Assembly: GCA_013388985.1 (NCBI GenBank)
Contig: JACAEF010000024.1
Location: 8,370 to 72,369, forward strand
DNA: 64,000 bases
From: Rhodocyclaceae bacterium
Lineage (GTDB): Bacteria; Pseudomonadota; Gammaproteobacteria; Burkholderiales; Rhodocyclaceae
Reading direction: 5' to 3'
Shown: piece by piece, positions 1 through 64,000 of the stretch
How the letters are laid out: every line of letters begins with the position of its first letter
How positions within the stretch are numbered: position 1 is the stretch's first letter
Made by a program: the position numbers and the translations under genes
The notes under the pieces: generated by a model
What the model was told of the DNA's origin: nothing
Seen by the model: only the letters and a program-made list of their open reading frames with translations
Database searches by the model: none

Positions 1-160
1 CGGCGGCCAGCGCGGTCAGCGAGGCGATCGCGATCTGCACCAGGATCGCCGGACCGAAGAACCAGACGTAGGCGACGATGCCGGGGACGAGCGCGGCGAG
101 CACCTTCAGCATCACGGCGCGCACGCTGACGGGCTGGGAGATGTGGGGGGCGTAGGCCAT
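1..160 (-). CDS. rnfD: Rnf/Rsx electron-transport complex subunit D, first 53 codons only (gene continues beyond window start)
   Basis: Manual reverse-complement translation from ATG 160..158 gives [53 protein letters not shown]. This fits the RnfD/RsxD N-terminal pattern (..PGI.A..WFFG...LVQI). The start overlaps the rnfC stop (TGATG) and follows the rnfA-B-C order. Confidence 0.6.
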   Translation of the reverse strand, partial: MAYAPHISQPVSVRAVMLKVLAALVPGIVAYVWFFGPAILVQIAIASLTALAA

Positions 161-1665
161 CAGGAGCTGTCCTTTTCTTCGGCATGCGCGCGGCTCTGTG
201 CGGCGGCGATCACTGCTTCGGCGCCTTCCTGGGCGAGCTTGGCCTTGGTTTCCGCGGCCTTGGCCGCGAGGCGTGCGGCTTTTTCGGCCTTATCGCGCTC
301 CTCGCGGAACTTGCGGAATTCGTAACGCTCGCGCGCCCGGTCGGCGGCGGCTTTCTCGCGCTCGCGGGCGCGAATCTCCGCTTTCGCGAAGCGATAGTAA
401 TCGACCAGCGGGATGTGCGCCGGGCAGACGTAGGCGCAGCAGCCGCATTCGATGCAGTCGAACAGATGGTATTCCTGCGCCTTGCCGAAATTCTTCGCGC
501 GTGCATGCCAATAGAGTTCGTGGGGCTGCAGCACCATCGGGCAGACGCGGGTGCAGGCGCCGCAGCGGATGCAGGGCATCTCGGGGGGCGACGGCGGGAA
601 CAGCGTCGGGCTCATCGCCAGCAGGCAGTTGGTGGCTTTGACCACTGGCAGCGAGGTGTCCGGCAGCACGAAGCCCATCATCGGTCCGCCCATGACGATG
701 CGGTCGGTGTCCGCCTTGGGCTCGCCGAGTGCGAGCAGCGCATCGATCGGCGTGCCGATCGGCGCTTCGACGTTGCCCGGCCGGACGTAATTGCCCGCCA
801 GGGTGACGACGCGCGTGATCAGCGGTTCGTCGTGCAGCACCGCGCGCGCGACGGCATGGGCGGTGCCGACGTTGAAGCACTGCACACCGAAATCCGGACC
901 CAGCTTGCCGTAGGGAATTTCGATGCCGGTCAGCACGCGGATCAGCTGCTTTTCGCCGCCGGCGGGATAACGCGTCGGCACGCTGATCACCTGCATCTCG
1001 CCCTGGCCGACGGCTGCCACCGCGGCGCGCATCGCGGCTGCCGCGTCGGGCTTGTTGTCCTCGATGCCGATCAGGATGCGTTTGGCGCCCATCAGGTGGG
1101 CGATGATCGCCGCGCCGGCGACGATCGTCGGCGCACGCTCGCGCATCAGGCGGTCATCGCAGGTGATCCACGGCTCGCATTCGGCGCCGTTGATCACCAG
1201 CGTGTCGATGCGCGCATTCATCTTGACGTGGCTGGGAAACACCGCGCCACCGAGGCCGACGATGCCGGCCTCGCGGATACGGGCGCGCAGCTGCGCAGGG
1301 TCCGTGGCATAGGGGTCGAGCGGCACGCGCTCGCGCCAGGTCTCCGTGCCATCCGCTTCGATGATCGCGCAGGGTGCGGCCAGCGCCGAAGGATGAGGGA
1401 GCGTGCGCGATTCGATGGCGACGACTTTGCCGGAGGTCGGCGCATGCACGCAGGTGCCGAAGGGGCCTTCGGCGCTGCCGATGCATTGACCTTTCAGCAC
1501 CTGTTCGCCGGCCTGCACACGGATGTCGACACCGCCGGTGGCGCTCTGGCGGAACGGCACGACCAGCAGTGGCGGCAGCGGCGCCGGCACGATCGGCGTG
1601 CGTGCCGATTCTTCCTTGTGCGAATCCGGTTTCACGCCGCCAGGGAAGGCGAACAGTTCAAGCAT
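160..1665 (-). CDS. rnfC: Rnf/Rsx complex subunit C
   Basis: 501-aa ORF with two ferredoxin motifs ([24 protein letters not shown]), a K/A/E-rich C-terminal tail typical of RnfC, and a position between rnfB and rnfD. Confidence 0.9.
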
Positions 1666-2227
1666 GGTGGATCACCGTCCTGACGGGCTGGAGCTGATAG
1701 ACCGGATATTTCCATTTCCAGGTGTCGAGGGTTTCCGGCAAGGGCTGCATATGGATGCAATTGACCGGGCAAGGCGGCACGCACAGCTCGCAGCCGGTAC
1801 ATTGCGACGCGATCACCGTGTGCATCTGCTTCGCGGCACCGACGATCGCATCGACCGGACAGGCCTGGAGGCACAGCGTGCAGCCGATGCAAAGGTTTTC
1901 GTCGATGACCGCGACGCTCTTCGGCTTCTCGACGCCATGCTCGGCCGAGAGCGGCTTGAATTCACGGCCGAGCAGGTCGGCGAGCTTGCGGATGCCTTCC
2001 TCGCCGCCGGGCGGGCACTGGTTGATGTCGGCCTCGCCCTTGGCGATCGCCTCGGCATAGGGCTTGCAGCCGGGATAGCCGCACTGGCCGCATTGCGTCT
2101 GCGGCAGGATCGCGTCGATCTTCTCGACCAGCGGGTCGCCCTCGACCTTGAAACGCACGGCGGCGAAACCGAGTGCCGCGCCGAGCACGACGGCGCCCAA
2201 AGCCATGACCAGGATCGCCGCGAGCAT
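1658..2227 (-). CDS. rnfB: Rnf/Rsx complex subunit B (Fe-S)
   Basis: 189 aa with an N-terminal TM helix, the CGQCGYPGC motif, and two 4Fe-4S motifs ([24 protein letters not shown]). Overlaps the rnfC start by 8 nt. Confidence 0.9.
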
Positions 2228-2812
2228 TTACTTGTATTTGTCCAGTCCAGCGAAACCCATGAAGGCCAGGCTCATGATCCCGGCGGTGATCATCGCGATC
2301 GCGGTGCCGCGGAAATGCACCGGCACGTCCGCGCCTTCGAGACGTTCGCGCAGGCCGGCGAAGATCAGCAACGCCAGCGTGAAGCCCAGCGCCGAGCCGA
2401 AGCCGAACAGCAGCGATTCGGCGAGATCGTGCTTTAGGCCGATGTTGAGCAGCGGGATGCCCAGCACAGCACAGTTGGTGGTGATCAGCGGCAGGTAGAT
2501 GCCCAGCACCTGGTGCAGCACGGGACTCGTCTTCTGGATCACCAGCTCGGTGAGCTGGACGATCGCCGCGATGGTGACGATGAAGGAGAGGGTGCGCAGG
2601 TAGAGCAGGTCGTTGGGGGCGAGCAGCCAGCGGTCGATCACATAGCTGGTGCCGCAGGCCAGCGTCAGCACGAAGGTGGTGGCGGCGCCCATGCCGATGG
2701 CGGTTTCCAGCTTCTTCGACACGCCCATGAACGGACACAGGCCGAGGATGCGCACGAAGACGACGTTATTGACGAGAACCGCGCCCAGGATGATGAAAAG
2801 ATAGCTGGTCAT
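2228..2812 (-). CDS. rnfA: Rnf/Rsx complex subunit A (membrane)
   Basis: 194-aa polytopic membrane protein of the RnfA/NqrE type ([17 protein letters not shown]). Abuts rnfB. Confidence 0.9.
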
Positions 2813-2970
2813 GATGTCGGGTGATCGCCATGCACACTAAGGCACGGCGACAGCCGCGGATTATCGCGCTTCGGCCAAGGAACAACAACCCTGCGCGCGC
2901 CGCGGGGATGTGCCGTCCTGGCGCTGCTCGTAAAAACAACCCCGCCTCTCGACCTCGCAGCGCAGTCGGC

Positions 2971-4875
2971 TCACGTCGGCATGTGATGCGTATCGAGGGA
3001 ATAGCTCTTTTCCAGAAACAGCCTCAGGCAGGCATCCGCCACCGCAGCATCGTATAGCCTGCCCTTGTGGCGAGAAATTTCCTGCAGCGCAGGGTAGATG
3101 CCGAAGCCGGGGCGATAGGGGCGATGCGAGGCCATGGCCTCGACCACGTCGGCCACCGCGAGGATGCGCGCCTCCAACAGGATGTCCGGTTCGCACCGGC
3201 CATCCGGATAGCCTGAGCCGTCCAATCTCTCGTGGTGCTGCAGGACGATGTCGGCCACCGGCCAGGGGAAGTCGATGCTCTTGAGGATTTCGTAGCCGGC
3301 TCTGGGGTGGGTCTTGATGATCTCGAACTCGGCGTCGGTGAGCTTGCCCGGGTTGGCGAGGATTTCCGCCGGCACGTGGATCTTGCCGATATCGTGGACG
3401 ATGCCCGCCATGCGCAGTCCCTGGATGCGATCCGCGTCCAGTCCCATTTCGCGGGCGATGGCGCAGGCCAGTTCCGCCACGCGCCGCTGGTGGCCGGCGG
3501 TGTAGGGGTCGCGCATCTCGACCGTGCCGGCGATGGCGGTCACCGCGTGATCCAGGCTGGCGTCGAGCTTCTCCAGGATGCCCATGCGCTCGGCACGCGA
3601 ACGCAGGTTGCCGATGCCGAAGGCGAGGTCACCCGCCAGTTCCTGCAGCAGCGCCACCGTCTCGCCGTCGAAGGCATTGGCTTCGCGGCTGCCCACCCAC
3701 AGACAGCCGAAATGATGCCCCTCCGACACCAGGGGCAGCATCGCGGCGGAGGTAGCATCCAGTTCTGCGTTGACCGTCCCGAGTTTGGGTTCGTGCGTGA
3801 GATCGTTGCAGATGTCGGCCGTGCCGGTCTGAAACTTTCCGCCGGTTTCCGCCGCGCGCCGGGTACAGAAAGCCACCACCCAGCGCGTTTCTTCCTCGTT
3901 CAATCCCGCTGCACCCGCCACTGTCAACGCGTGCTCGGCGCCATTGCCGTGAAGGACGCAGGCGCCACGGAAGCCGCCGTGGTTGACCAAGACGCGGCAC
4001 ATTTCCCGGCAGAGCGTCAGTTCGTCGGTAGCATGCACCAGCGTCTGATTGCACAGGCTGATGGTGCGGTACATCCGGTCGAGGCGTTCGATGCGCTGAC
4101 GCGCCCGCCGCTGTTCGGTGACATCCCAGAAGATACCGAGGATGCCGGTGGGCCCGCCCGAGGCGGCGAGGAGCGGCACCTTCACCGTATGCACCCAGGA
4201 TTCCTGTCCATCGGCGGCGCGGTAGGGCTCCTCGATCTCCTCGACGCGTCCGCCGGCCATGATGCGTGCGTCGTCGGCCCGGTATTTCTCCGCCAGCTCC
4301 CGTGGGTAGAACTCGAAATCGTCGCGTCCGGCGATGTCGTCCGGCTGCGCCAGTTTCAGCTCTCGGGCATAGGCCGCGTTACAGGCGACGTAGACGGAGC
4401 GGCTGTCCTTCCAGAAGATCTTCTGTGGCAGGTTCTCCAGCAGGGTGCGATGCTTGGCCTCGCTCGCGGCGATCGCGGCGCGGGCCCGGTCGAGGGCGGT
4501 GATGTCGGTCAGGTCGTGGCGGCTGCAAAGATACGCGCCGTGCGCATCGAACAGGGGCGCGGAGCGCGACAGGAAGACCCGGCCGTCCGGCAGACGCACT
4601 TCTTCCGTTTCCTCTTCCTCCGCCTTGTCCATCGCATGGAGACAGGAGGGCAGGGGGCCGCCGTTCTTGGGGAACACCTCCCAGTAGGGGCGGCCAAGCG
4701 CTTCTTCTTCGGTCATGCCGGCGAGCGCCAGGTAGGCGCGGTTGGCCAGAATGAGACGGAATTCCCTGTCGTGGAGGAAGATCGGGTTGGGCCCGGCGTC
4801 CAGGACACGGCGCAGGTCGATGTCGCGGATATCGATTGCCATGGGACCCCCTTCCTTCTCCGAAGCCATCAACAT
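2971..4875 (-). CDS. PAS-PAS-GAF-HD-GYP signalling protein (probable c-di-GMP phosphodiesterase)
   Basis: 634 aa. The C-terminus carries HD-GYP hallmarks (HDIGKIHVP ... HHERLDGSGYP). The N-terminal half has two PAS-like segments followed by a GAF-like segment. Confidence 0.8.
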   Translation of the reverse strand: MLMASEKEGGPMAIDIRDIDLRRVLDAGPNPIFLHDREFRLILANRAYLALAGMTEEEALGRPYWEVFPKNGGPLPSCLHAMDKAEEEETEEVRLPDGRVFLSRSAPLFDAHGAYLCSRHDLTDITALDRARAAIAASEAKHRTLLENLPQKIFWKDSRSVYVACNAAYARELKLAQPDDIAGRDDFEFYPRELAEKYRADDARIMAGGRVEEIEEPYRAADGQESWVHTVKVPLLAASGGPTGILGIFWDVTEQRRARQRIERLDRMYRTISLCNQTLVHATDELTLCREMCRVLVNHGGFRGACVLHGNGAEHALTVAGAAGLNEEETRWVVAFCTRRAAETGGKFQTGTADICNDLTHEPKLGTVNAELDATSAAMLPLVSEGHHFGCLWVGSREANAFDGETVALLQELAGDLAFGIGNLRSRAERMGILEKLDASLDHAVTAIAGTVEMRDPYTAGHQRRVAELACAIAREMGLDADRIQGLRMAGIVHDIGKIHVPAEILANPGKLTDAEFEIIKTHPRAGYEILKSIDFPWPVADIVLQHHERLDGSGYPDGRCEPDILLEARILAVADVVEAMASHRPYRPGFGIYPALQEISRHKGRLYDAAVADACLRLFLEKSYSLDTHHMPT

Positions 4876-5039
4876 TGACCGCGAATTCCTTCTGAAGGTT
4901 TCAAAAAGTTTAACGCACCAATGCGCCGATCTTCGTCAGCAACCTCTCCTTCTGAAAGTTTAAGCGATGGAACCGGTAGCGCCGGCCTCGATGCTGGCGA
5001 GTACGAAAGACTCCTGCGAGAGGCAGTGGGCGGGTCTTC

Positions 5040-7121
5040 TTACTCCTCCGCCAGCTCGCCGAGCAGCAGCTCCTGCGCGCAGGTGCGCACGCGCCGCGAG
5101 GGACGGATGCGGTAATCGCCGTCGCTGTCCATGTCCCAGGCCTGGCAGTTGTCGGCCAGATAAGCGCGCAGGCCTTCCCGGATCACGCGCCGTTTGAGCT
5201 TCGGATCGAGCACCGGAAAGCAGACCTCGATGCGCCGGAAGAAGTTGCGTTCCATCCAGTCGGCGCTGCCGAGATAAAGCCGCTCGGCGCCGTCGGCATG
5301 GAAATAGAAGATGCGGTGGTGTTCGAGGAAGCGGCCGATCACCGAGCGCACGCGGATGTTTTCGGAAAGCGTCGGCACGCCGGGGCGCAGGCAGCAGACG
5401 CCGCGCACGATCAGGTCGATCTTCACGCCTGCCTGGCTCGCGGCGTAGAGCGCCTCGATGATCTGCGGTTCGAGCAGCGCGTTCATCTTGGCGATGATCT
5501 GTGCCTTGCGTCCGGCCTTGGCGATCTTGGTTTCCGCCCGGATCGCTTCCAGCATGTTGTCGTGCAGCGTGAAGGGGGCCTGCCAGAGATGCTTGAGCTC
5601 GACGGCCTTGCCCAATCCGGTGAGCTGCTTGAAGATTTCACTGACGTCGGCGGTGATTTCGTCGTGGCAGGTCAGCAAGCCGAAGTCGGTGTAGAAGCGC
5701 GTCGTGCGCGGGTGGTAGTTGCCGGTGCCCAGATGCGCGTAGCGGCGATAGCCGTGTTCCTCGCGCCGCAGCACCAGCATCATCTTGGCATGGGTCTTGT
5801 AGCCGAACACGCCATAGACGACATGGGCGCCGACCTCTTCGAGCCGCGCGGCGATCGAGAGGTTCGCCTCCTCGTCGAAGCGGGCCATCAGCTCGACGAC
5901 GACGGTGACTTCCTTGCCCTTCTGCGCGGCGCGCAGCAGGTGTTCCATCAGCACCGAATCGGTGCCGGTGCGATAGACGGTCATCTTGATCGCCACCACC
6001 TGCGGATCGTCGACCGCCTGCTTGAGGAAATCGATCACCGGCGTGAAGGACTGGTAGGGGTGATGCAGCAGGACATCGCCCTTGCGGATCACGTCGAAGA
6101 GGTCCTGGCGTCCGCTCAACTGCCGCGGCAAGCCGGGCTGGAAGGGTTTGAACTTGAGATCGGGGCGGTCGACGCGGTCCGGTACCGAGATCAGCCGCAC
6201 CAGGTTGACGATGCCGTGCACCTGATACAGATCGTCGCGGCCGAGACCGAACTGCTGGAGCAGGAATTCGACCATCGCCGGCGAGCAGTTGTCGGGCACT
6301 TCGAGCCGCACCGCATCGCCGAAATGGCGCTGCGGCAATTCGCCCTGCAGCGCGGTGCGCAGGTTCTTGACTTCTTCCTCGTCGACGAACAGGTCGGAGT
6401 TGCGCGTGACGCGGAACTGGTAACAGCCGAGCACGTTCATGCCGGCGAACAGTTCGCCGACGTAGCGGTGCATCACCGAGGAGAGGAAGACGAAGCCGTA
6501 GTCGATGCCGGTGAGCTCGCGCGGCAGCTGGATGACGCGCGGCAGCGCGCGCGGCGCCTGGACGATCGCCGCGCCGCCGGCACGACCGAAGGCGTCCATG
6601 CCTTCGAGCTCGACCGCGAAATTGAGGCTTTTGTTGAGCACGCGCGGGAAAGGGTGTGCCGGATCGAGGCCGATCGGCGTGAGCACCGGCATCACCTCGC
6701 GGCGGAAATAGTCGTGGATCCAGGCTTCCTGTGCCTCCGTCCATTCCGAGCGCTTGAAGAAGCAGATGCCTTCCTTGCGTAGCGCCGGCAGGATCACCTG
6801 GTTGAGCAGCGCATACTGCTCTTCGATCAGCCGGTGCGCCTCGCGCGTGACGAGGCGGAACACTTCCTGCGGCGAGCGCCGGTCGGCGCCGGTGATGCTG
6901 CTCTTGAGTTTGATCTGCTCCTTGATGCCGGCGACGCGGATCTCGAAGAATTCGTCGAGGTTCGACGAGACGATGCACAGGAAGCGCAGGCGTTCGAGCA
7001 GGGGCACGCGCGCGTCGGCGGCCTGGGCTAGCACGCGGCGGTTGAAGGCGAGCAGGGACAGTTCGCGGTTGAGGAAGTGTTCCGCCGGGTATTCGGGCGG
7101 CGCGGCCGGAAGCGTGGTCAT
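5040..7121 (-). CDS. ppk: Polyphosphate kinase 1
   Basis: PPK1-like sequence throughout (FLNRELSLLAFNRRVL, GYKTHAKMMLV with the phospho-His, LYLGSADWMERN). Start placed at Met40 of the ORF (MTTLPAAPPEY), giving 693 aa. The upstream extension runs into the intergenic repeat. Confidence 0.9.
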   Translation of the reverse strand: MTTLPAAPPEYPAEHFLNRELSLLAFNRRVLAQAADARVPLLERLRFLCIVSSNLDEFFEIRVAGIKEQIKLKSSITGADRRSPQEVFRLVTREAHRLIEEQYALLNQVILPALRKEGICFFKRSEWTEAQEAWIHDYFRREVMPVLTPIGLDPAHPFPRVLNKSLNFAVELEGMDAFGRAGGAAIVQAPRALPRVIQLPRELTGIDYGFVFLSSVMHRYVGELFAGMNVLGCYQFRVTRNSDLFVDEEEVKNLRTALQGELPQRHFGDAVRLEVPDNCSPAMVEFLLQQFGLGRDDLYQVHGIVNLVRLISVPDRVDRPDLKFKPFQPGLPRQLSGRQDLFDVIRKGDVLLHHPYQSFTPVIDFLKQAVDDPQVVAIKMTVYRTGTDSVLMEHLLRAAQKGKEVTVVVELMARFDEEANLSIAARLEEVGAHVVYGVFGYKTHAKMMLVLRREEHGYRRYAHLGTGNYHPRTTRFYTDFGLLTCHDEITADVSEIFKQLTGLGKAVELKHLWQAPFTLHDNMLEAIRAETKIAKAGRKAQIIAKMNALLEPQIIEALYAASQAGVKIDLIVRGVCCLRPGVPTLSENIRVRSVIGRFLEHHRIFYFHADGAERLYLGSADWMERNFFRRIEVCFPVLDPKLKRRVIREGLRAYLADNCQAWDMDSDGDYRIRPSRRVRTCAQELLLGELAEE

Positions 7122-7168
7122 GGTGGAGCGTGGGGCGGTTGCGGATGGCGCAAGTATGACACGTCGCT

Positions 7169-7194
7169 GTGCCGTTCCGCCAGCGCCGACTTTC
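7169..7194 (+). repeat. Dispersed intergenic repeat, copy 1 (GTGCCGTTCCGCCAGCGCCGACTTTC)
   Basis: Read directly. One of 10 near-identical copies in the window. Lies between the divergent ppk and ppx starts. Confidence 0.85.
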
Positions 7195-7249
7195 TTGCAA
7201 GGCGCGTTTTCGGGGCTGCTAGAATTGCCGCACTGCACACAGGGACGGA

Positions 7250-8752
7250 TTGCCTATCGTGGTTCATGAACACGTCGCCGCCGTCGACATCGGATCCAAC
7301 AGTTTCCGCCTTCAGGTTGGACGCGTGGTCGGCAACCAGATCTATCCGCTCGACAGTCTCAAGGAGCCGGTGCGTCTGGCCGCCGGCCTGACCGCGGAGA
7401 AGTGGCTCGATGCCGCCGCGCAGCGGCGCGGCCTGGCGGCGCTGGCGCGTTTCGGCGAGCGTCTGCGCGGGTTCGCGCCCGAAGCCGTGCGCGCCGTCGC
7501 CACCAACACGCTGCGCGTGGCGCGCAATGCCGCCCAATTCCTCGCCCAGGCCGAGGCGGTGCTCGGCTTTCCGATCGAGGTGATCGCCGGCCGCGAGGAG
7601 GCGCGCCTGATCTATCTCGGCGTCGCCCATACCCTGCCCAGCCAGCGCATCCGGCATCTGGTCGTCGATATCGGCGGTGGCTCCACCGAGTTCATCATCG
7701 GCCGCAATCTCAAACCGCAGCAGCTCGAATCGCTCTACATGGGCTGCGTCGGTTACAGCCTGCGTTACTTTCCCGCGGGCCGCATCGACAAGCGCAACAT
7801 GAAAGAGGCCGAACTGGCCGCACGGCGCGAGCTGCAAACCATCGTGCATGCCTATCGCGCCACGGGCTGGGACCAGGCGGTGGGTTCGTCCGGGACGGCC
7901 AAGGCGATCTGCGATCTGCTCGAATTCAACGGCTTCGCCGCGGGCACCATCACTTACGACGGCCTCGAACGGCTGCGGCACCGCCTCGTGACGGCCGGCC
8001 ATGCCGCCAAGACCGGCCTGGCCGGCATGCGGCCGGATCGCGTGCCGGTGTTGCCGGGCGGCGTGGCGATCATGTCGGCCGTGTTCAAGGAGCTGGGACT
8101 CGAGGAAATGGTCTATTCCGAGGGCGCGCTGCGTCTGGGCGTGCTCTACGACCTGCTCGGCCGCTATCACCACGAGGACATGCGCGAGGCGACCGTCAAG
8201 CGCTTCATCCAGCGTTACGAGGTCGATCGCAGCCAGGCCGCGCGGGTGGCGACGACGGCGCTCGAGCTCTATCAGCAATTGCGGCCGCAGGAGGACATCG
8301 AGACTTCGCCGGCGGCGCAGTTCCTCGCCTGGGCGGCGCGCCTGCACGAGATCGGCGTTTCCGTCGCGCATACGAGCTATCACAAGCATAGCGCCTACAT
8401 CCTCGCCAATGCCGACATGCCGGGCTTCTCGCGCCGCGACCAGGCGCTGCTGGCGCGTCTCGTGCTCGCCCACCGCGGCAAGCTCGAACGGGTGCAGCCG
8501 CTGCCGCGGGAGGCGCCCGAGTGGCTGCTGATCTTCTGTCTGCGCATCGCCGCGCTGCTGCACCGCGCCCGTGACGACGCGCCCTTGCCGGAGCTCCACG
8601 CCCGTCTCGGCGCGAAGGGCTTCGAGCTGGCCCTCGACCGCGAATGGCTCGCCGAGGCGCCCCTGACGGCCACCGCGCTGGACGAAGAGGTCGAGCAATG
8701 GGCGAGCGTCGGTATCGGTTTCAGGGTGCGCGGCCTGCGCGCACCAGCCTGA
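7250..8752 (+). CDS. ppx: Exopolyphosphatase (Ppx/GppA family)
   Basis: ASKHA-fold motifs AAVDIGSNSFRL and VVDIGGGSTEF, 500 aa, divergent from ppk. The ORF starts at TTG, so the exact start is uncertain. Confidence 0.85.
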   Translation: MPIVVHEHVAAVDIGSNSFRLQVGRVVGNQIYPLDSLKEPVRLAAGLTAEKWLDAAAQRRGLAALARFGERLRGFAPEAVRAVATNTLRVARNAAQFLAQAEAVLGFPIEVIAGREEARLIYLGVAHTLPSQRIRHLVVDIGGGSTEFIIGRNLKPQQLESLYMGCVGYSLRYFPAGRIDKRNMKEAELAARRELQTIVHAYRATGWDQAVGSSGTAKAICDLLEFNGFAAGTITYDGLERLRHRLVTAGHAAKTGLAGMRPDRVPVLPGGVAIMSAVFKELGLEEMVYSEGALRLGVLYDLLGRYHHEDMREATVKRFIQRYEVDRSQAARVATTALELYQQLRPQEDIETSPAAQFLAWAARLHEIGVSVAHTSYHKHSAYILANADMPGFSRRDQALLARLVLAHRGKLERVQPLPREAPEWLLIFCLRIAALLHRARDDAPLPELHARLGAKGFELALDREWLAEAPLTATALDEEVEQWASVGIGFRVRGLRAPA

Positions 8753-8759
8753 TGCATCG

Positions 8760-9875
8760 ATGAATCCGGCGGGATTCGCGCTGCGGCGCGGCGAGGATGG
8801 CGCCGACGAGATCGTCCTCGAAGGGGCCTGGGTCCTGCGCGCGATCGTCGCCGCCGGACGTCCCTGGCTGGTGCGTCTGCAGGAGGTGGCGGCTGACAGG
8901 AACCTGCGCTGGAACGGCCTGGGCATCGAGGCGCTCGACTCGGCGGGGGCGGTGCTGCTCTGGCATCTTTGGGGACGGCGGCTGCCCGAAGCCTTGCTGC
9001 TCGCGCCGGGACATCGCGAGCTCTTCGCGCGTATCGCAGGCATCCCGAAGCCGCCGGGCGGAGGGCGAGAGCCCTATGCCTGGCTCGTCGCGCTTGGCCT
9101 AGCGAGCCTGTCGCTCGCGTGGCATGTGCGAGACTTCATCGTCCTCTTGGGGCAGCTCGTGCTGGATATGCTCCATCTGCTGCGCCATCCAAGCGATCTG
9201 CCGAAGCGGGAAATCTCGGCCAACATCTACAAGACGGGGGTGCGGGCGATGCCGGTCACGGCGCTGGTCGGCTTCCTGATCGGCGTGGTGCTCTCCTATC
9301 TGTCGGCCTTGCAGCTTCGGCAGCTGGGCGCGGACATGTTCATCGTCAACATCCTCGGCTTCGGCATCATCCGCGAGCTCGGCCCGCTCCTGGTCGCGGT
9401 GCTGGTCGCCGGCCGCTCGGGCTCGGCGATGACGGCCCAGCTGGGGGTGATGCGCGTCACCGAGGAAATCGATGCGCTGGTCGCGATGGGCGTGCCGCGC
9501 AGCCTGCGGCTGGTGTTCCCGAAAGTGGTGGCGCTGGCAGTCACCGTGCCGCTGCTGGTGGTGTGGACTTCCGGCATCGCGCTCGCCGGCGGCATGGTGG
9601 CGGCGAACTTCCAGCTCGACATCGGCTATGGCTTCTTTTTCGACGCGCTGCCGAAGGCGGTGCCGGTGGCGAACCTGTGGATCGGGCTGGTCAAGGGTTT
9701 CGCCTTCGGCGTGGCGATCGCCCTGGTGGCCTGCCATTTCGGCCTGCGCGTGCTGCCCAACACCGAGAGCCTGTCCTTCAACACCACGGCTTCGGTGGTC
9801 ACCGCGATCACGTTCGTGATCCTGATCGATGCGGTGTTCGCGATCGTCACGCGCACCATCGGCATGCCCCTATGA
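8760..9875 (+). CDS. MlaE/YrbE-family ABC permease with N-terminal STAS-like extension
   Basis: The C-terminal ~255 aa is MlaE-like (IRELGPLLVAVLVAGRSGSAMTAQLGVMRVTEEIDAL). The N-terminal ~110 aa is soluble and STAS-like. Confidence 0.8.
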   Translation: MNPAGFALRRGEDGADEIVLEGAWVLRAIVAAGRPWLVRLQEVAADRNLRWNGLGIEALDSAGAVLLWHLWGRRLPEALLLAPGHRELFARIAGIPKPPGGGREPYAWLVALGLASLSLAWHVRDFIVLLGQLVLDMLHLLRHPSDLPKREISANIYKTGVRAMPVTALVGFLIGVVLSYLSALQLRQLGADMFIVNILGFGIIRELGPLLVAVLVAGRSGSAMTAQLGVMRVTEEIDALVAMGVPRSLRLVFPKVVALAVTVPLLVVWTSGIALAGGMVAANFQLDIGYGFFFDALPKAVPVANLWIGLVKGFAFGVAIALVACHFGLRVLPNTESLSFNTTASVVTAITFVILIDAVFAIVTRTIGMPL

Positions 9876-10645
9876 GCAGCGATCCTCCCGTGGTCTCCAT
9901 CCGCGATCTTTCCACCCGGCTGGGCGGGCGCTGGATCCATCGCCATCTGGATCTGGAAATCAAACGCGGCGAGCGGGTGGCGCTGGTGGGCGATTCGGGC
10001 AGCGGCAAGACGACGCTGCTGCGGCAGATGATCGGTCTTCTGACGCCCACCGAAGGCGAGGTGCGCCTGTTCGGCGAACCGCTGTTCGGCGGGGGCGTGG
10101 CGCGCGAACGGGCGCTGCGGCAGCGTTTCGGCGTGCTGTTCCAGCAGGGGGCGCTGTTTTCCGCGTTCGACGTCTTCGCCAACATCGCCTTTCCGCTGCG
10201 AGAGTTGAAGACGCTCGACGAGGCGGTGATCCGCGACCTGGTGATGCTCAAGCTCGAAATGGTCGAGCTGCCCGCGCATGCCGCGCACCTGATGCCGGCC
10301 CAGCTCTCCGGCGGGATGATCAAGCGCGTCGCGCTGGCGCGCGCGCTTTCGCTCGAACCGGAACTCTTGCTGCTCGACGAACCCACTGCCGGCCTCGATC
10401 CCGACCTCTCCGAAGCCTTCGAGCGGCTGATCCGGAGCCTGTGCGAGCGGCTCGGTCTGACGGTGGTGTTCGTCACCCACGATCTCGATACCGTCGCTGC
10501 GCTCGCCAGCCGTGTCGCCGTGCTGGCGGAGCAGAGGATTCTCGCTTATGGGGCGATCGATGAGATCATGCGCATCGACCATCCCTTTGTGCATAATTTC
10601 TTCCATTCCACCCGGGGGCGCCATGCCTTTGCCGCGTTTCGCTGA
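9872..10645 (+). CDS. MlaF-like ABC transporter ATP-binding protein
   Basis: Walker A GDSGSGKTT, signature LSGGMIKRVALARAL, Walker B LLLLDEPTAGLDP. The ATG overlaps the upstream stop (ATGA). The upstream part of ORF 8969..10645 is a frame-shadow of the permease. Confidence 0.85.
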   Translation: MSSDPPVVSIRDLSTRLGGRWIHRHLDLEIKRGERVALVGDSGSGKTTLLRQMIGLLTPTEGEVRLFGEPLFGGGVARERALRQRFGVLFQQGALFSAFDVFANIAFPLRELKTLDEAVIRDLVMLKLEMVELPAHAAHLMPAQLSGGMIKRVALARALSLEPELLLLDEPTAGLDPDLSEAFERLIRSLCERLGLTVVFVTHDLDTVAALASRVAVLAEQRILAYGAIDEIMRIDHPFVHNFFHSTRGRHAFAAFR

Positions 10646-10654
10646 AGCCTGAAG

Positions 10655-11590
10655 ATGGAGAACCGTGCCCATGCGCTGCTGGCCGGCCTGTTCACGCTGG
10701 TCTTCCTGATCGCGGCCGCGCTGGCCGTCTGGTGGCTGGGCGGCAGCGGCGAAAAGACGCACGTCTATCTGCTGGAGACGCGCGGCAACGTCAGCGGCCT
10801 GAACCTCGAAGCGCAGGTGCGCTACCGCGGCATTCGCGCCGGCAAGGTCAAGGAGATCTATACCGATCCCGACGACCCAGCCAAGCTGCTGGTGAAGATC
10901 GTCCTCGGCCGCCAGTACCGGCTCACCGACAAAACCATCGCGCGCCTTGCCCATCAGGGCGTGACCGGCATCGCCTATGTGATGCTCGAAGAGGCCGGTT
11001 CGCAGGGTAAACCGCTCGAGCCGAACGACGCCGCGCCGCCCCGGCTGCCGCTGCAGCCGGGGCTGCTCGACAGCCTGGGACAGCGGGCGGGCGACATCAC
11101 CGGCCAGCTGGCCGAGCTCGTCACGCGCCTGAACCGGGTGTTCGACGAGCGCAACCTGCGCAACCTGCAGCAGGCGCTCGACAACCTCGCCGCGTCTTCC
11201 GAGAGCCTGAAAGCCCTGCCGGTGATCATGGCCAACCTGAAGAGCGCCCTGTCGCAGGAAAATCTCGGCCGCCTGAATGCGCTGCTCGCCCATCTCGAAA
11301 GCGCGACGGGCGAGGCGGCGCCGCTCGCCGCCGAAGCGCGGCGACTGGTGTCGACGCTCGATGGTCTGGCGCAGCGTCTCGACGCGCTGGCAGTGACGGC
11401 CGGCACGCTCGGCGAGCGTCTGGACGCCACGACCCTGCCCCGCGCCGAGCAGCTGATCCAGGAGGCCGCCGCCGCGACGCGCCGCCTCGACCGGCTGATC
11501 GAGATGCTCAACGACAGACCACAGGCTTTGTTGTTCGGTCCGCCCGCAGCAGTGCCCGGGCCGGGCGAGCGCGGCTTTGCAAAGGAATGA
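10655..11590 (+). CDS. MCE/MlaD-family periplasmic substrate-binding protein
   Basis: N-terminal TM anchor, MCE-domain-like segment (GLNLEAQVRYRGIRAGKVKEIY), and a long helical C-terminus. Sits after the MlaE/F-like genes. Confidence 0.75.
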   Translation: MENRAHALLAGLFTLVFLIAAALAVWWLGGSGEKTHVYLLETRGNVSGLNLEAQVRYRGIRAGKVKEIYTDPDDPAKLLVKIVLGRQYRLTDKTIARLAHQGVTGIAYVMLEEAGSQGKPLEPNDAAPPRLPLQPGLLDSLGQRAGDITGQLAELVTRLNRVFDERNLRNLQQALDNLAASSESLKALPVIMANLKSALSQENLGRLNALLAHLESATGEAAPLAAEARRLVSTLDGLAQRLDALAVTAGTLGERLDATTLPRAEQLIQEAAAATRRLDRLIEMLNDRPQALLFGPPAAVPGPGERGFAKE

Positions 11591-11594
11591 GACG

Positions 11595-12200
11595 ATGCGT
11601 CTATGGATGCTTGCGGTGATGGTGTTCCTGCTCGCCGGTTGCGTCGGCAGCACGCCCCGAGCCCCGGCGATCGCGCGACATGACCTCGGCGATCCTGCCG
11701 GCCGCTGGTCAGAGAACGCGATCGTGATCCGCGACGTGGAGGTGCGTGCCGCGCCGTGGCTCGATTCGCCGGCGCTGCTCTACCGGCTGGCCGATACGGC
11801 GCCGCTGCGTCGCCAGAGCTACGCCGAAAGCCGCTGGGTGGCGCCGCCGGGCGAATTGCTCGAACGCTGGCTGGAACGGCTCATCCTGCCGGTGCAGCCG
11901 GCCGGCGAGGCCAGTGGCGGCTGCCGCCTCGTCCTCTGGCTCGACGAGCTCGAACAGCGATTCGGGTCTCCCCGCGCGAGCGAGGTGGTGCTTTTCGCCC
12001 GCGCCGGCCTTTGGCGCGGCAAGCGCATCCTCGCCCAGCAGACGGTGCAGATCGTGCGGCCGGCGCCGACGCCGGACAGCGCCGGGGGGGTCCAGGCGAC
12101 GCGCGCGGCGGCGGAAGCGCTGGCCGAAGCGCTCGCGCAGTGGCTGGGCGAGCGCCGACAGCAGGAACCTGCACTCGTGTCGGTCTGCGCGGGGCGTTGA
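11595..12200 (+). CDS. ABC-transport auxiliary lipoprotein (DUF330/PqiC/YmbA-like)
   Basis: Signal peptide with lipobox (MRLWMLAVMVFLLAGC). Typical position after an MCE gene. RBS AAGGAA lies 7 nt upstream of the chosen ATG. Confidence 0.6.
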   Translation: MRLWMLAVMVFLLAGCVGSTPRAPAIARHDLGDPAGRWSENAIVIRDVEVRAAPWLDSPALLYRLADTAPLRRQSYAESRWVAPPGELLERWLERLILPVQPAGEASGGCRLVLWLDELEQRFGSPRASEVVLFARAGLWRGKRILAQQTVQIVRPAPTPDSAGGVQATRAAAEALAEALAQWLGERRQQEPALVSVCAGR

Positions 12201-12224
12201 AAGTCGGCGCTGGCGGCACGGCAC
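12199..12224 (-). repeat. Dispersed intergenic repeat, copy 2 (GTGCCGTGCCGCCAGCGCCGACTTTC on minus strand)
   Basis: Read directly. Fills the gap between the convergent stop codons at 12200 and 12235. Confidence 0.85.
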
Positions 12225-12234
12225 CCGCGCCGGT

Positions 12235-12600
12235 TCAGCGCCGCTTCTTTTCCAGCGCCGCGGCGGCCTGCTTCTTGGTCTTCGGCGCTGCCACCCTGCG
12301 GCGGCGGGGCTTCGGTGCTTCCTCGCCTTCGGGCTTCGGACGCCAGAGGATCAGGATGTTGCCGATGCTCTGCACCGGCGCGCAGTCGAGCTCGGCGCAG
12401 ATTTCGCTCAGCAGCGCGGCGCGGTCGTCGCGCTCGATGCCGTGGAGCTTGACCTTGATCAGCGCGTGGGCTTTGAGCGAGACGTCGATTTCCTTCAGGA
12501 CGTTCGGCGTCAGCCCATTGCCGGCGATCGCGACGGTGGGTTGCAGGTGATGCGCGGCGGCGCGCAAGGCGCGGCGCTCGGTGGGGGATAATTCGATCAT
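12235..12600 (-). CDS. yhbY: YhbY-like CRM-domain RNA-binding protein
   Basis: LRAAAHHLQPTVAIAGNGLTPNVLKEID...HALIKVKL pattern, basic C-terminal tail, and the conserved divergent position next to rlmE. Confidence 0.8.
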   Translation of the reverse strand: MIELSPTERRALRAAAHHLQPTVAIAGNGLTPNVLKEIDVSLKAHALIKVKLHGIERDDRAALLSEICAELDCAPVQSIGNILILWRPKPEGEEAPKPRRRRVAAPKTKKQAAAALEKKRR

Positions 12601-12613
12601 GGACGGATTCTAG

Positions 12614-13249
12614 ATGAGCTGGACGACGAAGCAGAAAAAAAAGAGCAAGGCGTGGATGCGCGAGCACGTCAATGATCCTTACGTGCAGCAGGCGCAGAAG
12701 GAGGGTTGGCGCTCGCGCGCGGTGTTCAAGCTCAAGGAGATCGACGAGAAGGATCATCTGCTCAAGCCCGGCATGACGGTCGTCGACCTGGGGGCCACAC
12801 CCGGCAGCTGGTGCCAGTATGCCGTGAAGCGCATCCAGCCCGGCGGGAGGATCATCGCCCTCGACCTCCTGGATTTCGCGCCGCTTCCCGGCGTCGAGTT
12901 CATCCAGGGCGATTTCCGCGACGCGGCGGTGCTGGAACGGCTGGAGTCGGCCCTGGCGGGACGGCAGGTCGACCTTGTTTTGTCCGACATGGCCCCCAAC
13001 ATGACGGGTATCGCGGCGACGGACAGCGCGCAGGTCCTTTATCTGGCCGAGCTGACGCTCGATTTCGCGCGTCGGCATCTGAAACCCGGTGGCGATCTGC
13101 TGGTCAAAGTTTTCCAAGGTGCCGGCTTCATGGAGCTGCGGCGTGAGATGCAGGCGGCCTTCGAGACGCTGGCGACGCGCAAGCCGGCCGCATCGAGGGA
13201 TCGCAGCGCGGAGTTGTACCTGCTGGCGAGAAAGAAGCGGTTGACATAG
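12614..13249 (+). CDS. rlmE: 23S rRNA 2'-O-ribose (U2552) methyltransferase RlmE/FtsJ
   Basis: [36 protein letters not shown] (FtsJ SAM-binding region), 211 aa, upstream of ftsH. Confidence 0.9.
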
Positions 13250-13284
13250 AATCGGCCGCGATCGTGTGAAAGAGAGGCAAGCGC

Positions 13285-15171
<1,887 letters not shown>

Positions 15172-15183
15172 AGAACGAGCAAG

Positions 15184-15209
15184 GGAACGGGAGCATGAGC
15201 GCCCGTTCC
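15184..15209 (+). terminator. Hairpin after ftsH (GGAACGGG-N10-CCCGTTCC) without a U-tract
   Basis: 8-bp perfect stem read directly, 13 nt after the ftsH stop. There is no T-run, so terminator function is uncertain. Confidence 0.3.
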
Positions 15210-15229
15210 GGCTTGACGAAACCGTTCGG

Positions 15230-15255
15230 GTGCCGTCCCGCCAGCGCCGAATTTT
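15230..15255 (+). repeat. Dispersed intergenic repeat, copy 3 (GTGCCGTCCCGCCAGCGCCGAATTTT)
   Basis: Read directly. Lies 59 nt after the ftsH stop and 15 nt before the next start. Confidence 0.85.
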
Positions 15256-15270
15256 TACGACGGCCGGGGC

Positions 15271-15666
15271 ATGAGCTCCGCGACAGCGTTTGGCCCCTTG
15301 GTGCGCCCGCGGCTCTATCTCGGCGGGGAACTGTCGCTCGGTCCCGGCAAGATCGACCTGCTGCGCAAGGTCGGCGAGACGGGCTCGATCAGCGCGGCGG
15401 CGCGCGCGCTCGGCGTGCCCTACAAGCGTGCCTGGCTGCTGATCGATACCTTGAATCGCGGCTTCCCTTCCGCCGTGCTGGAAACCGCGGCAGGCGGCAG
15501 GGCGGGCGGCGGGGCGCGGCTCACGCCCTTGGGCGAGGCGCTGGTCGCGGCCTATGACGCGCTGGAAACGAAACTCAACGTCTCGGCGCAAAGCGAGATC
15601 GCCGCGATCATGCGGCTGGTGGAAAGCCCCGTCGCCGTAGCGCCGCGATCACGCCGGCGGCGATAG
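15271..15666 (+). CDS. ModE N-terminal-domain-like winged-helix regulator (no Mop domains)
   Basis: LGPGKIDLLRKVGETGSISAAARALGVPYKRAWLLIDTLN matches the ModE/LysR-type wHTH of ModE N-domains. At 131 aa it lacks the molybdate-binding di-Mop part. Confidence 0.6.
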   Translation: MSSATAFGPLVRPRLYLGGELSLGPGKIDLLRKVGETGSISAAARALGVPYKRAWLLIDTLNRGFPSAVLETAAGGRAGGGARLTPLGEALVAAYDALETKLNVSAQSEIAAIMRLVESPVAVAPRSRRRR

Positions 15667-16411
15667 CCGCCGGGCGGGCGCCGACGCCGAACACCGGCGT
15701 GCCTTCGGGCACGACCTCGACGCACTTCGTGCCGGGTTTGATGCGTACGCCATCGTGCGTGAGGCCACGCAGGATGCCCGGCTTGGGCGCCGGGATCGGC
15801 TGCCCGTCGAGGTGGGCGACGATCTCGCCAGCGGCGACGGCCTGGCCGATCCGATAGGTCGTGTGGAAGACGCCCGCGGCCGGCGCATAGACGTAACGTT
15901 CGCGGCCATAGCCGCCGATCGGTTTGGGTTCGCCGCCGAAAGCGCTGGTGGGGCCCGCTTCGATCACAGCGCCGAGCGTGTCTCCCCAGGCGGTTTCGAT
16001 GGCGAGATCGACGTTGCCACCGGCGACGAAATTCGGGCCGAGGCCGATCACCCGCGGTGCGCGGCCGCGTTGATCCTCGGGCAGCGCGCGTTTGCGCATG
16101 CGCGCATCGATCCAGACGGCCGGCGCCAGCGCCGGGGCAAAGTCATCGACGGCCTGCAAGGTGAGGGCGATTTCGCCGGCTCGCGCCTGTTCCGCCCAGG
16201 AAAGCGGCTCGGCCGTCAGGCGCGCGGTCTCGCCTTCGAGCCGGGCTTCGCCGTCGAATGCGGCATCGGCGAACGACTGGCCGCGGCGCGGAACCGCTGG
16301 CGCCGGCGCTTCGACCATCAACACGGCCAGACCATGACGGGCGAGTTCGAGCGCCACGGCCGAGGCCACGTCATTGACGCCGCGTACCAGGGCGATCGGG
16401 ACCGACATCAC
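15608..16411 (-). CDS. YqeB/EF2563-family protein (molybdenum-hydroxylase / Mo-cofactor accessory family)
   Basis: The N-terminus IALVRGVNDVASAVALELARHGLAVLMVEAPAPAVPRRGQSFADAAFDGEARLEG resembles the short YqeB-family pattern. Translationally coupled to the upstream ABC ATPase (4-nt overlap). Confidence 0.5.
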   Translation of the reverse strand: MMSVPIALVRGVNDVASAVALELARHGLAVLMVEAPAPAVPRRGQSFADAAFDGEARLEGETARLTAEPLSWAEQARAGEIALTLQAVDDFAPALAPAVWIDARMRKRALPEDQRGRAPRVIGLGPNFVAGGNVDLAIETAWGDTLGAVIEAGPTSAFGGEPKPIGGYGRERYVYAPAAGVFHTTYRIGQAVAAGEIVAHLDGQPIPAPKPGILRGLTHDGVRIKPGTKCVEVVPEGTPVFGVGARPAAIAAGVIAALRRRGFPPAA

Positions 16412-17475
16412 GCCCCTTTCCTGAGGCAGAAAATGTCCTGGGCCGGCAGGCCGACCATGCCGGGCATGCCAGCCCGATAGCCGAACTTACGCAGGATGCG
16501 GCTGCCGCAGCGCGCTTCGAGCAGCGTCCCGCCGTCGGTGCGAAAGTGCAGCAGCGCCGCCTCGCCGAGATCGATCGCCGCCTCGAAGCGGCCGGAAAGC
16601 CGGGTTTCACCCGCGCGCGGCGGATCGCCGGCTTGTCGCAGCGCGACGTGCTCGGGACGGATCGCGACGAGCAGCTCGGCTCCCGATGGATCGTCGCCTC
16701 CAACCGGCAGGCGGCCGCCGAGCGCCGGACAGTCGACGCCGTGCGCATCGAGCCTGCGCGCTGCAAACAGATTCTTGAGACCGAGGAAACGCGCCACCGC
16801 CTCGCTCGCAGGGCGGCGATAGACCGTTGCCCGATCGCCGCTTTGCTCCTGCCGCCCGTCGATCAGAACCGTGATGTGGTCGGCGAGGAAGTGGGCTTCG
16901 GCGAGATCGTGCGTGACGATCATCACCGTCAAACCCCGCTCCTTTTGCAGCGCCTTGACGAGCCACCATAGCTCGCGGCGCAGGCTCTCGTTCAAGGCCG
17001 TGAACGGTTCGTCAAGCAGCACCAGGCGCGGATTCGCCACGAGCGCGCGCACCAGCGCGACGCGTTGGCGTTCCCCGCCGGAAAGGGTGGCGGTGCGGCG
17101 ATCGAGCAGCGTGTCGATACCCGTGACTTCGACCAGCCGGTCGAGCAGCGGCCGGTATTCGGCTTCTGGCACGCGGCGGGCGCGGGCGCCATAGCGCAGG
17201 TTGTCGATGACCGAAAGGTGCGGAAACAGGCCGAGCTGTTGCGGCACATAGCCGAGCTGGCGACGCTCGGTCGGCAGCTTCGTGATGTCCGCGCCGGCGA
17301 GCCGGATGCACCCGGTGGTCACGGGCAGCGTTCCCAGCACGGCGGCGAGCAGGGTGCTTTTGCCCGAGCCCGAGGGGCCGAGCACGGCATGACATTCACC
17401 GGCGGCGATCGAGAGCGCGATGTCGGCGAGCCGGAATGTCCCGGCCTGCGCGCCCAGTCCCTCGATCTCAAGCAT
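16408..17475 (-). CDS. Molybdate/tungstate-type ABC transporter ATP-binding protein
   Basis: Walker A GPSGSGKST, LSGGERQRVALVRAL, VLLDEPFTALN, plus a C-terminal TOBE-like extension. Follows the permease and binding-protein genes. Confidence 0.8.
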   Translation of the reverse strand: MLEIEGLGAQAGTFRLADIALSIAAGECHAVLGPSGSGKSTLLAAVLGTLPVTTGCIRLAGADITKLPTERRQLGYVPQQLGLFPHLSVIDNLRYGARARRVPEAEYRPLLDRLVEVTGIDTLLDRRTATLSGGERQRVALVRALVANPRLVLLDEPFTALNESLRRELWWLVKALQKERGLTVMIVTHDLAEAHFLADHITVLIDGRQEQSGDRATVYRRPASEAVARFLGLKNLFAARRLDAHGVDCPALGGRLPVGGDDPSGAELLVAIRPEHVALRQAGDPPRAGETRLSGRFEAAIDLGEAALLHFRTDGGTLLEARCGSRILRKFGYRAGMPGMVGLPAQDIFCLRKGA

Positions 17476-18235
17476 GGACGCTCCGCGACAATAGCCAGCG
17501 CGCGACGAACAGGGCGGACAGGCCGAGGGCGACGAGGATCAGGATCAATGCCACCGTGCCCTCGATGTCGGCGGAAGACAGGCGCATGAAGATCGCGATC
17601 GGCAGCGTCTCGGTGCGCATCGCCATCGAGCCCGCGACCATCAGCGTCGCGCCGAATTCGCCCAGCGCCTTGGCCCAGGTGAGGATGAAGGCGGCGACGA
17701 GCCCGTTCTTCGCCAGCGGCAGCGTGACGGTGAAGAACGCATGACGGGGCGAGGCGCCGAGTGTGCGGGCGACGGTTTCCAGCTCTCTGGGCACTTCGTC
17801 GAAGGCGGCCTTGAGCATGCGCACGGCGAGGCCGAGCACGGTGATGAACTGCGCCAGCACGATGCCGGCGAAGCCGAAGACGAAATGGAATAGATGCTCC
17901 TGGAGCCACTCGCCGAGCGGGTTGTTGAAGAAGATCAGGATGATCGCGCCCAGCGCCGCCGGCGAGACGATGATCGGGAATTCGAGCACCGTCTCCGCGG
18001 CCTCCTTGCCGGGGAAGCGGTAACGCGATAGCGCGTAGGCGGCGGGAATCGCCAGCAGCAGCGCAATCGCCGTGGCGACGGTGGCTGCCATGAGCGACAG
18101 CCGGATCGAGAAGAAGCTGCGCTCGGACAGGAGGGTGCGGGTAAACAGCGCGCCGTCGAAGAACCAGAACAGCGAGACGATCAGCCCGGCATAGATCGCC
18201 AGCACCGCGAGCGCCGCGACGATGCTGGCGCGCAT
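17468..18235 (-). CDS. Molybdate/tungstate-type ABC transporter permease (ModB/CysTW family)
   Basis: EAA-loop region ARTLGASPRHAFFTVTLPLAKNGLVAAFILTWAKALGEFGATLMVAG. Start set at MRASIVAALA, 5 nt after the upstream stop. Confidence 0.8.
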   Translation of the reverse strand: MRASIVAALAVLAIYAGLIVSLFWFFDGALFTRTLLSERSFFSIRLSLMAATVATAIALLLAIPAAYALSRYRFPGKEAAETVLEFPIIVSPAALGAIILIFFNNPLGEWLQEHLFHFVFGFAGIVLAQFITVLGLAVRMLKAAFDEVPRELETVARTLGASPRHAFFTVTLPLAKNGLVAAFILTWAKALGEFGATLMVAGSMAMRTETLPIAIFMRLSSADIEGTVALILILVALGLSALFVARWLLSRSVHA

Positions 18236-18240
18236 CCCTT

Positions 18241-19122
18241 TCACTGCTTCGTCACCTTCTTCGGATCGACGGTGGCGCGCAGATCCAGCCATTCCTTGGG
18301 CACGACGTATTCGCCGCCGACGGGTTTCACCGCGCCGATCCACTTGAAAGCGGCCTCGGGTTCGGCGAAGTAGTGATACTTCGCGTAGATCGCCTGGCCT
18401 TCCTTGCCGGTGACGAAGTCGATGAACTGCTGGGCGAGCTTCGGCTGCTTGCTGAACTTCGCAATGGCGATCGGAATGTAGCCGATGCGCGGGATCATTT
18501 CCTTCGGCAGCGGGATGGTCTCGATGCGCTCCGGATCCCAGTATTGGAAGACGCGCCAGCCGATCACCGCGTCGGCGAGTTTGAGCTGGATTGCCGTCGC
18601 GGTCTGCTCGCAGGAACCGGTGTAGTTCTTGATGTTGGCCTTGAGCTGCTCGCGCTCTGCCTTGGTCAGCTCTTTCTCGAAGATCTCGACCGCGTAGGCG
18701 CCGACGCAGACGCCTTCGGGATTGGCGATCGCCACGCGCAGCCCGGGTTTGAGCAGGTCCTTCAAGCCCTTGATGTTGTGGGGGTTGCCCTTCTGCACGT
18801 TGATCGCCGGCACGACATAGACGATGATCTTCTCGGTCTCGGGCAACACGAGACCTTCGCGCTTGGCGACTTCCATGTAGTCGGACGAGCCGGGAAAGTA
18901 GAGATCGCCCTGCCGGGCGAGCTTCATCTGCGAGAGCACGTAGCCCGAGCCGCCGAAGACGACGTCGACCTTGACGCCGGTCTTCTGTTCGAAGGCCTTC
19001 GCCGCTTCGGTGGTGGGCGGCACCGTCGCGGCGCCGGCGAAGATCAGCAGGGATTCGGCGGCGGTCGCGGTCAAGGCCGACAGGCCGAGGGCGAGCGCAG
19101 TCAAGATGTGGCGCAGTTTCAT
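18241..19122 (-). CDS. Periplasmic molybdate/tungstate-binding protein (ModA/WtpA-like)
   Basis: Signal peptide MKLRHILTALALGLSALTATA, PBP fold (LLIFAGAA...VVFGGSG), first gene of the ABC operon. The ORF extension upstream of Met78 covers the intergenic repeat and was trimmed. Confidence 0.7.
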   Translation of the reverse strand: MKLRHILTALALGLSALTATAAESLLIFAGAATVPPTTEAAKAFEQKTGVKVDVVFGGSGYVLSQMKLARQGDLYFPGSSDYMEVAKREGLVLPETEKIIVYVVPAINVQKGNPHNIKGLKDLLKPGLRVAIANPEGVCVGAYAVEIFEKELTKAEREQLKANIKNYTGSCEQTATAIQLKLADAVIGWRVFQYWDPERIETIPLPKEMIPRIGYIPIAIAKFSKQPKLAQQFIDFVTGKEGQAIYAKYHYFAEPEAAFKWIGAVKPVGGEYVVPKEWLDLRATVDPKKVTKQ

Positions 19123-19139
19123 GGTGCGGGGCTCCCGTG

Positions 19140-19171
19140 GTTTCGTTGTGTCAATAATAACATAACGAAAC
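19140..19171. promoter_or_regulatory. Inverted repeat GTTTCGTT-N16(AT-rich)-AACGAAAC upstream of the Mo/W binding-protein gene (candidate ModE-type operator)
   Basis: Read directly, 18-49 nt upstream of the ATG at 19122. The inner sequence cgTTGTGT..ACATAAcg is reminiscent of the E. coli ModE operator (CGnTATAT-N-ATATAnCG). Confidence 0.4.
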
Positions 19172-19190
19172 GGACGGACGACTCGCAGGG

Positions 19191-19216
19191 GTGCCGTGTC
19201 GCCAGCGCCGACTTTC
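19191..19216 (+). repeat. Dispersed intergenic repeat, copy 4 (GTGCCGTGTCGCCAGCGCCGACTTTC)
   Basis: Read directly. Lies between the hypothetical-gene stop (19232) and the binding-protein start (19122). Confidence 0.85.
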
Positions 19217-19231
19217 AGCAGGTCTTTCCGA

Positions 19232-20401
19232 TTACTCAGCCGGCCACTGGGCAGTGGCGATGCCCGTGCCGAGATCGGCCTCGACCAGCCGGCGGCGCAC
19301 TTCGAGCAATTGTTCGAGCAGTGCCGGCTCGCTGCGGGCGTAGGCCGCCGCATCCGGCACCCGCTTGACGACCACGCCGAGCAGCTCGGTGATCGCGTTG
19401 CCGATCGAGTTCTGGCTGATCGTCACGATCAGATCGCCGTTGTCATTGCGATAGATGAGTTGCTTGAAGGCCGGCTGCCAGCGGATCGCATTCGCATATT
19501 TCGCATCCTTGATGCAACGGTCGCGCACCATCTTCGCCGCCTTGAGGAAGTCGTTGTCGAACAGCAGCTTCTCCTCGACGAGGGTCGGGAAATGCAAATC
19601 GCGCGGCGGCGGCGAATTGCGCGTGCTCACCTGGCCGAAGAAGGTGCGGTAGAAGTCGAGGAAGCCCTTGAGCAGCGTGTCGTAGTCGCGCCAGAACGCC
19701 ACTTCCCTGAGCGCCGCCGCGCCGCCGGGCACGCCCCAGCTCGGCAGGCCCTGCGGATAGCCGGTGAGCGAGAGGCGGCATTCGCCCTTGTCGCAGGGCT
19801 TGAGGATGCGGAAATCGAGCGCGTCGAAGAAGGCGCGATAGACCTCGCGCATGTGGGCCTGGAACAGCGAGTTCTGGCCGCCGTCGGTCAGGTTCGGGTT
19901 GTTCGGGTCGGCCAGGGGCGCGGCGGCGAGCTCGTGCTTGTCGAAGACCATGAAATGGTTGTGCAGCATGCGGATCGAGGGCACGCCGGGCGAGGTGAGC
20001 GGCCAGGTGGCATCGAGACTCGCTTCGCCGGCGAGCAGCAGATACCGTTCGGGATCGGGATAGCGTTCCAGCATGAAGGCGATGAGGATCTGGTTCATCC
20101 GGTTCCAGACATGCTTGACGGCATCGGGCACCTGGGTGCGCCTCACCGGTCGGCCGAGCGGGTCGAGGATCTGCTGCGAGGTGTTGTAGATGATCGAGGT
20201 GTCGAACAGGTTGCTGTGGCCGAGCGCCTTGCGATACAGCAGCAGCCCTTCCGGGTTCTGCAGCAGGCCGTTGTTGTGCACCAGGTCGTTGAGATTCTCG
20301 GCGCTGTTGAAGAACTCGTTCGGCGCCATGCCCTCCGGCACCTCGAGGGGAATGGGACGGAACGGGGTGACGATTTCGCGTGGACCGCACTGGGGGGACA
20401 T
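19232..20401 (-). CDS. Hypothetical protein, 389 aa, no family recognised
   Basis: Long ORF with normal amino-acid composition for this genome, unlike the Arg/Ala/Pro-rich shadow ORFs. Contains a ...SIRMLHNHFMVF... (HxHx) segment. No signal peptide or TM helices seen. Confidence 0.6.
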   Translation of the reverse strand: MSPQCGPREIVTPFRPIPLEVPEGMAPNEFFNSAENLNDLVHNNGLLQNPEGLLLYRKALGHSNLFDTSIIYNTSQQILDPLGRPVRRTQVPDAVKHVWNRMNQILIAFMLERYPDPERYLLLAGEASLDATWPLTSPGVPSIRMLHNHFMVFDKHELAAAPLADPNNPNLTDGGQNSLFQAHMREVYRAFFDALDFRILKPCDKGECRLSLTGYPQGLPSWGVPGGAAALREVAFWRDYDTLLKGFLDFYRTFFGQVSTRNSPPPRDLHFPTLVEEKLLFDNDFLKAAKMVRDRCIKDAKYANAIRWQPAFKQLIYRNDNGDLIVTISQNSIGNAITELLGVVVKRVPDAAAYARSEPALLEQLLEVRRRLVEADLGTGIATAQWPAE

Positions 20402-20522
20402 GGCGCCTCCGAAGTCGAAAGCGGCAAATTATCGGGCAATCGCACTGGATTGGCTTGGCGCGCCGCAGCATCGCCATGCGCTGAACGGGTAGGCGTGAGG
20501 AGGGAAGCTATACTGAGTCGAT

Positions 20523-22991
20523 ATGAACGAACTGCCTCCGCCCACGGGCCTGAGCCGGCTCGAGGCCGCGCAACGCCTTGCCCGTCATGGCCCCAACCGG
20601 CTGCAGCCGCACCGTGAGCGTGCACTGCTGGTGCAGTTCGTGCTGCGTTTTCGCAATCCGCTCGTCCTCATCCTGCTCGCGGCGAGCTTCGTCACCGCTT
20701 TGACGGGCGATGCCGCCGGCGCGGCCATCATCGGCGTCATCGTATTGATGAGCGTCACGCTGGACTTCGTGCAGGAATACCGTGCCGGCCGGGCGGCGGA
20801 GCGTCTGGCCCAGCGGGTCGCGGTGACCGCGACCGTGCTGCGCGATGGCGCGCTGCGCGAAGTGCCGGTCGTCGAGATCGTACCCGGCGACGTGGTGAGG
20901 CTGACGGCCGGCGACCTGGTGCCTGCCGACGGCCGGGTGCTCGAAGCGCGCGACTTCTTCGTCAACCAGGCGCAGCTCACCGGCGAGCCGTATCCGGTGG
21001 AAAAACGCGCCGTCGCTGGCGAGGCAGCCGGCGACGAGGCTGCCGTGTTCATGGGCAGCTCGGTGGTGAGCGGCGCGGCCACCGTGCTGATCGAGCGCAC
21101 CGGCCCGGCCACGGAACTGGGCAGGATCGCCGACAGCCTCGACCGTGCACCGCCGCCGACGGCCTTCGAGCGCGGCACGCGCCATTTCGGCATGCTGATC
21201 ATGCGCCTCACCATGCTGTTGGTGCTGTTTACGTTGCTGGTCAATCTCGCCTTCGCGCGCCCACTCCTGGAATCCTTCCTGTTCGCGGTGGCGCTGGCCG
21301 TGGGCCTGACACCCGAGCTGCTGCCGATGGTCGTCTCCGTTACGCTGGCGCGCGGTGCGCAGCGCATGGCGGCGCGGCAGGTGATCGTCAAGCGCCTCTC
21401 CGCGATCCAGGACATGGGGGCGATGGACGTGTTGTGCACCGACAAGACCGGCACGCTGACCGAAGCGAAGATCCGTCTCGAACGGCACATCGACGCCACC
21501 GGCCAGCCCAGTCAGCGGGTGCTGGAACTCGCTTACCTCAACAGCCTTTTCGAAAGCGGCCTGAAAAGCCCGCTCGACGAGGCCATCCTCGCGCATGGCG
21601 AGATCGACGTTGCCGGCTGGCGCAAGGTGGACGAAGTGCCGTTCGATTTCGAGCGCCGCCGCGTCTCGGTGCTGGCGGAGAAGGACGGCGGCCGCATCCT
21701 GGCGGTGAAAGGCGCCCCGGAAGACATCCTGGCGCTCTCCACCGCGTATGAGATGGCCGACGGCACGATCGTTCCGCTCACCGAGACTGCGCGCGAGCGT
21801 ATCGCCGCGGTGTTCGAGGCCCTGGGCGACGAGGGCTTCCGCGCGCTGGGCATCGCCTGGCGCGCGGTGCCGCCCGATCATCCGCATGCCGTGGTCACCG
21901 ACGAGACGGAGCTCACCTTCGCCGGCTTCGCCGCCTTTCTCGATCCGCCCAAGGCCAGCGCGGCGGCGGCGATCGCGCATCTGGCCAAGAGCGGCGTGGC
22001 GGTGAAGATCCTCACCGGCGACAACGAGCGCGTCACGCGCCACGTCTGCAGGGAGCTTGCCATTCCCGTCACCGGCGTGCTCACCGGGCAGGAGATCGCG
22101 CAGCTGGGCGACGAGGCGCTCGACGCGCGGGTGGATGAGGTCAATCTCTTCTGCCGCGTCACGCCGGCGCAGAAAAACCGCATCCTGCTCGCGCTCAAGC
22201 GCCGCGGCCACGCGGTCGGCTATCTCGGCGACGGCATCAACGACGCGCCGTCGCTGCACACCGCCGACGTCGGCATCTCGGTCGATGGCGCGGTGGATGT
22301 CGCGCGCGAGGCCGCCGATCTGGTGCTGCTCTCACACGATCTCGACGTGCTCCACGACGGCATCCGCGAGGGCCGGCGCACTTTCGGCAACGTGATGAAG
22401 TACATCATGATGGCCACCAGCTCCAATTTCGGCAACATGTTCAGCATGGCCGCGGCGACGCTGTTCCTGCCCTTCCTGCCGATGTTGCCGATGCAGATCC
22501 TGCTCAACAACCTGCTCTACGACGTCTCGGAAATCCCGCTGCCGCTCGATCGCGTCGATGCCGAGGAATTGGCGCGGCCGCGCCGCTGGGACATGGGCTT
22601 CATCCGCAACTTCATGCTCGCCGTCGGGCCGGTGAGCTCGCTGTTCGATTTCTTCACCTTCTATCTGCTGATGGTCGTGCTCGAAGCCAGCGAGACGCTG
22701 TTTCGCACCGGCTGGTTCGTCGAGTCCATCGCCACGCAGGTGCTGGTGATCTTCGTCATCCGCACGCGCCGCAATCCGCTACTGAGCCGCCCGCATCCCG
22801 CGCTGGCGCTCACCTCGCTGGGCGTGGTGGGCCTGGCGCTGCTGCTACCCTTCACGCCGCTGGCCGGCCTGCTGGGCTTCACCCCGCTGCCGCCGCTGTT
22901 CTTCCTGCTGCTGGCCGGTCTGCTCGTCGCCTATCTGTGCCTGGTCGAGCTGGTCAAGCGCCGCTTCTTTCATCGCCTGGGGATGGCGTGA
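20523..22991 (+). CDS. mgtA: Mg2+-importing P-type ATPase (MgtA/MgtB type)
   Basis: P-type motifs DKTGTLT, TGDN, GDGINDAP. The N-terminus GLSRLEAAQRLARHGPNRL and the C-terminal TM block (NLLYD.SE) are typical of the MgtA family. 822 aa. Confidence 0.8.
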   Translation: MNELPPPTGLSRLEAAQRLARHGPNRLQPHRERALLVQFVLRFRNPLVLILLAASFVTALTGDAAGAAIIGVIVLMSVTLDFVQEYRAGRAAERLAQRVAVTATVLRDGALREVPVVEIVPGDVVRLTAGDLVPADGRVLEARDFFVNQAQLTGEPYPVEKRAVAGEAAGDEAAVFMGSSVVSGAATVLIERTGPATELGRIADSLDRAPPPTAFERGTRHFGMLIMRLTMLLVLFTLLVNLAFARPLLESFLFAVALAVGLTPELLPMVVSVTLARGAQRMAARQVIVKRLSAIQDMGAMDVLCTDKTGTLTEAKIRLERHIDATGQPSQRVLELAYLNSLFESGLKSPLDEAILAHGEIDVAGWRKVDEVPFDFERRRVSVLAEKDGGRILAVKGAPEDILALSTAYEMADGTIVPLTETARERIAAVFEALGDEGFRALGIAWRAVPPDHPHAVVTDETELTFAGFAAFLDPPKASAAAAIAHLAKSGVAVKILTGDNERVTRHVCRELAIPVTGVLTGQEIAQLGDEALDARVDEVNLFCRVTPAQKNRILLALKRRGHAVGYLGDGINDAPSLHTADVGISVDGAVDVAREAADLVLLSHDLDVLHDGIREGRRTFGNVMKYIMMATSSNFGNMFSMAAATLFLPFLPMLPMQILLNNLLYDVSEIPLPLDRVDAEELARPRRWDMGFIRNFMLAVGPVSSLFDFFTFYLLMVVLEASETLFRTGWFVESIATQVLVIFVIRTRRNPLLSRPHPALALTSLGVVGLALLLPFTPLAGLLGFTPLPPLFFLLLAGLLVAYLCLVELVKRRFFHRLGMA

Positions 22992-23046
22992 GCACAACGG
23001 CCGCCGGCAACCCGCACGGTGCGAAAATCCGCTCATGTGCCGGTGC

Positions 23047-23072
23047 GTGCCGTATCGCCAGCGCCGACCTCA
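23047..23072 (+). repeat. Dispersed intergenic repeat, copy 5 (GTGCCGTATCGCCAGCGCCGACCTCA)
   Basis: Read directly. Lies 56 nt after the mgtA stop and 37 nt before the rhodanese start. Confidence 0.8.
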
Positions 23073-23109
23073 TCATCGGTAAATCGAACCTTTCCATGAA
23101 AGGGGAACA

Positions 23110-24039
23110 ATGCGTCACTTCGTCACTTTGCTACTTGCGCTCTTCATGACAATGACCGGCGGTGCACGCGCCGCCGAGAGGCCGGATTTCCTCGTCGACG
23201 CCGATTGGCTCGCCGAACGCATCCGGGATCCGAAACTGGTCGTGCTCGAAGTGCGCTACCACCCGCATCGTTACTTCACGATCGGTCACGTTCCCGGCGC
23301 GATCCAGGTGCAGCGTTTTGCCGACCTCGGCGCCAACGACAAACTGCCGATCATGAAATTTCCCTCGCGCGAGGTCTTTCAGGCGACCTTGCGACGCTGG
23401 GGCGTGAATGATGATTCGATCATCGTCGTCTATGACGATTCGGTCTCCGCGCTGGCGTCGCGCGTGCTGTTCCTGCTCGACCTCTACGGCTTCGATATGA
23501 AGCGCGTCAAGCTGCTCGACGGAGGCACGGTCGGCTGGACCGGTTTCAACGAACTCGACAAGACTCCGACGCCGCCCAAGCCCCTCGGCAAGGTGACGCT
23601 CAAGCCGGCCGATCCGAAACGGCTGGTCGCTTGGCCCGAGGTCTATCGGCGCGTGGTGGCCGAGCGCGATGCAAAGGTCACGCTGATCGACGCGCGGCCC
23701 ACCGAGATGTATGAGGGCAGCCGTATTCAGCATTCAGTGCAGGGCGGCCACATCCCGGGCGCGATCAACATCGTCAGCTTGCAAGGAGTCGATGGCCAAT
23801 CGCAGCAATGGAAATCTCTCGACGAGCTGGCGAAGCTCTATCAAGCGGTGCCGAAAGACCATACCGTCATCACTTATTGCCACGATGGCTTCCGCTCGAC
23901 GCTGGCCTGGTTACAGTTGAAGGCGCTCGGTTACGCGGAGGTGCGCGTCTATGACGGCGGCTGGGGTGATTGGGACCGCACGCTAACGCTGCCGGTCGTC
24001 AAGGGCGGCAAACCCTTCGACGCCGATTTCGAGCTGTAG
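23110..24039 (+). CDS. Periplasmic two-domain rhodanese (thiosulfate / 3-mercaptopyruvate sulfurtransferase-like)
   Basis: Signal peptide MRHFVTLLLALFMTMTGGARA, tandem rhodanese domains, catalytic loop ITYCHDGFRST in the second domain. Confidence 0.8.
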   Translation: MRHFVTLLLALFMTMTGGARAAERPDFLVDADWLAERIRDPKLVVLEVRYHPHRYFTIGHVPGAIQVQRFADLGANDKLPIMKFPSREVFQATLRRWGVNDDSIIVVYDDSVSALASRVLFLLDLYGFDMKRVKLLDGGTVGWTGFNELDKTPTPPKPLGKVTLKPADPKRLVAWPEVYRRVVAERDAKVTLIDARPTEMYEGSRIQHSVQGGHIPGAINIVSLQGVDGQSQQWKSLDELAKLYQAVPKDHTVITYCHDGFRSTLAWLQLKALGYAEVRVYDGGWGDWDRTLTLPVVKGGKPFDADFEL

Positions 24040-24048
24040 GACGCTTCC

Positions 24049-25404
24049 TCATGGTTCGTTGTCTCTCGACCTGATGCCGAGACGGCGCAGCTTCTCCCAG
24101 AGCGTCTTGCGCGTGATGCCGAGCGCCTCGGCCGCTCGCGTCATGTGGTGATCGTGGCGTTCGAGCATCATCAGCAGATAATCGCGCTCGCAGGCCATCA
24201 GGTAATCGGCCAAGGATGCCGATGCAGGTGGCTGGCCGCCGGTACTGCTCGCCACGCCATCAGTGAAGAACGCTTCCGCTTCGAGCAGCGGCCCGCTGGA
24301 GAGGATGCAGGCGCGCTCGACGGCGTGCTTCAGCTCACGCACATTGCCAGGCCACGAGTAGCTCAGCAGCGCCTGTTCGGTGCGAGGGTCGATGCGCCGC
24401 ATGAGTTCGGGGTGGCGGCGGTTGAAGGCTTCGACGAAATGGCGCACGAACCAGCGGATGTCTTCCGGTCGCTCGCGCAACGGCGGAATGCGCAGATGGA
24501 TGACGTGTATGCGGTAGTAGAGGTCTTCGCGGAACTGACCGGCCTCGACCATCGCCTTGAGATCGCGGTGCGTCGCGCAGACGAGGCGGAAGTCGGCAGC
24601 GACCGGTTTCTCGCCGCCCAGCCGCGTCAGCTTTCTGTCCTGAAGCGTGCGCAGTAGCTTGGCCTGCATCGACAATGGCATTTCGCCGATCTCGTCGAGG
24701 AACAGGGTGCCTTGGTGGGCCTGCTCGAACATGCCGCGCTTGGCTTTGATCGCGCCGGTGAAGGCGCCTTTTTCGTAGCCGAACAGTTCGGCCTCCATCA
24801 GGGATTCCGGAATCGCGGCGCAGTTGACGGCGACGAATTCACCGACCGTGCCCACCGCATGCTGATGAAAAAGGCGCGCGACATGTTCCTTTCCGGAACC
24901 CGACTCGCCGGTGATCAGCAGGGTTTCGATATGGCGGGCGAGTCGGGGCAGGGCTTCGGCGATGCGCTGCATGGCATCGGAAATGCCGAGGCTGGCGTCA
25001 TTCGTGTCGCTTCCCGCCCCATAGCTGGCAGCAAGCCCCCGCACCTTTTGCACCAGCACATCGACATCGAAGGGTTTGGTGACATAGTCGGCGGCTCCGG
25101 CTTTGAGCAGTTCGACCGCACGGTCGATCGTGCCGTAAGCGGTCATGAACAGCCAGGGTGGCAGTCCGGAGAGTCGGCTACGTAGATCCAGGAAGAGCTC
25201 GCCGCCATCGCGGTCGGGCAGCCGGATGTCGCTGACGACGACGTTGAAGCGGTTCTCGCCGATGGCTTGCGCGGCCTCGGCCGCAGTGCGGCACCAGGCC
25301 GGCTCGAAGCCTTCGAGCTGGAAGAGCTGCAGTAGCGATTCGCCCATGATCTCGTCGTCCTCGATGAGACAGATACGGGGATGGAATTCATTGGCCTTGG
25401 GCAT
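24049..25404 (-). CDS. Sigma-54-dependent response regulator (NtrC/AioR-type), paralogue 1
   Basis: REC domain (ICLIEDD...SDIRLPD), AAA+ domain with GESGSGKE and the sigma-54 contact loop EKGAFTGA, C-terminal HTH. 451 aa. Confidence 0.85.
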
Positions 25405-26839
25405 AGGGAATCTCGATGTGAAAGCTCGTGCAGCCGGGTTCGCTATCGACGGTCAGACCGCCGTTGAGTTGCCGGACGATTTGATAGACCACCCACAGTC
25501 CCAATCCGTGTCCCTGGGCACGGCCGGTGGCAAAAGGCTCGAACAGATAGGTCATTTGTTCGTCGGGAATGTGCTGACCGTCGTTGCAGACGGCAAGACG
25601 CAGCATACCGTCGCTCGCGGCGATCTCGAGTTTGACGTGTCCTTGCTCATCGGCCGCCGCGATGGCATTCAAGAGCAGGTTGAGCAGAATTTGCCGCACC
25701 AAGGTCGCGGGCAGAGGCAGCTCGTCGGCAAGCCCGCCTGCCAGTGTGATCGTGACGGAACGGCTCTGGGCCTGAGCCTCGACGAGGATCAGGACGTCCT
25801 CGATGTCGGCGGGCTCGAGGGGGCGATCCTGGGTTTTCGTCTCGACCAGAAGGGCGGCGACGGTATTGCGGATTTGTTGCAGTCCGCGTTCGAGCCGCGC
25901 CATCGTCTGGTTGGCCAGCGCGTCGTCATTGCCGTGTCGCTGCCAGGTCTTGATGGCCGTCAGCATGCCGCCGAGCGGGTTGTTGATTTCATGAGCGATG
26001 CCTGCAGAGAGCCGGCCGACGGCCGCGAGACGCTCGGAGGCCAGCATTTGGGCTTCGAGTTCCTGCTTCTTCCTGAGCTCTGCGATCATGCGGCTGAAAG
26101 CCTGTCCGAGCTGGCCGATTTCGTCCTGATTGTCCGGCAGGGCAAGGCGGGTAGTCTCGTCGAGCCTGTCGGGTACATAGCGCATCGCCTCTGCAAGCGC
26201 CAGCAGCGGTGCCCCCGTGCTGCGCGCCCATACCCATGAGACCGGCATGATGACGACCAGCACGATCAGCGTCACCAGCATGGCGCGGCCGACCAGACCC
26301 AGGAAGCGCGGCAGGAAAGAAGTCTTGGAGTAGCCGAGGATGACGTGCCCGAGAATGACGCCATCGGCGACGAGCGGTGACATGACGAAATAAAGCGACG
26401 ATCCGGAAGGCTCGATGATCTGCTGTTCGAGCGCGGAATGATGGCTGATGCGCGCGCGCAGCTCGGCGTAGGCACCACCCAGTTCGGCGGGACTGCTGCC
26501 GATCGGAAATTTGCGCGGAGTCGTCGACACGAAGACACGGTAACTGGCATCGGTGACCAGCACGATGTTCGCTTGCAGTTCCGGTGAGGGCGGATTGGAC
26601 TCACGCGCCGACTGCAGGATTTCATAGGCCCGCCAGACGTCGTCGTGCAGGACCGGCGCCACGAGCGTGTTGGCCAGCACCTTGCCCAGGCTGCGCGCAT
26701 GCCCTTCGAGGTTTTGCCGCAGCTCGTCGTATTCTCTCGCTACGAGGGCGGTCGTCACCGCGATGGCGGTTCCCATGACGGCCGCCATCACGCGCAGCGG
26801 AATCTTCCAGCGCAGAGAGAGATCCGCAAGCCGGATCAT
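25388..26839 (-). CDS. Sensor histidine kinase (AioS/ArxS-like), paralogue 1
   Basis: Two TM helices flank a periplasmic domain of about 170 aa. HAMP-like linker, H-box AHEINNPL, HATPase N/G boxes (LLNLLLNAI, GHGLGLW). Start MIRLADL overlaps the upstream stop (ATGA). The longer ORF extension was rejected. Confidence 0.8.
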   Translation of the reverse strand: MIRLADLSLRWKIPLRVMAAVMGTAIAVTTALVAREYDELRQNLEGHARSLGKVLANTLVAPVLHDDVWRAYEILQSARESNPPSPELQANIVLVTDASYRVFVSTTPRKFPIGSSPAELGGAYAELRARISHHSALEQQIIEPSGSSLYFVMSPLVADGVILGHVILGYSKTSFLPRFLGLVGRAMLVTLIVLVVIMPVSWVWARSTGAPLLALAEAMRYVPDRLDETTRLALPDNQDEIGQLGQAFSRMIAELRKKQELEAQMLASERLAAVGRLSAGIAHEINNPLGGMLTAIKTWQRHGNDDALANQTMARLERGLQQIRNTVAALLVETKTQDRPLEPADIEDVLILVEAQAQSRSVTITLAGGLADELPLPATLVRQILLNLLLNAIAAADEQGHVKLEIAASDGMLRLAVCNDGQHIPDEQMTYLFEPFATGRAQGHGLGLWVVYQIVRQLNGGLTVDSEPGCTSFHIEIPYAQGQ

Positions 26840-27705
26840 AAGCGGCCTACTCTGACGGCCATGCGGGCGATCTCGTCGTATAACGCGGGCCTTCCCGTGA
26901 TGAAACCGTCGAGCCGCATCGATTCGAGCAATTCCATGCCCATCGGCTCTGTCGCCATCTCCAGGAGCGCGGACCGGAATAGATGCAATTGTGCCTCGGG
27001 GATGTCCGCGCGAGCTACGAAGGGCGGGTAGCCCAGATCCCCGGAGCGGCCGATGATGCGGGTGGCTGCGGTGAGTCGGGGATGGGTTTCTGACAAGGTT
27101 TCCCAAACATAGCCGTCGACGGCACCCCCATCCGCGAGACCGACGCCGACGGCCTCGACCACCTTGCGGTGCGCCCAGGTGAAAAAACTGCGCGCAAAAA
27201 ACAACGAGGGATTCTCGCCCTGCATGGTGAGCAGATACTGCGGATAAAGGTATCCGGAATTCGAATCGGGGTCGGAATAAGCGAATACCTTGCCGCGCAA
27301 ATCTGCCAATGAACGGCTCTGATCGTCGTCGGCAGGCACGATTAGGTATGACCGATAAAGCGGCCGCCCGCGCCACAAAGGCACGGCGACGAGTTTCAGC
27401 TGGCGCCGGTATCGGACATACGGGTAACCGCAAAGCCAGGCGAAATCGAGTTTGCCGCTCAGCAGTAACTCCACGATTTCGCGATAGCTGCCGCGTTGCA
27501 CGAAGATGACCTGACGTTCCAGCTTTTTTTCCAGCCAGGCACGCCAACGGGAAAGGAAACTGACCTGATCATCAAGAAAAACAGGGGTCAGGCCGACGCG
27601 CATCGGCGGCGCTTCGGCGCGCAGCGGCGATATCGGCATCGCGGCAAGCCCGCCAGCCGCTCGAAGGAATCTGCGTCGCGCAAGCCCGCGCTGATCTAGC
27701 TCCAT
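26836..27705 (-). CDS. Periplasmic PhnD-fold (phosphonate/oxyanion-binding) protein, AioX/ArxX-like, paralogue 1
   Basis: Twin-arginine-like signal (RRRFLRAAGGLAA) and PhnD-family pattern (RVGLTPVF...GKLDFAWLCGYPYV...YSDPDSNSGYL...DGGAVDGYVWE). First gene of the X-S-R operon. Confidence 0.75.
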   Translation of the reverse strand: MELDQRGLARRRFLRAAGGLAAMPISPLRAEAPPMRVGLTPVFLDDQVSFLSRWRAWLEKKLERQVIFVQRGSYREIVELLLSGKLDFAWLCGYPYVRYRRQLKLVAVPLWRGRPLYRSYLIVPADDDQSRSLADLRGKVFAYSDPDSNSGYLYPQYLLTMQGENPSLFFARSFFTWAHRKVVEAVGVGLADGGAVDGYVWETLSETHPRLTAATRIIGRSGDLGYPPFVARADIPEAQLHLFRSALLEMATEPMGMELLESMRLDGFITGRPALYDEIARMAVRVGRL

Positions 27706-27801
27706 GCAAGCAATGATAAGCAGCGCAAGCCCTGCTTGCCAGTCCGAGGTTTCTGACGTTACGTCGGTGTATCAGGTTGCATTGCAGCAAATCCGGGAAT
27801 T

Positions 27802-27817
27802 GTTACGCCCGCGTAAC
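27802..27817. promoter_or_regulatory. Perfect inverted repeat GTTACG-CCCG-CGTAAC (candidate enhancer-binding-protein site)
   Basis: Read directly, about 80 nt upstream of the -24/-12 element. Further palindromes lie at 27755..27765 (GACGTTACGTC) and 27725..27739 (GCAAGCcctGCTTGC). Confidence 0.35.
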
Positions 27818-27896
27818 GGCCCTCTTCATGCCATAGCCATAAAGAATCGGGCTAACTTGCGGTTCCTCAACGAAGAGTGACCGAAAACCCCTTTCC

Positions 27897-27912
27897 TGGC
27901 GCGATTGTTGCG
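27897..27912 (+). promoter_or_regulatory. Candidate sigma-54 promoter TGGCGC-N5-TTGCG for the B1-C1-A1 operon
   Basis: GG-N10-GC spacing is exact (consensus TGGCAC-N5-TTGCA). Lies 51 nt upstream of the ATG at 27963, next to a sigma-54-dependent regulator operon. Confidence 0.55.
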
Positions 27913-27962
27913 GATAAGCAGCACCGTTGAGCGCAGTGCATTCACGAGAGGAGGCAAGCCAG

Positions 27963-28673
27963 ATGAGTGAGGAACTGAGAGTCTCGCCGATCGAGACGCG
28001 CGAGGTGCCGGGCAAGCGGCGCTTTGCAATGGTGGTGGATGTCCGCCGTTGCATTGGCTGCATGGCCTGCCAGGTCGCCTGCAAGGCCGAATACGACACG
28101 CCGCTGGGCGTCAACCGCACCTGGGTGCCCTATAAGGTCGTGGGCAAGTATCCGAATGTCAAGAAACACTTTTTGCCGCGCTTGTGCAATCACTGCGACG
28201 ATCCGCCATGCGTGCGCAACTGCCCGGTCGAAGCGACCTTCAAGGTCGATGACGGCGGCTTCATCCTCCAGCGTTACGAACGTTGCATCGGCTGCCGCAG
28301 CTGCATGGCGGCCTGCCCATACAACGCCCGTTTCATGCTGCCAGCGCATCGCACCTACACCCCGATCACCAACGTCGTCGACAAGTGCACCTTCTGTTTC
28401 CATCGCGTCACCCAAAACCTGGTGCCGGCTTGCGTGCAGACCTGCATCGGCCGTTCGCGCGTGTTTGGCGATCTCAACGATCCGACCAGCGAAGTCTCAT
28501 ACCTGGTGGCGAAAAATGCGACCCAGGTGCTGCGTCCCGAACAGGGGACGAAGCCGCATGTGTTCTACATCGGCGCCGACCGCAATCAAACCGAGTTCGG
28601 CCGCGACGCCTATCGCCAGCCCGAAGTGATGGAACTGGAACGCGCAGCCTTCAAACGACACTTCAAGATCTGA
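27963..28673 (+). CDS. 4x[4Fe-4S] electron-transfer subunit of Mo-bisPGD oxidoreductase 1 (DmsB/PsrB/NrfC family), 'B1'
   Basis: Cys motifs CIGCMACQVACK, CNHCDDPPCVRNCP, CIGCRSCMAACP, CTFC...PACVQTC. RBS GAGAGGAGG upstream of the ATG at 27963. Confidence 0.85.
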   Translation: MSEELRVSPIETREVPGKRRFAMVVDVRRCIGCMACQVACKAEYDTPLGVNRTWVPYKVVGKYPNVKKHFLPRLCNHCDDPPCVRNCPVEATFKVDDGGFILQRYERCIGCRSCMAACPYNARFMLPAHRTYTPITNVVDKCTFCFHRVTQNLVPACVQTCIGRSRVFGDLNDPTSEVSYLVAKNATQVLRPEQGTKPHVFYIGADRNQTEFGRDAYRQPEVMELERAAFKRHFKI

Positions 28674-28686
28674 AAGGGGAGCCGTC

Positions 28687-29550
28687 ATGGGTGATTACGT
28701 CTGGTTTCACGATGTATCGTGGCATGCCACTTATGCCATCTATTTCTTCGTCATCGGCATCCTGGCCGGTTTGTCGTTCCTGTCCTATGGCTCTTGGATG
28801 ATGCCGGCGTTGCGGCCCTTGCGAGAAAAGGCTGCCTATGGGTCGCTGGGGCTGCTGGTGGTCGGCGGCTTGCTGTTGATCGCGGACCTTTCGCAACCGC
28901 TGCGTTTCCTGAACATCCTCAACCCGGCTTATCTGCATTTCACCTCGCCGCTGGCCTGGGGAGCGCTCAACATCGTCGCTTTCGGGGTCTGTTCGCTCCT
29001 CTACATCGTCGAGCTGAGGAAAGGTGAAGAGAGTGTGCGTGGCAAAACGCTGGCGATGGTCACTGCGCTATTGGCCTTGGGCCTGCCGATCTACACTGGC
29101 TATGACCTCTCGGTACACCAGTCGCGGCCGATGTGGAACACGCCGATCATGCCGGTGCTTTTCGTCGCCCTTGCGATTGCTTCGGGTTCCGCGGTCGGAA
29201 CGCTGCTCGCAGGAGGCAATCAGGCGGCGCAGAAGATACTGCGGGAATTCATGCTGTGGTCGACGGCGGCAGTCGGCGTGATGCTGATCGGCATTCTCGG
29301 CACGACCAATTACGGCGGTTCGGCCGAAGAGCTGACCTTCATGATCCTGACCACCGGCACGATGGGCATGCTCTTCATCGGCGTCGGTTTCCTGGCTGGC
29401 ACCGCTGCACCGGTCGCCATGCTTTTCTTTGCCCACCTCAAGGAGCGAACGACCGGGCTGTTCCTCGCTGCGATCCTGATTCTGCTGGGCAGTGCCGCCC
29501 TGCGCTATGCGCTGTTGATGGGGCCGCAACAACTGCAAACCCTCTACTGA
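28687..29550 (+). CDS. NrfD/PsrC-family integral membrane quinol-interacting subunit, 'C1'
   Basis: 287 aa, about 8 predicted TM helices. Sits between the Fe-S and catalytic subunits. Confidence 0.75.
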   Translation: MGDYVWFHDVSWHATYAIYFFVIGILAGLSFLSYGSWMMPALRPLREKAAYGSLGLLVVGGLLLIADLSQPLRFLNILNPAYLHFTSPLAWGALNIVAFGVCSLLYIVELRKGEESVRGKTLAMVTALLALGLPIYTGYDLSVHQSRPMWNTPIMPVLFVALAIASGSAVGTLLAGGNQAAQKILREFMLWSTAAVGVMLIGILGTTNYGGSAEELTFMILTTGTMGMLFIGVGFLAGTAAPVAMLFFAHLKERTTGLFLAAILILLGSAALRYALLMGPQQLQTLY

Positions 29551-29571
29551 CCGATTCGAGGAGAGAGAAAC

Positions 29572-32211
29572 ATGGAAATGCCGAAAATTACGCGCCGCAC
29601 CTTCCTCAAGGTCAGCGCTACGACCGGCGCCGCGGCTGCGGCTGCGCCGCGTCTGCTCAACGCCATGGAAAACGAGCTGGGCGGCAAGGACTTCGCACCG
29701 GTGTCCGGCATCGAGCGCAAAGCCATCCCAATCAACTGCCATGTCTGCAACATCCAGGATGGCGCCATTGCCTACGTCGAAAACGATCGCGTCGTGAAAC
29801 TCGAAGGCAATCCCGAACACGTTTCGACACGCGGGCGGTTGTGCGCGAAAGGTAACTCGGGCATGTGGTACAGCTATGATCCCGACCGTATCCTTTATCC
29901 ATTGAAGCGTGTCGGCGCGCGTGGCGAAGGCAAGTGGAAGCGCATCACCTGGGATGAGGCGCTCACCGAGGTGGCGGCCAAGCTCGATGCCGCGCTCAAG
30001 GAAGACCCCAACACCATCATGCTGAAATGGGGGCGCAATCGCACTGGCGGCACATTGGAGCGCTTCATGAAGACGCTCGGTTCGGCGACGGTGCTCAACC
30101 ATACCTCCGTGTGCGAATCATCGAAGAAGATCGGCATGGAGCCAACCTGGGGACCGGACATCGAGACTCCCGATTTCGCCAATACCCGGTATGTGCTCAA
30201 CTTCGGTTCGAACGTGCTGGAAGCATCCTATTTCCATAACCCGCTTTCGCAGCGCATCGCCGATGGGCGTATCGACAATCGCATGAAGATCGTCACTTTT
30301 GATGTGCGCCTGTCGAATACCGCGGGCTTTTCGGACGAGTGGATTCCGGTGCATCCGGCCACCGACGGCGCCGTGGCGCTGGCGATGGGACATGTCATCT
30401 TACGTGAGAACTTGCAGGATTCCGATTTCATCAACACCTGGACCAACGTCACGGTCGATGAGCTGAAGGAGCATTACAAGCAATACACGCCGGAATGGGC
30501 CGAGAAGATCTCCGGCGTGCCGGCGGCGACGATCGAACGCATCGCACGCGAGTTTGCCACCACGAAGCCAGCGACATTATTCACCTATCGTGGCCCGGCC
30601 AAGCATCTCTATGGCTCCTACAACGAAAAAGCGTGCATGATGCTGCCGATCATGACCGGCAACGTCGAGAAGAAAGGCGGCTATTGCCTGCCGCGCGGCA
30701 TGGGCTGGCCGCAGCCCAAGCCTGAGCCTCCGAAACCGGCGAAGGGTTCCTACCTCGCCGACCATCCGGATTATCCGCTCGCGGCGCACAAGGTTTCCCA
30801 TCTCGTACCGTTCTGGATTGCCGATGGCAAGCAGAAGATCAATGTCTATTTCACTTATCAGGACAACCCGGTCTATACCAACCCGGGATCGATGGCCGTG
30901 TGGGGCAAGCTCCTCAAGGATGAGAAACTGATTCCCTTCTTCGTCTCGATGAGCTCGCACATGGGCGAGGAAACGGCGCTGGCCGACATCATCCTGCCCG
31001 ACTGTCCGTATCTCGAGCGTTGGGAGCCCGAATCGATGCCCAACTCGTTGTGGCCGTGGTTGGGCATCCGCCAGCCGGTGCACAAGTCGCTCGGCGAATC
31101 GCGCGAGAACCGCGTGCTGTTGCGCGACATCATCTGGAAGCTCGACCCGGACGGCAAGCGTGGCATGAAGCAGTACTGGGACTTCAAGGATGGCGAGGAT
31201 TACATGCGCCATCATTTCGACAACATCCCGGGCCTCAAGGAAGCCGGCGGCCTCGACTTCCTGAAAAAACATGGGGTCTGGCCGATCTATGGCAAGCTCG
31301 ATCCGAAGACCGGCAAGATCGTCGACAAGACCGGCCGCGAGATCAGGGCCGAGTATGGGTTGCACATGAAGGAACTGTCGGAAGCCGACATGGTCGGCGC
31401 CACGGTGGCCAAGGATGGCCTCATCACCAAGAACGGCAAGGCGATCGGCATCCGTCGCAACGGCAAGAACTATGTCGGCTTTCCGACTGCCAACCGCCTG
31501 ATCAACGTGCGCGTCGACGAGTGGGCCGAATACGGCTTCAACCCGATGCCGACCTTCAAGCGTATCCCATGGCACGAGACGATGAAGGACGACGAACTGA
31601 TCCTCACCACCTTCAAGCTCAACGTGCATAAACAGTCGCGGACGGCCGCGGTGAAGTGGCTGGCGGAGATCGCGCACAGCAATCCGATGTGGATCAACAG
31701 CGAGACCGCAAAGAAGATCGGTGTCAAGACGGGCGATTTGGTGCGAGTCGAATCCAAAGTCGGTTATCTGGTCACCAAGGCTTATGTCACCGAGGGCATC
31801 CATCCGCGCGCGGTGGCGATTCCGACCGGCTTCGGCCACTGGGAATATGGCCGTCTGGCAACCCTGAAACTCAAGGAGAAGAAGGGTGAAGCCAGCCATG
31901 GTCAGGATGACCCCGACCTCAACAACGTCTGGTGGGACGACAAGGGGGTGCATCCGAACAACATCATTCCGGCGGTTGTCGACCCGATCGGCGGCTCGCA
32001 AGGCTGGTATGACACGGTCGTCAAGGTCACCAAGGCCGGACCGAACGACAAGTATGGCGATACGCAGGGTTACTGGGACAAGCACTACGAGGCCTACAAG
32101 GAGACCTTGCGTTACGCCTATACCGGCGATCTGCACCGCAAGATGCACCCGGAGATGGCCAGCTGGGCGGGACCCGAGAGCGTCAAGCCCAAGGTGCATG
32201 GCGGGCACTGA
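29572..32211 (+). CDS. Tat-exported Mo-bisPGD oxidoreductase catalytic subunit 1 (Psr/Phs/Ttr/Arr super-clade, substrate unassigned), 'A1'
   Basis: Tat signal ITRRTFLKVSATTGAAAAAA. N-terminal cluster motif C56-x2-C59-x3-D63-x27-C91. KRVGARGEGKWKRITWDEAL. Probable Mo-ligand Cys in NHTSVCESS. 879 aa. Confidence 0.85.
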   Translation: MEMPKITRRTFLKVSATTGAAAAAAPRLLNAMENELGGKDFAPVSGIERKAIPINCHVCNIQDGAIAYVENDRVVKLEGNPEHVSTRGRLCAKGNSGMWYSYDPDRILYPLKRVGARGEGKWKRITWDEALTEVAAKLDAALKEDPNTIMLKWGRNRTGGTLERFMKTLGSATVLNHTSVCESSKKIGMEPTWGPDIETPDFANTRYVLNFGSNVLEASYFHNPLSQRIADGRIDNRMKIVTFDVRLSNTAGFSDEWIPVHPATDGAVALAMGHVILRENLQDSDFINTWTNVTVDELKEHYKQYTPEWAEKISGVPAATIERIAREFATTKPATLFTYRGPAKHLYGSYNEKACMMLPIMTGNVEKKGGYCLPRGMGWPQPKPEPPKPAKGSYLADHPDYPLAAHKVSHLVPFWIADGKQKINVYFTYQDNPVYTNPGSMAVWGKLLKDEKLIPFFVSMSSHMGEETALADIILPDCPYLERWEPESMPNSLWPWLGIRQPVHKSLGESRENRVLLRDIIWKLDPDGKRGMKQYWDFKDGEDYMRHHFDNIPGLKEAGGLDFLKKHGVWPIYGKLDPKTGKIVDKTGREIRAEYGLHMKELSEADMVGATVAKDGLITKNGKAIGIRRNGKNYVGFPTANRLINVRVDEWAEYGFNPMPTFKRIPWHETMKDDELILTTFKLNVHKQSRTAAVKWLAEIAHSNPMWINSETAKKIGVKTGDLVRVESKVGYLVTKAYVTEGIHPRAVAIPTGFGHWEYGRLATLKLKEKKGEASHGQDDPDLNNVWWDDKGVHPNNIIPAVVDPIGGSQGWYDTVVKVTKAGPNDKYGDTQGYWDKHYEAYKETLRYAYTGDLHRKMHPEMASWAGPESVKPKVHGGH

Positions 32212-32339
32212 TTGGAGATGCGGGGATTCGTCCGTCGTGGTCCTGTCGCGGCGGACGGGATTTGAAGGTCCGGCATTCATGCGGACCATTTTTCGGGGTT
32301 CGACATGCTCAGCAGTATTTTCGAAATCGAGGACGAAGG

Positions 32340-32365
32340 GAAAATCGGCGCTGGCGAGACGGCAG
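32340..32365 (-). repeat. Dispersed intergenic repeat, copy 6 (CTGCCGTCTCGCCAGCGCCGATTTTC on minus strand)
   Basis: Read directly. Lies between the A1 stop (32211) and the preferred TorD-like start (32389). Confidence 0.8.
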
Positions 32366-32388
32366 TCATTCCTGCATCGCCAGCGGCG

Positions 32389-33147
32389 ATGGCCGCCGAA
32401 TGTCGCGCGCGTGCAAGCGTGTATCGTCTGTTGTCCGGTGTGTTCGTCGAGGAGGCCGCTGCGGAATTCCTCGCGGCGATTCGCGCCGACGACATGCTGC
32501 GCCAGCTTGCGGAAACCGGTTTGCGTTTCGACGATGACTTCGTCGCCACGCCTTTGAGCGAATTGGTCGAGACGTTGGCAATCGAATATGCAAGTCTGTT
32601 CGCCGCTTCCGGCGGTTTCCCGCCGGTCGAATCGGTGCGGCTTTATGGTCGTTACAAGCAAGAGCCTGAATTCGCGACGATGCAAACCTACCGGCGGCTT
32701 GGATTCGTTCTGCAGTCCGGCCGCCATGAGGTGTTTGCCGATCAGCTCGGTGTGGAGTTGATGTTCGTTGCCGCGCTGCTCGAGCGCCAGGCTGTGCGGC
32801 TCGATGGCGATGGGCATGCGCAGGCGCGCGAGCTGGAAAAAGAGATCAAGCGGTTCTGGACGCAGCATCTCGGCCGCTGGGCACGCGGCTATGGGCGCTT
32901 GGTCGAGCGCGCCGCCTCGCATTCTTTCTACCGCGAGATGGGGCGCTTTCTTGCCGGCTTCGCCGAAGAGGAGATCGGGGCGATGGGACTGCGCGTCGAG
33001 GATGCCGATCAGGCACGTCTCGAAGTTCCGAAGGCCGAGGTGCAAGTCGCGTTCGACCCGGACGAACCGGTCTGCAATGGCTGTGCCAGTGAAGCCATCG
33101 CCCAACGGTCGGGCATTGTCTCTGTCTTGCACGATCTGCGCGTATGA
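32389..33147 (+). CDS. TorD/DmsD-family redox-enzyme maturation chaperone 1
   Basis: MAAECRARASVYRLLSGVFVEE...EYASLF...ADQLGVELMFVAALL is TorD-family-like. An alternative upstream ATG at 32305 would place the repeat inside the CDS, so 32389 is preferred. Confidence 0.7.
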   Translation: MAAECRARASVYRLLSGVFVEEAAAEFLAAIRADDMLRQLAETGLRFDDDFVATPLSELVETLAIEYASLFAASGGFPPVESVRLYGRYKQEPEFATMQTYRRLGFVLQSGRHEVFADQLGVELMFVAALLERQAVRLDGDGHAQARELEKEIKRFWTQHLGRWARGYGRLVERAASHSFYREMGRFLAGFAEEEIGAMGLRVEDADQARLEVPKAEVQVAFDPDEPVCNGCASEAIAQRSGIVSVLHDLRV

Positions 33148-33587
33148 AACTCCTCGATCTTGCCTCGCGTGAGCTGCTCCCGCCAGACCGACGGGTTCTC
33201 GCGCATCTCGATTGGTCCGAGGTCGCGGCGATGTGGAATGGCAACCGTCTGGAACAACTTCACGACTGGCTCAACGAACGCTGGTCGCGGCTGATCCGCA
33301 ACAGCCTGCTCGGCACGAAGGACCCCGAAGCGGAATTTCTGCAGGCACTCGCCTATGCCGTGCTGGCTCTGTTCTTCACCCAGAATCACAATCAGGAAGG
33401 CGCACTCCTGATGATCGACGATGCACAGCTGACGCTGGGGAAATATCGCCCTCGCTTCCTCGGCGTGCACGTCGATCCGATCCTCGCCGCGTTGCAAGAG
33501 CTGCGACCCCTGCTGGTCGGACTCGCCCCTGACGCGGAGTGTCCACTCTATCCTTTCGTCTATCCGAAATTCGAATACACGGGCTGA
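33144..33587 (+). CDS. Hypothetical protein, possibly DUF309-like
   Basis: 147 aa. ATG overlaps the upstream stop (ATGA). LHDWLNERW...FLQALAYAVLALFFTQNHNQEGALLMIDDA loosely resembles the DUF309 helical pattern. Confidence 0.45.
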   Translation: MKLLDLASRELLPPDRRVLAHLDWSEVAAMWNGNRLEQLHDWLNERWSRLIRNSLLGTKDPEAEFLQALAYAVLALFFTQNHNQEGALLMIDDAQLTLGKYRPRFLGVHVDPILAALQELRPLLVGLAPDAECPLYPFVYPKFEYTG

Positions 33588-33593
33588 TTTCTC

Positions 33594-34286
33594 ATGGATA
33601 GAGCGGTGAGCGAGAAGTCGTCGCTGTTGATACGGCGGCTGGCAGCCTTCGACCCGGAGCGGACGGAGCGGATCACGGCGGAAGATTTCCTCTTCGACGC
33701 GCCGGGCATCGAGACCGTCGCTGACGCATGTGCGGGCATCGTCGTCGCGACGGGTGGCGCCGAGCGGGCTATGACCTTGCTGGCTGTCGGTGCGCCTTTT
33801 GTATTCCTCGGCGATGCAGCGCTGAGCGACAGCGATGCGCTGACACGGCTGGCGCAGGCGCATCCGGGACGTATCGGCATCCATGCCTTGGCGCGGCGCA
33901 TGGCTGTCAGCTGGTCGTTCGAGACGACCTCGAACGCCGATTTCAAGACCGTGGCGCCTTCTCTGTGCGAGCCATCCTGGGAAATCCTCAAGTCTGACGG
34001 TGCGCCGACCGGCGTGCTCGCCGGCTGGTGGCTGAAAGCCATGCAGGACTTGGGGGCGATGGGCATGCTCGTCCGCGCCGAAGTGTGCGATGACACCGAT
34101 CTCAACATCCTCGCCGGCCTGAGCGAGGAATTCGGTGACCTCCTCTGGGTCGCGCCACTGAATGGCATGCATCTGCCCCTCGCCGACTGGGTTGTCTATG
34201 GCCATGGCCGGCGACTGGCCCTGCCCGACGAGATTCATGCACGCCGTGCGGAACTGCTCGGCGACTTTATGGCCGCGGCCCGATGA
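33594..34286 (+). CDS. Hypothetical protein with HisA/HisF-like TIM-barrel segment
   Basis: 230 aa. IVVATGGAERAMTLLAVGAPFVFLGDAALSDSDALTRLAQAHPGRIGIHAL aligns by eye with the HisF segment VAGGI....A..L..GADK..I...AL.DP.L...LA..FG. Tightly packed in the operon. Confidence 0.4.
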   Translation: MDRAVSEKSSLLIRRLAAFDPERTERITAEDFLFDAPGIETVADACAGIVVATGGAERAMTLLAVGAPFVFLGDAALSDSDALTRLAQAHPGRIGIHALARRMAVSWSFETTSNADFKTVAPSLCEPSWEILKSDGAPTGVLAGWWLKAMQDLGAMGMLVRAEVCDDTDLNILAGLSEEFGDLLWVAPLNGMHLPLADWVVYGHGRRLALPDEIHARRAELLGDFMAAAR

Positions 34287-34290
34287 GACC

Positions 34291-34746
34291 ATGAACTTTT
34301 CGCTTTCCGTGTTCCTCATGTTGCTGGGCCTGTCGGGCACCGTTCGCGCTGATGTCGTATTCATGGAGCGGGTGCAACTGCTCCAAGCCTTGAAGACCAA
34401 TGCTCCTTGTTGCGTCATCGATGCACGCAATGAAGTCAGCCGAAAAAAGCATCCACTCGATGATGCCTTGCCCTACACGGAAGACATGCGACTCAACCCC
34501 AGCGCGGCCATCGTCGTAATCGCGGATAACGATGCAAACGCTTTGCGCGTCGCAAAGATTCTCGATGCAGCCTATCCTGGCCAGCGAGTCTGCGCCGTCA
34601 AGGGTGGTGTGAGAGCCTGGGAAGCGACGCTCGTCGAACTCAGCCGTGCAGCCGCCAGCGGACCGCCGAGCGGCATCGGCTTCATCATTCCGAAGAATAC
34701 CTGCGAGTCGGGCTCACCGCTGCAACGGCTGCGCAGCGCCAAATAA
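34291..34746 (+). CDS. Secreted single-domain rhodanese-homology protein lacking the catalytic Cys
   Basis: Signal peptide MNFSLSVFLMLLGLSGTVRA. Rhodanese pattern (CCVIDARNE...AIVVIADNDANALRVAKIL...VKGGVRAWE). The active-site loop reads IADNDANALR, with no Cys. Confidence 0.55.
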   Translation: MNFSLSVFLMLLGLSGTVRADVVFMERVQLLQALKTNAPCCVIDARNEVSRKKHPLDDALPYTEDMRLNPSAAIVVIADNDANALRVAKILDAAYPGQRVCAVKGGVRAWEATLVELSRAAASGPPSGIGFIIPKNTCESGSPLQRLRSAK

Positions 34747-34751
34747 GTCAC

Positions 34752-35837
34752 ATGACGATAGCTTATCCAGAGTTTCACGCCTCGTGTTGCACCCGCTATC
34801 GCTACCGCTATAGCGAGTGCCGGCGCTGTGCCGATGCCTGTCCGCACGAGGCGATCGTTCTTGATGATCATGGCGCCGAGATCGACCGCTCACGTTGTCA
34901 AAACTGCGCTCTTTGTGTCTCGGCATGCCACACCGGCGCGTTGGCGAGTGCGACATTCAAGCCGATCGATCTGTTGCGTCAGGCCATCAAGCAGCCTGCT
35001 TACAGCATCGCCTGCGCACCTTCCGGCCTCGCTGCGGATGCAACCGTTCCCTGTCTGGGGGCGATCGACGCCGTGATGATCGCCTATCTGGGCAAGCGCC
35101 GCATCCCACTGTCCCTCCTTGGCAGTGCGCATTGCAGCGACTGTCCCCATGGCGCGCGTGGTGCCGCGCAGCTGGTGCTCAATCTCGACGCGGCCAGTGC
35201 ATTGAAGCGGGCTGCGCAGGAGGAGGGGAGAGACTGGCTCGATCCGGGGCTTGTCGATACCTCGGTCGTGAGCAAGCCAGTCCGGGCGGAGCGCCGCCAG
35301 TTGTTCCGCCGCTTCATCGGTCGCGGAGTCGATGCCGTGACTGCGTCACAAACCGCGGCTCGCGCCGTGATTCCCGACAGGGCCATCCGTGCCGGTCCCT
35401 ATGTGGGCACCGAACAGCGCGAGCTGTTGCAGATCGTCTGTGAGCGTAAGGACGGCCAGCCCGCACGCATCGGCTGGCACGAAGCGCTACCATTGATGCA
35501 ACTTACATTGCAGGCGGGTTGCACTGCTTGTGAAGCCTGTTTCCGCGCCTGTCCGACCGGTGCGATCCAGATCGCCGAGGATTCCGCTGACTGGGCCCTG
35601 ACGTTCCAGACCGATCGCTGCGTCGCCTGCGAGGTCTGTCTCGAAGTCTGCCAGCCGCGCGTGCTCGATGCCGCAGCTGGTTTCGATGCCCGTCCCGAAC
35701 AGCCGGTGCAGGTATTGCATCGCCTGCACAAGCAGCGCTGTGCACGCTGCGATCGTTTTTTTGTCTCGGCCCGGCCGGCGGAAACCTGCCCGGTCTGCCG
35801 TGACGACGAAGAAGCATTCGCGGCGATATTCGGATAG
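34752..35837 (+). CDS. Polyferredoxin (2+2 [4Fe-4S] motifs) with C-terminal CxxC...CxxC zinc-ribbon, paralogue 1
   Basis: Motifs CRRCADACP, CQNCALCVSAC, CTACEACFRACP, CVACEVCLEVC, and C-terminal CARCDRFFVSARPAETCPVC. Same architecture as 36283..37452. Confidence 0.7.
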   Translation: MTIAYPEFHASCCTRYRYRYSECRRCADACPHEAIVLDDHGAEIDRSRCQNCALCVSACHTGALASATFKPIDLLRQAIKQPAYSIACAPSGLAADATVPCLGAIDAVMIAYLGKRRIPLSLLGSAHCSDCPHGARGAAQLVLNLDAASALKRAAQEEGRDWLDPGLVDTSVVSKPVRAERRQLFRRFIGRGVDAVTASQTAARAVIPDRAIRAGPYVGTEQRELLQIVCERKDGQPARIGWHEALPLMQLTLQAGCTACEACFRACPTGAIQIAEDSADWALTFQTDRCVACEVCLEVCQPRVLDAAAGFDARPEQPVQVLHRLHKQRCARCDRFFVSARPAETCPVCRDDEEAFAAIFG

Positions 35838-35853
35838 CAAGGAGTTGGAAGCG

Positions 35854-36255
35854 ATGGAATGGGAATTCACCCCCGAAGATGTCGTCAAGGGCTACAGCGG
35901 CTACGGTCTGGCCGAGTTCCGCCGCGACCTGGCCGAAGAGGTGCGCATCAACGTCGGCGACGATGCCGAGCGCTTTGCGCGCGTCTATCATCTGCTCTAC
36001 GATCTCTGTTACGCGCTCGCCACCAACAAGGATTTCGAGGCGCATCTGTCCGCTTATGCCTACGATCCACCGACGGTGCAGTTCCTGCGTGAATTGCAAC
36101 CGCTGATGGAAGACAACGTCGCCATGTTGGGGGCTATCCTGCAGCGCCAGATCATGGATCGCGTCGCCGCTGGCATGCCGCTGGAGACCGCGATTGCCGA
36201 CGTCGCCGAATGGCACCGACAGAGCATTGCCGCCGAGCCTGCCGCAGCGGACTGA
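35854..36255 (+). CDS. Small acidic hypothetical protein (133 aa)
   Basis: RBS AAGGAG 9 nt upstream of the ATG. MEWEFTPEDVVKGYSGYGLAEFRRDLAEEV... No family recognised. Last gene of operon 1. Confidence 0.5.
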   Translation: MEWEFTPEDVVKGYSGYGLAEFRRDLAEEVRINVGDDAERFARVYHLLYDLCYALATNKDFEAHLSAYAYDPPTVQFLRELQPLMEDNVAMLGAILQRQIMDRVAAGMPLETAIADVAEWHRQSIAAEPAAAD

Positions 36256-36281
36256 GTGCCGTCTCACCAGCGCCGACTTTG
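36256..36281 (+). repeat. Dispersed intergenic repeat, copy 7 (GTGCCGTCTCACCAGCGCCGACTTTG)
   Basis: Read directly. Exactly fills the 27-nt gap between the convergent stops of the two oxidoreductase operons. Confidence 0.8.
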
Positions 36282-36282
36282 C

Positions 36283-37452
36283 TCACGAACCCTTGAAGAG
36301 GCTGGCTCCCATGGCATGATTGCGTCGACAGCTGGGGCAGAGTGCGCTCAGGGAGGAAGTGGCGAAAACCCGCAGACATTCGCGGCAGATCCGCAAGGCA
36401 TGGCTGGTCAGCCGTTGCGGCGCTTCGCTGAGGGGGGGAGTGTCGGCGCGACGCAGGCGCAGCGCGTGCTCTGGGCAGGCGGTCACGCATCTACCGCAGC
36501 CAATGCAGCGCAGCGCATCGAACTCGATGCCGGTTCGTTCCGGTTCCTCATAGCGTCTGAGCGCCGCGGTTGGACAGACCCCTGCGCAGACCGTGTGATT
36601 GGCGCACTCCGGCTCGATTTCCACGACGTGAAACGGCGTGGCGGGAACGGAATGCCCGGCTCGCGTCGCGACACGCAGTAGCAGCGTGAGCAGACGTGAG
36701 CGCGCCGGTAACGGCATCAGGTCTGTTCTGCGCAGGGCATGGGGTTGCGGGAGCTTCTGGGCGTCGTCGATGCCGACCGCGCGTCTGGCTTCGTTGCCCA
36801 GCCGCAGCAGAAAACCTCGCCGCGCCGGGGCGGTGGGGGCAGCGTCAGGAATATGTCGGGGCATCCGGCTGGCCGGCAAGGGTTCGCGACTCAGCCTGGG
36901 GAGGTATGTGGCAGGCACGCCTGCCACCTCCAGCCATTGCGCGGCTGTTTCGAGTGCCGCAGCAGCCGGATGCCGTTCGACGCATTTTGCCCCGGCATTG
37001 CACTGGCGGCACCAGCCTCGATCGATGACGAGCACGGGTTGCGTCCCCGCATTTTCGACCAGTTCGAGCCAGTCCGCAGGCGCCAGACCACCCAGGCAGG
37101 GAACGCGCAGGGCCGTTCCGGCAACGTGGCGATCGATCTTCTGACACTCGATACGCAACGGGGTGACGGCCGGAAGCGCATCGGGCAGAGCGAAGCCTTT
37201 GACGACAAGGGCGCCGGTGGGACAGGCGGCCGCGCAGCGGCCGCAGCCGAGGCATTGATTGCCGATGCGAAATACGCCCGCGCCGATGTCGATGCACTCG
37301 ACCGGGCAGGCGCTGCGGCAGGTACTGCAACCCGATTCGTCGAATCGCAGGGCGATGCAGGCCGCAGGCAACAGACGCACCCGGCCATCGGCTTCGACCG
37401 CCTGCCAGTCATGCCCCGATGACACGGCGGAATACTGCAGGGAATCTCTCAC
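36283..37452 (-). CDS. Polyferredoxin (2+2 [4Fe-4S] motifs) with C-terminal zinc-ribbon, paralogue 2
   Basis: Motifs CSTCRSACP, CLGCGRCAAACP, CANHTVCAGVCP, CIGCGRCVTACP, and C-terminal CRECLRVFATSSLSALCPSC. GTG start overlaps the upstream stop (GTGA). Confidence 0.7.
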   Translation of the reverse strand: MRDSLQYSAVSSGHDWQAVEADGRVRLLPAACIALRFDESGCSTCRSACPVECIDIGAGVFRIGNQCLGCGRCAAACPTGALVVKGFALPDALPAVTPLRIECQKIDRHVAGTALRVPCLGGLAPADWLELVENAGTQPVLVIDRGWCRQCNAGAKCVERHPAAAALETAAQWLEVAGVPATYLPRLSREPLPASRMPRHIPDAAPTAPARRGFLLRLGNEARRAVGIDDAQKLPQPHALRRTDLMPLPARSRLLTLLLRVATRAGHSVPATPFHVVEIEPECANHTVCAGVCPTAALRRYEEPERTGIEFDALRCIGCGRCVTACPEHALRLRRADTPPLSEAPQRLTSHALRICRECLRVFATSSLSALCPSCRRNHAMGASLFKGS

Positions 37453-38249
37453 TTGATGGCGCGCTTGAAGTAACCTTGCATCGCGTCACGGCACTCGGGG
37501 CAGTGATCGAGATGATCGACCGCCAGGCCGGCTTCGGTGAGGGCCTTGATCATGATGCCGATTTCTTTTTCCCGCGCGAATGGCTTGCCGCAGGTCTTGC
37601 AGTGGCGCCAGACACCAAGGCTCGTATCGGCACGGCGTTCGGCATGGCGGCGCCGTTGCAGGGTCTTCTTGTCCGGCTCGGCAACGAGTTCAGCCATGGC
37701 CTTGCTGGCAAGCCTGGCAAGCGGAGCGTAGGGGGAAGCGGTGGATTCGGCCTCGATCGCCGCCGTCAGGCGCGGCAGGGCTCCGACCAGACAGACATTG
37801 GCGAACTGCTCGGGGGAAAGCGCCGGATCCGGCTCGCCATACAGGACGGCGAGCGTTTCCAGTTGCACCGACAGATGATCGGGCAAGTCCTTCAGCGCGT
37901 CGCGTTTGACGATGCCCGCCAGCCGGTAGGCGTTTTCGAGTGCGTCGAGGCAGGGGCCGTTCAATGCGCCGTCGATATAGATGCCGAGGTTGAGTTTGGC
38001 GGGGATCGGCGGTTGGAGAAACAGGTGGCTGTAATCCACCAGCAGCCCGAGATTGTCCGGGATGCGGCCGAGGCTGAGGCGGAACGCGGTGAGTTCCGGT
38101 TGTGCTGCGATGCCGAGGGCCGTGCACAGTTCATCGAGATCCTCGACCAGCGCGGTGCGAAAGGCTGTTGCGACTTCAGGGCGCTGCGGCGGCAGGAAGG
38201 CGTTGGCGAGCGTGAGCCAGAAGGTCTGCTTGATTTCGTCGGCTGTCAT
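37449..38249 (-). CDS. TorD-family chaperone fused to a C-terminal CxxC-N30-CxxC zinc-ribbon domain (ArxD-like position)
   Basis: The N-terminal ~180 aa is TorD-like (LVDYSHLF...PDHLSVQLETLAVL). The C-terminus is HCKTCGKPFAREKEIGIMIKALTEAGLAVDHLDHCPEC. Confidence 0.65.
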   Translation of the reverse strand: MTADEIKQTFWLTLANAFLPPQRPEVATAFRTALVEDLDELCTALGIAAQPELTAFRLSLGRIPDNLGLLVDYSHLFLQPPIPAKLNLGIYIDGALNGPCLDALENAYRLAGIVKRDALKDLPDHLSVQLETLAVLYGEPDPALSPEQFANVCLVGALPRLTAAIEAESTASPYAPLARLASKAMAELVAEPDKKTLQRRRHAERRADTSLGVWRHCKTCGKPFAREKEIGIMIKALTEAGLAVDHLDHCPECRDAMQGYFKRAIK

Positions 38250-38306
38250 GGCGAGAAGGCCGATGCGCCAGAGAAGGATGGCGCACCGGCAAACGGCTGA
38301 ATACTA

Positions 38307-39512
38307 TCAGGCGGCGGCGCCCGCCAGCTTGTTTTGCGTTGTGTGATTGGGCGTGGCCGACAGATGGAAGAGTTTCTCACCGATCGCATAGCCACCGAGT
38401 GCCACTGCCAAGCCGAAGATCGCCATCGCCCATTCGGTCGTCGAAGGGAAGTAAGGCTCGAGGCTGTTGACCCACGTGCCCTTGAACATCGGTACGACCT
38501 GACCGCTGACGATGAATTCGTAGCGGTTGATGAACATCCCTCCCAGGACGAGGAAGGCGGCGATCATCTGCGGCTGCATGCGCACCTGCATGCCGGGTTG
38601 CAGCATCATCCAGAACGGGAGGACGAGGCCGAGCAGGAATTCGATCCAGAACAAGGGAGACCTGATGAGGACATGGAATCCTTCCAGTCCGTCGAGGTTG
38701 CTCCACAAGCCGGTCCACATGCGGGTGACGATCATCACCAGGGTGATGCCGATCAGCGTGGCGAACACTTTCGGCAATTGATCGCTTTCGGCCAGCGCAC
38801 GCAATTCGTCAGGCATGTTGCGGTTGTCGAAGTCGAAGGCCATGTAGGTCGTCACCACGATCGCCGCGGCGCCGCAAAGCGCGGCGGTCAGCATGTAGTA
38901 GATCGAGGTGAAGGAACCGAACCACATCGGCCGCATCGCGACGGAACCGAACAGCAGCCCAAGCATGCCGGAGGCGAGGATGACGGCGACGAAGCTGGCT
39001 ACGCCGATGAGCTTGGACAGGTTGCTGTGCCAGTCGTCCTGCATGATCAGGTAGAACTTGATGATCAGCAGCACGAGATCGATCGTGTAGAACACGCCCA
39101 TCCAGAACATCGGACTCGCCACCTGCATGCCGGTGGGCATCGCCCAGAGCATGCGGAAGGGGTGGCCGAGCTCGAACGCCAACACGGCGAAGCCAGAGGC
39201 CAGGGTGATGATGGCCAGCCAGATGCAGCGCTTGACGATCGGATAAAACTGTTTGAAGCCGAACACCATCGCCAATGAAGCGATCATCGACAGGCCGGAG
39301 GAGGTCAGGGCGAAGAACACATAGGTGGCGATCGGCAGCCCCCAGTTGACGCCGTCGCTCGAGGTGTTGAACGCTGCATGACCGACGCTCGTCAACTGAT
39401 AAAGCATGTAGGCGCCGGAAATGCCGCCGACGATGATGCAAGAGACCAGCCAGGCATTGGCCGCCGAACGCACGCGGCTGCTGATCTCCGTCGATTTCGC
39501 GAAAGTTGCCAT
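38307..39512 (-). CDS. NrfD/PsrC-family membrane subunit, 'C2' (ArxC/ArrC-like)
   Basis: 401 aa, about 10 TM helices, directly downstream of the Fe-S subunit. Confidence 0.75.
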   Translation of the reverse strand: MATFAKSTEISSRVRSAANAWLVSCIIVGGISGAYMLYQLTSVGHAAFNTSSDGVNWGLPIATYVFFALTSSGLSMIASLAMVFGFKQFYPIVKRCIWLAIITLASGFAVLAFELGHPFRMLWAMPTGMQVASPMFWMGVFYTIDLVLLIIKFYLIMQDDWHSNLSKLIGVASFVAVILASGMLGLLFGSVAMRPMWFGSFTSIYYMLTAALCGAAAIVVTTYMAFDFDNRNMPDELRALAESDQLPKVFATLIGITLVMIVTRMWTGLWSNLDGLEGFHVLIRSPLFWIEFLLGLVLPFWMMLQPGMQVRMQPQMIAAFLVLGGMFINRYEFIVSGQVVPMFKGTWVNSLEPYFPSTTEWAMAIFGLAVALGGYAIGEKLFHLSATPNHTTQNKLAGAAA

Positions 39513-39523
39513 GAGGATTCTCC

Positions 39524-40276
39524 TTAGATCTTCTTGAGCGAACGTGTGGCGGGAACGGAGCCGCCTTCACCGGTGAGGTAATAGACCTGCGGTTTGTTGC
39601 CGAGGTGATCGAGCAAACGCACGCCGTTCTTGTAGGCGATCTGCCTGTTGACCTCGCTGTTCGGATTCGACAAATCGCCAAAGAACCGGGCGCCGGGCGA
39701 GCAGGTCACGACGCATGCAGGCGTGTATTCGCGCGTGGCGGGATTTTGCGGATCGAAATCCACGGTGCCCTTGGGCGCTTTGCTGACACGGTGAAAACAG
39801 AAGGTGCATTTCGAAACCACGTCGTGCGGCTGCACGCCGACACCGTGCTTCCAATCCTCCTGGGGCATCTTCCAGGGCGGACTCCATGAATGCGCGTCTT
39901 CGCTCTTGAAGACATCTTTCATGTTGGGGCCGCCGTAAGTCGCCTTTTCCTCGGTATAGAAACGCACGCCATAAGGGCAGGCGATCATGCAGTACTTGCA
40001 ACCGATACACCGCTCCCAGTCGATCAGCACCTGACCATCCTCGGCCTTGTAGGTGGCGCGCACCGGGCAGACCGCAACGCACGAAGGGTTCTCGCAATGC
40101 ATGCACGGGCGCGGGAACCATTTGATTTCTGCGTTCGGATATTCACCCTCCTGAAAAAAGATGACGTCTTGCCAATGCTCGCCGGGCAGCCGGCTGTTTT
40201 CCATGCCGCAAGCGATGGTGCAAGCCTGGCAACCCGTGCATTTTTCCAGATCGATGACCATTCCCCACTTTGCCAT
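39524..40276 (-). CDS. 4x[4Fe-4S] electron-transfer subunit, 'B2' (ArxB/ArrB-like)
   Basis: WGMVIDLEKCTGCQACTIAC, CMHCENPSCVAVCP, CIGCKYCMIACP, CTFC...PACVVTC. Confidence 0.85.
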   Translation of the reverse strand: MAKWGMVIDLEKCTGCQACTIACGMENSRLPGEHWQDVIFFQEGEYPNAEIKWFPRPCMHCENPSCVAVCPVRATYKAEDGQVLIDWERCIGCKYCMIACPYGVRFYTEEKATYGGPNMKDVFKSEDAHSWSPPWKMPQEDWKHGVGVQPHDVVSKCTFCFHRVSKAPKGTVDFDPQNPATREYTPACVVTCSPGARFFGDLSNPNSEVNRQIAYKNGVRLLDHLGNKPQVYYLTGEGGSVPATRSLKKI

Positions 40277-40287
40277 GATGCGCTCCT

Positions 40288-43077
40288 TTAGACTCGTTCC
40301 ACACTGACCAGGCCGCTGTGGTAGCAGGCCAGGCCAGACAAGGGTTCCGACAGATTCTCGGTGACTTCGTTGGTGCTGCCGGAGGGTAGGCGGTCCTTGG
40401 CCTCGGCCCAGCGGCCTTGCGCCCAGTGGCCATGGATCATCGGCAGTACGACGGTATCGGGCCGAGTGGTGTGCGTCACGCGCGCGCGCACGCGAATCTC
40501 ACCGATCTTGTTCTTGATCTTGACGATGTCCCCGTCTCGGATGCCACGCTTGGCCGCGGCTTCGGGATGGATTTCGAGAAACACTTCGCGTTTGCCGCCC
40601 TGTACCGGCTGGATCATGGCCGTGACATGCGGCAGATTGGCACTGCGCCCTTCCGCCTGCCCGGCGAGCTTGGGAGAGACGAAATGCAGATCACCATTGC
40701 CGCCGTGCCTGGGTTCGACCCATTGCGGGAAGGGCGCGCGTTCGGCGGGCAGACCGAATCTTTCTTGAACATAGTCGGCATGATGTTCGAGTTCCGTGAC
40801 CTTGAGCTCGAACTTGCCCGTCGGGGTCGGCATCACCTTTTCCTTGACTTCGGCCGCGGTGAGGATCTTGTTGTAGCCCTTGCCATCCCATTCGTAAAAC
40901 ACCCCATCCTTTTGCAGGTAGGCATAGGGCTTGCGGTACCAGACCCCCTTCTGCTTGAAGGTCTCGAAGTCGACGACCCCGTTGTCGCCGGGTTTTTCCT
41001 TGAAGCCTTCGCACATCCACTTGATGATGTTTTCGGTATTGTCGATCTTCTTGTAGTACTCGGCGGTCGGTCCTTTGATGCGCTTGCCGATTTCGATGAT
41101 CACATCGCCGAAGACCTTGGTGTCGTACAACGGCTTGATCGCTGGTGTGCGGATCATCGAGATCGGATAACCCTCGTAAGGATAGGTATCGGCGATTTGC
41201 AAGCGTTCGAGGTAGGTGTGATCGGGAAGGATCAGATCGGCGAACCTGTTGGTTTCGCCAGGAAAGGGCGAGGTGTCGATGACGAAAACTTCGCGCCACA
41301 TCTCCTCCCATTTGGTGCAATCGGGTCCAGAGAACACCGCGCCGGTCATATAGATGATCGCCGTGTCGAGCTTGTAGGGCTCGCCCTTCAGATGGTTGAT
41401 GGCGATCTCCTGCATCATGTTCTTCGCCAGCGGCCATTTTTTCGTCTTGACCATGTCGATGCGCGGCTGTTTTTTCCACGGCCCATCCTTGGCGTAATCG
41501 TCCTGGTAGTCTTCGACCTTGATCGGCAGCTTTGCCCAGGCCGTCTTCATCTGATAGCCGCGCAACCCACCCTTGGCGAACATGTTGCCGGTCAAGGCAT
41601 TGAGCGCATGGATCGCCATACCGTTATAGACGCCGTTGGTGTGCGCCGAGGCGCCGCGTTCGAACAGAGCGACCGCCGGCTTGGTCGTCGCGAATTCGCG
41701 CGCCACTGTGATGATGTCCTTGGCGGAGACGCCGGAGATTTCCTCGGCCCATTCCGGGGTGCGATCTTTCAGTTCGATGTTCCACCACTCGATCAGGCCG
41801 TGCGTCCATTTTTCCTGGAACAGCGGTTGGCCGACGACGGGGACGGGCTCGGGTTTTCTGTCTTTTTCGAGCATGGCACGCTGCTCGGCAATCAGCTTGG
41901 CCTTCGCATCGGCTTCGTCCTGCTTCTTCAGCGCCTCGGCAAGTTTCTTTTCGAGCGCCGCCTTCGCATCTCCTTTGGCCTCTTTGACCGCTTTCTTCAG
42001 CTTGTCGATCTCGGCCAGCATCTTGACCTTTTCTTCAGCCGCCTTTTGCGCCGCCGCGTCCTTCTTCGCGGCGGCTTCGGCCTTGGCGGCTTTCCAGGCG
42101 TCGACGTCTTCCTGATTTACCGTGAGCGGGATCGCTGCGCCTGTCTTGAAGCGATTGATGCCATCGACGAAGTCGCCGACGAAATGCTTGTCCCATAGCC
42201 CTTCGGTGAGGATCACATGCGCCATCGCCAGCGCCAGCGCACCGTCGCGGCCAGGTTTGACGAGTAGCAGGCGGTCGGCGGAGGACCCTGTCGTATTGAG
42301 ATGCACATCGACCACCGTGACCTTGGTCTTCGGCGATTTGCTGCGCATCAGGCCCCATTTCTGCATGTTGGGATTGAAGGGGCGGAAGGCTTCGAGGAAG
42401 CCTGCGCCGAAGACGAGCAGGTAGTTGGTGTTGGCATAATCGTAGGCGCTGTAGGCATGATGCCCGTCCATGATGTGCTTGACGGTTTCGGAAGCATCCG
42501 AGCACATCGAAGAATGGCCGAGGTTGTAGTTCGGCGTGCCGTAGAGTTTGCCGAATTCGGTGAGCAGTCCGACGTCGGAATAGCCCCAGCCGCGCCCGGT
42601 GAGCGTGGCGAAGCGGTGCGATTCACCTTTTTCACGCAGTGCGTTCAGGCGGCCAGCGACGATGTCGAGGGCTTCGTCCCAGGAGATCGGCACGAATTTC
42701 GGATCCTCGTTTCGACCTTTCTTGGGGTTGGTGCGTTTCATCGGCCCCTTGATGCGGTCGGCGTCGTAGGTCAAATACACGCCATAATGCCCCTTCGGGC
42801 AGAGCTTGCCATTGGAGAGGGGATTGTCGAGAGTGCCATAGATCGCGTGGATGCGGCCGTTGGTCGTATAGACGTCGATGCCGCAGCGTGCCGGGCATTG
42901 GTGGCAGAAACTCTTGGTGACCACTGTCTGTCCCGTGGTCGTCGGTGCCTCGGCTTGCGCCTTCTGCACGCTGATCAACTGACTGCCCAGTCCGATGCTG
43001 CCGGCCGCACCTGCAACACCCGTCGCTTGGAGAAACCTGCGGCGTGTCAGTTTCGGATTGAAGAGGGAATCGCTCAT
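40288..43077 (-). CDS. arxA: Tat-exported Mo-bisPGD oxidoreductase catalytic subunit 2, ArxA-like (carries TGRGWG motif), with ~100-aa K/A/E-rich insertion, 'A2'
   Basis: Tat signal LTRRRFLQATGVAGAAG. Canonical C58-x2-C61-x3-C65-x26-C92. TGRGWG at aa 160-165 (nt 42583..42600). Probable Mo-ligand Cys in GHSSMCSD. RBS GAGGAG. Start at Met30 of the ORF, giving 929 aa. Confidence 0.6.
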   Translation of the reverse strand: MSDSLFNPKLTRRRFLQATGVAGAAGSIGLGSQLISVQKAQAEAPTTTGQTVVTKSFCHQCPARCGIDVYTTNGRIHAIYGTLDNPLSNGKLCPKGHYGVYLTYDADRIKGPMKRTNPKKGRNEDPKFVPISWDEALDIVAGRLNALREKGESHRFATLTGRGWGYSDVGLLTEFGKLYGTPNYNLGHSSMCSDASETVKHIMDGHHAYSAYDYANTNYLLVFGAGFLEAFRPFNPNMQKWGLMRSKSPKTKVTVVDVHLNTTGSSADRLLLVKPGRDGALALAMAHVILTEGLWDKHFVGDFVDGINRFKTGAAIPLTVNQEDVDAWKAAKAEAAAKKDAAAQKAAEEKVKMLAEIDKLKKAVKEAKGDAKAALEKKLAEALKKQDEADAKAKLIAEQRAMLEKDRKPEPVPVVGQPLFQEKWTHGLIEWWNIELKDRTPEWAEEISGVSAKDIITVAREFATTKPAVALFERGASAHTNGVYNGMAIHALNALTGNMFAKGGLRGYQMKTAWAKLPIKVEDYQDDYAKDGPWKKQPRIDMVKTKKWPLAKNMMQEIAINHLKGEPYKLDTAIIYMTGAVFSGPDCTKWEEMWREVFVIDTSPFPGETNRFADLILPDHTYLERLQIADTYPYEGYPISMIRTPAIKPLYDTKVFGDVIIEIGKRIKGPTAEYYKKIDNTENIIKWMCEGFKEKPGDNGVVDFETFKQKGVWYRKPYAYLQKDGVFYEWDGKGYNKILTAAEVKEKVMPTPTGKFELKVTELEHHADYVQERFGLPAERAPFPQWVEPRHGGNGDLHFVSPKLAGQAEGRSANLPHVTAMIQPVQGGKREVFLEIHPEAAAKRGIRDGDIVKIKNKIGEIRVRARVTHTTRPDTVVLPMIHGHWAQGRWAEAKDRLPSGSTNEVTENLSEPLSGLACYHSGLVSVERV

Positions 43078-43160
43078 CGTGTTTTCTCCTCGTGGATAAG
43101 ATCGATGCTGATCAGGTCTGCGCACCTTCCTGGGGCGCAAACAACCCATGCCGTTACTCT

Positions 43161-43175
43161 GCAAACTCTGTTCCT
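43161..43175 (-). promoter_or_regulatory. Weak candidate sigma-54 promoter (minus strand AGGAAC-N5-TTGCA) for the A2 operon
   Basis: GG-N10-GC spacing is exact on the minus strand. The -12 TTGCA is good and the -24 is degenerate. Lies about 85 nt upstream of the ATG at 43077. Confidence 0.35.
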
Positions 43176-43346
43176 GAGCGGCACGCTCGGTTATCGTCCG
43201 GAGGACGTTCGTATTTTTTTCATCAACGACAGCAAAGACTTATCGCCTCTGAGGCAAAGGCCGCGATCATTTGCGCATGCGCGCGATAGCTTTGGGAAAG
43301 CCTAGGCCTAAAATAGCCGTTACCGTTTTTCGACAAAGGCCGGACC

Positions 43347-44234
43347 ATGACGAGGGGCGCGTTACCGCTTGAAGACGGCGCGCGTAGGCGCTGGCTGAAG
43401 CAGCTTGCCATCGGCGCGTTGACAGCAGGGATGGGGAAGGCGGTCGGGGCCGCCGCCCCGGGCACGATCCGGGTGGGCATGACGCCCGCCTTCCTCAATG
43501 ACCAGTATTCACTGTTGGCCGACTGGCGTGCTTATCTCCAGGCCAAGCTGGGTATGCCGGTGGAGTTCGTGCAACGTGATCGCTACCGTGAGACGATGGA
43601 CTTGCTCCATCTCGGCAAACTGGATTTCGCCTGGCTGTGTGATTACCCCTTCGTTTTTCTCAAAGACCTGGTCAGACTGCTAGTGGTGCCGCTCAATCAG
43701 GGCAGACCCTATTACCGCTCGTTACTGCTGGTTGGGGCGGCAGACCGCAGACGCAACAGCATGGCCGACCTGGCGGGCGGCGTGTTCGCTTTTGCCGATC
43801 CCTACTCGAATACCGGTTATCTCGCCCCGCGTTACCGGATTCGCGAACTGGGCCGCGATCCCAATACCTTTTTTCGCCAGACATACTTCACCTGGTCGCA
43901 CCGCAAGGTGATCGAAGCCGTGAGCAAAGGCTTTGCGGATGGCGGCGCGGTCGACAGTTTCGTCTGGGATACCCTGGAAAAGGTGCGTCCCGATGTCACC
44001 CAGGGGGCGCGCATCATCGAGCGCTCGCCGGAATATGCCTTTCCACCGTTTGCTGCGCATCGCGCGGTGCCGGCCGAAATGTTCGAGCGTATGCAGAAGG
44101 TGCTGATCGGCATGTCGCAGGACGAATCCGGCCGTTTGTTGCTGACGCGCCTCAATCTCGATGGCTTCATCGTCGGTCGGCGCCAGATGTATGACAGCGT
44201 GGCGAAAATGATGGCGGCATTCGGCGAGATCTGA
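43347..44234 (+). CDS. Periplasmic PhnD-fold oxyanion-binding protein, AioX/ArxX-like, paralogue 2
   Basis: Twin-arginine-like signal (ARRRWLKQLAIGALTAG). Aligns by eye with 26836..27705 over its whole length (GKLDFAWLCDYPF, FFTWSHRKVIEAV, ADGGAVDSFVWDTL). Confidence 0.75.
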   Translation: MTRGALPLEDGARRRWLKQLAIGALTAGMGKAVGAAAPGTIRVGMTPAFLNDQYSLLADWRAYLQAKLGMPVEFVQRDRYRETMDLLHLGKLDFAWLCDYPFVFLKDLVRLLVVPLNQGRPYYRSLLLVGAADRRRNSMADLAGGVFAFADPYSNTGYLAPRYRIRELGRDPNTFFRQTYFTWSHRKVIEAVSKGFADGGAVDSFVWDTLEKVRPDVTQGARIIERSPEYAFPPFAAHRAVPAEMFERMQKVLIGMSQDESGRLLLTRLNLDGFIVGRRQMYDSVAKMMAAFGEI

Positions 44235-45694
44235 TGCGGCGGTTTTTCGATCTCAGCCTACGTCACAAACTGCCTCTGTGGGGGAGCGGGCTGATCGTCG
44301 CCGCGACGCTGCTGGTCTCCGCCGGCCTGATGTATCGTGCCTACGCCGACTTGAAACACGATGTCATCGTCAGTTCCTCTGGGCTGGGACGAACACTGGC
44401 GAAGCCATTGTTTCAGGCTCTGCTCCACGACGATCTGTGGCGCGCCATCGAAATCATCAACTCGCCGTTGCAAGGGGGAAGCCATGATGCGCCAATGCAG
44501 GCGAGCGTGATTTTCATCCTCGATCCGGCGCTGAAAGTCAGGGCTTCGACAGCGCCGCGCAGCATGCCGCTCGATGCCGAGCTCGACAGCTTGGGGCAAG
44601 ACTATCGTCTCCTGGCGGCCGCGCTCGAGACTGCCGATCCGCAACAAAGCCACACCTTCGAATTCGCCGAATCGGATTACCTGCATGTCACCACGCCGCT
44701 GGCGGAGGAGGGCGGCCATCTCGGCACGCTCGTCATCACTCATTCCAAAAACGATTTCCTGCCACGCTTTTCCAGCATTGCGCTCGAAGGCGCCGGTATG
44801 GGTCTGCTGGCGCTCGCGATCCTGCTACCCATCAATTGGTATTGGGGGCGGCGCATGGCCGAACCGCTCGTGCAGTTGGCCAGTAATATGGCTTTGATGG
44901 TCAAGGGGGCGCCGGCGAATCTGCACCCCGAACTGTATGCCTACCACGACGAACTCGGCCAGCTCTTCAATGCCTACCGGCAGGCGGCTGAGGAAATCAG
45001 CGCCAAGGCGGCGCTCGAACGCGAGATGCTGCGTTCCGAGCGTCTGGCGGCGATAGGCAGGCTGGCCGCCGGCATCGCCCATGAAGTGAACAATCCGCTG
45101 ACCGGCATGCTGATCGCGCTGGACAATCTCAAGCAACGCAAGCCGGACCATGGCATCGATGCCAAGCTCATGCGCACGCTCGAATTCCTCGAGCGCGGGC
45201 TGGCGCAGATCTCTGAAACCATCGGTGCGCTGCTCGTCGAGTCGCGCGTGCAATTGCGCCCCCTCGAACGCCATGATTTCGAGGATGTCCGTACCTTGAT
45301 CGAACCCCAAGCCGCGCGCAGGTCGTTGCGGCTCGATTGGCAGGTTGCGGTCGCGGATCCGATCCCCGTCGCCGCTGGACAAGTGCGCCAGATTCTGATC
45401 AACCTGTTGCTGAACGCGGTCCAAGCCACCGCCAACGGCGGCCGGATCCGCTTCTCCGCCGAGAAACGCAATGACGGATTGCTGCTGGACGTGACCAATG
45501 AAGGTGTTCCGCCCCCTCCGCAGGTGCTCGCCCATATCTTTGAGCCCTTCGTCTCCGGGCGGGAAGGAGGGCATGGTCTCGGCCTGTGGGTGACTTACCA
45601 GACCGTCCAGCAATTGGGCGGGACGATCGTCATCGAAACGCCCGAGGGTCAGGTAACCTTCCGCGTCCACCTGCCAATCAAGGAAAACGGATGA
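44234..45694 (+). CDS. Sensor histidine kinase (AioS/ArxS-like), paralogue 2
   Basis: Two TM helices plus a periplasmic domain, H-box AHEVNNPL, LINLLLNAV, GHGLGLW. Start overlaps the upstream stop (TGATG). Confidence 0.8.
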   Translation: MRRFFDLSLRHKLPLWGSGLIVAATLLVSAGLMYRAYADLKHDVIVSSSGLGRTLAKPLFQALLHDDLWRAIEIINSPLQGGSHDAPMQASVIFILDPALKVRASTAPRSMPLDAELDSLGQDYRLLAAALETADPQQSHTFEFAESDYLHVTTPLAEEGGHLGTLVITHSKNDFLPRFSSIALEGAGMGLLALAILLPINWYWGRRMAEPLVQLASNMALMVKGAPANLHPELYAYHDELGQLFNAYRQAAEEISAKAALEREMLRSERLAAIGRLAAGIAHEVNNPLTGMLIALDNLKQRKPDHGIDAKLMRTLEFLERGLAQISETIGALLVESRVQLRPLERHDFEDVRTLIEPQAARRSLRLDWQVAVADPIPVAAGQVRQILINLLLNAVQATANGGRIRFSAEKRNDGLLLDVTNEGVPPPPQVLAHIFEPFVSGREGGHGLGLWVTYQTVQQLGGTIVIETPEGQVTFRVHLPIKENG

Positions 45695-47028
45695 GAGCCG
45701 GAATCTGTCTGATCGAAGACGATCCTTTCGTCGGTAGCCCGCTTTCGGAGCGGCTGGAAATGGACGGCTATGTCTGTGACTGGTTCCAGACGGGGGCCGA
45801 AGCACTGGCGGCGTTGCGCAAGAACCGTTATCAACTGGCCATCAGCGACATCCGCTTGCCCGACATCAGTGGCGAAGAACTGTTCGAGACCTTGCGCCAG
45901 GAAGAAATTTATCTGCCGCCCTTTCTCTTCATCACCGGGCATGGCACCATCGACCAGGCCGTCCGGCTGCTGAAGCTCGGCGCCCATGATTACATCACCA
46001 AGCCATTCGACCCCAGCGCGCTGATGGCAAAAGTGCGCAGCCTGTGCGACAGCCGGCTTGCCATCGCCGCTACCCAGAGCCTGGGAATTTCTACGGCCAT
46101 GCGCACGATCGAGGCCTTGCTGCCGCGGCTGGCCACCAGTCGCAGCCCAGTGCTGATCACAGGCGAATCGGGCGTTGGCAAGGAAGAGGTGGCGCGTCAT
46201 TTACACCGCTTGGGCGATCCCACGGGCAATAAGCCCTTCATCGCCGTCAATTGCGGTGCGATTCCCGAAACCTTGATCGAATCGGAACTCTTCGGTCACG
46301 AGAAGGGCAGTTTCACCGGGGCGGTGAAGGCGCGCAGCGGCGTGTTCGAACAGGCCGACGGCGGCACGCTCTTCCTCGACGAAATCGGTGAAATGCCCTT
46401 GCCGATGCAAGTCAAGTTGCTGCGGGCGATCCAGGACAGCGCGATCGTGCCGGTGGGTGGCGAGATGCCCCGACCCGTGAATATCCGCCTGGTATGCGCG
46501 ACGCATCGCGATCTCAAGGCGATGGTGGAAAACGGCGAATTCCGTGAAGATCTGTACTACCGCATCCACGTCATCCACTTGCCGATACCTCCGCTCAGGG
46601 AACGGCAGGACGACATTCTCTGGCTCACGGAGCGCTTCCTTGCCGAAATCGGACGGCGCGAACGTCGGTTGCTCTCGATCTCCGCGCGCGCCGCGAGCGC
46701 GATGGTGAATTATCCTTGGCCGGGCAACATCCGCGAATTGCGTCATTGCCTCGAACGTGCCGCGGTTCTTTCAGCAAGCGATTGTTTCGAGACGGCAGCG
46801 CTCTTCGGCGGGGCAACCGCGCTGGCGGAGGCCGCCAATCAGTCGATGGACCGTCAGCCGCTCGGCGAATATATGGAAGCCTGCGAACGCGATTACATCA
46901 ATCGCGCCCTGGGCGAAGCCGGAGGCAAAATCAGCCGGGCGGCGGTGCTGCTCGGCATCAGCCGCAAGAATCTGTGGCAGAAAATGCGCAGACTGGGCAT
47001 CAGCGCCAATAGCGGCGAGGATGCCTGA
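45691..47028 (+). CDS. Sigma-54-dependent response regulator, paralogue 2
   Basis: MRAGICLIEDD...[46 protein letters not shown]-terminal HTH. ATG overlaps the kinase stop (ATGA). Confidence 0.85.
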   Translation: MRAGICLIEDDPFVGSPLSERLEMDGYVCDWFQTGAEALAALRKNRYQLAISDIRLPDISGEELFETLRQEEIYLPPFLFITGHGTIDQAVRLLKLGAHDYITKPFDPSALMAKVRSLCDSRLAIAATQSLGISTAMRTIEALLPRLATSRSPVLITGESGVGKEEVARHLHRLGDPTGNKPFIAVNCGAIPETLIESELFGHEKGSFTGAVKARSGVFEQADGGTLFLDEIGEMPLPMQVKLLRAIQDSAIVPVGGEMPRPVNIRLVCATHRDLKAMVENGEFREDLYYRIHVIHLPIPPLRERQDDILWLTERFLAEIGRRERRLLSISARAASAMVNYPWPGNIRELRHCLERAAVLSASDCFETAALFGGATALAEAANQSMDRQPLGEYMEACERDYINRALGEAGGKISRAAVLLGISRKNLWQKMRRLGISANSGEDA

Positions 47029-47072
47029 GAGTGGAGAATGACATCTCGAGTTACGTTGCATTCATCGGGCGC

Positions 47073-47098
47073 GTGCCGTCCCGCCAGCGCCGACTTTG
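47073..47098 (+). repeat. Dispersed intergenic repeat, copy 8 (GTGCCGTCCCGCCAGCGCCGACTTTG)
   Basis: Read directly. Lies 45 nt after the regulator stop and 19 nt before the OsmC-like ATG. Confidence 0.85.
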
Positions 47099-47117
47099 AT
47101 CATTCGTGGAGACAGAA

Positions 47118-47564
47118 ATGAGTGAGCCGCAATTCACTTTCACGCTCGAACAGCAGGAGGACTACGCCTTCCTCGTGCGTTTCGACAACGACCTGCCGGC
47201 CCTGCTGACCGACGAGCCGCCGCCGCTGGGCAAGGGCGCGGGGCCGAACCCGTCGCGGCTGATCGCGGCCGGCGTGGCCAACTGCCTGATGGCGAGCCTG
47301 CTGTTCGCGTTGCGCAAGTTCAAGAACGAGCCCGGCAGGCTCACCGCCACGGTGACCGCCCAGATGACGCGCAACGAGCAAAAGCGCCTGCGCATCGGCC
47401 GCATCGATGTCGAGCTGCGCTTCAGTGCGGCCGCGGCCGGGATGGAGCATCTCGACCGCATCCTGGCCACTTTCGAGGACTATTGCGTGGTCACGCAAAG
47501 CGTGCAAAGCGGCATTCCGGTGGGCATTGCGGTCTATGATGGCACGGGCGCCCAGCTGAAATAG
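47118..47564 (+). CDS. OsmC/Ohr-family protein
   Basis: LGKGAGPNPSRLIAAGVANCLMASLLFALRK and a later CVVTQS are typical of the OsmC family. ATG at 47118 is preceded by GGAGA. A GTG at 47106 is an alternative start. Confidence 0.7.
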   Translation: MSEPQFTFTLEQQEDYAFLVRFDNDLPALLTDEPPPLGKGAGPNPSRLIAAGVANCLMASLLFALRKFKNEPGRLTATVTAQMTRNEQKRLRIGRIDVELRFSAAAAGMEHLDRILATFEDYCVVTQSVQSGIPVGIAVYDGTGAQLK

Positions 47565-47694
47565 CGGAAACGCTGAATAAATTGCTGCGCGGGCGGTCTG
47601 CTGTGTTGCACGGTGCTCGCTCCCTCGCCTATCAGCTTGATATGTCTCGGTCGCTGCGCGCCGTGCGCCTTGCATCCCATCCCGCTCGCGGCTT

Positions 47695-47724
47695 TTTTCA
47701 GCGTTTCCTGACCGCCCGTATAAT
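47695..47724 (+). promoter_or_regulatory. Candidate sigma-70 promoter (-35 TTTTCA, 18-bp spacer, perfect -10 TATAAT) ending 6 nt before the folP ATG
   Basis: Read directly. TATAAT is at 47719..47724. There is no Shine-Dalgarno between it and the ATG at 47731, so the predicted TSS coincides with the start codon. Confidence 0.4.
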
Positions 47725-47730
47725 CCGGCC

Positions 47731-48564
47731 ATGACGACGCTGTATTGCGGCCGCTACCGGCTGGTGCTCGATCGCCCGCTGATCATGGGCATCGTCAATC
47801 TGACGCCCGATTCGTTTTCCGGGGACGGCGTCGGCGACGATACCAGCGCCGCGATCGCCCATGCCGAAGCGCAACGCGCGGCCGGTGCCGACATCCTCGA
47901 TCTCGGCGCCGAATCCTCGCGTCCCGGTGCGGCGCCGGTGCCCGCGGAGGTCGAAATCACGCGCCTGCGGCCGGTGCTGCGGGCGCTGCGCGACTGGGAT
48001 GTGCCGGTCTCGGTCGATACGGCCAAGCCGGAGGTGATGCGCATGGCGATCGACGAGGGCGCGGCGCTGATCAACGACATCATGGCCCTGCGCGCGCCCG
48101 GCGCACTGGAATGCGTGGCGAACAGCGACGTCGGCGTCTGCCTGATGCACATGCAGAAGGATCCGCGCACGATGCAGGCGCAGCCACATTACGAAGATGT
48201 GGTCGAGGAGGTGCATGCGTTCCTCACCGCTCGCCTGATGGCCTGTGTCGCCGCCGGCATCGAGCACGAACGGATCTGCATCGATCCCGGCTTCGGCTTC
48301 GGCAAGACCGTGGCGCACAACTACACGCTGCTGCGCGAGCTGCGGCGTTTTACGGAGCTGGGCGTGCCGGTGCTGGCCGGGCTGTCGCGCAAGTCGATGC
48401 TCGGCGCGGTGACCGGGCGCGACAGCGGTCCGGCGCGCATGCCGGCGAGCATCGCGGCGGCGCTGCTGGCGGTCGAGCGCGGCGCGCGCATCGTGCGCGT
48501 GCATGACGTCGCCGCGACCAAGGATGCGCTCGCCGTGCTGGCGGCGATGGAAGGGAGGATTTGA
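47731..48564 (+). CDS. folP: Dihydropteroate synthase
   Basis: [43 protein letters not shown]. 277 aa, upstream of glmM. Confidence 0.9.
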
Positions 48565-49934
48565 TGACGACGAGACAATATTTCGGCACCGACGGGGTGC
48601 GCGGCCGCGTCGGCCGGTTTCCGATCACGCCGGATTTCGCGCTGCGGCTGGGTTTTGCCGCCGGCGAGACGCTCGTCGCCCATGCGCGCGAATCAGGCCA
48701 TGCGCGCGATGGCGAGCGTCCGGCGGTGCTGATCGGCAAGGACACGCGCATTTCCGGCTACATGCTCGAAGCGGCGCTGGAGGCGGGCTTTGCCGCGGCC
48801 GGCGTCGACGTGATGCTGTGCGGGCCGCTGCCGACGCCGGCCGTCGCCTATCTGACCCGGGCGCTGCGTCTGGCCGCGGGCGTGGTGATCTCCGCCTCGC
48901 ACAATCCGTATGACGATAATGGCATCAAGTTCTTCGCTGCCGGCGGCTGGAAGCTGCCCGATGCGGTGGAGGCCGAGATCGAGGCGCGGCTGGCTGAGCC
49001 GATGGGCTGCCGGCCATCGAGCGAGCTCGGCAAGGCCCGCCGGGTTGACGATGCGGCGGGCCGTTACATCGAATTCTGCAAGAGCACCTTTCCCAACGAT
49101 CTCGACCTGCGCGGCTTGAAACTCGTCGTCGATTGCGCCCATGGCGCCGCCTACAACGTCGCCCCGAAGGTCTTTCACGAGCTCGGTGCCGAGGTGGTGG
49201 CGGTGGGCGCCCAGCCCGACGGCCTCAACATCAACGCCGGCGTCGGCGCGACGGTGCCGGCCTTCCTGCAGGAGCAGGTGCAAAAGCACCAAGCCGATCT
49301 GGGCATCGCCCTCGATGGCGACGCCGACCGTGTCGTGATGGCCGATGCCAGCGGCCGCCTGTTCGACGGCGACGCGCTGCTCTATGTGATCGCCCGCCGC
49401 CAGCAGGCCGCCAAAGGCCTGCCGGGGATCGTCGGCACCCTGATGAGCAACCTCGGCTTCGAGCAGGCGCTGGCGCGGCTGGGCATCGGTTTCGCGCGCG
49501 CCAAGGTCGGCGACCGTTACGTGCTGGAGATGATGCAGGAGAAAGGCTGGCCCTTGGGCGGCGAGAATTCCGGCCACATCATCTGTCTCGACCGGCATAC
49601 CACCGGCGATGGCATCGTCGCCGCGCTGCAGGTGCTGGCGGCCTTGCGCGAGCGTGGCGAGACGCTTGCGCAAGCCTGTGCCGACCTGACCATGTTCCCG
49701 CAGAAGCTGATCAACGTCCGCTTCACCAAGCCCTTCGACTGGCGCAGCAATGCCGCCATCCAGGCCGCGACGGCGCGCGCCGAGAAGATCCTCGACGGCA
49801 GGGGCCGCGTGCTGCTGCGCCCCTCGGGCACGGAGCCCCTGCTGCGCGTGATGGTCGAAGGCGAGGACGGGGCGCTCGTGCTGGCCCAGGCCGAGGCAAT
49901 CGCCGCGGCGGTGCGGGCGGCTGCGGATCTGTGA
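48564..49934 (+). CDS. glmM: Phosphoglucosamine mutase
   Basis: YFGTDGVRG, the phosphoserine loop [22 protein letters not shown]-type DGDADRV. ATG overlaps the folP stop. RBS GGGAGGA. Confidence 0.92.
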
Positions 49935-49946
49935 TGAGCCTTTGAG

Positions 49947-49972
49947 GTGCCGTCCCGCCAGCGCCGATTTCT
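49947..49972 (+). repeat. Dispersed intergenic repeat, copy 9 (GTGCCGTCCCGCCAGCGCCGATTTCT)
   Basis: Read directly. Lies between the convergent stops of glmM (49934) and dgkA (49979). Confidence 0.85.
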
Positions 49973-49978
49973 TTCTGC

Positions 49979-50380
49979 TTACCCGAACAGCACCAGTCCC
50001 CAGGTCGCCACGACGTTGATCAGCGCGATCAACACGGCCGCGCTGCCGATGTCCTTGGCGCGCTTGGCGAGCCGGTGGCGTTCGAGAGAAACGCGATCGA
50101 CGGCGGCCTCGATCGCCGAATTGAGCAGTTCGACGACCAGCACCAGCAGCACACTGGCGATCATCAGCGCCTTGCCGAGACCACTGGCCGGCAGGAACAG
50201 TGCCAGTGGGATCAGCACCAGCGCGAGCAAGACCTCCTGGCGAAACGCATCCTCATGCCGGTAGGCGGCGGCTAGGCCGTCGAGCGAATAGCGCAGGGCG
50301 TTGATCAGGCGGGTAAGGCCGGTCTTGCCCTTGAAGGGGCTCTCTCCGCTTCCGGGCGGGGTGTCGTCATGCGGTTCCAT
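49979..50380 (-). CDS. dgkA: Diacylglycerol kinase
   Basis: 133 aa, three TM helices, LTRLINALRYSLDGLAAAYRHEDAFRQE and ...ELLNSAIEAAVDR typical of DgkA. Confidence 0.85.
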   Translation of the reverse strand: MEPHDDTPPGSGESPFKGKTGLTRLINALRYSLDGLAAAYRHEDAFRQEVLLALVLIPLALFLPASGLGKALMIASVLLVLVVELLNSAIEAAVDRVSLERHRLAKRAKDIGSAAVLIALINVVATWGLVLFG

Positions 50381-50414
50381 GCGCGAAAGATAGCAGCTTT
50401 GCGCTGCATCCCGG

Positions 50415-51428
50415 CTACAGGAACCATGTGCCGAGCCACCAGAAGACCGCGGCGATCAGCCCGCTGGCGGGAATCGTCAGCACCCAGGCGATGGCCAGAT
50501 TGATCGAGATGTCCCAGCGCACGCGCTTCATGTTGTGCGCCGCGCCGGCGCCGGCGATGGCGCCGGTGATCGTGTGCGTGGTCGAGACCGGGACGCCGCC
50601 CAGCGTGGCGAGGCCGAGACTGAGCGCGCCGCCCATCGAGGCGCAGGAGCCGCTCACCGAATTGAGCTTGGTGATCTTGGTGCCCATCGTCTTGACGATG
50701 CGCCAGCCGCCCAGATACGTGCCCCAGGCGATCGACAGATAGCAGGCGTAGATCACCCAGTCGGGCAGCGTGGCGACGTCGGTGGTCGCGGCGCCGGCAG
50801 TGATCAAGAGCAGCCAGATGATGCCGATGGTCTTCTGCGCGTCGTTGCCGCCGTGGGCGAGGCTGTAGGCGCCCGAGGTGAAGATCTGCGCGTAGTTGAA
50901 CCAGCGTCGCACCTGGGCCGGCGTCTTCTTGCGGAACAGCCAGGCGACCAGCACCATCAGCAGCCCGCCGAGCATGAAGCCGACGAATGGCGAGACGACG
51001 ATGAAGACGAGGATCTTGCCGAAGCCGCTCCAGATGACCGGCGCGAGGCCGCCCGCCTTGGCGATCGTGGCGCCGACCAGACCGCCGATCAGGGCATGGG
51101 AAGACGAGGAGGGGATGCCGTAATACCAGGTGATGAAGTTCCAGATCAAGGCGCCGCACAGCGCGCCGAAGATCACGTAGTAATCGACGAAAGCCGGGTC
51201 GACCGTGCCCTTGCCGATCGTCGCGGCGACCTTGAGCTGGAACACCCAAAGAGCGGCGAAATTGAAGAAGGCGGCGAACAGCACCGCCTGTTTCGGCGTC
51301 AGCACGCCGGTGGCGACGATGGTCGAGATCGAGTTGGCGCCGTCGTGGAAGCCGTTCATGAAATCGAAGGCCAGGGCGACGAAAATCAGGACCGCGAGGA
51401 TCCCGACGCTGATGGTCAAACCTTCCAT
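50415..51428 (-). CDS. pitA: Inorganic phosphate transporter, PiT family
   Basis: 337-aa polytopic protein with the paired PiT signatures NGFHDGANSIST and AHGGNDAQKTIG. Confidence 0.85.
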   Translation of the reverse strand: MEGLTISVGILAVLIFVALAFDFMNGFHDGANSISTIVATGVLTPKQAVLFAAFFNFAALWVFQLKVAATIGKGTVDPAFVDYYVIFGALCGALIWNFITWYYGIPSSSSHALIGGLVGATIAKAGGLAPVIWSGFGKILVFIVVSPFVGFMLGGLLMVLVAWLFRKKTPAQVRRWFNYAQIFTSGAYSLAHGGNDAQKTIGIIWLLLITAGAATTDVATLPDWVIYACYLSIAWGTYLGGWRIVKTMGTKITKLNSVSGSCASMGGALSLGLATLGGVPVSTTHTITGAIAGAGAAHNMKRVRWDISINLAIAWVLTIPASGLIAAVFWWLGTWFL

Positions 51429-51518
51429 ACACCCTCCCGAAGGGCCGCCCCGAGGGAGGCGCAGCCCCCTGTGGGGGCAGCGAGCGTAGCAGGCGTGGGG
51501 GTCATTGTGTCCAGTCTC

Positions 51519-52157
51519 TCAGGCGTTTTCGATCAGGATTTCCTCGATGATGCGCGCCGTGTACTGGCACTGGTCGAGCACGTGCTCCTGCAGGAAATAG
51601 AACTCACGCAGGCGGATCGCCGTCCACATCTGGCTTTCGTCGGCAAACAGCCGCGTGATCGCCTTCTTCAGGAGCTTGTCCGCCTTGGTCTCGATTTCCT
51701 CGATCTCGTGGCAGAGATCGATGGCCTCCTTGGTGCGCGTCTTGTCGCCGAGGACCACCACGGCGCGGCTCAGGCGCAGGCAGGCATCCGAGGTCAGGGC
51801 GGCGAGCTCGCGCGATTCGGGCGTCGAATCGGTGATGTGATACATGCCGACCGCATTGGCGACGTCCTGCAGCTTGCCGAGGATCTGGTCCAGCGCCAGC
51901 GTCAGGGCATGGATCTCGTCGCGGCTGAACGGCGTGATGAAGGATTTGTGCAGCAGGGCGACCATCTCCATCTTGATCTTGTCGCCGCTGCGCTCGTTCA
52001 TGACGATTTCCTTGACGAGCGCCTCGTGCTCGCTGGACTGGGTGCCCAGCGTGTTGATCAGCCGCAGCGTGGCATTGGCCGCCGCGATCACGCGGTCGGC
52101 ATGGGCGTTGAGGAGCTCGAAGAATTCCTTGCGATGGGGCATCATGCCGCTGAACAT
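51519..52157 (-). CDS. DUF47/PhoU-like Pit accessory protein
   Basis: MFSGMMPHRKEFFELL... is the typical DUF47 (TIGR00153-like) N-terminus. Located upstream of pit. The longer ORF extension would overlap the tRNA genes and was rejected. Confidence 0.7.
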   Translation of the reverse strand: MFSGMMPHRKEFFELLNAHADRVIAAANATLRLINTLGTQSSEHEALVKEIVMNERSGDKIKMEMVALLHKSFITPFSRDEIHALTLALDQILGKLQDVANAVGMYHITDSTPESRELAALTSDACLRLSRAVVVLGDKTRTKEAIDLCHEIEEIETKADKLLKKAITRLFADESQMWTAIRLREFYFLQEHVLDQCQYTARIIEEILIENA

Positions 52158-52264
52158 GTGCGTTCCTTTGAGGGAGAGCCGGAAAAAGACGAAGGCGTGC
52201 ATGTTACAAAAATGTGACGCGCGTTGTGGGCTTTCCTGCCGATTACGGCGCCGTGCGATTTCGA

Positions 52265-52293
52265 TTGACCCGCGCCGGAGACGCCAGTAGAAT
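52265..52293 (+). promoter_or_regulatory. Sigma-70 promoter for the tRNA cluster (TTGACC-N17-TAGAAT, GC-rich discriminator)
   Basis: Read directly. The -10 ends 10 nt before tRNA-Pro position 1. The discriminator GCGTGC suggests stringent control. Confidence 0.55.
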
Positions 52294-52303
52294 GCGTGCT
52301 TCT

Positions 52304-52380
52304 CGGGGTGTAGCGCAGCCCGGTAGCGCGCTTGCTTTGGGAGCAAGATGTCGGGGGTTCGAATCCCTCCACCCCGACCA
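52304..52380 (+). tRNA. tRNA-Pro (anticodon UGG)
   Basis: Hand-folded cloverleaf: acceptor CGGGGTG/CACCCCG, D-arm GCGC..GCGC, anticodon arm CTTGC-TTTGGGA-GCAAG, T-loop TTCGAAT, encoded CCA. Confidence 0.9.
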
Positions 52381-52408
52381 GGCGCCTTGCCCCGTACCGT
52401 TTGACGGA

Positions 52409-52485
52409 CCGCCCGTAGCTCAACCGGATAGAGCACCGGCCTTCTAAGCCGGGGGTTACAGGTTCGAGTCCTGTCGGGCGGGCCA
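52409..52485 (+). tRNA. tRNA-Arg (anticodon UCU)
   Basis: Hand-folded: acceptor CCGCCCG/CGGGCGG, D-arm GCTC..GAGC, anticodon arm CCGGC-CTTCTAA-GCCGG, T-arm ACAGG-TTCGAGT-CCTGT, encoded CCA. The 5' end could be off by 1 nt. Confidence 0.85.
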
Positions 52486-52496
52486 GTTTTCGAGGT

Positions 52497-52573
52497 GGTG
52501 GACGTAGCTCAGTTGGTAGAGTCCCGGATTGTGATTCCGGTCGTCGTGGGTTCGAGTCCCATCGTCCACCCCA
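52497..52573 (+). tRNA. tRNA-His (anticodon GUG)
   Basis: Hand-folded with the His-specific extra G(-1): G-GTGGACG...CGTCCAC-C-CCA. Anticodon arm CCGGA-TTGTGAT-TCCGG. Confidence 0.9.
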
Positions 52574-52659
52574 CTCTCCCGAATCCTTCCCTCTGATTCC
52601 CTTCTGGACTTTTCCGGCCTGCCTTGGTCTTGCGGAAGGAAATTTTTTCCCGTAGCATT

Positions 52660-52673
52660 CAAACGAACGTATG
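52660..52673. promoter_or_regulatory. PsrA-type operator-like site CAAAC-GAAC-GTATG upstream of the TetR gene
   Basis: Read directly, within the 20-bp imperfect palindrome ATTCAAACGAACGTATGAAT, 17 nt upstream of the TetR ATG. Confidence 0.4.
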
Positions 52674-52690
52674 AATAGCTCGGAGCTCCG

Positions 52691-53377
52691 ATGAAGAATC
52701 CTCGCGACGGCCAGTCGGCCGATACCCGGGAGCGCATCCTCGATGTCGCCGAGCGCTTGTTCATGGAGCACGGCTATGAAGGCGCTTCGATGCGCCAGAT
52801 CACCGGCGAGGCCAGCGTCAATCTGGCGGCGGTCAATTACCACTTCGGCTCCAAGGAAGCGCTGCTGCAGGCGGTATTCCGCCGCCGTCTCGCCTGCCTG
52901 AACGAAGAGCGGCTGCGCGTGCTCGACCGGCTCGAAGCCGAAGCCAAGGGTAGGCCCTTGAAGCCCTCGCAGATCGTCGATGCCTTCTTCGGCACTATGC
53001 TGCGCATGGCGCAGGACGAGGATTGCGGCGGGCAGATCTTCCTGCGGCTGCTGGGCCGGACGATGACCGAACCGGCCGAATTCATCCGCACCTTCCTGGC
53101 GCAGGAATATCGCACGGTGCTCGAGCGCTACAAGGCCGCGCTGTTCAAGGCCTTGCCCGACGTGCCGCATGCCGAGATCGTCTGGCGCTTTCACTTCATG
53201 CTCGGGGCGACGTCGTATGCGATCGCTGGCACGGATGCGCTGCGGCTGGTCACCGACTGGGAGATCGAAGAGGAGGACGCGGTCGATCGCCTCGACCGCC
53301 TGCTGCCGCGCCTGATGAGCTTCCTGCTCGGCGGGCTGCGCGCGCCGCTGCCGGAATTCGGCGTGGGAAAAAAATGA
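52691..53377 (+). CDS. TetR-family transcriptional regulator (PsrA/FadR-like, fatty-acid degradation control)
   Basis: N-terminal TetR HTH (RERILDVAERLFMEHGYEGASMRQITGEASVNLAAVNYHFGSKEAL). Heads the fad cluster. Confidence 0.8.
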   Translation: MKNPRDGQSADTRERILDVAERLFMEHGYEGASMRQITGEASVNLAAVNYHFGSKEALLQAVFRRRLACLNEERLRVLDRLEAEAKGRPLKPSQIVDAFFGTMLRMAQDEDCGGQIFLRLLGRTMTEPAEFIRTFLAQEYRTVLERYKAALFKALPDVPHAEIVWRFHFMLGATSYAIAGTDALRLVTDWEIEEEDAVDRLDRLLPRLMSFLLGGLRAPLPEFGVGKK

Positions 53378-53440
53378 GCGCCTCCTGTGTTGCATAAAGG
53401 GAACAGCACAGGTGGGCAACGACACATTCGAACGCTATTT

Positions 53441-53454
53441 CAAACACCTGTTTG
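53441..53454. promoter_or_regulatory. PsrA-type operator-like palindrome CAAAC-ACCT-GTTTG upstream of fadL
   Basis: Perfect match to (G/C)AAAC-N2-4-GTTT(G/C), 47 nt upstream of the fadL ATG. Confidence 0.5.
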
Positions 53455-53501
53455 CGTTCTAATCGGGCGACGAACAGGACAATCCAAGGAGGAGCAAGAC
53501 C

Positions 53502-54779
53502 ATGCAGAAACGTTTCAAGCTGAAATTGATCGCCGCGCTCGTCGCTGCCGCACCCGTCGGGGCGGCGTGGGCGTCGGGGTTCCAACTTCTTGAGCAGAAC
53601 GGCAGCGGCATCGCGACGGCCTATGCCGGTTCGGCGGCGATCGCCGACAATGCGAGCACGATCTTCTTCAATCCTGCCGGCATGACCAAGCTTCAGGCTC
53701 GGGAATTTTCGGTCGGTCTCGATGCCGTGCGACCGAGCTTCAAGTTTTCCAACAACGGCACCATCATCACTCCGGCGACAGGAACGGGCACCGGCGATGC
53801 CGGCGACTGGAGCTACATTCCGAACGGTTATCTGTCCTGGGCGCTGAACAAAGACGTCTATCTCGGCATCGGCCTCAGCGCGCCGTTTGGTCTGAAGACC
53901 GACTACGACCCCACCTGGGTGGGGCGTTTTCAGTCGATCAGCTTCGACATCAAGACCTACAACATCAACCCGTCGATCGCCTGGAAAGTCAATGACAAGG
54001 TCTCGCTCGGCTTCGGTGTCAACTGGCAGCGGATGGAGGCTGAATATCAGCGTTATGCAGCAGTAATCAACTCAGCAACCCAAAACACCAAAGTCGTGCT
54101 CGATGCCGATGACGACAGCTGGGGCTGGAATGCCGGCGTGCTGTTCGACCTCTCGCCGGCGACTCGGATCGGCATCTCCTATCGCTCGGCGATCAAGCAT
54201 ACCCTCGAAGGCACACTCAAATTCAGCGGGCCTGCTGCCCAATCGAACGCGCTGATGACCGACGTCAATGCCAAAGGCGAGATCAAACTGCCGGATACGC
54301 TGATCCTCAGTGTCGTGCAGAAGCTCGACGACAGATGGACGATGCTCGGTGATTTGTCTTGGACCGGCTGGTCGAGCGTCAACAAGGTCGACATCATTCG
54401 GACTTCGGGTGTGCTGAACGGCTCGACGGCTCAGACGCTCGATACCGACTTCCGTGACACTTGGCGGGTGGCCTTTGGCGGCATTTATCAATACAGTGCC
54501 GATTGGGATCTGCGCTTTGGCATCGCCTACGATCAGACGCCGGTCAAGAATGCGCAGAAGCGTTTGACCTCGCTGCCCGACAACGACCGGCTGTGGCTTT
54601 CTTTTGGCGGCCAAAGAAAATTTGGCAAGGATGCCAAGCTCGATCTCGGAGCGGCTTACCTGTATGTGAAGGATACCGCCATCGACAACAATCAGACCTT
54701 GTCTGGTCGCGGCTGGGTGAAGGGCAGTTACGACTCCAGCGTCTGGATTCTCGGTGCTCAATACTCCCAAGCATTCTGA
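53502..54779 (+). CDS. fadL: Long-chain fatty acid outer-membrane transporter (FadL/OMPP1/TodX family)
   Basis: Signal peptide ...AAAPVGAAWA, hatch-region SGFQLLEQNGSGIATAYAGSAA, beta-barrel ending in ...GAQYSQAF. Confidence 0.85.
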   Translation: MQKRFKLKLIAALVAAAPVGAAWASGFQLLEQNGSGIATAYAGSAAIADNASTIFFNPAGMTKLQAREFSVGLDAVRPSFKFSNNGTIITPATGTGTGDAGDWSYIPNGYLSWALNKDVYLGIGLSAPFGLKTDYDPTWVGRFQSISFDIKTYNINPSIAWKVNDKVSLGFGVNWQRMEAEYQRYAAVINSATQNTKVVLDADDDSWGWNAGVLFDLSPATRIGISYRSAIKHTLEGTLKFSGPAAQSNALMTDVNAKGEIKLPDTLILSVVQKLDDRWTMLGDLSWTGWSSVNKVDIIRTSGVLNGSTAQTLDTDFRDTWRVAFGGIYQYSADWDLRFGIAYDQTPVKNAQKRLTSLPDNDRLWLSFGGQRKFGKDAKLDLGAAYLYVKDTAIDNNQTLSGRGWVKGSYDSSVWILGAQYSQAF

Positions 54780-54800
54780 CCTCTTCCACCCTTCACACGA

Positions 54801-54826
54801 CCCCGGAACTCCTCCGGGGTTTTTTT
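54801..54826 (+). terminator. Rho-independent terminator after fadL (CCCCGGA-actcc-TCCGGGG-TTTTTTT)
   Basis: 7-bp GC-rich stem, 5-nt loop, T7 run, 22 nt after the fadL stop. Confidence 0.8.
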
Positions 54827-54868
54827 CGCCTTGAGCTTGACAAGGCTGGCGCGATTGAGCATACAATT

Positions 54869-54882
54869 CAAACGTTCGTTTA
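54869..54882. promoter_or_regulatory. PsrA-type operator-like site CAAAC-GTTC-GTTTA upstream of the beta-oxidation operon
   Basis: Read directly, 17 nt upstream of the GTG start at 54899. Confidence 0.45.
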
Positions 54883-54898
54883 ATAAGGAGGGAGTGGA

Positions 54899-57295
54899 GT
54901 GAACAACCCGACCATCAAACGCGTCGCGGTGCTCGGCGCCGGCGTGATGGGGGCGCAGATCGCCGCCCATCTGGCCAATGCCCGTGTGCCCGTGGTGCTC
55001 TTCGACCTGGCGGCCAAGGATGGCGATCCCGATGCCATCGTCAAGAAGGCGCTCGATAGCCTGAAGAAGCTCAAGCCCGCGCCCCTGGCGACCAGGAACG
55101 TGCTGCCTTACATCGACATCGCCAATTACGACCAGCATCTTGCCCGCCTGGGCGAGTGCGATCTGGTGATCGAGGCGATCGCCGAACGGCTCGACTGGAA
55201 GAAGGAGCTCTACGCGAAGATCGTCCCGCATCTGGCGCCGTCCGCGATCCTGGCCTCGAACACTTCGGGGCTCTCCCTGGCGGCGCTGTCGGCCGTGATG
55301 CCCGAGTCGATCCGCCCGCGCTTCTGTGGCATCCATTTCTTCAACCCGCCGCGCTACATGCATCTCGTGGAATTGATCGCGGCGCCGGATACTCAGGCCG
55401 TGCTGCTCGACGGACTGGAGACCTGGCTGACGATGCGCCTGGGCAAGGGCGTGGTGCGCGCGCTCGATACGCCGAACTTCATCGCCAACCGCATCGGCGT
55501 GTTCTCGATGCTGGCGGTGATGCACCATACCGAGGCATTCGGACTCGGCTTCGACGAGGTCGATGCCCTGACCGGCCCGCTGATCGGCCGGCCGAAGAGC
55601 GCGACCTATCGCACTGCCGACGTCGTCGGCCTCGACACGCTGGCGCATGTCGTGCGCACGATGCAGGAGGCGCTGCCCGAGGACCCTTGGCATGCGCATT
55701 TCCAGATTCCGCTCTGGCTGTCGATGCTGATCGAGAAGGGCGCGTTGGGGCAAAAGGTCGGCGCCGGCATCTACCGCAAGCTGGGAAAGGAAATCCAGGT
55801 GCTCGATCTCAAGCTGCGGGACTATCGCCCTTCGGGCGGAACCGTGGCCGAGGAGGTGGCGGCGATCCTGAAGAACAGGAATCCGGCGGAGAGGTTCGCC
55901 CAGTTGCGGGCGAGCCAGCATCCGCAGGCCCGCTTCCTCTGGGCGATCTTCCGCGATCTGTTCCATTACGCGGCCTGTCATCTGGCCGCGATCGCCGACA
56001 ATGCGCGCGACGTCGATCTCGCGCTGCGCTGGGGCTTCGGCTGGCAGCTCGGCCCGTTCGAGACCTGGCAGGCGGCCGGCTGGCAGGCGATCGCGGAGGC
56101 GATCAGTGACGACATCGCGGCAGGCAAGGCGATGAGCACGGCGCCGCTGCCCGCCTGGGTGAGCGATGGGCGCGGCGGCGTGCATGCGCCCGAAGGCTCG
56201 TGGTCGGCGCGGCGGCAGGGTTATGTGCCGCGCTCGGCGCTGCCGGTCTATCGCCGCCAGCTCTTTCCCGAGCGGCTCGTCGGCGAAGGCGGCGCGGACT
56301 GGAGCACGGCCGGGGAGACGCTTTTCGCCAACGAAGGCGTGCGGCTGTGGCGCCTGCCAGAAGTCGATGCCGGCATCGGCATCCTGTCGGTGATCTCGAA
56401 GAACCACACGTTGGGTTCCGAGGTGCTCGACGGCATCCAGGCGGCCGTGCGCACCGCCGAGGAAAAGCTCGACGGGCTGGTGATCTGGCACCCGGCGCCG
56501 TTCGCGGTGGGGGCGAATCTCAAGCAGGTGCTGGGGGCGATCCAGTCCGGCCAGTGGGGTCTGCTCGAAGCGACGGTCGAGAAATTCCAGCGCACCTCGC
56601 AGGCGCTCAAATACGCCCAGCTGCCGGTGGTGGCCGCAGTCGAGGGCATGGCCTTGGGCGGCGGCTGCGAGTTCCTGATGCATTGCGCGAAACGCGTGCT
56701 GGCGCTGGAGTCCTACGTCGGCCTCGTCGAAGCCGGCGTCGGGCTGATCCCGGCCGGCGGCGGCTGCAAGGAGTTTGCCGTTCGGGCCGCGCAGTGGGCG
56801 GCCCGCTCGGCGACGCCCGCCGAAGTGTTCGATTATCTGCAGCCGGTATTTCAGACCATTGCGATGGCCAAAGTGGCGGAGAGCGCCTTGGAAGCGATCG
56901 ATTACGGTTTCGCCCAGCCGACCGACACGGTGCGCTTCAATGCCAAGGAAATCCTCCATGTGGCGCTCAAGGAGGCGCGCGCGCTGGCCGACGCGGGATT
57001 CGTGCCGCCGCTGCCGGCGCGTGACATTCCCGTCGCCGGTCGCACGGGCATCGCCAGCTTCGAGATGATGCTGGTGAACATGAAGGAAGGCGCGATGATT
57101 TCGGCGCACGACTATCGCGTCGCCAAGGCGGCGGCGGTGGCTTTGTGCGGCGGCGAGGTCGAGACCGGTTGCCGGGTCGATGAGGAATGGCTGCTTACCA
57201 TCGAGCGGCGCGAATTCATGCAGCTTTTGCGCACGCCGGAAACCCAGGCGCGCATCGCGCACATGATGGAAACCGGCAAGCCTTTGAGGAACTGA
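54899..57295 (+). CDS. Bifunctional 3-hydroxyacyl-CoA dehydrogenase / enoyl-CoA hydratase
   Basis: N-terminal Rossmann VAVLGAGVMGAQIAAHLA, C-terminal crotonase fold AAVEGMALGGGCEFLMHC. 798 aa. GTG start with RBS AAGGAGGGAG. Confidence 0.85.
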   Translation: MNNPTIKRVAVLGAGVMGAQIAAHLANARVPVVLFDLAAKDGDPDAIVKKALDSLKKLKPAPLATRNVLPYIDIANYDQHLARLGECDLVIEAIAERLDWKKELYAKIVPHLAPSAILASNTSGLSLAALSAVMPESIRPRFCGIHFFNPPRYMHLVELIAAPDTQAVLLDGLETWLTMRLGKGVVRALDTPNFIANRIGVFSMLAVMHHTEAFGLGFDEVDALTGPLIGRPKSATYRTADVVGLDTLAHVVRTMQEALPEDPWHAHFQIPLWLSMLIEKGALGQKVGAGIYRKLGKEIQVLDLKLRDYRPSGGTVAEEVAAILKNRNPAERFAQLRASQHPQARFLWAIFRDLFHYAACHLAAIADNARDVDLALRWGFGWQLGPFETWQAAGWQAIAEAISDDIAAGKAMSTAPLPAWVSDGRGGVHAPEGSWSARRQGYVPRSALPVYRRQLFPERLVGEGGADWSTAGETLFANEGVRLWRLPEVDAGIGILSVISKNHTLGSEVLDGIQAAVRTAEEKLDGLVIWHPAPFAVGANLKQVLGAIQSGQWGLLEATVEKFQRTSQALKYAQLPVVAAVEGMALGGGCEFLMHCAKRVLALESYVGLVEAGVGLIPAGGGCKEFAVRAAQWAARSATPAEVFDYLQPVFQTIAMAKVAESALEAIDYGFAQPTDTVRFNAKEILHVALKEARALADAGFVPPLPARDIPVAGRTGIASFEMMLVNMKEGAMISAHDYRVAKAAAVALCGGEVETGCRVDEEWLLTIERREFMQLLRTPETQARIAHMMETGKPLRN

Positions 57296-57297
57296 CA

Positions 57298-58494
57298 ATG
57301 AGCAAACAGATTCAAGATGCCTACATCGTCGCTGCCAAACGGTTGCCGGTGGCGAAGAAGAACGGCATGTTCCGTTACGTGCGGCCCGATGACATGCTTG
57401 CCCAGGCGATCCGCACGGTGGTCGCGGAAGTGCCGCAATTCGACCCGGCGCGCATCGGCGACGTCATCGTCGGCTGCGCGATGCCCGAGGCCGAGCAGGG
57501 CATGAACGTCGCGCGCATCGGCCTGCTGCTCGCCGGCCTGCCGGTTTCGGTGCCGGGGATGACGATCAACCGCTTCTGCGCCTCGGGCTTGCAGGCGGTC
57601 GCCGATGCCGCGAACCAGATCCGCCTCGGCCTGGCCGATGTGATGGTCGCGGCGGGCACCGAGTCGATGACCATCATGCCGCAGATGATGGGCAACAAAG
57701 TGGCGATGAACCCCGCCGTGTTCTCCGACGAGAACGTCGGCATCGCTTTTGGCATGGGGCTCACTGCCGAGAACGTCGCGGCGCGCTGGAAAGTCTCCCG
57801 CGAGGATCAGGACGCCTTCGCGCTCGAATCGCATCGCCGCGCGCTGGCGGCGATCGCCGCCGGGCATTTCAAGGCGGAGATCACGCCTTATCCGGTGCGC
57901 GAGCATCTTCCGGATCTGGCAACGGGCGAGGTGAAGCTGCGGGAATTCGTCGCCGAGAACGATGAAGGGCCGCGCGCCGACAGCTCGCTGGAAAAGCTCG
58001 CGAAACTGAAGCCGGTGTTCCATGCGAAGGGATCGGTCACGGCGGGCAATTCCTCGCAGATGTCGGATGGCGCGGCGGCGGTGCTGCTGATGTCCGAGCG
58101 GGCGCTGAAGGAAACCGGCGCCACGCCGCTGGCGCGCTTCGTCGGCTATGCGGTGGCGGGCGTCGAACCCGAGATCATGGGCATCGGGCCGATCGCGGCG
58201 ATTCCGAAGGTATTGGCGCAGACCGGCGTGAAGCAGGAGGAGCTCGACTGGATCGAGCTCAACGAAGCCTTCGCGGCGCAGTCGCTGGCGGTGATCCGCG
58301 AGCTCGGCCTCGACCCGGCGAAGGTGAACCCGCTGGGCGGCGCGATCGCCCTCGGACATCCGCTCGGCGCCACCGGCGCGATCCGCACCGCGACCGTCGT
58401 GCATGGCCTGAGGCGCACGTCCGCCCGCTATGGCATGGTGACGATGTGCATCGGCACCGGCATGGGGGCGGCGGGAGTCTTCGAGCGCATCTGA
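57298..58494 (+). CDS. fadA: Acetyl-CoA C-acyltransferase (3-ketoacyl-CoA thiolase)
   Basis: Active-site [38 protein letters not shown] lies 3 nt after the upstream stop. Confidence 0.9.
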
Positions 58495-58621
58495 GCTTCG
58501 GGCCGATGTCAGACCAGGTTGGCTTGGGTGCCTGCCGCCGCATGGCTCCTGCGGGTCGGGCGGTCGGGCACATCCGCTCCATCGCCTGCCAAGAACATCA
58601 TCGACGAATAGGAGGAGGAGC

Positions 58622-59200
58622 ATGCGAAACGCCCGGCGGATGATGCAGACCGTGTTGTTCGCGGCGAGCCTGGCCATCGCGAATGCGGCGATGGCGCTCG
58701 ACGTGGCAGGCGTCAAGGTCGAAGAACGTGTCCAAGTCGCGGGCAAGGAGCTGGCGCTCAATGGCGCCGGCCTTCGCACCCGGCTGTTCTTCAAGGTCTA
58801 TGTCGCGGCGCTGTATGCCGAGAAGCCGAGCAAGGATGCGACCGTGCTGATCGCCGGGCCGGGAAGCCGGCGCATCGTCATGACGATGCTGCGCGAGCTC
58901 GATGCCGAGACGCTCCAGGGCGCGCTCGAAGAGGGCTTGCGCAACAATCTGACGGAAGCCGAACGGGCGGCGCTCAAGCCGTCGATCGAGGCGCTGGGGA
59001 CGGCGATGCGCTCGATCGGCAAGGTTGTGCCGGGTGATACCGTGACGCTCGATTTTTCGGGCGAAGGTCTGTCCATTGCCTACAATGGCTCGCCCCGTGG
59101 CAAGATCGCCGATGAGAGGATCGGCCCGGCGGTGCTGAAGGTCTGGCTCGGCGAAAAACCAGCCGAGGAGGCACTCAAGCAGGCGCTGCTCGGCCGCTGA
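58622..59200 (+). CDS. Secreted chalcone-isomerase-like (CHI-fold, fatty-acid-binding-type) protein
   Basis: Signal peptide ...LAIANAAMA. LNGAGLRTRLFFKVYVAALY is the characteristic CHI-like family segment. Confidence 0.6.
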   Translation: MRNARRMMQTVLFAASLAIANAAMALDVAGVKVEERVQVAGKELALNGAGLRTRLFFKVYVAALYAEKPSKDATVLIAGPGSRRIVMTMLRELDAETLQGALEEGLRNNLTEAERAALKPSIEALGTAMRSIGKVVPGDTVTLDFSGEGLSIAYNGSPRGKIADERIGPAVLKVWLGEKPAEEALKQALLGR

Positions 59201-59225
59201 TCCCCGTGAGAGGAGGAGAGGGACG

Positions 59226-60884
59226 ATGGACAAGGTCTGGTTGAGGAGCTATCCGCCGGGCGTGCCGGCAGAGATCGATCCGGCGCGCTTTGCGAGCGTC
59301 GCGGCGCTGTTTGCCGAGTCTTGCGAGAAATTCGCCGAAAAAACCGCTTATCTGTCGATGGGCAAGGGTATCGGCTATCGCCAGTTGCATGCCGATGCGC
59401 AGGCCTTCGCCGGCTGGTTGCAGTCGCGCGGGGTGAAGAAGGGCGACCGCGTCGCGCTGATGATGCCCAACGTGCTGCAGTATCCGGTGGCGCTGTTCGG
59501 CACGCTGCTCGCCGGCGCGGTGGTGGTCAATTGCAACCCGCTCTACACGCCGCGCGAGCTCGAACACCAGCTCAAGGATTCCGGCGCGACGACGATCGTG
59601 ATCCTGGAAAACTTCGCCCACACGCTGCAGGCGGTGCTCGACAAGACTGCGGTGCGCAATGTCGTCGTCACCTCGCTCGGCGAGATGCTGGGCGTGAAGG
59701 GCCTGATCGTCAATTTCGTCGTGCGCCATGTCAAGAAGCTCGTGCCGGCCTGGCGTCTGCCGCAGGTGATCGACTTTCGCCGCGCACTGGCCGAGGGCAG
59801 GCGCCAGGGCTTTGGCGCCGTGCCGCTCGGTCATGACGATCTCGCTTTCCTGCAATACACGGGCGGCACCACCGGTATCTCGAAAGGCGCGATGCTCACC
59901 CACGGCAACATCTGCGCCAACGTGCTCCAGGCGCATGCCTGGATTCAGGGCGATCTCGAAGAGGGCAAGGAAGTCATCGTCACCGCGCTGCCGCTCTATC
60001 ACATCTTCGCGCTGACCGCGAACTGCCTGACTTTCGTGCTGATGGGCGCGCGCAACGTGCTGATCGCCAACCCGCGCGACATTCCGCATTTCGTCAGGGA
60101 GTGGGCGAAACATCCGGTCTCGGTGGTCACCGGCGTCAATACGCTGTTCAATGCGCTGCTGAACAACGAGGCATTCCGCAAGCTCGATTTCTCGACGATG
60201 AAGGTGACGCTCGGCGGTGGCATGGCGGTGCTGAAAGCGACGGCCGATCGCTGGCGCGAAGTGGTCGGCGTGCCGCTGATCCAGGCCTACGGTCTGACCG
60301 AGACTTCGCCGGCGGCGACGATCAATCCACTGAACCTGACCGAGTTCAACGGCTCGATCGGCCTGCCGATCTCCTCGACCGAGGTCTCGATCCGCGCCGA
60401 CGACGGTCACGAAGTGCCGCTCGGCCAGGTCGGCGAGATCTGTATCCGCGGCCCGCAGGTGATGAAGGGTTACTGGCAGCGGCCGGACGAGACCGCCAAC
60501 GTGCTGCTGCCGGACGGTTTCCTGCGCACCGGCGATCTCGGCTATGTCGATGCCAACGGCTTCGTCTATCTGGTGGATCGCAAGAAGGACATGATCCTGG
60601 TTTCGGGCTTCAACGTCTTCCCGAACGAAGTCGAGGAAGCGGTGGCCCAGCATCCGGGCGTGCTCGAGGCGGCGGCGATCGGCGTGCCCGACGAGCATTC
60701 GGGCGAGGCGGTGAAGATCTTCGTCGTGCGCAAGGACCCGAACCTTACCGCCGAGGAGCTGATCGCCCACTGCCGGCAGCTGCTCACCGGCTACAAGGTG
60801 CCCAAGCACGTCGAGTTTCGCGCCGATCTGCCGAAGACCAATGTCGGCAAGATTTTGCGCCGGGCGCTGAAGGAGCAGGGCTGA
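59226..60884 (+). CDS. fadD: Long-chain-fatty-acid--CoA ligase
   Basis: AMP-binding motifs LQYTGGTTGISKGAMLTHGN, AYGLTETSP, LRTGDLGYVDANGFVYLVDRKKDMI, and the terminal ...PKTNVGKILRR. Confidence 0.9.
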   Translation: MDKVWLRSYPPGVPAEIDPARFASVAALFAESCEKFAEKTAYLSMGKGIGYRQLHADAQAFAGWLQSRGVKKGDRVALMMPNVLQYPVALFGTLLAGAVVVNCNPLYTPRELEHQLKDSGATTIVILENFAHTLQAVLDKTAVRNVVVTSLGEMLGVKGLIVNFVVRHVKKLVPAWRLPQVIDFRRALAEGRRQGFGAVPLGHDDLAFLQYTGGTTGISKGAMLTHGNICANVLQAHAWIQGDLEEGKEVIVTALPLYHIFALTANCLTFVLMGARNVLIANPRDIPHFVREWAKHPVSVVTGVNTLFNALLNNEAFRKLDFSTMKVTLGGGMAVLKATADRWREVVGVPLIQAYGLTETSPAATINPLNLTEFNGSIGLPISSTEVSIRADDGHEVPLGQVGEICIRGPQVMKGYWQRPDETANVLLPDGFLRTGDLGYVDANGFVYLVDRKKDMILVSGFNVFPNEVEEAVAQHPGVLEAAAIGVPDEHSGEAVKIFVVRKDPNLTAEELIAHCRQLLTGYKVPKHVEFRADLPKTNVGKILRRALKEQG

Positions 60885-61825
60885 TGCCGGTTCCTGCCGC
60901 TTTGGCGAAAAATCTGGCGCTGCCGGTGATCGGCGCGCCGATGTTCATCGTCTCGACGCCGGCGCTGGTGATCGCCCAGTGCAAGGCCGGCATCATCGGT
61001 GCTTTCCCCGCCCTCAATGCGCGACCGGCGGAGAAGCTGGATGAGTGGCTGACGACGATCGAGGCGGCGCTCGGCGATGGCCAGGCGGCTGCCTACGCGG
61101 TGAATCTGATCGTGCATCCGACCAACGAGCGGCTCGAGGCCGATCTCGCCGCCTGTGTCGCCCATCGCGTGCCGCTGGTGATCACCAGCTTAGGCAAGCC
61201 GAGCGCGATCGTCGCCGCGGTGCATGGCTATGGCGGCCTGGTGTTCCATGACGTGACCAATGTGCGTCATGCCGAGAAGGCGCTCGAAGCCGGCGTCGAC
61301 GGTCTGATCCTGGTCGCGGCCGGCGCCGGCGGGCATGGCGGAACCTCGAGCCCCTTCGCGCTGGTGGCCGAGGTGCGGCGCTTCTACGAGGGCCCGCTGG
61401 CGCTGGCGGGCGCGCTCACGCAGGGTCGGCAGATCCTCGCCGCGCAGGCGCTGGGCGCCGATTTCGCCTATCTCGGCACACGCTTCATCGCCACGCAGGA
61501 GGCCAACGCCAGCGCCGACTACAAGCAGGCGATCCTCGCCGCCCGGAGTGATGACATCGTCTATACGCCGTATTTCACCGGCGTGCCCGGTAATTACCTG
61601 AAGAGCAGCATCGTCCGCGCCGGCCTCGATCCCGAGCGGCTGCCTTCCGGTCACGGGCCGAAACTTGAATTCACGCGCGCCACCGAGGGCGCCAAGGCCT
61701 GGCGCGACATCTGGGGCGCCGGCCAGGGGGTGGGCGCGATCGACGACATCCCGAGCGCCGCGGTACTGATCGCGCGGCTGAAAGACGAATTCCAACAGGC
61801 ACGGACCTCGCTGTGTGGGCGTTGA
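60884..61825 (+). CDS. Nitronate monooxygenase / FabK-like FMN oxidoreductase (NMO family)
   Basis: PVIGAPMFIVSTPALVIAQCKAGIIGAF and LILVAAGAGGHGG. ATG overlaps the fadD stop. Confidence 0.75.
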   Translation: MPVPAALAKNLALPVIGAPMFIVSTPALVIAQCKAGIIGAFPALNARPAEKLDEWLTTIEAALGDGQAAAYAVNLIVHPTNERLEADLAACVAHRVPLVITSLGKPSAIVAAVHGYGGLVFHDVTNVRHAEKALEAGVDGLILVAAGAGGHGGTSSPFALVAEVRRFYEGPLALAGALTQGRQILAAQALGADFAYLGTRFIATQEANASADYKQAILAARSDDIVYTPYFTGVPGNYLKSSIVRAGLDPERLPSGHGPKLEFTRATEGAKAWRDIWGAGQGVGAIDDIPSAAVLIARLKDEFQQARTSLCGR

Positions 61826-61850
61826 TGCCGTCCCGCCAGCGCCGATTTTT
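61825..61850 (+). repeat. Dispersed intergenic repeat, copy 10 (ATGCCGTCCCGCCAGCGCCGATTTTT)
   Basis: Read directly. Starts at the last base of the NMO stop codon and lies 32 nt upstream of the next ATG. Confidence 0.85.
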
Positions 61851-61882
61851 TTCATGACGACCGATATCAAGGAGTGGAAGCA

Positions 61883-63688
61883 ATGAGTGACTACCGGGCA
61901 CCCGTCGAAGAAATGCGTTTTCTGATCGAAGAGATCGCCGGGCTCTCCGAGATCCGCCAACTGCCGGGCTGCGAGGAGGCCAGCGAAGACGTCGCGGCGG
62001 CGATCCTCGACGAGGCGGCGAAGTTCGCCGGCGAGGTGCTCTCGCCACTGAACCGCATTGGCGACAAGACTGGCTGCCGGCTCGAAGGCGATGTCGTGAC
62101 CACGCCGCCAGGCTGGAAGGAGGCTTACCGGCAATTCTGCGAGGCCGGCTGGGGCGGCATCACCGCGCCTGCGGAGTTCGGCGGCCAGGGCCTGCCCAAG
62201 GCGCTCGGCGTGGCGGTCGAGGAGATGTGGAATGCGGCCAACATGGCGTTCGCGCTCGGGCCGATGCTCACCACCGGCGCCGTCGATGCGCTGCTCACCG
62301 CCGGCACGCCCGAGATCCAGGCGCTGTATCTGCCGAAGATGATCTCCGGCGAGTGGACCGGGACGATGAACCTCACCGAGCCGCAGGCCGGTTCCGATCT
62401 GGCGCTGATCCGCACCCGTGCCGAGCCGCAGGCCGACGGCAGCTATCGGCTCTATGGCCAGAAGATCTTCATCACCTATGGCGAACACGACCTGAGCGAA
62501 AACATCATCCATCTCGTGCTCGCCCGGTTGCCCGATGCGCCGCCCGGCGTGAAGGGCATCTCGCTATTCGTCGTGCCGAAGTTCCTGGTCAAGCCGGATG
62601 GCTCGCCGGGCGAGAGGAACGACGTGCATTGCGTGTCGATCGAGCACAAGCTCGGCATCCACGCCAGTCCCACCTGCGTGATGGCCTACGGCGATAACGG
62701 CGGCGCGGTGGGCTATCTTGTCGGCGAGCCGAATTCCGGCCTCAAGTACATGTTCATCATGATGAATGCGGCGCGCCATGCGGTGGGACTGCAGGGCGTG
62801 GCGATCGCCGAGCGCGCCTATCAGCAGGCGCTCGCCTATGCGCGCGAGCGCAAGCAGGGGCGCGATCTGGCCAGCGGCGAAGGGCCGGTGAGCATCGACC
62901 GCCATCCCGACGTGCAACGCATGCTGCTGACGATCAAGGCACGCACCGAGGCGGCGCGCGCACTCGCCTACTATGCCGCAGGACAGTTCGACCGCGCCCA
63001 TCATCATCCCGATGCCGCGGAGCGCGAAGCGGCATTGATGCTCGGCGAGCTGTTGATCCCGCTGGTCAAGGGCGGGGCCACTGAAATGAGCATCGAGGCG
63101 ACCTCGTTGGCCGTGCAGGTGCACGGCGGCATGGGCTATGTCGAGGAAACGGGCGCCGCCCAGCATTTCCGCGATGCGCGCATCACGACGATCTACGAGG
63201 GCACCACCGCGATCCAGGCCAACGACCTGATCGGCCGCAAGCTGATGCGCGACCAGGGGGCGACGCTGAAAAGGCTTTTGGGCATGGTCGAGGCGACCTG
63301 CAAGGAACTCGCGGCGAGCGGCGACGCGGAGCTTGCCGCGATCGGTGCGCGTCTTACCAAGGCGCTTGCCGCCTGGGGCGAAGCGGCCCGCTGGGTCGGC
63401 GAGAACCTCAAAGGCAACACGCTCGGCGTCTTCGCCGGCTCGGTGCCCTTCCTCGAACTGTCGAGCCGGGTCGCCGGCGGCTGGCTGCTGGCGAAAGCGG
63501 CGCAGATCGCCAAGCGGCGGCTGGCCGAAGGCGTGGGGAACGCCCGCTTCTACCAGGCCAAGATCGCCAGCGCGCGGTTTTACGCCGATCATCAGCTGCC
63601 GCAGGCCAAGGCATTGGCCGTGTCGATCCAGACGCTCGAGGCGGCGAACCTGACAGCCTACGGCCCCGTACTCTCCGCGTATGATTGA
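61883..63688 (+). CDS. Long acyl-CoA dehydrogenase (FadE-type with C-terminal extension)
   Basis: ACAD motifs (GEWTGTMNLTEPQAGSDL, GGMGYVEETGAAQHFRDARITTIYEGTTAIQANDLIGRK). About 600 aa. RBS AAGGAG 8 nt before the ATG. Confidence 0.85.
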   Translation: MSDYRAPVEEMRFLIEEIAGLSEIRQLPGCEEASEDVAAAILDEAAKFAGEVLSPLNRIGDKTGCRLEGDVVTTPPGWKEAYRQFCEAGWGGITAPAEFGGQGLPKALGVAVEEMWNAANMAFALGPMLTTGAVDALLTAGTPEIQALYLPKMISGEWTGTMNLTEPQAGSDLALIRTRAEPQADGSYRLYGQKIFITYGEHDLSENIIHLVLARLPDAPPGVKGISLFVVPKFLVKPDGSPGERNDVHCVSIEHKLGIHASPTCVMAYGDNGGAVGYLVGEPNSGLKYMFIMMNAARHAVGLQGVAIAERAYQQALAYARERKQGRDLASGEGPVSIDRHPDVQRMLLTIKARTEAARALAYYAAGQFDRAHHHPDAAEREAALMLGELLIPLVKGGATEMSIEATSLAVQVHGGMGYVEETGAAQHFRDARITTIYEGTTAIQANDLIGRKLMRDQGATLKRLLGMVEATCKELAASGDAELAAIGARLTKALAAWGEAARWVGENLKGNTLGVFAGSVPFLELSSRVAGGWLLAKAAQIAKRRLAEGVGNARFYQAKIASARFYADHQLPQAKALAVSIQTLEAANLTAYGPVLSAYD

Positions 63689-63719
63689 GGCAACCCCCAA
63701 CGACGACGCAGGAGAAGTC

Positions 63720-64000
63720 ATGCAGGCAGACGATATGGAAGCGAAGAACGAGCTGGAGCGGAAACTGCTGGCCGCCATCGAGGGCGAGCTGTCTGCCGAA
63801 GATTTCATGCGTGAGCTGCTCACGCAGCAGATCTTCATCCCGATCAAGGACGATCGCGACAGCGGCATCGGCGGGCTCCAGCTCACCCACAAGGCGACGC
63901 CGCTGGTCGTCGAGGACGAGGCCGGCGGCAAGATCCTCGTGCTGTTCACGAGTCCGGAACGCGCGAAGGATTTTCTTGCCGACGTGCCGGGCTACAGCGG
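63720..64000 (+). CDS. SseB-family-like protein, N-terminal fragment (runs off window end)
   Basis: Manual translation: MQADDMEAKNELERKLLAAIEGELSAEDFMRELLTQQIFIPIKDD...ILVLFTSPERAKDF. The pattern resembles SseB N-domains. RBS GGAGAAG. Not in the ORF track because there is no stop within the window. Confidence 0.4.
   Translation, partial: MQADDMEAKNELERKLLAAIEGELSAEDFMRELLTQQIFIPIKDDRDSGIGGLQLTHKATPLVVEDEAGGKILVLFTSPERAKDFLADVPGYS

Follow-up and report, generated by a model that had tools for sequence, protein, structure and literature searches.

A dispersed 24-nt word in Rhodocyclaceae genomes as a possible DNA uptake-enhancing sequence

A 64,000-nt stretch of a Methyloversatilis-like Rhodocyclaceae genome (the window) carries multiple copies of a 24-nt non-palindromic word. 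Within one group of Rhodocyclaceae lineages, this word most likely serves as a signature of double-strand DNA throughout the genome. By analogy with known systems, the word is most likely a DNA uptake-enhancing sequence, a reading to which we give a probability of roughly one half. A preliminary description of the window had proposed several candidate roles. Among these the uptake-signal-like role is favoured by a word that is clade-wide, has unrelated flanks, occurs in spacers and by substitution in several frames of genes, and is without polarity.

The conserved block reads (T)GCCGT-NNN-GCCAGCGCCGA-CTTT. Eleven matches to GTGCCGTNNCRCCAGCGCCGA at ≤3 mismatches were found in the window, ten strong copies and one degenerate copy, where 100 dinucleotide-preserving shuffles gave an expectation of 0.20 matches and a highest count of 2. 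The preliminary description had listed ten copies, at a frequency far above chance; all ten were verified in coordinates and strand (Table 1), the excess was confirmed, and only the degenerate copy in rlmE had been overlooked. A logo of 123 copies displayed abrupt edges and flanks of background composition, as had been described from the window, and around the same copies there were neither target duplications nor conserved flanks. About 20 of the 24 positions are near-invariant, and the CTTT tail is present in 80-89% of copies, although it lies outside the search pattern. Of the GTGCCGT start noted earlier, the GCCGT core stood but the leading G/T did not, being weakly conserved. The earlier failure to find a convincing internal hairpin was borne out: no hairpin inside the word and no inverted partner nearby was detected, the longest flank-complementary run equalled that of shuffled controls, and complementary partners within 60 nt showed no excess over such controls. 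The Rfam check suggested earlier was run over the whole window (Rfam 15, gathering threshold) and returned three tRNAs only, with no match at the word. Among the direct repeats listed for the window, the word is the sole multi-copy family of near-identical copies. The sequencing runs that contain the window sequence are DNA runs only. In four metagenome runs compared with the window the strains were near-identical and offered no usable microdiversity, and many foreign contigs in these runs matched solely the 25 nt at 12200-12224.

Table 1. Copies of the word in the window, with strand and local gene context.
Feature	Position	Strand	Context
Copy GTGCCGTTCCGCCAGCGCCGACTTTC	7169..7194	+	Divergent spacer between ppk (- strand) and ppx (+ strand)
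Copy	12199..12224	-	Occupies the 34-nt gap in which the stops of an ABC_trans_aux lipoprotein gene and of yhbY converge; T-tail and the + strand gene's TGA overlap
Degenerate copy in rlmE	12943..12967 (pattern match 12947-12967)	-	2 pattern mismatches; tail CTCC for CTTT
Copy	15230..15255	+	58 nt past the ftsH stop; HTH gene follows after 16 nt; left edge of the 32.6-kb block
Copy	19191..19216	+	Between the stop of a 389-aa gene (19232-20401, -) and the modA start (-); antisense to both
Copy, tail CCTC	23047..23072	+	Between an 822-aa gene stop at 22991 and a start at 23110
Copy CTGCCGTCTCGCCAGCGCCGATTTT	32340..32365	-	~130 nt past the stop of an 879-aa gene
A-variant copy (..TCTCACCAGC..)	36256..36281	+	Constitutes the whole 27-nt gap between convergent stops
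Perfect consensus copy	47073..47098	+	45 nt past a sigma-54 activator gene stop; osmC follows after 8 nt; close to the right edge of the 32.6-kb block
Copy	49947..49972	+	44-nt gap that separates the facing stops of glmM and of a diacylglycerol-kinase gene
Copy ATGCCGTCCCGCCAGCGCCGATTTTT	61825..61850	+	Directly past an NMO-family gene stop; distance to the acyl-CoA dehydrogenase start ~30 nt as called in L257, 24 nt to the GTG start (61874) of the window ORF
Possible truncated copy GTGCCGTCC, unrelated sequence after	2910..2918	+	Full copy at the same site in L073; weak, 9 nt kept

Flanking sequence was read from a 260-kb metagenome contig of the same species, so that 108.9 kb of contiguous DNA was examined. 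It holds 21 copies, or ~1 per 5.2 kb, and by extrapolation the whole genome would contain several hundred. Classical DUS and USS, the uptake sequences of Neisseriaceae and Pasteurellaceae through which Neisseria and Haemophilus identify their own DNA, have a density of roughly 1 per kb. The density of the word, 1 per 5 kb, lies about 4-5 times below that value and counts against uptake. Spacing over the 109 kb was not clearly more even than random (estimated coefficient of variation ~0.75), and the 9 kb of TCA-cycle genes right of the window are without a copy.

The placement seen inside the window proved to be partly local. The statement that all copies sit at gene boundaries holds for the ten strong window copies but fails outside, where seven of the ten further copies in the adjacent 44 kb lie inside called genes. 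The three copies noted between convergent stops do occupy such gaps (34, 27 and 44 nt), in agreement with the ORF table. Similarly, the 8:2 orientation bias is real in the window and weakens beyond it, to 14:7 over 109 kb of this genome and 34:28 relative to GC skew in other genomes (tiles with significant GC skew); the latter ratio tells against the polar chromosome-organising signal proposed as one candidate role. That the T-rich end faces the gene was also correct locally, but on the wider scale in-gene copies are 30 sense and 30 antisense, and copies between tandem genes divide 13 vs 11 by orientation. With sense and antisense thus equal, the suggested transcribed UTR motif is not upheld. 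Counts by spacer type are 23 copies for convergent and 7 for divergent ones, a distribution to be expected if the word collects in the least constrained DNA.

A Chi-like or KOPS-like polar signal was considered and rejected on these same ratios (34:28 across tiles, 14:7 in 109 kb). The reverse complement of the word does contain GCTGGCGG (GCTGGTG in the A variant), one mismatch from the E. coli Chi GCTGGTGG. Chi sequences are 5-8 nt long and strongly co-oriented with replication, whereas the word is divided 34:28, and in the window its Chi-like strand is mostly the wrong strand.

A scan of species-representative genomes yielded more than 111 stretches, nearly all from Rhodocyclaceae among the matches listed, compared with a chance expectation for this family of ~2.5 matches by our own composition estimate. 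At least six genera carry the word among the matches listed: Methyloversatilis, Sulfuritalea, Sulfurisoma, Propionivibrio, Azonexus and Rugosibacter. Related tiles totalling ~760 kb contained 221 copies at ≤4 mismatches, and shuffled sequence contained 0. The spread is patchy, with most Rhodocyclaceae-like rlmE loci at ≤77% amino-acid identity lacking a copy. A 12-mer over-representation scan for dialect words in 80 rlmE loci of other lineages was uninformative, the 8-kb tiles being too short.

In relatives, roughly one exact copy in two falls within a coding ORF, housekeeping genes included. Four reading frames are used (KVGAGGTA 23, AVPPAPT 15, KSALAGRQ 13 and CRxASADF 11 copies), and the two Arg-rich frames are avoided, with 2 copies each. 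When the encoded proteins were aligned with RlmE/FtsJ of E. coli (1EIZ), PheT (4P71), Dxs (8A29) and, for AcnB of this genome, 1L5J, no gap was found across the copy in any of the four. An insertion of 24-25 nt would have added 8 codons or shifted the frame, and neither was seen; the ungapped alignments therefore imply that these copies arose by substitution. Such an origin excludes REP, MITE and other insertion-type repeats as well as RNA-level motifs, and, in several frames, points to a drive that operates at the DNA level.

Insertion-type repeats (REP/BIME mobilised by a RAYT transposase, MITEs or solo terminal repeats) and RNA elements (terminators or UTR motifs) are hence scarcely credible explanations of the word. 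Like REP/BIME and MITEs it is short, dispersed and mostly extragenic in the window, and its GC-rich block followed by a T run superficially resembles half a terminator. However, those elements are palindromes or bear terminal inverted repeats, spread by insertion and vary between species, and REP/BIME are strictly extragenic, whereas the word has no dyad or partner arm, was born by substitution in genes without any indel, and is the same across genera. Neither target duplications nor conserved flanks accompany it, sense and antisense copies are equally common, and Rfam gave nothing bar the three tRNAs. The earlier exclusion of REP/BIME, terminator and MITE is thus reinforced by the missing dyad, the random flanks and the length-neutral copies in genes.

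Comparison of orthologous sites showed that the window and the relatives L031 and L171 share copies at the yhbY 3' end (12199..12224), in the rlmE interior and at the ftsH 3' end, although the adjoining spacer cannot be aligned. The rlmE copy, degenerate in the window, is perfect at the same codons in L031 and L171.

Retention at orthologous spacer sites would also be expected if the word were bound by an abundant protein of the chromosome that serves another purpose than uptake, and were kept by site-wise selection. Such a protein might structure the nucleoid, block transcription where convergent genes end, or act as a global regulator. The word is a sharp, asymmetric block of about two helical turns with a T-tract, which is footprint-like, and where convergent genes are separated by only 27-44 nt with no terminator, it takes up the gap. 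We nevertheless regard this explanation as unlikely. Site-wise selection would hardly hold ~20 positions at hundreds of sites, including unrelated housekeeping genes read in four frames; the orthologous loci of slightly more distant relatives lack the word; it is found in phage structural and packaging genes too; and its orientation follows no rule relative to genes. The protein-binding site among the candidate roles proposed earlier is compatible with these findings; an uptake sequence is itself such a site.

Each of the three structural differences found against the nearest relatives (L171 and L073) involves a copy. Between ftsH and folP the window carries a 32.6-kb block, with same-strand copies at 15230 and 47073, where L171 has no block and just one copy. 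The PAS/GAF/HD gene at 2971-4875 is missing from the Methyloversatilis MAG L073; a full copy is present at the empty site in L073, and the window keeps GTGCCGTCC only. In L073, a tandem insertion of 2 x 93 nt interrupts the orthologue of the copy at 7169, and GGCGCCGAC is repeated at the junctions. These observations are compatible with a recombination or integration site, either an att-like target of a host or mobile recombinase or a 25-bp identity patch for homology-driven cassette exchange, at which gene blocks would come and go, yet we consider such a function improbable. The junctions are not clean, as osmC separates the copy at 47073 from the place at which the sequence becomes homologous to L171 again. 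Six block-edge ORFs searched against Pfam included no integrase or transposase, and two edge ORFs had little or no match. A copy that arose by substitution within an essential gene is no cassette edge. Indels and copies both gather in spacers, so that they should sometimes coincide by chance, with a probability that we put roughly at a few per cent for the block alone.

Among viral contigs of IMG/VR, 59 carry the word, in most cases together with the CTTT tail, and some of these hold 2-4 copies. In four contigs (L142, L151, L116 and L156) a copy lies ~230-260 nt into the small-terminase gene (phrog_57), and in three viral contigs one is situated at the 3' end of the large-terminase gene. Further phage copies occur in methyltransferase, Mu-type transposase, portal, primase, tail-fibre and anti-repressor genes.

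The terminase copies recall pac of phage P22, an asymmetric sequence of ~22 bp inside the small-terminase gene, which the word resembles in being asymmetric and ~22-25 bp long and in lying within terS of several phage contigs. If the word were the pac site of Rhodocyclaceae phages or of a gene-transfer agent, the chromosomal copies would be pac mimics that accumulated through transduction bias. The 59 viral contigs and the copies in both terminase genes fit this proposal, which we judge very improbable all the same. The terS copies differ in orientation and frame, being antisense in L142 and L116 and sense (AVPPAPT) in L156; their mixed orientation within a low-complexity linker makes them look like independent gains at a permissive spot. 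A pac site would be expected once per phage, with its place and orientation fixed against the terminase genes. Most phage copies are in other genes, of many classes and with up to 4 copies per contig, and the chromosome would hold hundreds by extrapolation.

For a drive at the DNA level, the DUS and USS are the only described precedent that we found. In a literature search, uptake sequences were described in Neisseriaceae and Pasteurellaceae only; the word was unmentioned, no uptake sequence was linked to Rhodocyclaceae, and natural competence was not reported for Methyloversatilis, Sulfuritalea or relatives. Among the features by which DUS and USS are recognised, over-representation, sharing among genera, copies in both spacers and genes, and independence of orientation were all found for the word. 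Inverted pairs that serve as terminators, which are frequent but not obligatory, were not found, since partners within 60 nt are not in excess. Features of a comparable kind have been described for DUS and USS (bioRxiv 10.1101/2025.10.24.684340).

We compared the word with the Neisseriaceae DUS (AT-DUS ATGCCGTCTGAA and its dialects), whose receptor is the type IV minor pilin ComP. Both are hyper-abundant, non-palindromic words of a family-level clade, lie in spacers and in genes, and accumulate in permissive sequence without strand polarity; both hosts are Betaproteobacteria. The 5' block of the word, TGCCGTC, equals DUS positions 2-8, a match with a chance of ~0.019 among composition-matched 24-mers. 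On the other hand, the word has 24 nt against 10-12 nt for DUS and lacks the CTG core, which Frye et al. are said to have found invariant in 2013. Its copies are single, where DUS often form inverted-repeat terminators, and DUS are depleted from recently acquired DNA; copies of the word occur in the accessory 32.6-kb block absent from L171 and in the 59 viral contigs.

With the Pasteurellaceae USS (Hin-type AAGTGCGGT with AT-rich flanking segments; predicted receptor ComN/PpdA) the word shares a long footprint, a GC-rich core followed by an A/T tract, and many in-gene copies in preferred frames. The extended USS is ~29 nt. If one gap and one mismatch are allowed, the 3' block GCCGACTTT resembles the reverse complement of the USS core (ACCGCACTT), although this likeness is not significant by itself (P ~0.10). 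The hosts differ in family and class, and the word has ~20 near-invariant positions where the USS has 9 and weak flanks. Its length, 24 nt vs cores of 9-12 nt in DUS and USS, is an observation against uptake, as are its patchy distribution, its copies in the accessory block and viral contigs, and the lack of inverted-repeat terminators.

If the word enhances uptake, a surface DNA receptor, by analogy a minor pilin of a type IV pilus, would bind it, and fragments that bear it would be taken up preferentially in natural transformation and recombine with the chromosome. Uptake bias and recombination together would constitute a molecular drive, by which point mutations that create or improve the word would spread. 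The word would then accumulate wherever sequence is permissive, in short spacers, especially convergent ones, and in tolerant protein linkers. The binding protein, DNA uptake and the competence of these bacteria are all steps that we infer. A type IV pilus assembly ATPase, TfpB (NF053534, 915 bits, cutoff 850), is encoded ~7 kb left of the window. The search for minor pilins across all retrieved loci gave one PilA-like pilin only, encoded by the motif-bearing relative L105.

The identity of the 5' TGCCGTC with the DUS stem and the likeness of the 3' GCCGACTTT to the reverse complement of the USS core suggest that some Rhodocyclaceae lineages might rely on a third uptake signal, of unusual length and with an evolutionary relationship to both known ones, although we think this quite unlikely. 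If true, self-DNA recognition by type IV pili would be ancient and widespread in environmental Proteobacteria and not peculiar to two host-associated families. A third example, from free-living bacteria of hot springs, groundwater and wastewater, would make sequence-specific self-recognition more general, and would provide a new receptor-DNA pair with a 24-nt signal to dissect. Adding the word to constructs might then allow transformation of Methyloversatilis or Sulfuritalea, and metagenomic contigs and phages that bear the word could be assigned to these hosts. Even without uptake, a 24-mer written into housekeeping genes by substitution needs a DNA-level drive, which would itself be new.

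Searching the window with the pattern GCCGTNNNGCCAGCGCCGACTTT, at up to three mismatches, returned 11 matches, against a mean of 0.20 and a maximum of 2 in dinucleotide-preserving shuffles. All ten copies of the preliminary description were recovered with their positions and strands, and an eleventh was added (see table). In the list of direct repeats of the window, this 24-nt word is the sole family with many near-identical copies; G+C content ranges over 59-68% and GC skew is positive throughout. A search of the window against Rfam gave no match beyond three tRNAs; the minus-strand ORFs that a simple ORF caller set across these tRNA genes are spurious. Three copies had been placed between convergent stop codons, and the ORF table confirmed this exactly: the spacers measure 34, 27 and 44 nt, and the 27-nt spacer consists of the motif and nothing else. 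Where a copy directly meets a gene that runs on the opposite strand, that gene's TGA stop is formed by the copy's tail followed by CA (CTTTCA, or TGAAAG on the other strand). Motif and gene end overlap by 1-3 nt through this shared TGA at one window copy and in four stretches retrieved from elsewhere (L045, L082, L104 and L109).

A logo of 123 non-redundant copies displayed a conserved block, TGCCGT-(C)(C)-CGCCAGCGCCGA-CTTT, in which the CTTT tail was 80-89% conserved though absent from the search pattern, and flanking columns dropped abruptly to background composition. With relaxed matching the leading T was weak and the core became GCCGT-NNN-GCCAGCGCCGA-CTTT. No dyad was found within the word, and the 60 nt to each side contained no excess of complementary partners over shuffled flanks. 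The word is thus a solitary asymmetric block of about two helical turns.

In the same genome, 10 further copies (at most three mismatches) occur in 44 kb of sequence adjoining the window. Seven of these lie in called genes, for DUF1841, a DNA-deoxyinosine glycosylase (a perfect copy), an ABC-F ATPase, a FixJ-like regulator, DeaD, PurM and AcnB. The gene-boundary placement first described therefore holds for the ten window copies but not outside; over 108.9 kb of this genome the count is 21, a density of 1 per 5.2 kb, and 8 copies are in genes. Likewise, the 8:2 orientation bias stands within the window but weakens to 14:7 over the 108.9 kb and to 34:28 in other tiles. The DUF1841 and glycosylase genes, both of which carry their copy internally, enclose a stand-alone gene for a type IV pilus assembly ATPase, identified by an above-cutoff match to NCBIfam TfpB. 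Relative to GC skew, in tiles where skew was significant, orientations were 34:28; in-gene copies were 30 sense and 30 antisense, and copies between tandem genes 13:11. These ratios indicate that the word is polar relative to neither replication nor transcription. A Chi-like signal was considered because the reverse complement of the word contains GCTGGCGG, one mismatch from Chi, and was rejected for lack of replication polarity. Convergent spacers held 23 copies and divergent spacers 7; the word prefers the least constrained DNA.

In other genomes, about half of the exact copies fall within long ORFs with coding-type GC3 periodicity. No frame of the word has a stop codon (0 of 6), and four of the six are used: KVGAGGTA (antisense, 23 copies), AVPPAPT (sense, 15), KSALAGRQ (antisense, 13) and CRxASADF (sense, 11); the other two, which are Arg-rich, have 2 each. 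For four housekeeping proteins, alignments to homologues of known structure ran ungapped across the copy: RlmE (the window copy at 12947, against 1EIZ), PheT (L102, against 4P71), Dxs (L017, against 8A29) and AcnB of this genome, whose perfect copy encodes LAKVGAGETACP where 1L5J has LAAIAKGEAKSP. Since an insertion of 24-25 nt must add codons or shift the frame, the copies in question arose in tolerant linkers by point substitution. This rules out REP, MITE and any other insertion model, and it follows that the constraint acts on DNA and not on protein or RNA. The element is neither a mobile repeat nor an RNA motif.

We combined pattern scans of species-representative genomes and IMG/VR, a protein-anchored scan of metagenome contigs, and a same-species walk along a 260-kb metagenome contig (ENA contig-100_2, in which the window occupies record positions 150428-214427). 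Species-representative genomes yielded the exact pattern in more than 111 stretches, against about 2.5 chance matches expected from base composition for the whole family. Nearly all matches listed were from Rhodocyclaceae (Methyloversatilis, Sulfuritalea, Sulfurisoma, Propionivibrio, Azonexus, Rugosibacter and many MAGs), with a few single ones from hot-spring Burkholderiales (Tepidicella, Tepidimonas); the few tail-less matches listed in Streptomyces and others were dismissed as chance. Metagenomes from hot springs and the subsurface contain the window sequence in nearly identical form, and its nearest relatives are Methyloversatilis MAGs. Inside the family the distribution is patchy: among 80 metagenome rlmE loci, strong copies at three orthologous sites occurred only in the closest, L171 (RlmE 86% identical), and weak matches in a handful of others. 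The 12-mer GCCGTTCTTCAG occurs twice in each of three rlmE loci from other Betaproteobacteria (L198, L201, L248); it may be either conserved coding sequence or a word over-represented in a different lineage. Each unit of a tandem array on IMG/VR contig L120 holds one motif copy, and the part of the unit next to that copy is found again in Tepidicella xavieri (L015); the sample behind L120 also contains a contig of the window's species.

Three copies, one at the 3' end of yhbY, one within rlmE and one following ftsH, are kept in the window and in the relatives L031 and L171, while the spacer around them is unalignable among the three. The distance from the ftsH stop to the copy is 60 nt in the window versus 13 nt in L171; in more distant relatives ftsH is followed by an ordinary hairpin terminator, with no copy. 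The word may instead be the site of a cytoplasmic DNA-binding protein with a role other than uptake, a rather unlikely alternative that leaves unexplained both the substitution-made copies in essential genes and the fact that near relatives can do without copies.

Recombination at the word, as an att-like site, was suggested by structural differences from the closest relatives, all three of which touch a copy. A 32.6-kb block between ftsH and folP has no counterpart in L171, where the order is ftsH, one motif copy, folP; in the window, same-strand copies lie near both block edges. A PAS/PAS/GAF/HD-GYP-type signalling gene is absent from the Methyloversatilis MAG L073, where the empty site is occupied by a full motif copy. 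Finally, two perfect tandem 93-nt copies are inserted inside a motif copy of L073. The junctions are not clean, however, and Pfam revealed no integrase or recombinase in the six block-edge ORFs scanned. We consider this explanation improbable as the primary function and keep it as a secondary property; a 25-bp patch of identity could well serve as a recombination anchor. The block carries a modABC operon, Mo-oxidoreductase operons, sigma-54 regulators and osmC. At the junctions of the 93-nt insertion GGCGCCGAC is repeated; the unit contains a CCCCCCACAGGGGGGG hairpin and ends in an inverted, shortened motif copy (GTCGGCTTGGGACGGC), and a related piece adjoins a motif copy in L017.

Coordinates of features in the window and in compared records
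Feature	Record	Position	Strand	Remark
Eleventh copy	window	12947-12967	minus	2 mismatches, within rlmE
Copy sharing TGA with gene end	window	12198-12224
Tandem tRNA genes (three)	window	52304-52570	plus	RF00005
Blocks aligned with L073	window	within 2233-11958		about 7 kb, 74-89% nucleotide identity
Signalling gene	window	2971-4875	minus
Region compared for its absence	window; L073	2813-5040; 7212-7342
Putative remnant at this site	window	2910-2918		GTGCCGTCC
Possible remnant at this site	window	4923-4934		GCGCCGATCTTC
ftsH-folP block	window	15096-47717		compare L171:3065-3186
Copies near block edges	window	15230; 47073
Tandem 93-nt insertion	L073	4898-5083		orthologue of window 7169-7194
TfpB gene	L251	18128-19942		about 6.5-8.3 kb left of window position 1
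Non-coding tandem array	L120	629-2303		five 316-nt units; JGI sample 3300009945
Copies in terS (phrog_57)	L142; L151; L116; L156	8140; 8892; 752; 5622		about 230-260 nt into homologous genes

The word was also present in 59 viral contigs (IMG/VR), lying in the small-terminase gene of 4 and at the 3' end of the large-terminase gene in 3, as might be expected of a phage pac site spread by transduction. Yet the small-terminase copies differ in orientation and frame and are seated in a Pro/Ala-rich linker, and other phage copies lie in methyltransferase, Mu transposase, portal, primase and tail genes, making a pac site very improbable.

Hundreds of near-identical 24-mers cannot plausibly be kept by site-by-site selection. 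Their substitution origin in spacers and genes, their sharing across genera and their lack of polarity call for a molecular drive, and in the literature searched no drive of this kind was described other than the uptake bias of transformation, as for the DUS of Neisseriaceae and the USS of Pasteurellaceae. Occurrence in genes and spacers, build-up in permissive regions, frame bias and dialects are hallmarks of those sequences (10.1101/2025.10.24.684340). Because uptake bias is the only such drive in that literature, we take a DNA uptake-enhancing sequence to be the most likely function, with a probability of about 0.5. The 5' block TGCCGTC equals positions 2-8 of the meningococcal AT-DUS (chance about 0.019 among composition-matched random 24-mers), and the 3' block GCCGACTTT is similar to the USS core taken in reverse complement, a similarity that alone is not significant (P about 0.10); such resemblance is a lead and not an argument for membership, and the CTG core of DUS is absent from the word. 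Several features fit an uptake signal poorly. The word has 24 nt whereas the DUS and USS cores have 9-12, it forms no inverted-repeat terminators, its density is lower than that of DUS and USS, and it also occurs in the accessory block and in phage contigs. The pilus components seen were the TfpB ATPase beside the window and a pilin in one relative, and only these. The interpretation in the preliminary description is partly supported: the uptake-like role, one of its four candidates, and its exclusion of a mobile repeat agree with our analysis, while its gene-boundary and orientation regularities do not extend beyond the window. According to a 2025 comparative study, such sequences are known only from Neisseriaceae and Pasteurellaceae (10.1101/2025.10.24.684340). 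The word is a clade-wide DNA signature; its best explanation is a hitherto undescribed sequence of the uptake-signal type.

Follow-up and report, generated by a model that had tools for sequence, protein, structure and literature searches.

A widespread, unnamed molybdenum oxidoreductase module with an AioX-type sensor lies tail to tail with an arx cluster in a Rhodocyclaceae bacterium

The 64,000-nucleotide stretch of Rhodocyclaceae DNA analysed here (the window) carries, from position 24049 to 47028, what we read with reasonable confidence as two separable arsenic-linked respiratory modules placed tail to tail, the enzyme of the left one acting on arsenic or antimony species. By its motifs and gene set, the right half (36283-47028) is a canonical "group 3" arx anaerobic arsenite oxidase cluster, a system that is already known. 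The object of interest is the left half (24049-36255), a widespread and unnamed module that is probably an arsenite- or antimonite-responsive oxidoreductase. We document its gene content, conservation as a unit, sensor pocket, promoter architecture and ars neighbourhood.

ORF listing and translation reproduce the 20 genes of the initial annotation at the same coordinates, in two tail-to-tail operons and two divergent triads of sensor, kinase and sigma-54 regulator. The left module has 12 genes in the order RR-HK-X, divergent from B-C-A-TorD-DUF309-HisF-like-rhodanese-like-polyferredoxin-unknown. Its features, and the gap that follows it, are:

24049-25404, minus strand: RR1, AioR/ArxR-like response regulator with REC, sigma-54 AAA+ and HTH_8 domains (best NCBIfam matches AtoC/NtrC-type)
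25388-26839, minus strand: HK1, membrane sensor histidine kinase with HAMP, HisKA and HATPase_c (H-box AHEINNPL)
26836-27705, minus strand: X1, AioX-subfamily binding protein with PhnD fold, exported (243 bits to AioX, 6esv)
27758-27817, no strand: upstream activator sites, exact palindrome GTTACGCCCGCGTAAC (27802-27817) and degenerate copy GTTACGTCGGTGTATC (27758-27773)
27897-27912, plus strand: TGGCGCGATTGTTGCG, a sigma-54 promoter element (-24/-12) 51 nt ahead of the B1 start codon
27963-28673, plus strand: B1, four-cluster ferredoxin subunit (four Cys motifs)
28687-29550, plus strand: C1, NrfD/PsrC-type membrane anchor (Pfam NrfD 115 bits, NrfD_2 55 bits)
29572-32211, plus strand: A1, Mo-bisPGD catalytic subunit with Tat export, subfamily unnamed (C-x2-C-x3-D as FS0 motif; GRNR motif)
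32305-33147, plus strand: D1 (TorD1), TorD/NarJ-family chaperone (Pfam Nitrate_red_del 57 bits)
33144-33587, plus strand: E1, DUF309-like, conserved in the module (synteny; DUF309 40.6 bits in a divergent orthologue)
33594-34286, plus strand: F1, HisA/HisF-like (His_biosynth) protein (borderline family match)
34291-34746, plus strand: G1, exported rhodanese-fold protein without the catalytic Cys (alignment, predicted fold)
34752-35837, plus strand: H1, NapF/ArxB2-like polyferredoxin (Pfam Fer4 families, NapF match)
35854-36255, plus strand: I1, conserved protein, last gene of the module, kept in nearly all loci
36256-36282, plus strand: inter-operon gap of 27 nt, one copy of the genome's dispersed repeat

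The repeat that fills the gap, as first annotated, has 11 copies in the window, where chance alone would give 0.06; no terminator-like hairpin was found in these 27 nt. Another copy (32345-32364) lies within the longer D1 ORF; translation of D1 probably begins at the ATG at 32389. B1 is preceded by a GGAGG ribosome-binding site, 8 nt upstream.

The near-complete paralogy first proposed between the halves is strong for the regulatory triads only, with identities of 48% (X1/X2), 38% (HK1/HK2) and 54% (RR1/RR2). B1 and B2 share 36% identity, A1 and A2 33% over the N-terminal 300 residues only, and H1 and the right-half polyferredoxin 23% (23-27% across comparisons of H1 with ArxB2); pairwise comparison detects no significant similarity between C1 and C2 or TorD1 and TorD2. 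The motifs quoted for the pairs are all present in the translations, with the small deviation that X2 has YFTW where X1 has FFTW. Both triads are of the AioXSR/ArxXSR type, X1 and X2 scoring 243 and 204 bits against the solved AioX structure, and RR1 and RR2 are both sigma-54 enhancer-binding response regulators. The two enzymes are clearly different, as the initial annotation held: the cluster motif is C-x2-C-x3-D in A1 and C-x2-C-x3-C in A2, behind twin-arginine signals in both (RRTFLK and RRRFLQ, respectively).

In the right half, arxXSR diverges from arxABCD-arxB2:

36283-37452, minus strand: ArxB2, polyferredoxin downstream of arxD (Fer4 families)
37449-38249, minus strand: ArxD (TorD2), TorD-family chaperone (Pfam Nitrate_red_del 43.7 bits)
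38307-39512, minus strand: ArxC (C2), NrfD-type membrane anchor (Pfam NrfD 84.8 bits)
39524-40276, minus strand: ArxB (B2), four-cluster ferredoxin subunit (ArrB 160 bits, QrcC 178 bits)
40288-43077, minus strand: ArxA (A2), anaerobic arsenite oxidase catalytic subunit of group 3 type (TGRGWG motif, insertion)
43160-43175, minus strand: candidate sigma-54 element AGGAACAGAGTTTGCA upstream of arxA, tentative
43347-44234, plus strand: ArxX (X2), periplasmic arsenite-type binding protein (AioX 204 bits, ArrX 128 bits)
44234-45694, plus strand: ArxS (HK2), sensor histidine kinase (H-box AHEVNNPL)
45691-47028, plus strand: ArxR (RR2), sigma-54-dependent response regulator (NtrC/AtoC-type matches)

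The arx assignment follows from the XGRGWG motif, the ArxA signature (PMC6549141), found as TGRGWG at residue 161; from a long insertion; and from 61% full-length identity to the arxA product of plasmid pSCD of Sulfuricella denitrificans skB26, where the same gene set occurs, together with arxB2 downstream. The insertion spans 99 Ala/Lys/Glu-rich residues (319-417; window 41827-42123) and is of the long, low-salt type. ArxA scores 375 bits against the ArrA structure. The skB26 arx intergenic region contains TGGATCGGTTCTTGCA and GTTAC-N6-GTGAC. Although the combined arrangement was at first not recognised as a described system, this operon and its triad have exactly the arrangement described for the arx cluster of strain M52, with arxB2 downstream of arxD and a long insertion in ArxA (PMC6549141). 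Periplasmic arsenite would be sensed by ArxX, which keeps the AioX pocket with S163T and V56A, and ArxS would phosphorylate ArxR to switch on the sigma-54 promoter. Tat-exported, ArxC-anchored ArxAB would then oxidise arsenite and pass electrons to the quinone pool, with ArxD and ArxB2 acting in maturation.

Both modules lie within a lower-GC block of 32.5 kb (0.585-0.625, versus 0.64-0.69 outside) that splits ftsH from folP-glmM. Some matches in this island have a weak selenium flavour (YqeB-like, an ExtH-like rhodanese, and X1 to TIGR04553 at 98 bits).

Among species-representative genomes, 162 from Beta- and Gammaproteobacteria encode relatives of A1, mostly without arx nearby, and synteny of the 12 genes holds in about 80 species loci. 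The mirrored arrangement is not a unit that recurs: at 80 further species-level loci, the left module is either solitary or differently placed relative to arx-type triads. Such triads adjoin it in about 7 species, in three arrangements; arx is absent from its flanks in most loci, and orientations differ where it is near. In Sulfuricystis thermophila M52, a proven Arx organism, the left module adjoins dnaA, and arx genes are absent within 10 kb of it. The mirror image is a lineage-specific juxtaposition in an arsenic/molybdenum island, not an integrated two-enzyme machine.

Recurrent neighbours of the left module in the 80-locus survey are ars and Moco genes; sulfur genes are not among them. 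Ars-type genes (ACR3, ArsR, ArsC, ArsP) are found at 23 of the 80 loci, about 70% having no ars gene within 10 kb, and on plasmid pAZKH of Azoarcus sp. KH32C arsRCDA-acr3 is one hypothetical gene (about 0.7 kb) away. Rhodanese, DsrE or FccAB genes lie near the module in some genomes. In a 48%-identical sister lineage the binding protein is ArrX-like (207 bits) and the regulator is of NarL type, so that the two mirror the Arr/Arx duality. In one related lineage, P0133, the accompanying binding protein is of phosphonate type and not of arsenic type. We found no description of the left module in the open-access literature; one in a subscription journal is possible.

The sensor and promoter of the left module point to arsenic. 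X1 scores 132 bits against ArrX, well below its AioX score, and carries an N-terminal signal (RRRFLR) if translation starts at 27705. All AioX pocket residues (Y88, C106, Y131, S161, S163, H192 and D210; PMC5908839) are present together with the V-F-L lid loop, and are essentially invariant among 54 orthologues. The pocket residues, including the Cys, are common to the arsenate binder ArrX, from which the lid loop is absent; the ligand of X1 is therefore not fixed by the pocket alone. The inducer would be arsenite or the chemically similar antimonite. The initial annotation had suggested two substrates or a substrate/product couple, which the sensors do not support, since pocket and lid loop have the arsenite-type AioX form in both, and not the ArrX form. 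In a crude hydropathy scan, HK1 has a predicted periplasmic loop flanked by hydrophobic segments; precomputed Pfam domains of RR1 are Response_reg, Sigma54_activat and HTH_8.

The exact palindrome upstream of B1 occurs once in the window. Its form GTTAC-N6-GTAAC agrees with the published AioR motif (PMC5335332) at the outer positions, and exact matches to it are present in 49 of the 77 X-B intergenic regions from orthologous loci. Their density there is 1.79 per kb, against 0.0028 per kb elsewhere in these loci, a roughly 640-fold enrichment. A TGG-N9-TGC element of the same form as that upstream of B1 precedes the gene in most orthologous loci. Following the same regulatory logic as the arx half, AioX-like X1, the kinase and the sigma-54 regulator would act through the AioR-type site and the -24/-12 promoter. 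They would thereby switch on B1-C1-A1, a putative periplasm-facing, NrfD-anchored Mo-bisPGD enzyme, followed by six conserved accessory genes.

The catalytic subunit itself belongs to an unnamed Psr/Phs-like subfamily. While A2 falls in the characterised ArxA clade, A1 falls in no curated one, passing none of the family cutoffs (PhsA 360/694, ArrA 184/1600, TtrA 142/1750). Its best PDB matches are PsrA (207 bits) and ArrA (171 bits). Orthologues from the 80 species loci are 74-91% identical, with 345 of 879 residues invariant, and the next lineages, also unnamed, are 42-53% identical. Mo is probably coordinated by the Cys of NHTSVCESSKK. Aligned with ArrA, A1 retains the Gly-Arg of RGRY, the His-x3-Cys motif and a Lys five residues after the Cys; in the ArrA structure, these presumably include arsenate contacts. 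Where ArrA has (R/K)GRY, A1 reads WGRN. Sequence comparison places A1 nearest to polysulfide/thiosulfate reductases, and B1 and C1 nearest to TtrB (216 bits, cutoff 416, the best NCBIfam match of B1) and TtrC (62 bits, cutoff 314).

Among the accessory proteins, orthologues of F1 reach 23.5 bits against a His_biosynth cutoff of 23.6, with a weak precomputed match in Aromatoleum bremense. G1 has sub-threshold Pfam Rhodanese matches, an AlphaFold2 core with pLDDT of about 89 or higher, and Foldseek matches that are nearly all rhodanese domains (TM 0.6-0.68); the motifs PCC..D.R and NTCESG are invariant and the catalytic Cys of active rhodaneses is absent. H1 has no signal sequence and ends in a CxxC...CxxC tail. 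Family searches with I1 gave no match. C1 has about eight hydrophobic segments in the hydropathy scan.

These affinities raise the possibility, which we consider unlikely, that the left module is a Ttr/Phs/Psr-like reductase of tetrathionate, thiosulfate or polysulfide, with a sensor for a sulfur oxyanion and the ars genes as coincidental cargo. X1 would then be the counterpart of the PhnD-like domain that is fused into TtrS. The gene order is that of ttrBCA, the best matches of B1, C1 and A1 are TtrB, TtrC and PhsA, and the best structure is PsrA; all Ttr and Phs scores are nevertheless far under their cutoffs, and HK1 matches the TtrS model in the kinase core only (70/750). Database labels are generic or, as JGI has it for A1 relatives, thiosulfate/polysulfide reductase, and a Psr homologue is reported to reduce tetrathionate in Shewanella (PMC12949373). 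Besides rhodanese-fold G1, a periplasmic tandem rhodanese lies upstream, FccAB adjoins the module in M52, and an ArsR-rhodanese fusion and DsrE adjoin it in A. bremense, so a sulfur or thio-arsenic substrate would fit too. Against this stand the missing catalytic cysteine of G1, the recurrent ars and Moco neighbours, the AioR-type regulator site, and the complete arsenite pocket of X1.

A similarly doubtful reading is that the enzyme acts on another metalloid or mixed species (antimonite, thioarsenate/thioarsenite, methylarsenite or selenite) and that X1 is a specificity variant of AioX. It would account for the coexistence with arx seen in M52 as well as in the window organism, a coexistence that speaks against simple redundancy. 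The frequent ArsP-type permease neighbours, the invariant Cys-Cys of G1 and the selenium-flavoured matches are in keeping with it, as is the presence of the module in Hydrogenophaga taeniospiralis, a strain of which reportedly oxidises Sb(III). The pocket residues of X1 are, however, identical to those of AioX, so no specificity change is visible, and NaoABC, the Sb(III) oxidase already published as nitrate-dependent, is of an unrelated NapA-like/Rieske type.

We think it very improbable that the left module encodes a respiratory reductase for arsenate (or antimonate) from outside the Arr lineage, forming a substrate/product couple with Arx. The host taxa mostly respire nitrate or oxygen and use ubiquinone, and quinol-driven arsenate reduction is unfavourable for them. 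The arsenic neighbourhood and the retained Gly-Arg, His and Lys positions fit a reductase, but WGRN replaces the (R/K)GRY motif. The sensor and regulator of the sister lineage are as in arrXSR (PMC5908839), and a non-Arr arsenate reductase lineage has already been recognised, in the separate TtrA/SrdA family (PMC10100899); X1, though, is much nearer to the arsenite binder AioX than to ArrX and has the lid loop that ArrX lacks. RR1 is likewise of the sigma-54 type used by oxidases, from which the ArrR type differs (PMC5908839).

Our preferred reading remains an enzyme for arsenic or antimony species. From the regulator and neighbouring genes only, we infer that A1 would most likely oxidise As(III) in parallel with Arx, and the left enzyme may add another kind to the known redox enzymes of arsenic (or antimony).

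The ORF map and the translations place every gene of the layout where the initial annotation had it, with two convergent molybdoenzyme operons each divergent from its own regulatory triad. A triad consists of a free periplasmic PhnD-fold binding protein (X), a histidine kinase (HK) and a sigma-54 response regulator (RR). The left plus-strand operon comprises nine genes (B1, C1, the catalytic subunit A1, the TorD-like D1 and five more, E1 to I1) and ends at 36255. Twin-arginine signals are present on A1 and A2 alike. Such a signal also results from the 289-residue start of X1 (27705), and is absent from the 267-residue gene call.

Genes of the two triads and operons, from the ORF map (window coordinates)
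24049-25404, minus strand: RR1, sigma-54 response regulator
25388-26839, minus strand: HK1, histidine kinase
26836-27705, minus strand: X1, PhnD-fold protein
27963-28673, plus strand: B1
28687-29550, plus strand: C1
29572-32211, plus strand: A1
36283-37452, minus strand: polyferredoxin (polyFd2/ArxB2)
37449-38249, minus strand: TorD-like protein (D2/ArxD)
38307-39512, minus strand: NrfD-like protein (C2/ArxC)
39524-40276, minus strand: ferredoxin (B2/ArxB)
40288-43077, minus strand: catalytic subunit A2/ArxA
43347-44234, divergent from the A2 operon: X2
44234-45694, divergent from the A2 operon: HK2
45691-47028, divergent from the A2 operon: RR2

All sequence motifs quoted for the two sides are found in the translations, except that X2 reads YFTW where X1 reads FFTW. 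The statement that almost all components have a paralogue on the other side holds for the triads, with pairwise identities of 48% (X), 38% (HK) and 54% (RR), but not for the membrane anchors C1 and C2 or the chaperones D1 and D2, for which pairwise comparison detected no significant similarity. The same comparison gave 36% identity between B1 and B2 and 23% between the polyferredoxins H1 and polyFd2, while A1 and A2 are 33% identical and alignable over the first 300 residues only. The two enzymes are clearly different, as had been proposed: the FS0 motif is C-x2-C-x3-D in A1 and C-x2-C-x3-C in A2, and the gene orders are B-C-A and A-B-C, respectively.

The right half of the region (36283-47028) is an arx cluster of group 3. 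It is already known, given its XGRGWG motif, its long insertion, its gene order and its 61% identity to an accepted arxA, and the view that the combined arrangement is not a described system therefore fails for this half. A2 carries TGRGWG at residue 161, and XGRGWG near the catalytic pocket characterizes ArxA, as (R/K)GRY does ArrA (PMC6549141). Residues 319-417 of A2 form a 99-residue insertion rich in Ala, Lys and Glu; a "long insertion" is the trait of group 3, the low-salt type of ArxA (PMC6549141). The order A2-B2-C2-D2-polyFd2 with a divergent triad 2, whose ArxR is of the sigma-54 type and whose ArxX belongs to the AioX family, is that of Sulfuricystis thermophila M52, where arxB2 lies downstream of arxD in arxABCD and arxXSR is divergent (Ospino, Kojima and Fukui 2019, PMC6549141). 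Compared with the M52-type cluster, gene content and gene order are identical and we see no substantial difference; upstream of arxA, the sigma-54 element (GGAAC...TTGCA) matches less well. Over 100% of its length, A2 is 61% identical to the product of a gene named arxA in PMC6397845. This gene comes from Sulfuricella denitrificans skB26, whose plasmid pSCD contains it in a cluster of arxRSX divergent from arxB2-A-B-C-D-moaA. The best curated match of A2 is the ArrA model (430 bits, cutoff 1600) and its top PDB match is the ArrA structure 6cz7 (375 bits), as expected for ArxA, for which no dedicated model exists. From signature, order and identity, the A2 operon is a predicted anaerobic arsenite oxidase.

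The left module (24049-36255) is an independent conserved unit. A protein identical to A1 is encoded on 18 public contigs, and relatives of A1 are encoded in 162 species-representative genomes, out of which 80 species loci were surveyed for synteny by tblastn. Twelve genes, RR-HK-X divergent from B-C-A-D-E-F-G-H-I, travel together in these loci, whose hosts belong to Rhodocyclales, Comamonadaceae, Gallionellaceae, Sulfuricella, Thiobacillus, Hydrogenophilus, Chromatiaceae and Thiohalomonadaceae. Across the surveyed hosts, A1 orthologues are 74-91% identical, with 345 of 879 residues invariant. The mirrored arx operon is present in the window organism only, and the layout was seen in none of the other surveyed species loci. 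Six other species have an arx-type triad adjoining the module in two other orientations, and a search within 10 kb of the module found no arx genes in the other loci. M52, a cultured Arx arsenite oxidiser, carries the module beside dnaA-dnaN-gyrB, again with no arx genes within 10 kb. The survey and the M52 context together indicate that the mirror image is a lineage-specific juxtaposition.

RefSeq gives generic names to every gene of the left module. No description of it was found among 8 million open-access papers and preprints, a subscription-journal paper being possible. We regard it as a new form of the known XSR-regulated complex iron-sulfur molybdoenzymes. In M52 (L087 17441-22634, AP019373.1), flavocytochrome c sulfide dehydrogenase genes lie downstream of the module. 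Past them is a Mo enzyme cluster in which an 860-residue catalytic subunit is accompanied by a ferredoxin, a dihaem cytochrome c and a TorD-like protein; this enzyme is unrelated to A1 and A2, with approximately 24% identity to both.

Triad 1 has the architecture of AioXSR and ArxXSR that the initial annotation assigned to it, with an AioX-type X1, a membrane kinase and a sigma-54 regulator, and the likeness extends to a -24/-12 promoter and AioR half-sites. X1 matches AioX (6esv) with 243 bits and ArrX with 132 bits, and X2 matches AioX with 204 bits. The pocket residues of AioX known from structural work (Badilla et al. 2018, PMC5908839) are all present in X1 (Y88, C106, Y131, S161, S163, H192 and D210), as is the hydrophobic lid loop. 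In 54 X proteins whose genes adjoin the module, both the pocket and the V-F/I-L lid loop show essentially no variation. The pocket residues, including the Cys, are common to ArrX as well; it is the lid loop and the overall similarity that point to a place for X1 with the arsenite form, and we consider X1 a putative arsenite-type binding protein.

RR1 has the domains of a sigma-54 enhancer-binding response regulator. Upstream of B1, a near-consensus sigma-54 element, TGGCGC-N5-TTGCG, is located at 27897-27912, and an element of the same form precedes B1 in most orthologous loci. An exact palindrome, GTTAC-N6-GTAAC, lies approximately 95 nt upstream of this element. Of 77 orthologous intergenic regions, 49 contain it, a density of 1.79 per kb compared with 0.0028 per kb in the remainder of the loci. 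Its sequence agrees with the outer positions, or half-sites, of the AioR motif GT[TC][AC][CG]-N6-[GCT][GTA]AAC (Shi et al. 2017, PMC5335332). The arx promoter of skB26 has a similar site, GTTAC-N6-GTGAC, which makes cross-talk between the two triads conceivable. In contrast to AioXSR and ArxXSR, the operon of triad 1 encodes neither AioBA nor ArxAB but a Psr/Phs-like enzyme with six extra genes, and the 33% identity of A1 to ArxA is confined to the N-terminal 300 residues.

For arx, the wiring to As(III) is established biology. In the left module the wiring is visible in the genes and promoter, and its substrate is what we infer. Most likely, both triads would respond to periplasmic As(III), or possibly Sb(III), and each would switch on its own quinone-coupled, periplasm-facing molybdoenzyme. 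Our tentative assignment for the left module is a role in arsenite or antimonite oxidation.

The enzyme itself belongs to none of the curated families. A1 scores 360 bits with the PhsA model (cutoff 694), 184 bits with ArrA (cutoff 1600), 142 bits with TtrA (cutoff 1750) and 35 bits with AioA; B1 reaches 216 bits with TtrB (cutoff 416) and C1 62 bits with TtrC (cutoff 314). Membership of the three subunits in Ttr, Phs, Arr, Dms, Qrc or other NCBIfam families was rejected, every score being below its cutoff, and the same holds for P0272, P0121, P0124 and P0133, four lineages related to A1. Of the two catalytic subunits, only A2, an ArxA, thus falls in a characterised clade. Among solved structures, A1 best matches PsrA (207 bits) and ArrA (171 bits). 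In a search of 1.84 billion cluster representatives, the nearest other lineages are 42-53% identical to A1 and are unnamed or generically named. The A1-related lineages score 400-900 bits with one another and 100-150 bits with ArxA, relationships that are based on pairwise bit scores. Two further candidates proved unrelated, namely NaoABC, an oxidase of Sb(III) that depends on nitrate (PMC11521347) and is NapA-like with a Rieske subunit, and the cytoplasmic Soe-like candidate of Thioalkalivibrio (PMC6620896).

At the position of RGRY in ArrA and GRGWG in ArxA, A1 reads WGRN and PsrA reads GHG; (R/K)GRY is absent from A1 at this aligned position. In the FS0 motif of A1 (window 29737-29760, residues 56-63), the third Cys that such motifs usually contain is an Asp, which is at least 95% conserved in 76 A1 orthologues. 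Some of the related lineages share it and others keep the Cys. The substitution implies a cluster that may be Asp-ligated or otherwise atypical. With the shallow alignment available for A1, AlphaFold2 gave a model of low quality (mean pLDDT 56).

The accessory proteins include a TorD/NarJ-family chaperone (D1), a NapF/ArxB2-like polyferredoxin (H1), a DUF309 protein (E1), a borderline HisA/HisF-like protein (F1) and I1, which has no recognisable family. The real start of D1 is probably the ATG at 32389, because a copy of the dispersed repeat on the minus strand falls on the annotated N-terminus (32305-32388). A zinc-ribbon-like CxxC...CxxC tail ends ArxD (37449-37620), H1 (35740-35837) and ArxB2 (36283-36400); D1 has a single CxxC only. 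G1 (34291-34746) is an exported rhodanese-fold protein, with a core pLDDT of approximately 89 or higher in AlphaFold2 and Foldseek matches that are nearly all rhodanese domains, and it matches no known family above threshold. It lacks the catalytic Cys and has Asp at that position. Its alignment contains the invariant motifs Pro-Cys-Cys-x-Ile-Asp-x-Arg and, at the C-terminus, F-x-I-P-x-N-T-C-E-S-G. An ArsD-like As(III) site formed by the Cys-Cys pair and the further Cys is a reading we do not favour; the pair is missing in divergent gammaproteobacterial orthologues. Together with nearby rhodanese genes, G1 keeps a sulfur or thio-arsenic substrate in play, and action of the left module on another metalloid or on a thio-arsenic compound is an unlikely alternative.

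A sulfur-compound reductase is similarly improbable. Like Ttr, Psr and Phs, the left module encodes a Tat-exported Mo-bisPGD enzyme of three subunits, in which a four-cluster ferredoxin and an NrfD anchor accompany the catalytic subunit. Its B-C-A order is that of ttrBCA, a PhnD-fold sensing element is shared with TtrSR, and the best sequence matches of A1 are PhsA and PsrA. However, Phs and Psr have the order A-B-C, and all subunits of the left module fall far below the Ttr and Phs cutoffs. X1 is a separate AioX-like protein and not, as in Ttr, a domain fused to the kinase, and HK1 matches TtrS in the kinase core only (70/750). The sigma-54-dependent regulator, the ars genes as neighbours and the FS0 Asp further separate the module from Ttr, Phs and Psr. 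An arsenate or antimonate reductase is very unlikely: A1 is of the same overall enzyme class as Arr of Chrysiogenes arsenatis and, like it, has Gly-Arg where RGRY lies and an H-x3-C motif for the Mo ligand, but triad 1 is of the oxidase type (sigma-54, AioX-like) and not of the ArrXSR type. Arsenite or antimonite oxidation remains our preferred reading.

Recurrent neighbours in the 80 loci are the Moco genes moaA, mobB, moaE and moaC and genes for ACR3, ArsR, LMW-phosphatase ArsC and ArsP-type permeases. At least one ars-type neighbour is found in 23 of the 80 loci, and ACR3, ArsC or ArsR in 14, across many lineages. Alongside the sensor and the promoter, these neighbours point to an arsenic link of the module. 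On the 738-kb megaplasmid pAZKH of Azoarcus sp. KH32C, a cultured strain, one hypothetical gene separates the module from arsR-arsC-arsD-arsA-acr3 (L090 9482-26711, equal to NC_020548.1 51015-68244).

The sister lineage P0272, with 48% identity to A1, shares the B-C-A-TorD-polyferredoxin core. Its binding protein scores 207 bits with ArrX and 136 bits with AioX and is accompanied by a NarL-type regulator, a combination that constitutes the arrXSR architecture (PMC5908839). This suggests an oxidase/reductase split like that of Arx and Arr in a second enzyme family. The sister cluster at L088 4138-13282 (metagenome contig ERZ27236928 k141_160182) encodes an ArrX-like protein, a HisKA_3 kinase and a NarL-type regulator, and continues with B-C-A-TorD-polyferredoxin-TatA and MoeA/MobB/MobA/TatC; judged by its genes, we list it as a candidate cluster for a non-Arr arsenate reductase. 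As a counter-example, the related lineage P0133 pairs with a phosphonate-type binding protein.

Both operons lie between ftsH (13306-15171) and folP-glmM (47731-49934), which are adjacent in many proteobacteria and contiguous in E. coli. Here they are set apart by 32.5 kb of lower-GC DNA (0.585-0.625, compared with 0.64-0.69 outside). Besides the left module and arx, the cargo of this block, which includes 15271-24039, comprises a ModE-like gene, a YqeB-like gene for Moco maturation, an ABC transporter of the molybdate/tungstate type, a P-ATPase of the Mg type, a tandem rhodanese exported to the periplasm and an OsmC-like gene. The segments outside the two operons are 15271-24039 and 47118-47564. 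The block looks like a molybdenum/arsenic island, and in Aromatoleum bremense the module is likewise near ftsH and a P-type ATPase.

The 27-nt gap between the operon ends is, as first noticed, one copy of a dispersed repeat, TGCCGTNNCNCCAGCGCCGA, which occurs 11 times in the 64 kb against 0.06 expected. The repeat is 20-27 nt long and has the form (G)TGCCGTNNCNCCAGCGCCGA(C/T)TTT followed by a T-rich tail.

Copies of the dispersed repeat (window coordinates; minus-strand copies marked)
7170, 12204(-), 12947(-), 15231, 19192, 23048, 32345(-), 36257, 47074, 49948, 61826

Copies are nearly always located 2-60 nt past a stop codon, in the orientation of the gene, and within the ftsH-folP block they are found at module junctions. 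Folding of the repeat gives no stable hairpin (z-scores -1.0 to +1.3), Rfam contains no match to it, and the 27-nt gap has no intrinsic terminator. A scan of the region with Rfam detected no Moco riboswitch and no other RNA beyond three tandem tRNA genes at 52304-52570 on the plus strand (64-70 bits).

The arx half is ordinary, one further example of group 3. The left module, in turn, could represent a third family of arsenite (or antimonite) oxidoreductases, phylogenetically distinct and under AioXSR-like control, a possibility we hold with some reserve. It would be spread over at least 160 species of Beta- and Gammaproteobacteria from groundwater, sediment and wastewater and counted as phsA/psrA in metagenome surveys, and the ArrX-linked sister would be its reductive counterpart, repeating the duality of Arx and Arr. 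The module is tightly defined and therefore testable in cultured Sulfuricystis, Azoarcus sp. KH32C, Aromatoleum, Thauera and Hydrogenophilus, and genetic work is feasible in some of the genera. If true, this would bear on how Aio-less Arx strains such as M52 carry out As(III) oxidation in microaerobic as well as nitrate-reducing conditions. If the left module is active on arsenic or antimony, gene-based surveys of anaerobic arsenite oxidation, which count only aioA and arxA, would overlook a participant that is widespread in aquifers, paddy soils and treatment plants, and would also mis-assign it to sulfur cycling.

Follow-up and report, generated by a model that had tools for sequence, protein, structure and literature searches.

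A conserved molybdenum enzyme with an aspartate-containing cluster motif and a predicted arsenic-oxyanion sensor in a Rhodocyclaceae bacterium

A 12-gene unit with a divergent sensor triad

A 12-gene unit kept in about 80 genomes spans positions 24049–36255 of the window, the whole 64-kb stretch of DNA that was analyzed. The regulatory genes R1-S1-X1 diverge from B1-C1-A1-TorD-u147-u230-rhodanese-like-polyferredoxin-u134, with predicted promoter and activator sites in between:

24049–25404, minus strand: R1, NtrC/AioR-type sigma-54-dependent response regulator (Pfam Response_reg, Sigma54_activat at 224 bits, HTH_8)
25388–26839, minus strand: S1, AioS-like membrane sensor histidine kinase (Pfam HAMP, HisKA, HATPase_c)
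26836–27705, minus strand: X1, predicted periplasmic AioX-type arsenic-oxyanion sensor with a Tat/RR-type signal (Pfam Phosphonate-bd, 189 bits)
27759–27816, no strand: tandem upstream activator sites TTAC-N6-GTAA, predicted from the sequence
27897–27911, plus strand: predicted sigma-54 (-24/-12) promoter TGGCGC-N5-TTGC, located 52 nt before the start of B1
27963–28673, plus strand: B1, ferredoxin subunit with four clusters, lacking a Tat signal (NCBIfam TtrB, 216 bits)
28687–29550, plus strand: C1, NrfD/PsrC-type membrane anchor, presumed quinone site (Pfam NrfD, 115 bits)
29572–32211, plus strand: A1, Tat-exported Mo-bisPGD catalytic subunit (80–91% identical to 120 database proteins)
32305–33147, plus strand: D1, TorD/NarJ-family maturation chaperone (Pfam Nitrate_red_del, 57 bits; 74 loci)
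33144–33587, plus strand: u147, conserved protein with no assigned family (70 loci)
33594–34286, plus strand: u230, conserved protein, weakly similar to HisA/HisF (TIM barrel) (70 loci)
34291–34746, plus strand: rhd1, secreted degenerate rhodanese-like protein (62 loci)
34752–35837, plus strand: fdx361, cytoplasmic ArxB2/ArrE-like polyferredoxin (Pfam Fer4 families; 67 loci)
35854–36255, plus strand: u134, conserved last gene of the unit, no assigned family (63 loci)

The domain content of X1, S1, and R1 bears out an earlier note on this DNA, which had proposed a dedicated sensor triad, and the enzyme genes follow the B-C-A order that it had described. The start of S1 (taken from the translation) overlaps the stop of X1, and its end overlaps the start of R1. 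S1 is kept in about 70 loci and R1 adjoins the unit in at least 63. B1 is 71–94% identical across 79 loci. Its NCBIfam scores are highest for TtrB (cut-off 416 bits), followed by DsrO (195 bits) and ArrB (186 bits), and its alignment begins at position 34 of the TtrB profile, indicating that the signal peptide is missing. C1 scores 62 bits against NCBIfam TtrC (cut-off 314). Together, A1, B1, and C1 would form a periplasm-facing, membrane-anchored Mo-bisPGD enzyme composed of a catalytic, a four-cluster ferredoxin, and an NrfD-type quinone subunit.

Neither u147 nor u134 matched any family in Pfam or PADLOC, and PF00977 was matched weakly by all 15 of the u230 orthologues inspected (best E 2e-5). 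Rhodanese matches were weak and found in 6 of 12 rhd1 orthologues; the alignment shows the active-site cysteine to be absent and a C-terminal F-x-I-P-x-N/D-T-C-E-x-G motif to be invariant. The polyferredoxin fdx361 is colinear with the arx-linked 389-amino acid ferredoxin at 36283–37452 (23% identity, E 3e-12). The window also holds a yqeB-like gene and a two-domain rhodanese with a weak ExtH match, neither of which is a conserved member of the unit.

The activator palindrome TTAC-N6-GTAA has an exact copy at 27803–27816, unique within the 64-kb window, and a copy with one mismatch at 27759–27772, spaced 44 nt apart. It recurs in 51 of 57 X1-B1 intergenic regions (0.8 expected from shuffles), and almost all related loci carry TGG(C/T)-N7/8-TTGC-type elements at the position equivalent to the promoter. 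The -24/-12 element and tandem palindromes resemble the aioXSR/aioBA architecture (PMC3834237). In the proposed signal path, the binding protein X1 would act through the kinase S1 on the NtrC-type activator R1, which would bind the TTAC-N6-GTAA sites and turn the promoter on. The enzyme genes would then be co-transcribed with those for the TorD chaperone, the ArxB2/ArrE-like polyferredoxin, and four small proteins specific to the family.

The catalytic subunit and its cluster motif

The A1 translation (879 amino acids) carries the Tat motif TRRTFLK and contains KRVGARGEGKWKRITWDEAL, NHTSVCESS, and KWGRNRTGG. Its only cysteines are residues 56, 59, 91, 181, 355, 372, and 478, and Cys181 (nt 30112–30114) is the Mo ligand. 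The FS0 motif reads C56-x2-C59-x3-D63...C91 (nt 29737–29844), with the C56 codon starting at nt 29737, D63 encoded by GAT at 29758–29760, and C91 at 29842–29844. Inspection of the A1 sequence found neither the Arr (R/K)GRY nor the Arx GRGWG signature. By comparison, A2 (40288–43077, minus strand) has CHQCPARCG and GRGWG and is about 31–33% identical to A1 over most of its length. These readings agree with the earlier note, which had described a Tat signal, NHTSVCESS, a CxxCxxxD motif, and KWGRNRTGG instead of an Arr/Arx signature in A1, and the canonical motif in A2.

In HMMER alignments, CHVCNIQDG of A1 pairs with CEGCFWRCG of T. thermophilus PsrA (2vpw) and with the CxxCxxxC of ArrA (6cz7; Cys 61, 64, and 68), which places D63 at the position of the third cysteine. 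The pattern CH[VF]CN[IV]QDG is present in 119 of 120 A1 homologues (80–91% identity), and the aspartate is also found in deeper relatives (P0127, P0121, P0123, and P0144). Judged from these sequences, Cys-Cys-Asp-Cys beside the molybdenum cofactor is a fixed trait of the A1 family and no chance or strain-specific change, a possibility that the earlier note had left to be checked. The motif would yield a [4Fe-4S] cluster with an Asp ligand or else a [3Fe-4S] cluster, with a shift in potential as the consequence; it is plausible that the aspartate ligand alters both the type and the potential of the FS0 cluster.

Comparisons with characterized enzymes place A1 at a distance from all of them. Its top NCBIfam profile is PhsA, at about half the cut-off (360 versus 694 bits), and it scores 184 bits against ArrA (cut-off 1600) and 142 against TtrA (cut-off 1750). 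PsrA (2vpw) is the top match among sequences of solved structures (207 bits), in an alignment that is good over the N-terminal two thirds and weak beyond them. PsrA is also the best Foldseek match (E 1.6e-31), with ArrA nearly tied and a poor model. A1 thus clusters with no characterized enzyme, in keeping with the earlier note, which had set it apart, and PsrA and ArrA appear as distant relatives.

Sequences of this family have been described before. CAI09802 of Aromatoleum aromaticum EbN1 shares 87% identity with A1 and is, by our reckoning, the same protein as the UnkA_AzoEb (YP_160703.1) tabulated by Duval et al. (2008; BMC Evol Biol 8:206). Their supplementary alignment has NCHVCNIQDG in UnkA_AzoEb and UnkA_DecAr, and A1 falls into the Azoarcus EbN1/Dechloromonas RCB branch of the 'UnkBCA' clade named in that study. 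Unk was described as the clade closest to Arr; its function was left unknown, and all members were said to carry C-X2-C-X3-C-X27-C (Duval et al., 2008). That work describes neither the aspartate nor the XSR triad, the arsenic neighborhood, or the 12-gene unit, and our literature search found no paper characterizing the A1 family. The matches collected here describe a widespread, highly conserved, apparently membrane-bound molybdenum enzyme.

The sensor, the gene neighborhood, and the candidate substrates

X1 matches AioX (PDB 6esv) at 243 bits and 45% identity, and ArrX (6x6b) at 132 bits. It has all seven pocket residues (Y88, C106, Y131, S161, S163, H192, and D210) and keeps the AioX-type V56/F57 loop, for which ArrX offers no alignment; pocket and V56/F57(I) loop are retained in 75 of 75 unit-linked X proteins. 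By these matches, X1 belongs to the AioX/ArxX/ArrX subfamily of arsenic-oxyanion sensors. Arsenite is the ligand of AioX and ArxX and arsenate that of ArrX, in each case the substrate of the cognate enzyme, and none of the three binds tetrathionate, thiosulfate, selenate, sulfate, molybdate, phosphonate, or antimonite (PMC5908839). The pocket residues are the same in arsenite- and arsenate-binding sensors (PMC5908839), so similarity cannot fix the ligand of X1.

Arsenic genes recur around the unit. Of 82 loci, 24 have such a neighbor within 10 kb: ars genes in 17, and another XSR triad in a further 7, among them the arx locus of this window. On the Azoarcus KH32C plasmid pAZKH the unit directly adjoins arsR-arsC-arsD-arsA-acr3. 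About 70% of the loci have no arsenic gene within this distance, which counts against an arsenic reading. The full pocket and AioX/ArxX signaling loop of X1, and a unit that travels with ars, arx, and XSR genes, make an arsenic-oxyanion oxidoreductase the most likely function. The earlier note had expected A1 and A2 to differ in substrate. This expectation was not supported for the element: X1 is closer to AioX than is X2, the ArxX-like sensor of A2 itself (204 bits), and with the ars/arx/XSR neighbors this argues that the element for A1 is most likely arsenic, as for A2. The species or the direction may differ.

The unit is found mostly in lithotrophs and denitrifiers (Thiobacillus, Sulfuricella, Gallionella, Sideroxydans, Hydrogenophilus, Sulfuritalea, Thauera, and Aromatoleum), whose ubiquinone-only chains favor a donor-oxidizing or high-potential reaction. 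We tentatively propose that it encodes an arsenic-oxyanion-responsive, quinone-coupled enzyme that may be an arsenite oxidase, feeding electrons into the ubiquinone pool in parallel to Arx. The A1 enzyme would then probably be a third type of enzyme in arsenic redox chemistry and not a tetrathionate reductase. Further points in favor of the arsenic reading are the aio-like layout of promoter and palindromes, the ArxB2/ArrE-like polyferredoxin and TorD-type chaperone as signs of kinship with arr/arx systems, the closeness of Unk to Arr (Duval et al., 2008), and the A1 counterparts of ArrA His189, Ser190, and Lys198. Arx is also present here and a second arsenite oxidase would look redundant, which counts against this assignment.

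A respiratory arsenate reductase that draws its electrons from quinol, as Arr and the Ttr-like arsenate reductases of archaea do, is an unlikely alternative. Ubiquinone is the only quinone of many hosts, which live as aerobic or microaerophilic lithotrophs. X1 is far closer to the arsenite binders and shares with them a loop that is missing from ArrX. Alignment equates His177, Ser179, and Lys186 of A1 with the active-site His189, Ser190, and Lys198 of ArrA, which would fit an arsenate reductase, but finds no counterpart of the substrate-binding Tyr166 and Tyr210; this absence, and that of the Arr and Arx signatures, counts against arsenate reduction and against the preferred reading alike. The XSR-type sensor (ArrX is in the same subfamily) and the common ars neighbors would fit arsenate reduction. 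Furthermore, the TtrA/SrdA/alternative-Arr clade provides a non-Arr precedent (PMC10100899), and Sulfuritalea MAGs implicated in As(V) reduction lack arrAB (PMC11283718); Sulfuritalea MAGs carry the unit.

The enzyme could instead be a Ttr/Psr-type reductase of tetrathionate, thiosulfate, or polysulfide, which we consider quite improbable. The B-C-A order, the nearest structure (PsrA, with the reservations above), and the many sulfur oxidizers among the hosts are consistent with this function. So are the top profiles TtrB, TtrC, and PhsA for B1, C1, and A1, which also count against an arsenic reading, although every score is far under its family cut-off. The rhodanese-like accessory protein hints at sulfur chemistry, again counting against arsenic, but lacks the catalytic cysteine. 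Ubiquinol-driven reduction of thiosulfate or polysulfide is energetically implausible. TtrS also senses with a PhnD-like domain (PMC5408782); however, the regulator here is of the sigma-54/NtrC and not the TtrR type, characterized AioX-family sensors bind neither tetrathionate nor thiosulfate (PMC5908839), and B1 lacks the Tat signal present in the Ttr clade (PMC2500031). The doubts that the earlier note had raised about Ttr are thus strengthened by B1, the regulator, and the tiny TtrA score.

Rather improbable, too, is that the enzyme oxidizes or reduces a different metalloid oxyanion, of Se, Te, or Sb, for example as a selenate reductase like SrdBCA or in antimonite/antimonate conversion, with a correspondingly retuned AioX-like sensor. 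SrdBCA, likened here by its description, is also B-C-A with Cys-ligated Mo (PMC10100899), the unit occurs in Hydrogenophaga taeniospiralis, a species with Sb(III)-oxidizing strains (PMC11521347), and ars resistance genes are common to Sb and As. Against a model of a putative selenate-binding protein, X1 reaches 98 bits, but this is below the generic PhnD model and far below the cut-off. The yqeB-like gene and the rhodanese with the weak ExtH match would fit such a function but lie outside the conserved unit. AioX, ArxX, and ArrX bind neither selenate nor antimonite (PMC5908839).

An enzyme that cleaves or forms arsenic-sulfur species at the Mo site, for example monothioarsenate (isostructural with thiosulfate), with rhd1 as carrier, would reconcile the PhsA-like profile of A1 with an arsenic-type sensor and sulfur-oxidizing hosts. 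The conserved, secreted rhd1, with one invariant cysteine near its C-terminus, is compatible with that role but is missing in about a quarter of the loci. The proposal is purely inferential and very improbable; to our knowledge, there is no thioarsenate-specific enzyme for comparison.

Comparison with known systems

UnkBCA (UnkA_AzoEb/UnkA_DecAr; Duval et al., 2008) belongs to the same family as A1, with the same B-C-A order, a Tat signal on A, and no structural difference. Like the A1 enzyme, Arr and Arx combine a Cys-ligated Mo-bisPGD subunit exported by the Tat system with an NrfD-type anchor and a four-cluster ferredoxin. Their genes likewise come with a divergent XSR triad, whose regulator is of the sigma-54 type, and with genes for an ArxB2/ArrE-like polyferredoxin and a TorD chaperone. 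Arr and Arx differ in gene order ((C)AB or B2ABCD), in having a cysteine as third FS0 ligand and the (R/K)GRY or GRGWG signatures, and in lacking the four extra family-specific genes; ArrA is further set apart by Tyr166 and Tyr210 and by the profile score (184 bits against a cut-off of 1600).

PsrABC and PhsABC also have an NrfD-type anchor and provide the best structure (PsrA) and profile (PhsA) matches, but their order is A-B-C, their FS0 has four cysteines, and their regulation is different. TtrBCA and SrdBCA are likewise arranged B-C-A, and B1 and C1 find their best profiles in TtrB and TtrC. However, TtrA reaches 142 bits against its cut-off of 1750, the Tat signal is missing from B1, and FS0 of A1 contains an aspartate. 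Furthermore, Ttr is regulated by TtrS, with a fused PhnD-like domain, and TtrR, whereas the A1 unit has a sigma-54/NtrC-type regulator and a free AioX-like protein. The closest regulatory parallels are AioXSR, ArxXSR, and ArrXSR, which match X1-S1-R1 in their three proteins, domain make-up, and binding pocket, and in the sigma-54-dependent promoter with tandem palindromes upstream. Unlike these systems, X1-S1-R1 is predicted to control a Psr/Unk-type B-C-A enzyme rather than AioBA, ArxAB, or ArrAB.

Catalytic core and the FS0 motif of A1

The plus-strand enzyme is encoded by three genes in the order B-C-A, followed by a chaperone gene:
27963–28673, + strand: B1, ferredoxin with four Cys groups
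28687–29550, + strand: C1, NrfD-type anchor (Pfam NrfD, 115 bits)
29572–32211, + strand: A1, catalytic subunit of 879 aa with the Tat motif TRRTFLK
between A1 and u147: D1, TorD-family chaperone

A1 is a Tat-exported, Cys-ligated Mo-bisPGD subunit accompanied by a four-cluster ferredoxin and an NrfD-type anchor. Its translation contains only seven cysteines (positions 56, 59, 91, 181, 355, 372, and 478). The cluster motif near the N-terminus (FS0) reads C56-H-V-C59-N-I-Q-D63-G...C91 (nt 29737–29844), with D63 encoded by GAT at 29758–29760, and departs from the canonical four-Cys pattern C-x2-C-x3-C-x(n)-C. HMMER alignments place CHVCNIQDG of A1 over CEGCFWRCG of Thermus thermophilus PsrA and over the FS0 of ArrA, which has Cys61, 64, 68, and 96 as ligands (numbering of PMC10654088). 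The Asp motif, the B-C-A order, and the lack of an Arr/Arx signature, which the earlier note had pointed out, are all borne out.

The CxxCxxxD variant is kept in the nearest relatives of A1, a point that the earlier note had left to be checked. A search over 5.8 billion proteins gave 120 best matches with 80–91% identity to A1, and 119 of them carry CH[VF]CN[IV]QDG. The exception (P0001, from an ENA metagenome contig, 91% identical to A1) has Ala instead of Asp (CHVCNIQAG), which could either be a sequencing error or hint that the residue is dispensable, as expected with a 3Fe-4S cluster. Among representatives of clusters at 50% identity, the nearest relatives of A1, P0127 (CFTCNIRDG), P0121, P0123, and P0144, likewise have Asp and form one group with A1 in a neighbor-joining tree. 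Separate, independent occurrences of Asp were seen in P0150/P0186, P0176, and P0151. The midpoint-rooted tree lacks bootstrap values, its named anchors are only A2 (the ArxA of the window), PhsA from an E. coli plasmid, and UnkA of Thermomicrobium roseum, and it was used for the distribution of the Asp and not for deep branching. Across the proteins aligned, the Asp is a fixed trait of the family and not a strain-specific change.

Cys372 and Cys478 are invariant across the A1 family but missing from P0127, which makes a role for them as a general substitute ligand unlikely. The Mo-ligand context NHTS(V/I)C is kept, among the relatives compared, only in the A1 family and P0127, and the contigs of P0127, P0121, and P0125 alike have the B-C-A order. 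The sister group of the A1 clade (P0124, P0125, P0128, P0153, and P0216) has lost all four FS0 cysteines. In these proteins the Mo-ligand Cys is apparently gone as well, and the lineage retains the Tat signal, the four-cluster ferredoxin, the NrfD subunit, and their B-C-A order (P0125, at locus L086). The sister lineage may be non-catalytic or differently ligated.

We speculate that a putative Asp-ligated or 3Fe cluster beside the pterin would have a shifted, probably higher, potential, as would fit an oxidase. A literature search on Asp-ligated FS0 clusters found no report, and to our knowledge A1 would be the first natural Mo-bisPGD enzyme with Asp at an FS0 ligand position. Such an enzyme would be a useful case for studying how the direction of catalysis is tuned by the potential of the cluster.

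The conserved unit, its promoter, and its sensor

A scan of 185,579 species genomes recovered 80 loci with A1 homologues (74–91% identity), among others in Aromatoleum, Thauera, Sulfuritalea, Dechloromonas, Rhodoferax, Polaromonas, Hydrogenophaga, Thiobacillus, Sulfuricella, Gallionella, Sideroxydans, Hydrogenophilus, and Thiohalomonadaceae. Clustering of ORFs combined with tblastn identified a 12-gene unit in nearly all 80 loci (24049–36255 in the window). In it, the genes for a sigma-54 response regulator, a histidine kinase, and a binding protein (R1-S1-X1) are divergent from B1-C1-A1-D1-u147-u230-rhd1-fdx361-u134. The product of fdx361 is colinear with the 389-aa ArxB2/ArrE-like ferredoxin that follows the arxABCD genes of the window (23% identity, E 3e-12). 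Four small conserved proteins have no PADLOC or Pfam match, and scans with orthologue sets gave weak similarities for u230 and rhd1 only. For u230 the similarity is to HisA/HisF (His_biosynth), consistently in 15 of 15 orthologues. For rhd1 (34291–34746, + strand; orthologues in 62 loci) it is to rhodanese, and the protein is a secreted, degenerate rhodanese-like one that has lost the catalytic Cys and whose single invariant Cys sits in the motif F-x-I-P-x-N/D-T-C-E-x-G near the C-terminus. This C-terminal Cys recalls swinging-arm carriers such as SoxY. The rhd1 protein may be a carrier of the substrate or of sulfur/arsenic.

The unit is followed by moaA in 28 loci. A secreted two-domain rhodanese lies just outside R1 (23110–24039, + strand; 104 bits to the 3-mercaptopyruvate sulfurtransferase profile, with a weak ExtH match). 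Since a close copy (65% identity) adjoins the unit in L066 only, with 26%-identical matches in L006 and L048, we place this protein outside the conserved unit. A permease adjoining the unit in 10 loci was considered as ArsP and dropped; its weak NCBIfam matches are to SaoE and SO_0444-type proteins, and it was not counted as an arsenic gene.

The intergenic region between X1 and B1 holds three elements:
27897–27911, upstream of B1: −24/−12 element TGGCGC-N5-TTGC
27803–27816: exact copy of the inverted repeat TTAC-N6-GTAA, the sole one in 64 kb
27759–27772: one-mismatch copy of the repeat, 44 nt upstream of the exact copy

Of the 57 X1-B1 intergenic regions examined, essentially all have a comparable −24/−12 element. 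The inverted repeat is present in 51 of these regions (0.8 expected from shuffles), always with a 6-nt spacer and frequently as tandem copies 43–44 nt apart. Promoters of aioBA under the control of AioXSR have the same architecture, with a −24/−12 box and two palindromes 100–200 nt upstream (PMC3834237). The unit is driven by a predicted sigma-54 promoter under an AioXSR-type system.

X1 scores 243 bits against the crystal-structure AioX sequence of Rhizobium NT-26 and 132 bits against ArrX; X2, the ArxX-like sensor of the window, scores 204 bits against AioX. When the sensors are aligned together, X1 has 45% identity with AioX, 46% with X2, and 33% with ArrX. The pocket residues of the AioX/ArxX/ArrX subfamily (Tyr88, Cys106, Tyr131, Ser161, Ser163, His192, and Asp210) are all present in X1, which, like these sensors, adjoins a kinase (S1) and a sigma-54 regulator (R1). 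Each residue is found in at least 72 of 75 unit-linked X proteins, and the pocket also recurs in a divergent Comamonadaceae X type only ~40% identical to X1. Furthermore, unit-linked X proteins keep the Val56/Phe57(Ile) loop, which is found in arsenite binders and absent from ArrX (PMC5908839); the N-terminal region of ArrX does not align. Arsenite is the ligand of AioX and ArxX, arsenate that of ArrX (Badilla et al., PMC5908839). Specificity is not set by the pocket residues alone (PMC5908839), and an arsenic oxyanion is therefore only the predicted ligand of X1, a sensor of the arsenic type.

In a set of Comamonadaceae loci (L010, L016, L019, L021–L025, L029, L030, L043, and L045), A1 is 84–87% identical to that of the window, whereas X, S, and R reach only ~40, ~29, and ~45% identity. 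The operon and the triad therefore have different histories.

Arsenic neighbourhood and proposed function

In Azoarcus sp. KH32C, the unit (A1 89% identical) lies on plasmid pAZKH directly after arsR-arsC-arsD-arsA-acr3. Genes for arsenic resistance (ars) are within 10 kb of the unit in 17 loci and a second triad of binding protein, kinase, and regulator (XSR) is within this distance in 7 others, among them the window with its arx cluster, for a total of 24 of 82. With roughly one to three ars operons per several-Mb genome, by our estimate, chance would place one in a 20-kb neighbourhood in only ~1% of cases. In L007, L008, L009, L013, and L004 (Sulfuritalea and Rhodocyclales MAGs) and in L033, the second triad is X2-like and sits beside the unit's own triad, where these loci end. 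Sulfuritalea has been reported to respire arsenate with arrAB (PMC6397845).

Both molybdoenzyme clusters of the window lie in a block (~15.2–47.7 kb) between two border genes:
13306–15171: ftsH, left border of the block
47731–48564: folP, right border of the block

The genes ftsH and folP are usually adjacent. G+C content is lower in the part with the arsenic genes (~24–46 kb; 0.59–0.65) than in most of the flanking sequence (0.64–0.69). The block resembles a horizontally acquired arsenic/molybdenum island. It also holds a modE-like gene, a yqeB-like gene for Mo-cofactor maturation (182 bits, cut-off 220), modC/modB-like transporter genes, and an mgtA-type P-type ATPase gene. A2 (40288–43077, − strand) is an ArxA with a Lys/Ala/Glu-rich, coiled-coil-like insertion of ~100 residues (~41830–42130), and an arxB2-like polyferredoxin gene (36283–37452, − strand) comes after arxABCD and not before it. 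The insertion and the trailing polyferredoxin agree with the arx clusters classed as 'group 2', which are known from strain M52, Sulfuricella denitrificans skB26, and Sulfuritortus calidifontis J1A (PMC6549141).

We infer that the substrate of A1 is an arsenic oxyanion. The earlier note had expected a substrate different from that of A2; as stated, this is unsupported, and the evidence from regulation and gene neighbourhood points to arsenic for both. The preferred reading is that B1-C1-A1 would oxidize arsenite and pass the electrons into the quinone pool. It is favoured because X1 resembles the arsenite binders and because every AioX-family sensor tested binds the substrate of its cognate enzyme (PMC5908839). 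An enzyme for Se, Te, or Sb is a rival to this reading, SrdBCA also being encoded in B-C-A order (PMC10100899); AioX, ArxX, and ArrX do not bind tetrathionate, thiosulfate, selenate, sulfate, molybdate, phosphonate, or antimonite (PMC5908839). A thioarsenate enzyme, for which rhd1 as a sulfur/arsenic carrier could be considered, is another.

The hosts also favour arsenite oxidation. For the most part they are lithotrophs and denitrifiers whose chains are based on ubiquinone; with such chains, sulfur reductions at low potential are implausible and a further inorganic donor would be useful. Against it, the majority of the loci have no arsenic gene nearby and a second arsenite oxidase next to Arx seems redundant, yet Aio and Arx do occur together in Sulfuritortus calidifontis J1A (PMC6397845). 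On balance, it is possible, if somewhat doubtful, that B1-C1-A1 represents a third class of enzyme in arsenic bioenergetics, hitherto unrecognised, in addition to Aio and Arr/Arx, one that would be arsenite-induced and quinone-coupled, be widespread in groundwater and freshwater Beta- and Gammaproteobacteria, and use an Asp-ligated or 3Fe cluster and possibly a secreted Cys-motif carrier.

Three markers (aioA, arxA, and arrA) are now used to predict how mobile arsenic is in aquifers, mine tailings, and paddy soils. The unit, conserved across orders at 75–91% identity, is found in many of the dominant genera there (among them Sulfuritalea, Thiobacillus, Sulfuricella, Gallionella, Sideroxydans, Rhodoferax, Polaromonas, Thauera, and Dechloromonas). 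If A1 is an arsenic redox enzyme, marker-gene surveys overlook a major player, and the unit could explain arsenic redox activity in organisms and MAGs without the three markers. The question is directly testable in cultured, genetically tractable hosts such as Aromatoleum aromaticum EbN1, Azoarcus sp. KH32C, and Hydrogenophilus thermoluteolus.

Comparison with known families

A1 shares 87% identity with the Aromatoleum aromaticum EbN1 protein CAI09802, annotated as 'molybdenum enzyme related to thiosulfate reductase and polysulfide reductase'. Duval et al. (2008) described an 'Unk' clade near Arr, with the order unkBCA and of unknown function (PMC2500031). A1 shares with its EbN1/RCB branch the orthology to UnkA_AzoEb and UnkA_DecAr, the B-C-A order, and an A subunit that bears a Tat signal. 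Both proteins have an identical NCHVCNIQDG in the supplementary alignment of that study although its text gives C-X2-C-X3-C-X27-C for all Unk members (PMC2500031); the Asp was therefore visible and unremarked. The Unk type of T. roseum (32% identity over 90% of the length of A1) differs in being Tat-less and anchor-less and in having a B subunit of 510 aa. Searches of the literature on the EbN1 accessions, 'UnkA', and arsenite oxidisers without aio or arx found no paper characterising the A1 family. As far as we found, the family has been known as a sequence (UnkA) since 2008, and its conserved Asp, 12-gene unit, AioXSR-type control, and arsenic linkage had not been described.

The NCBIfam scores of A1 are far under the equivalog cut-offs for PhsA (360 bits, cut-off 694), ArrA (184.5, cut-off 1600), and TtrA (142, cut-off 1750). 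The closest solved structures are PsrA (2vpw, E 3e-60) and ArrA (6cz7, E 2e-49). They are also the nearest folds, almost tied, in a Foldseek search with an AlphaFold2 model that is poor (mean pLDDT 57.8; FS0 and active-site segments below 50, unfit for geometry) and was built from a shallow alignment of 39 sequences with 80–91% identity. Judged by sequence, A1 is claimed by no characterised family, which upholds its description in the earlier note as a distinct, unassigned enzyme. NaoABC, a new Sb(III) oxidase, was ruled out as a relative, being NapA/Rieske-like and unrelated.

A sulfur enzyme of the Ttr or Psr type is the rival that the gene order and the PsrA-like fold bring to mind. Psr/Phs enzymes, however, have the order A-B-C and a four-Cys FS0, and the PhsA score falls short. 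The order ttrB-ttrC-ttrA is matched by B1-C1-A1, but TtrB (216 bits, cut-off 416) and TtrC (62, cut-off 314) also score below their cut-offs. The Tat-type signal of the TtrBCA B subunit is missing too: the N-terminus of B1 is MSEELRVSPIETREVPGKRRFAMVVD, and the alignment to the TtrB profile runs from position 34 onwards, which argues that B1 has no signal peptide. TtrS is a kinase with a fused PhnD-like domain and TtrR is a non-sigma-54 response regulator (PMC5408782), whereas X1 is free-standing, S1 has no Phosphonate-bd domain, and R1 has Sigma54_activat. With three of the four defining features failing, a tetrathionate reductase is unlikely and the doubt that the earlier note had cast on it holds up.

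For an alternative arsenate reductase, a further rival, the alignment sets KWGR-NRTGG of A1 over LRGRYSHIND of ArrA, so that the (R/K)GRY motif with Tyr166 is missing, and Pro195 takes the position of Tyr210. The lack of both Tyr residues and of both signature motifs also weighs against arsenite oxidation, the preferred reading. A1 has neither the XGRGWG motif nor the arxB2ABCD order of ArxAB, whereas A2 carries CHQCPARCG and the GRGWG motif in LTGRGWGYS. Yet the divergent XSR triad, the TorD-type chaperone, and the ArxB2-like polyferredoxin of the Arx systems are all matched in the unit, by X1/S1/R1, D1, and fdx361.
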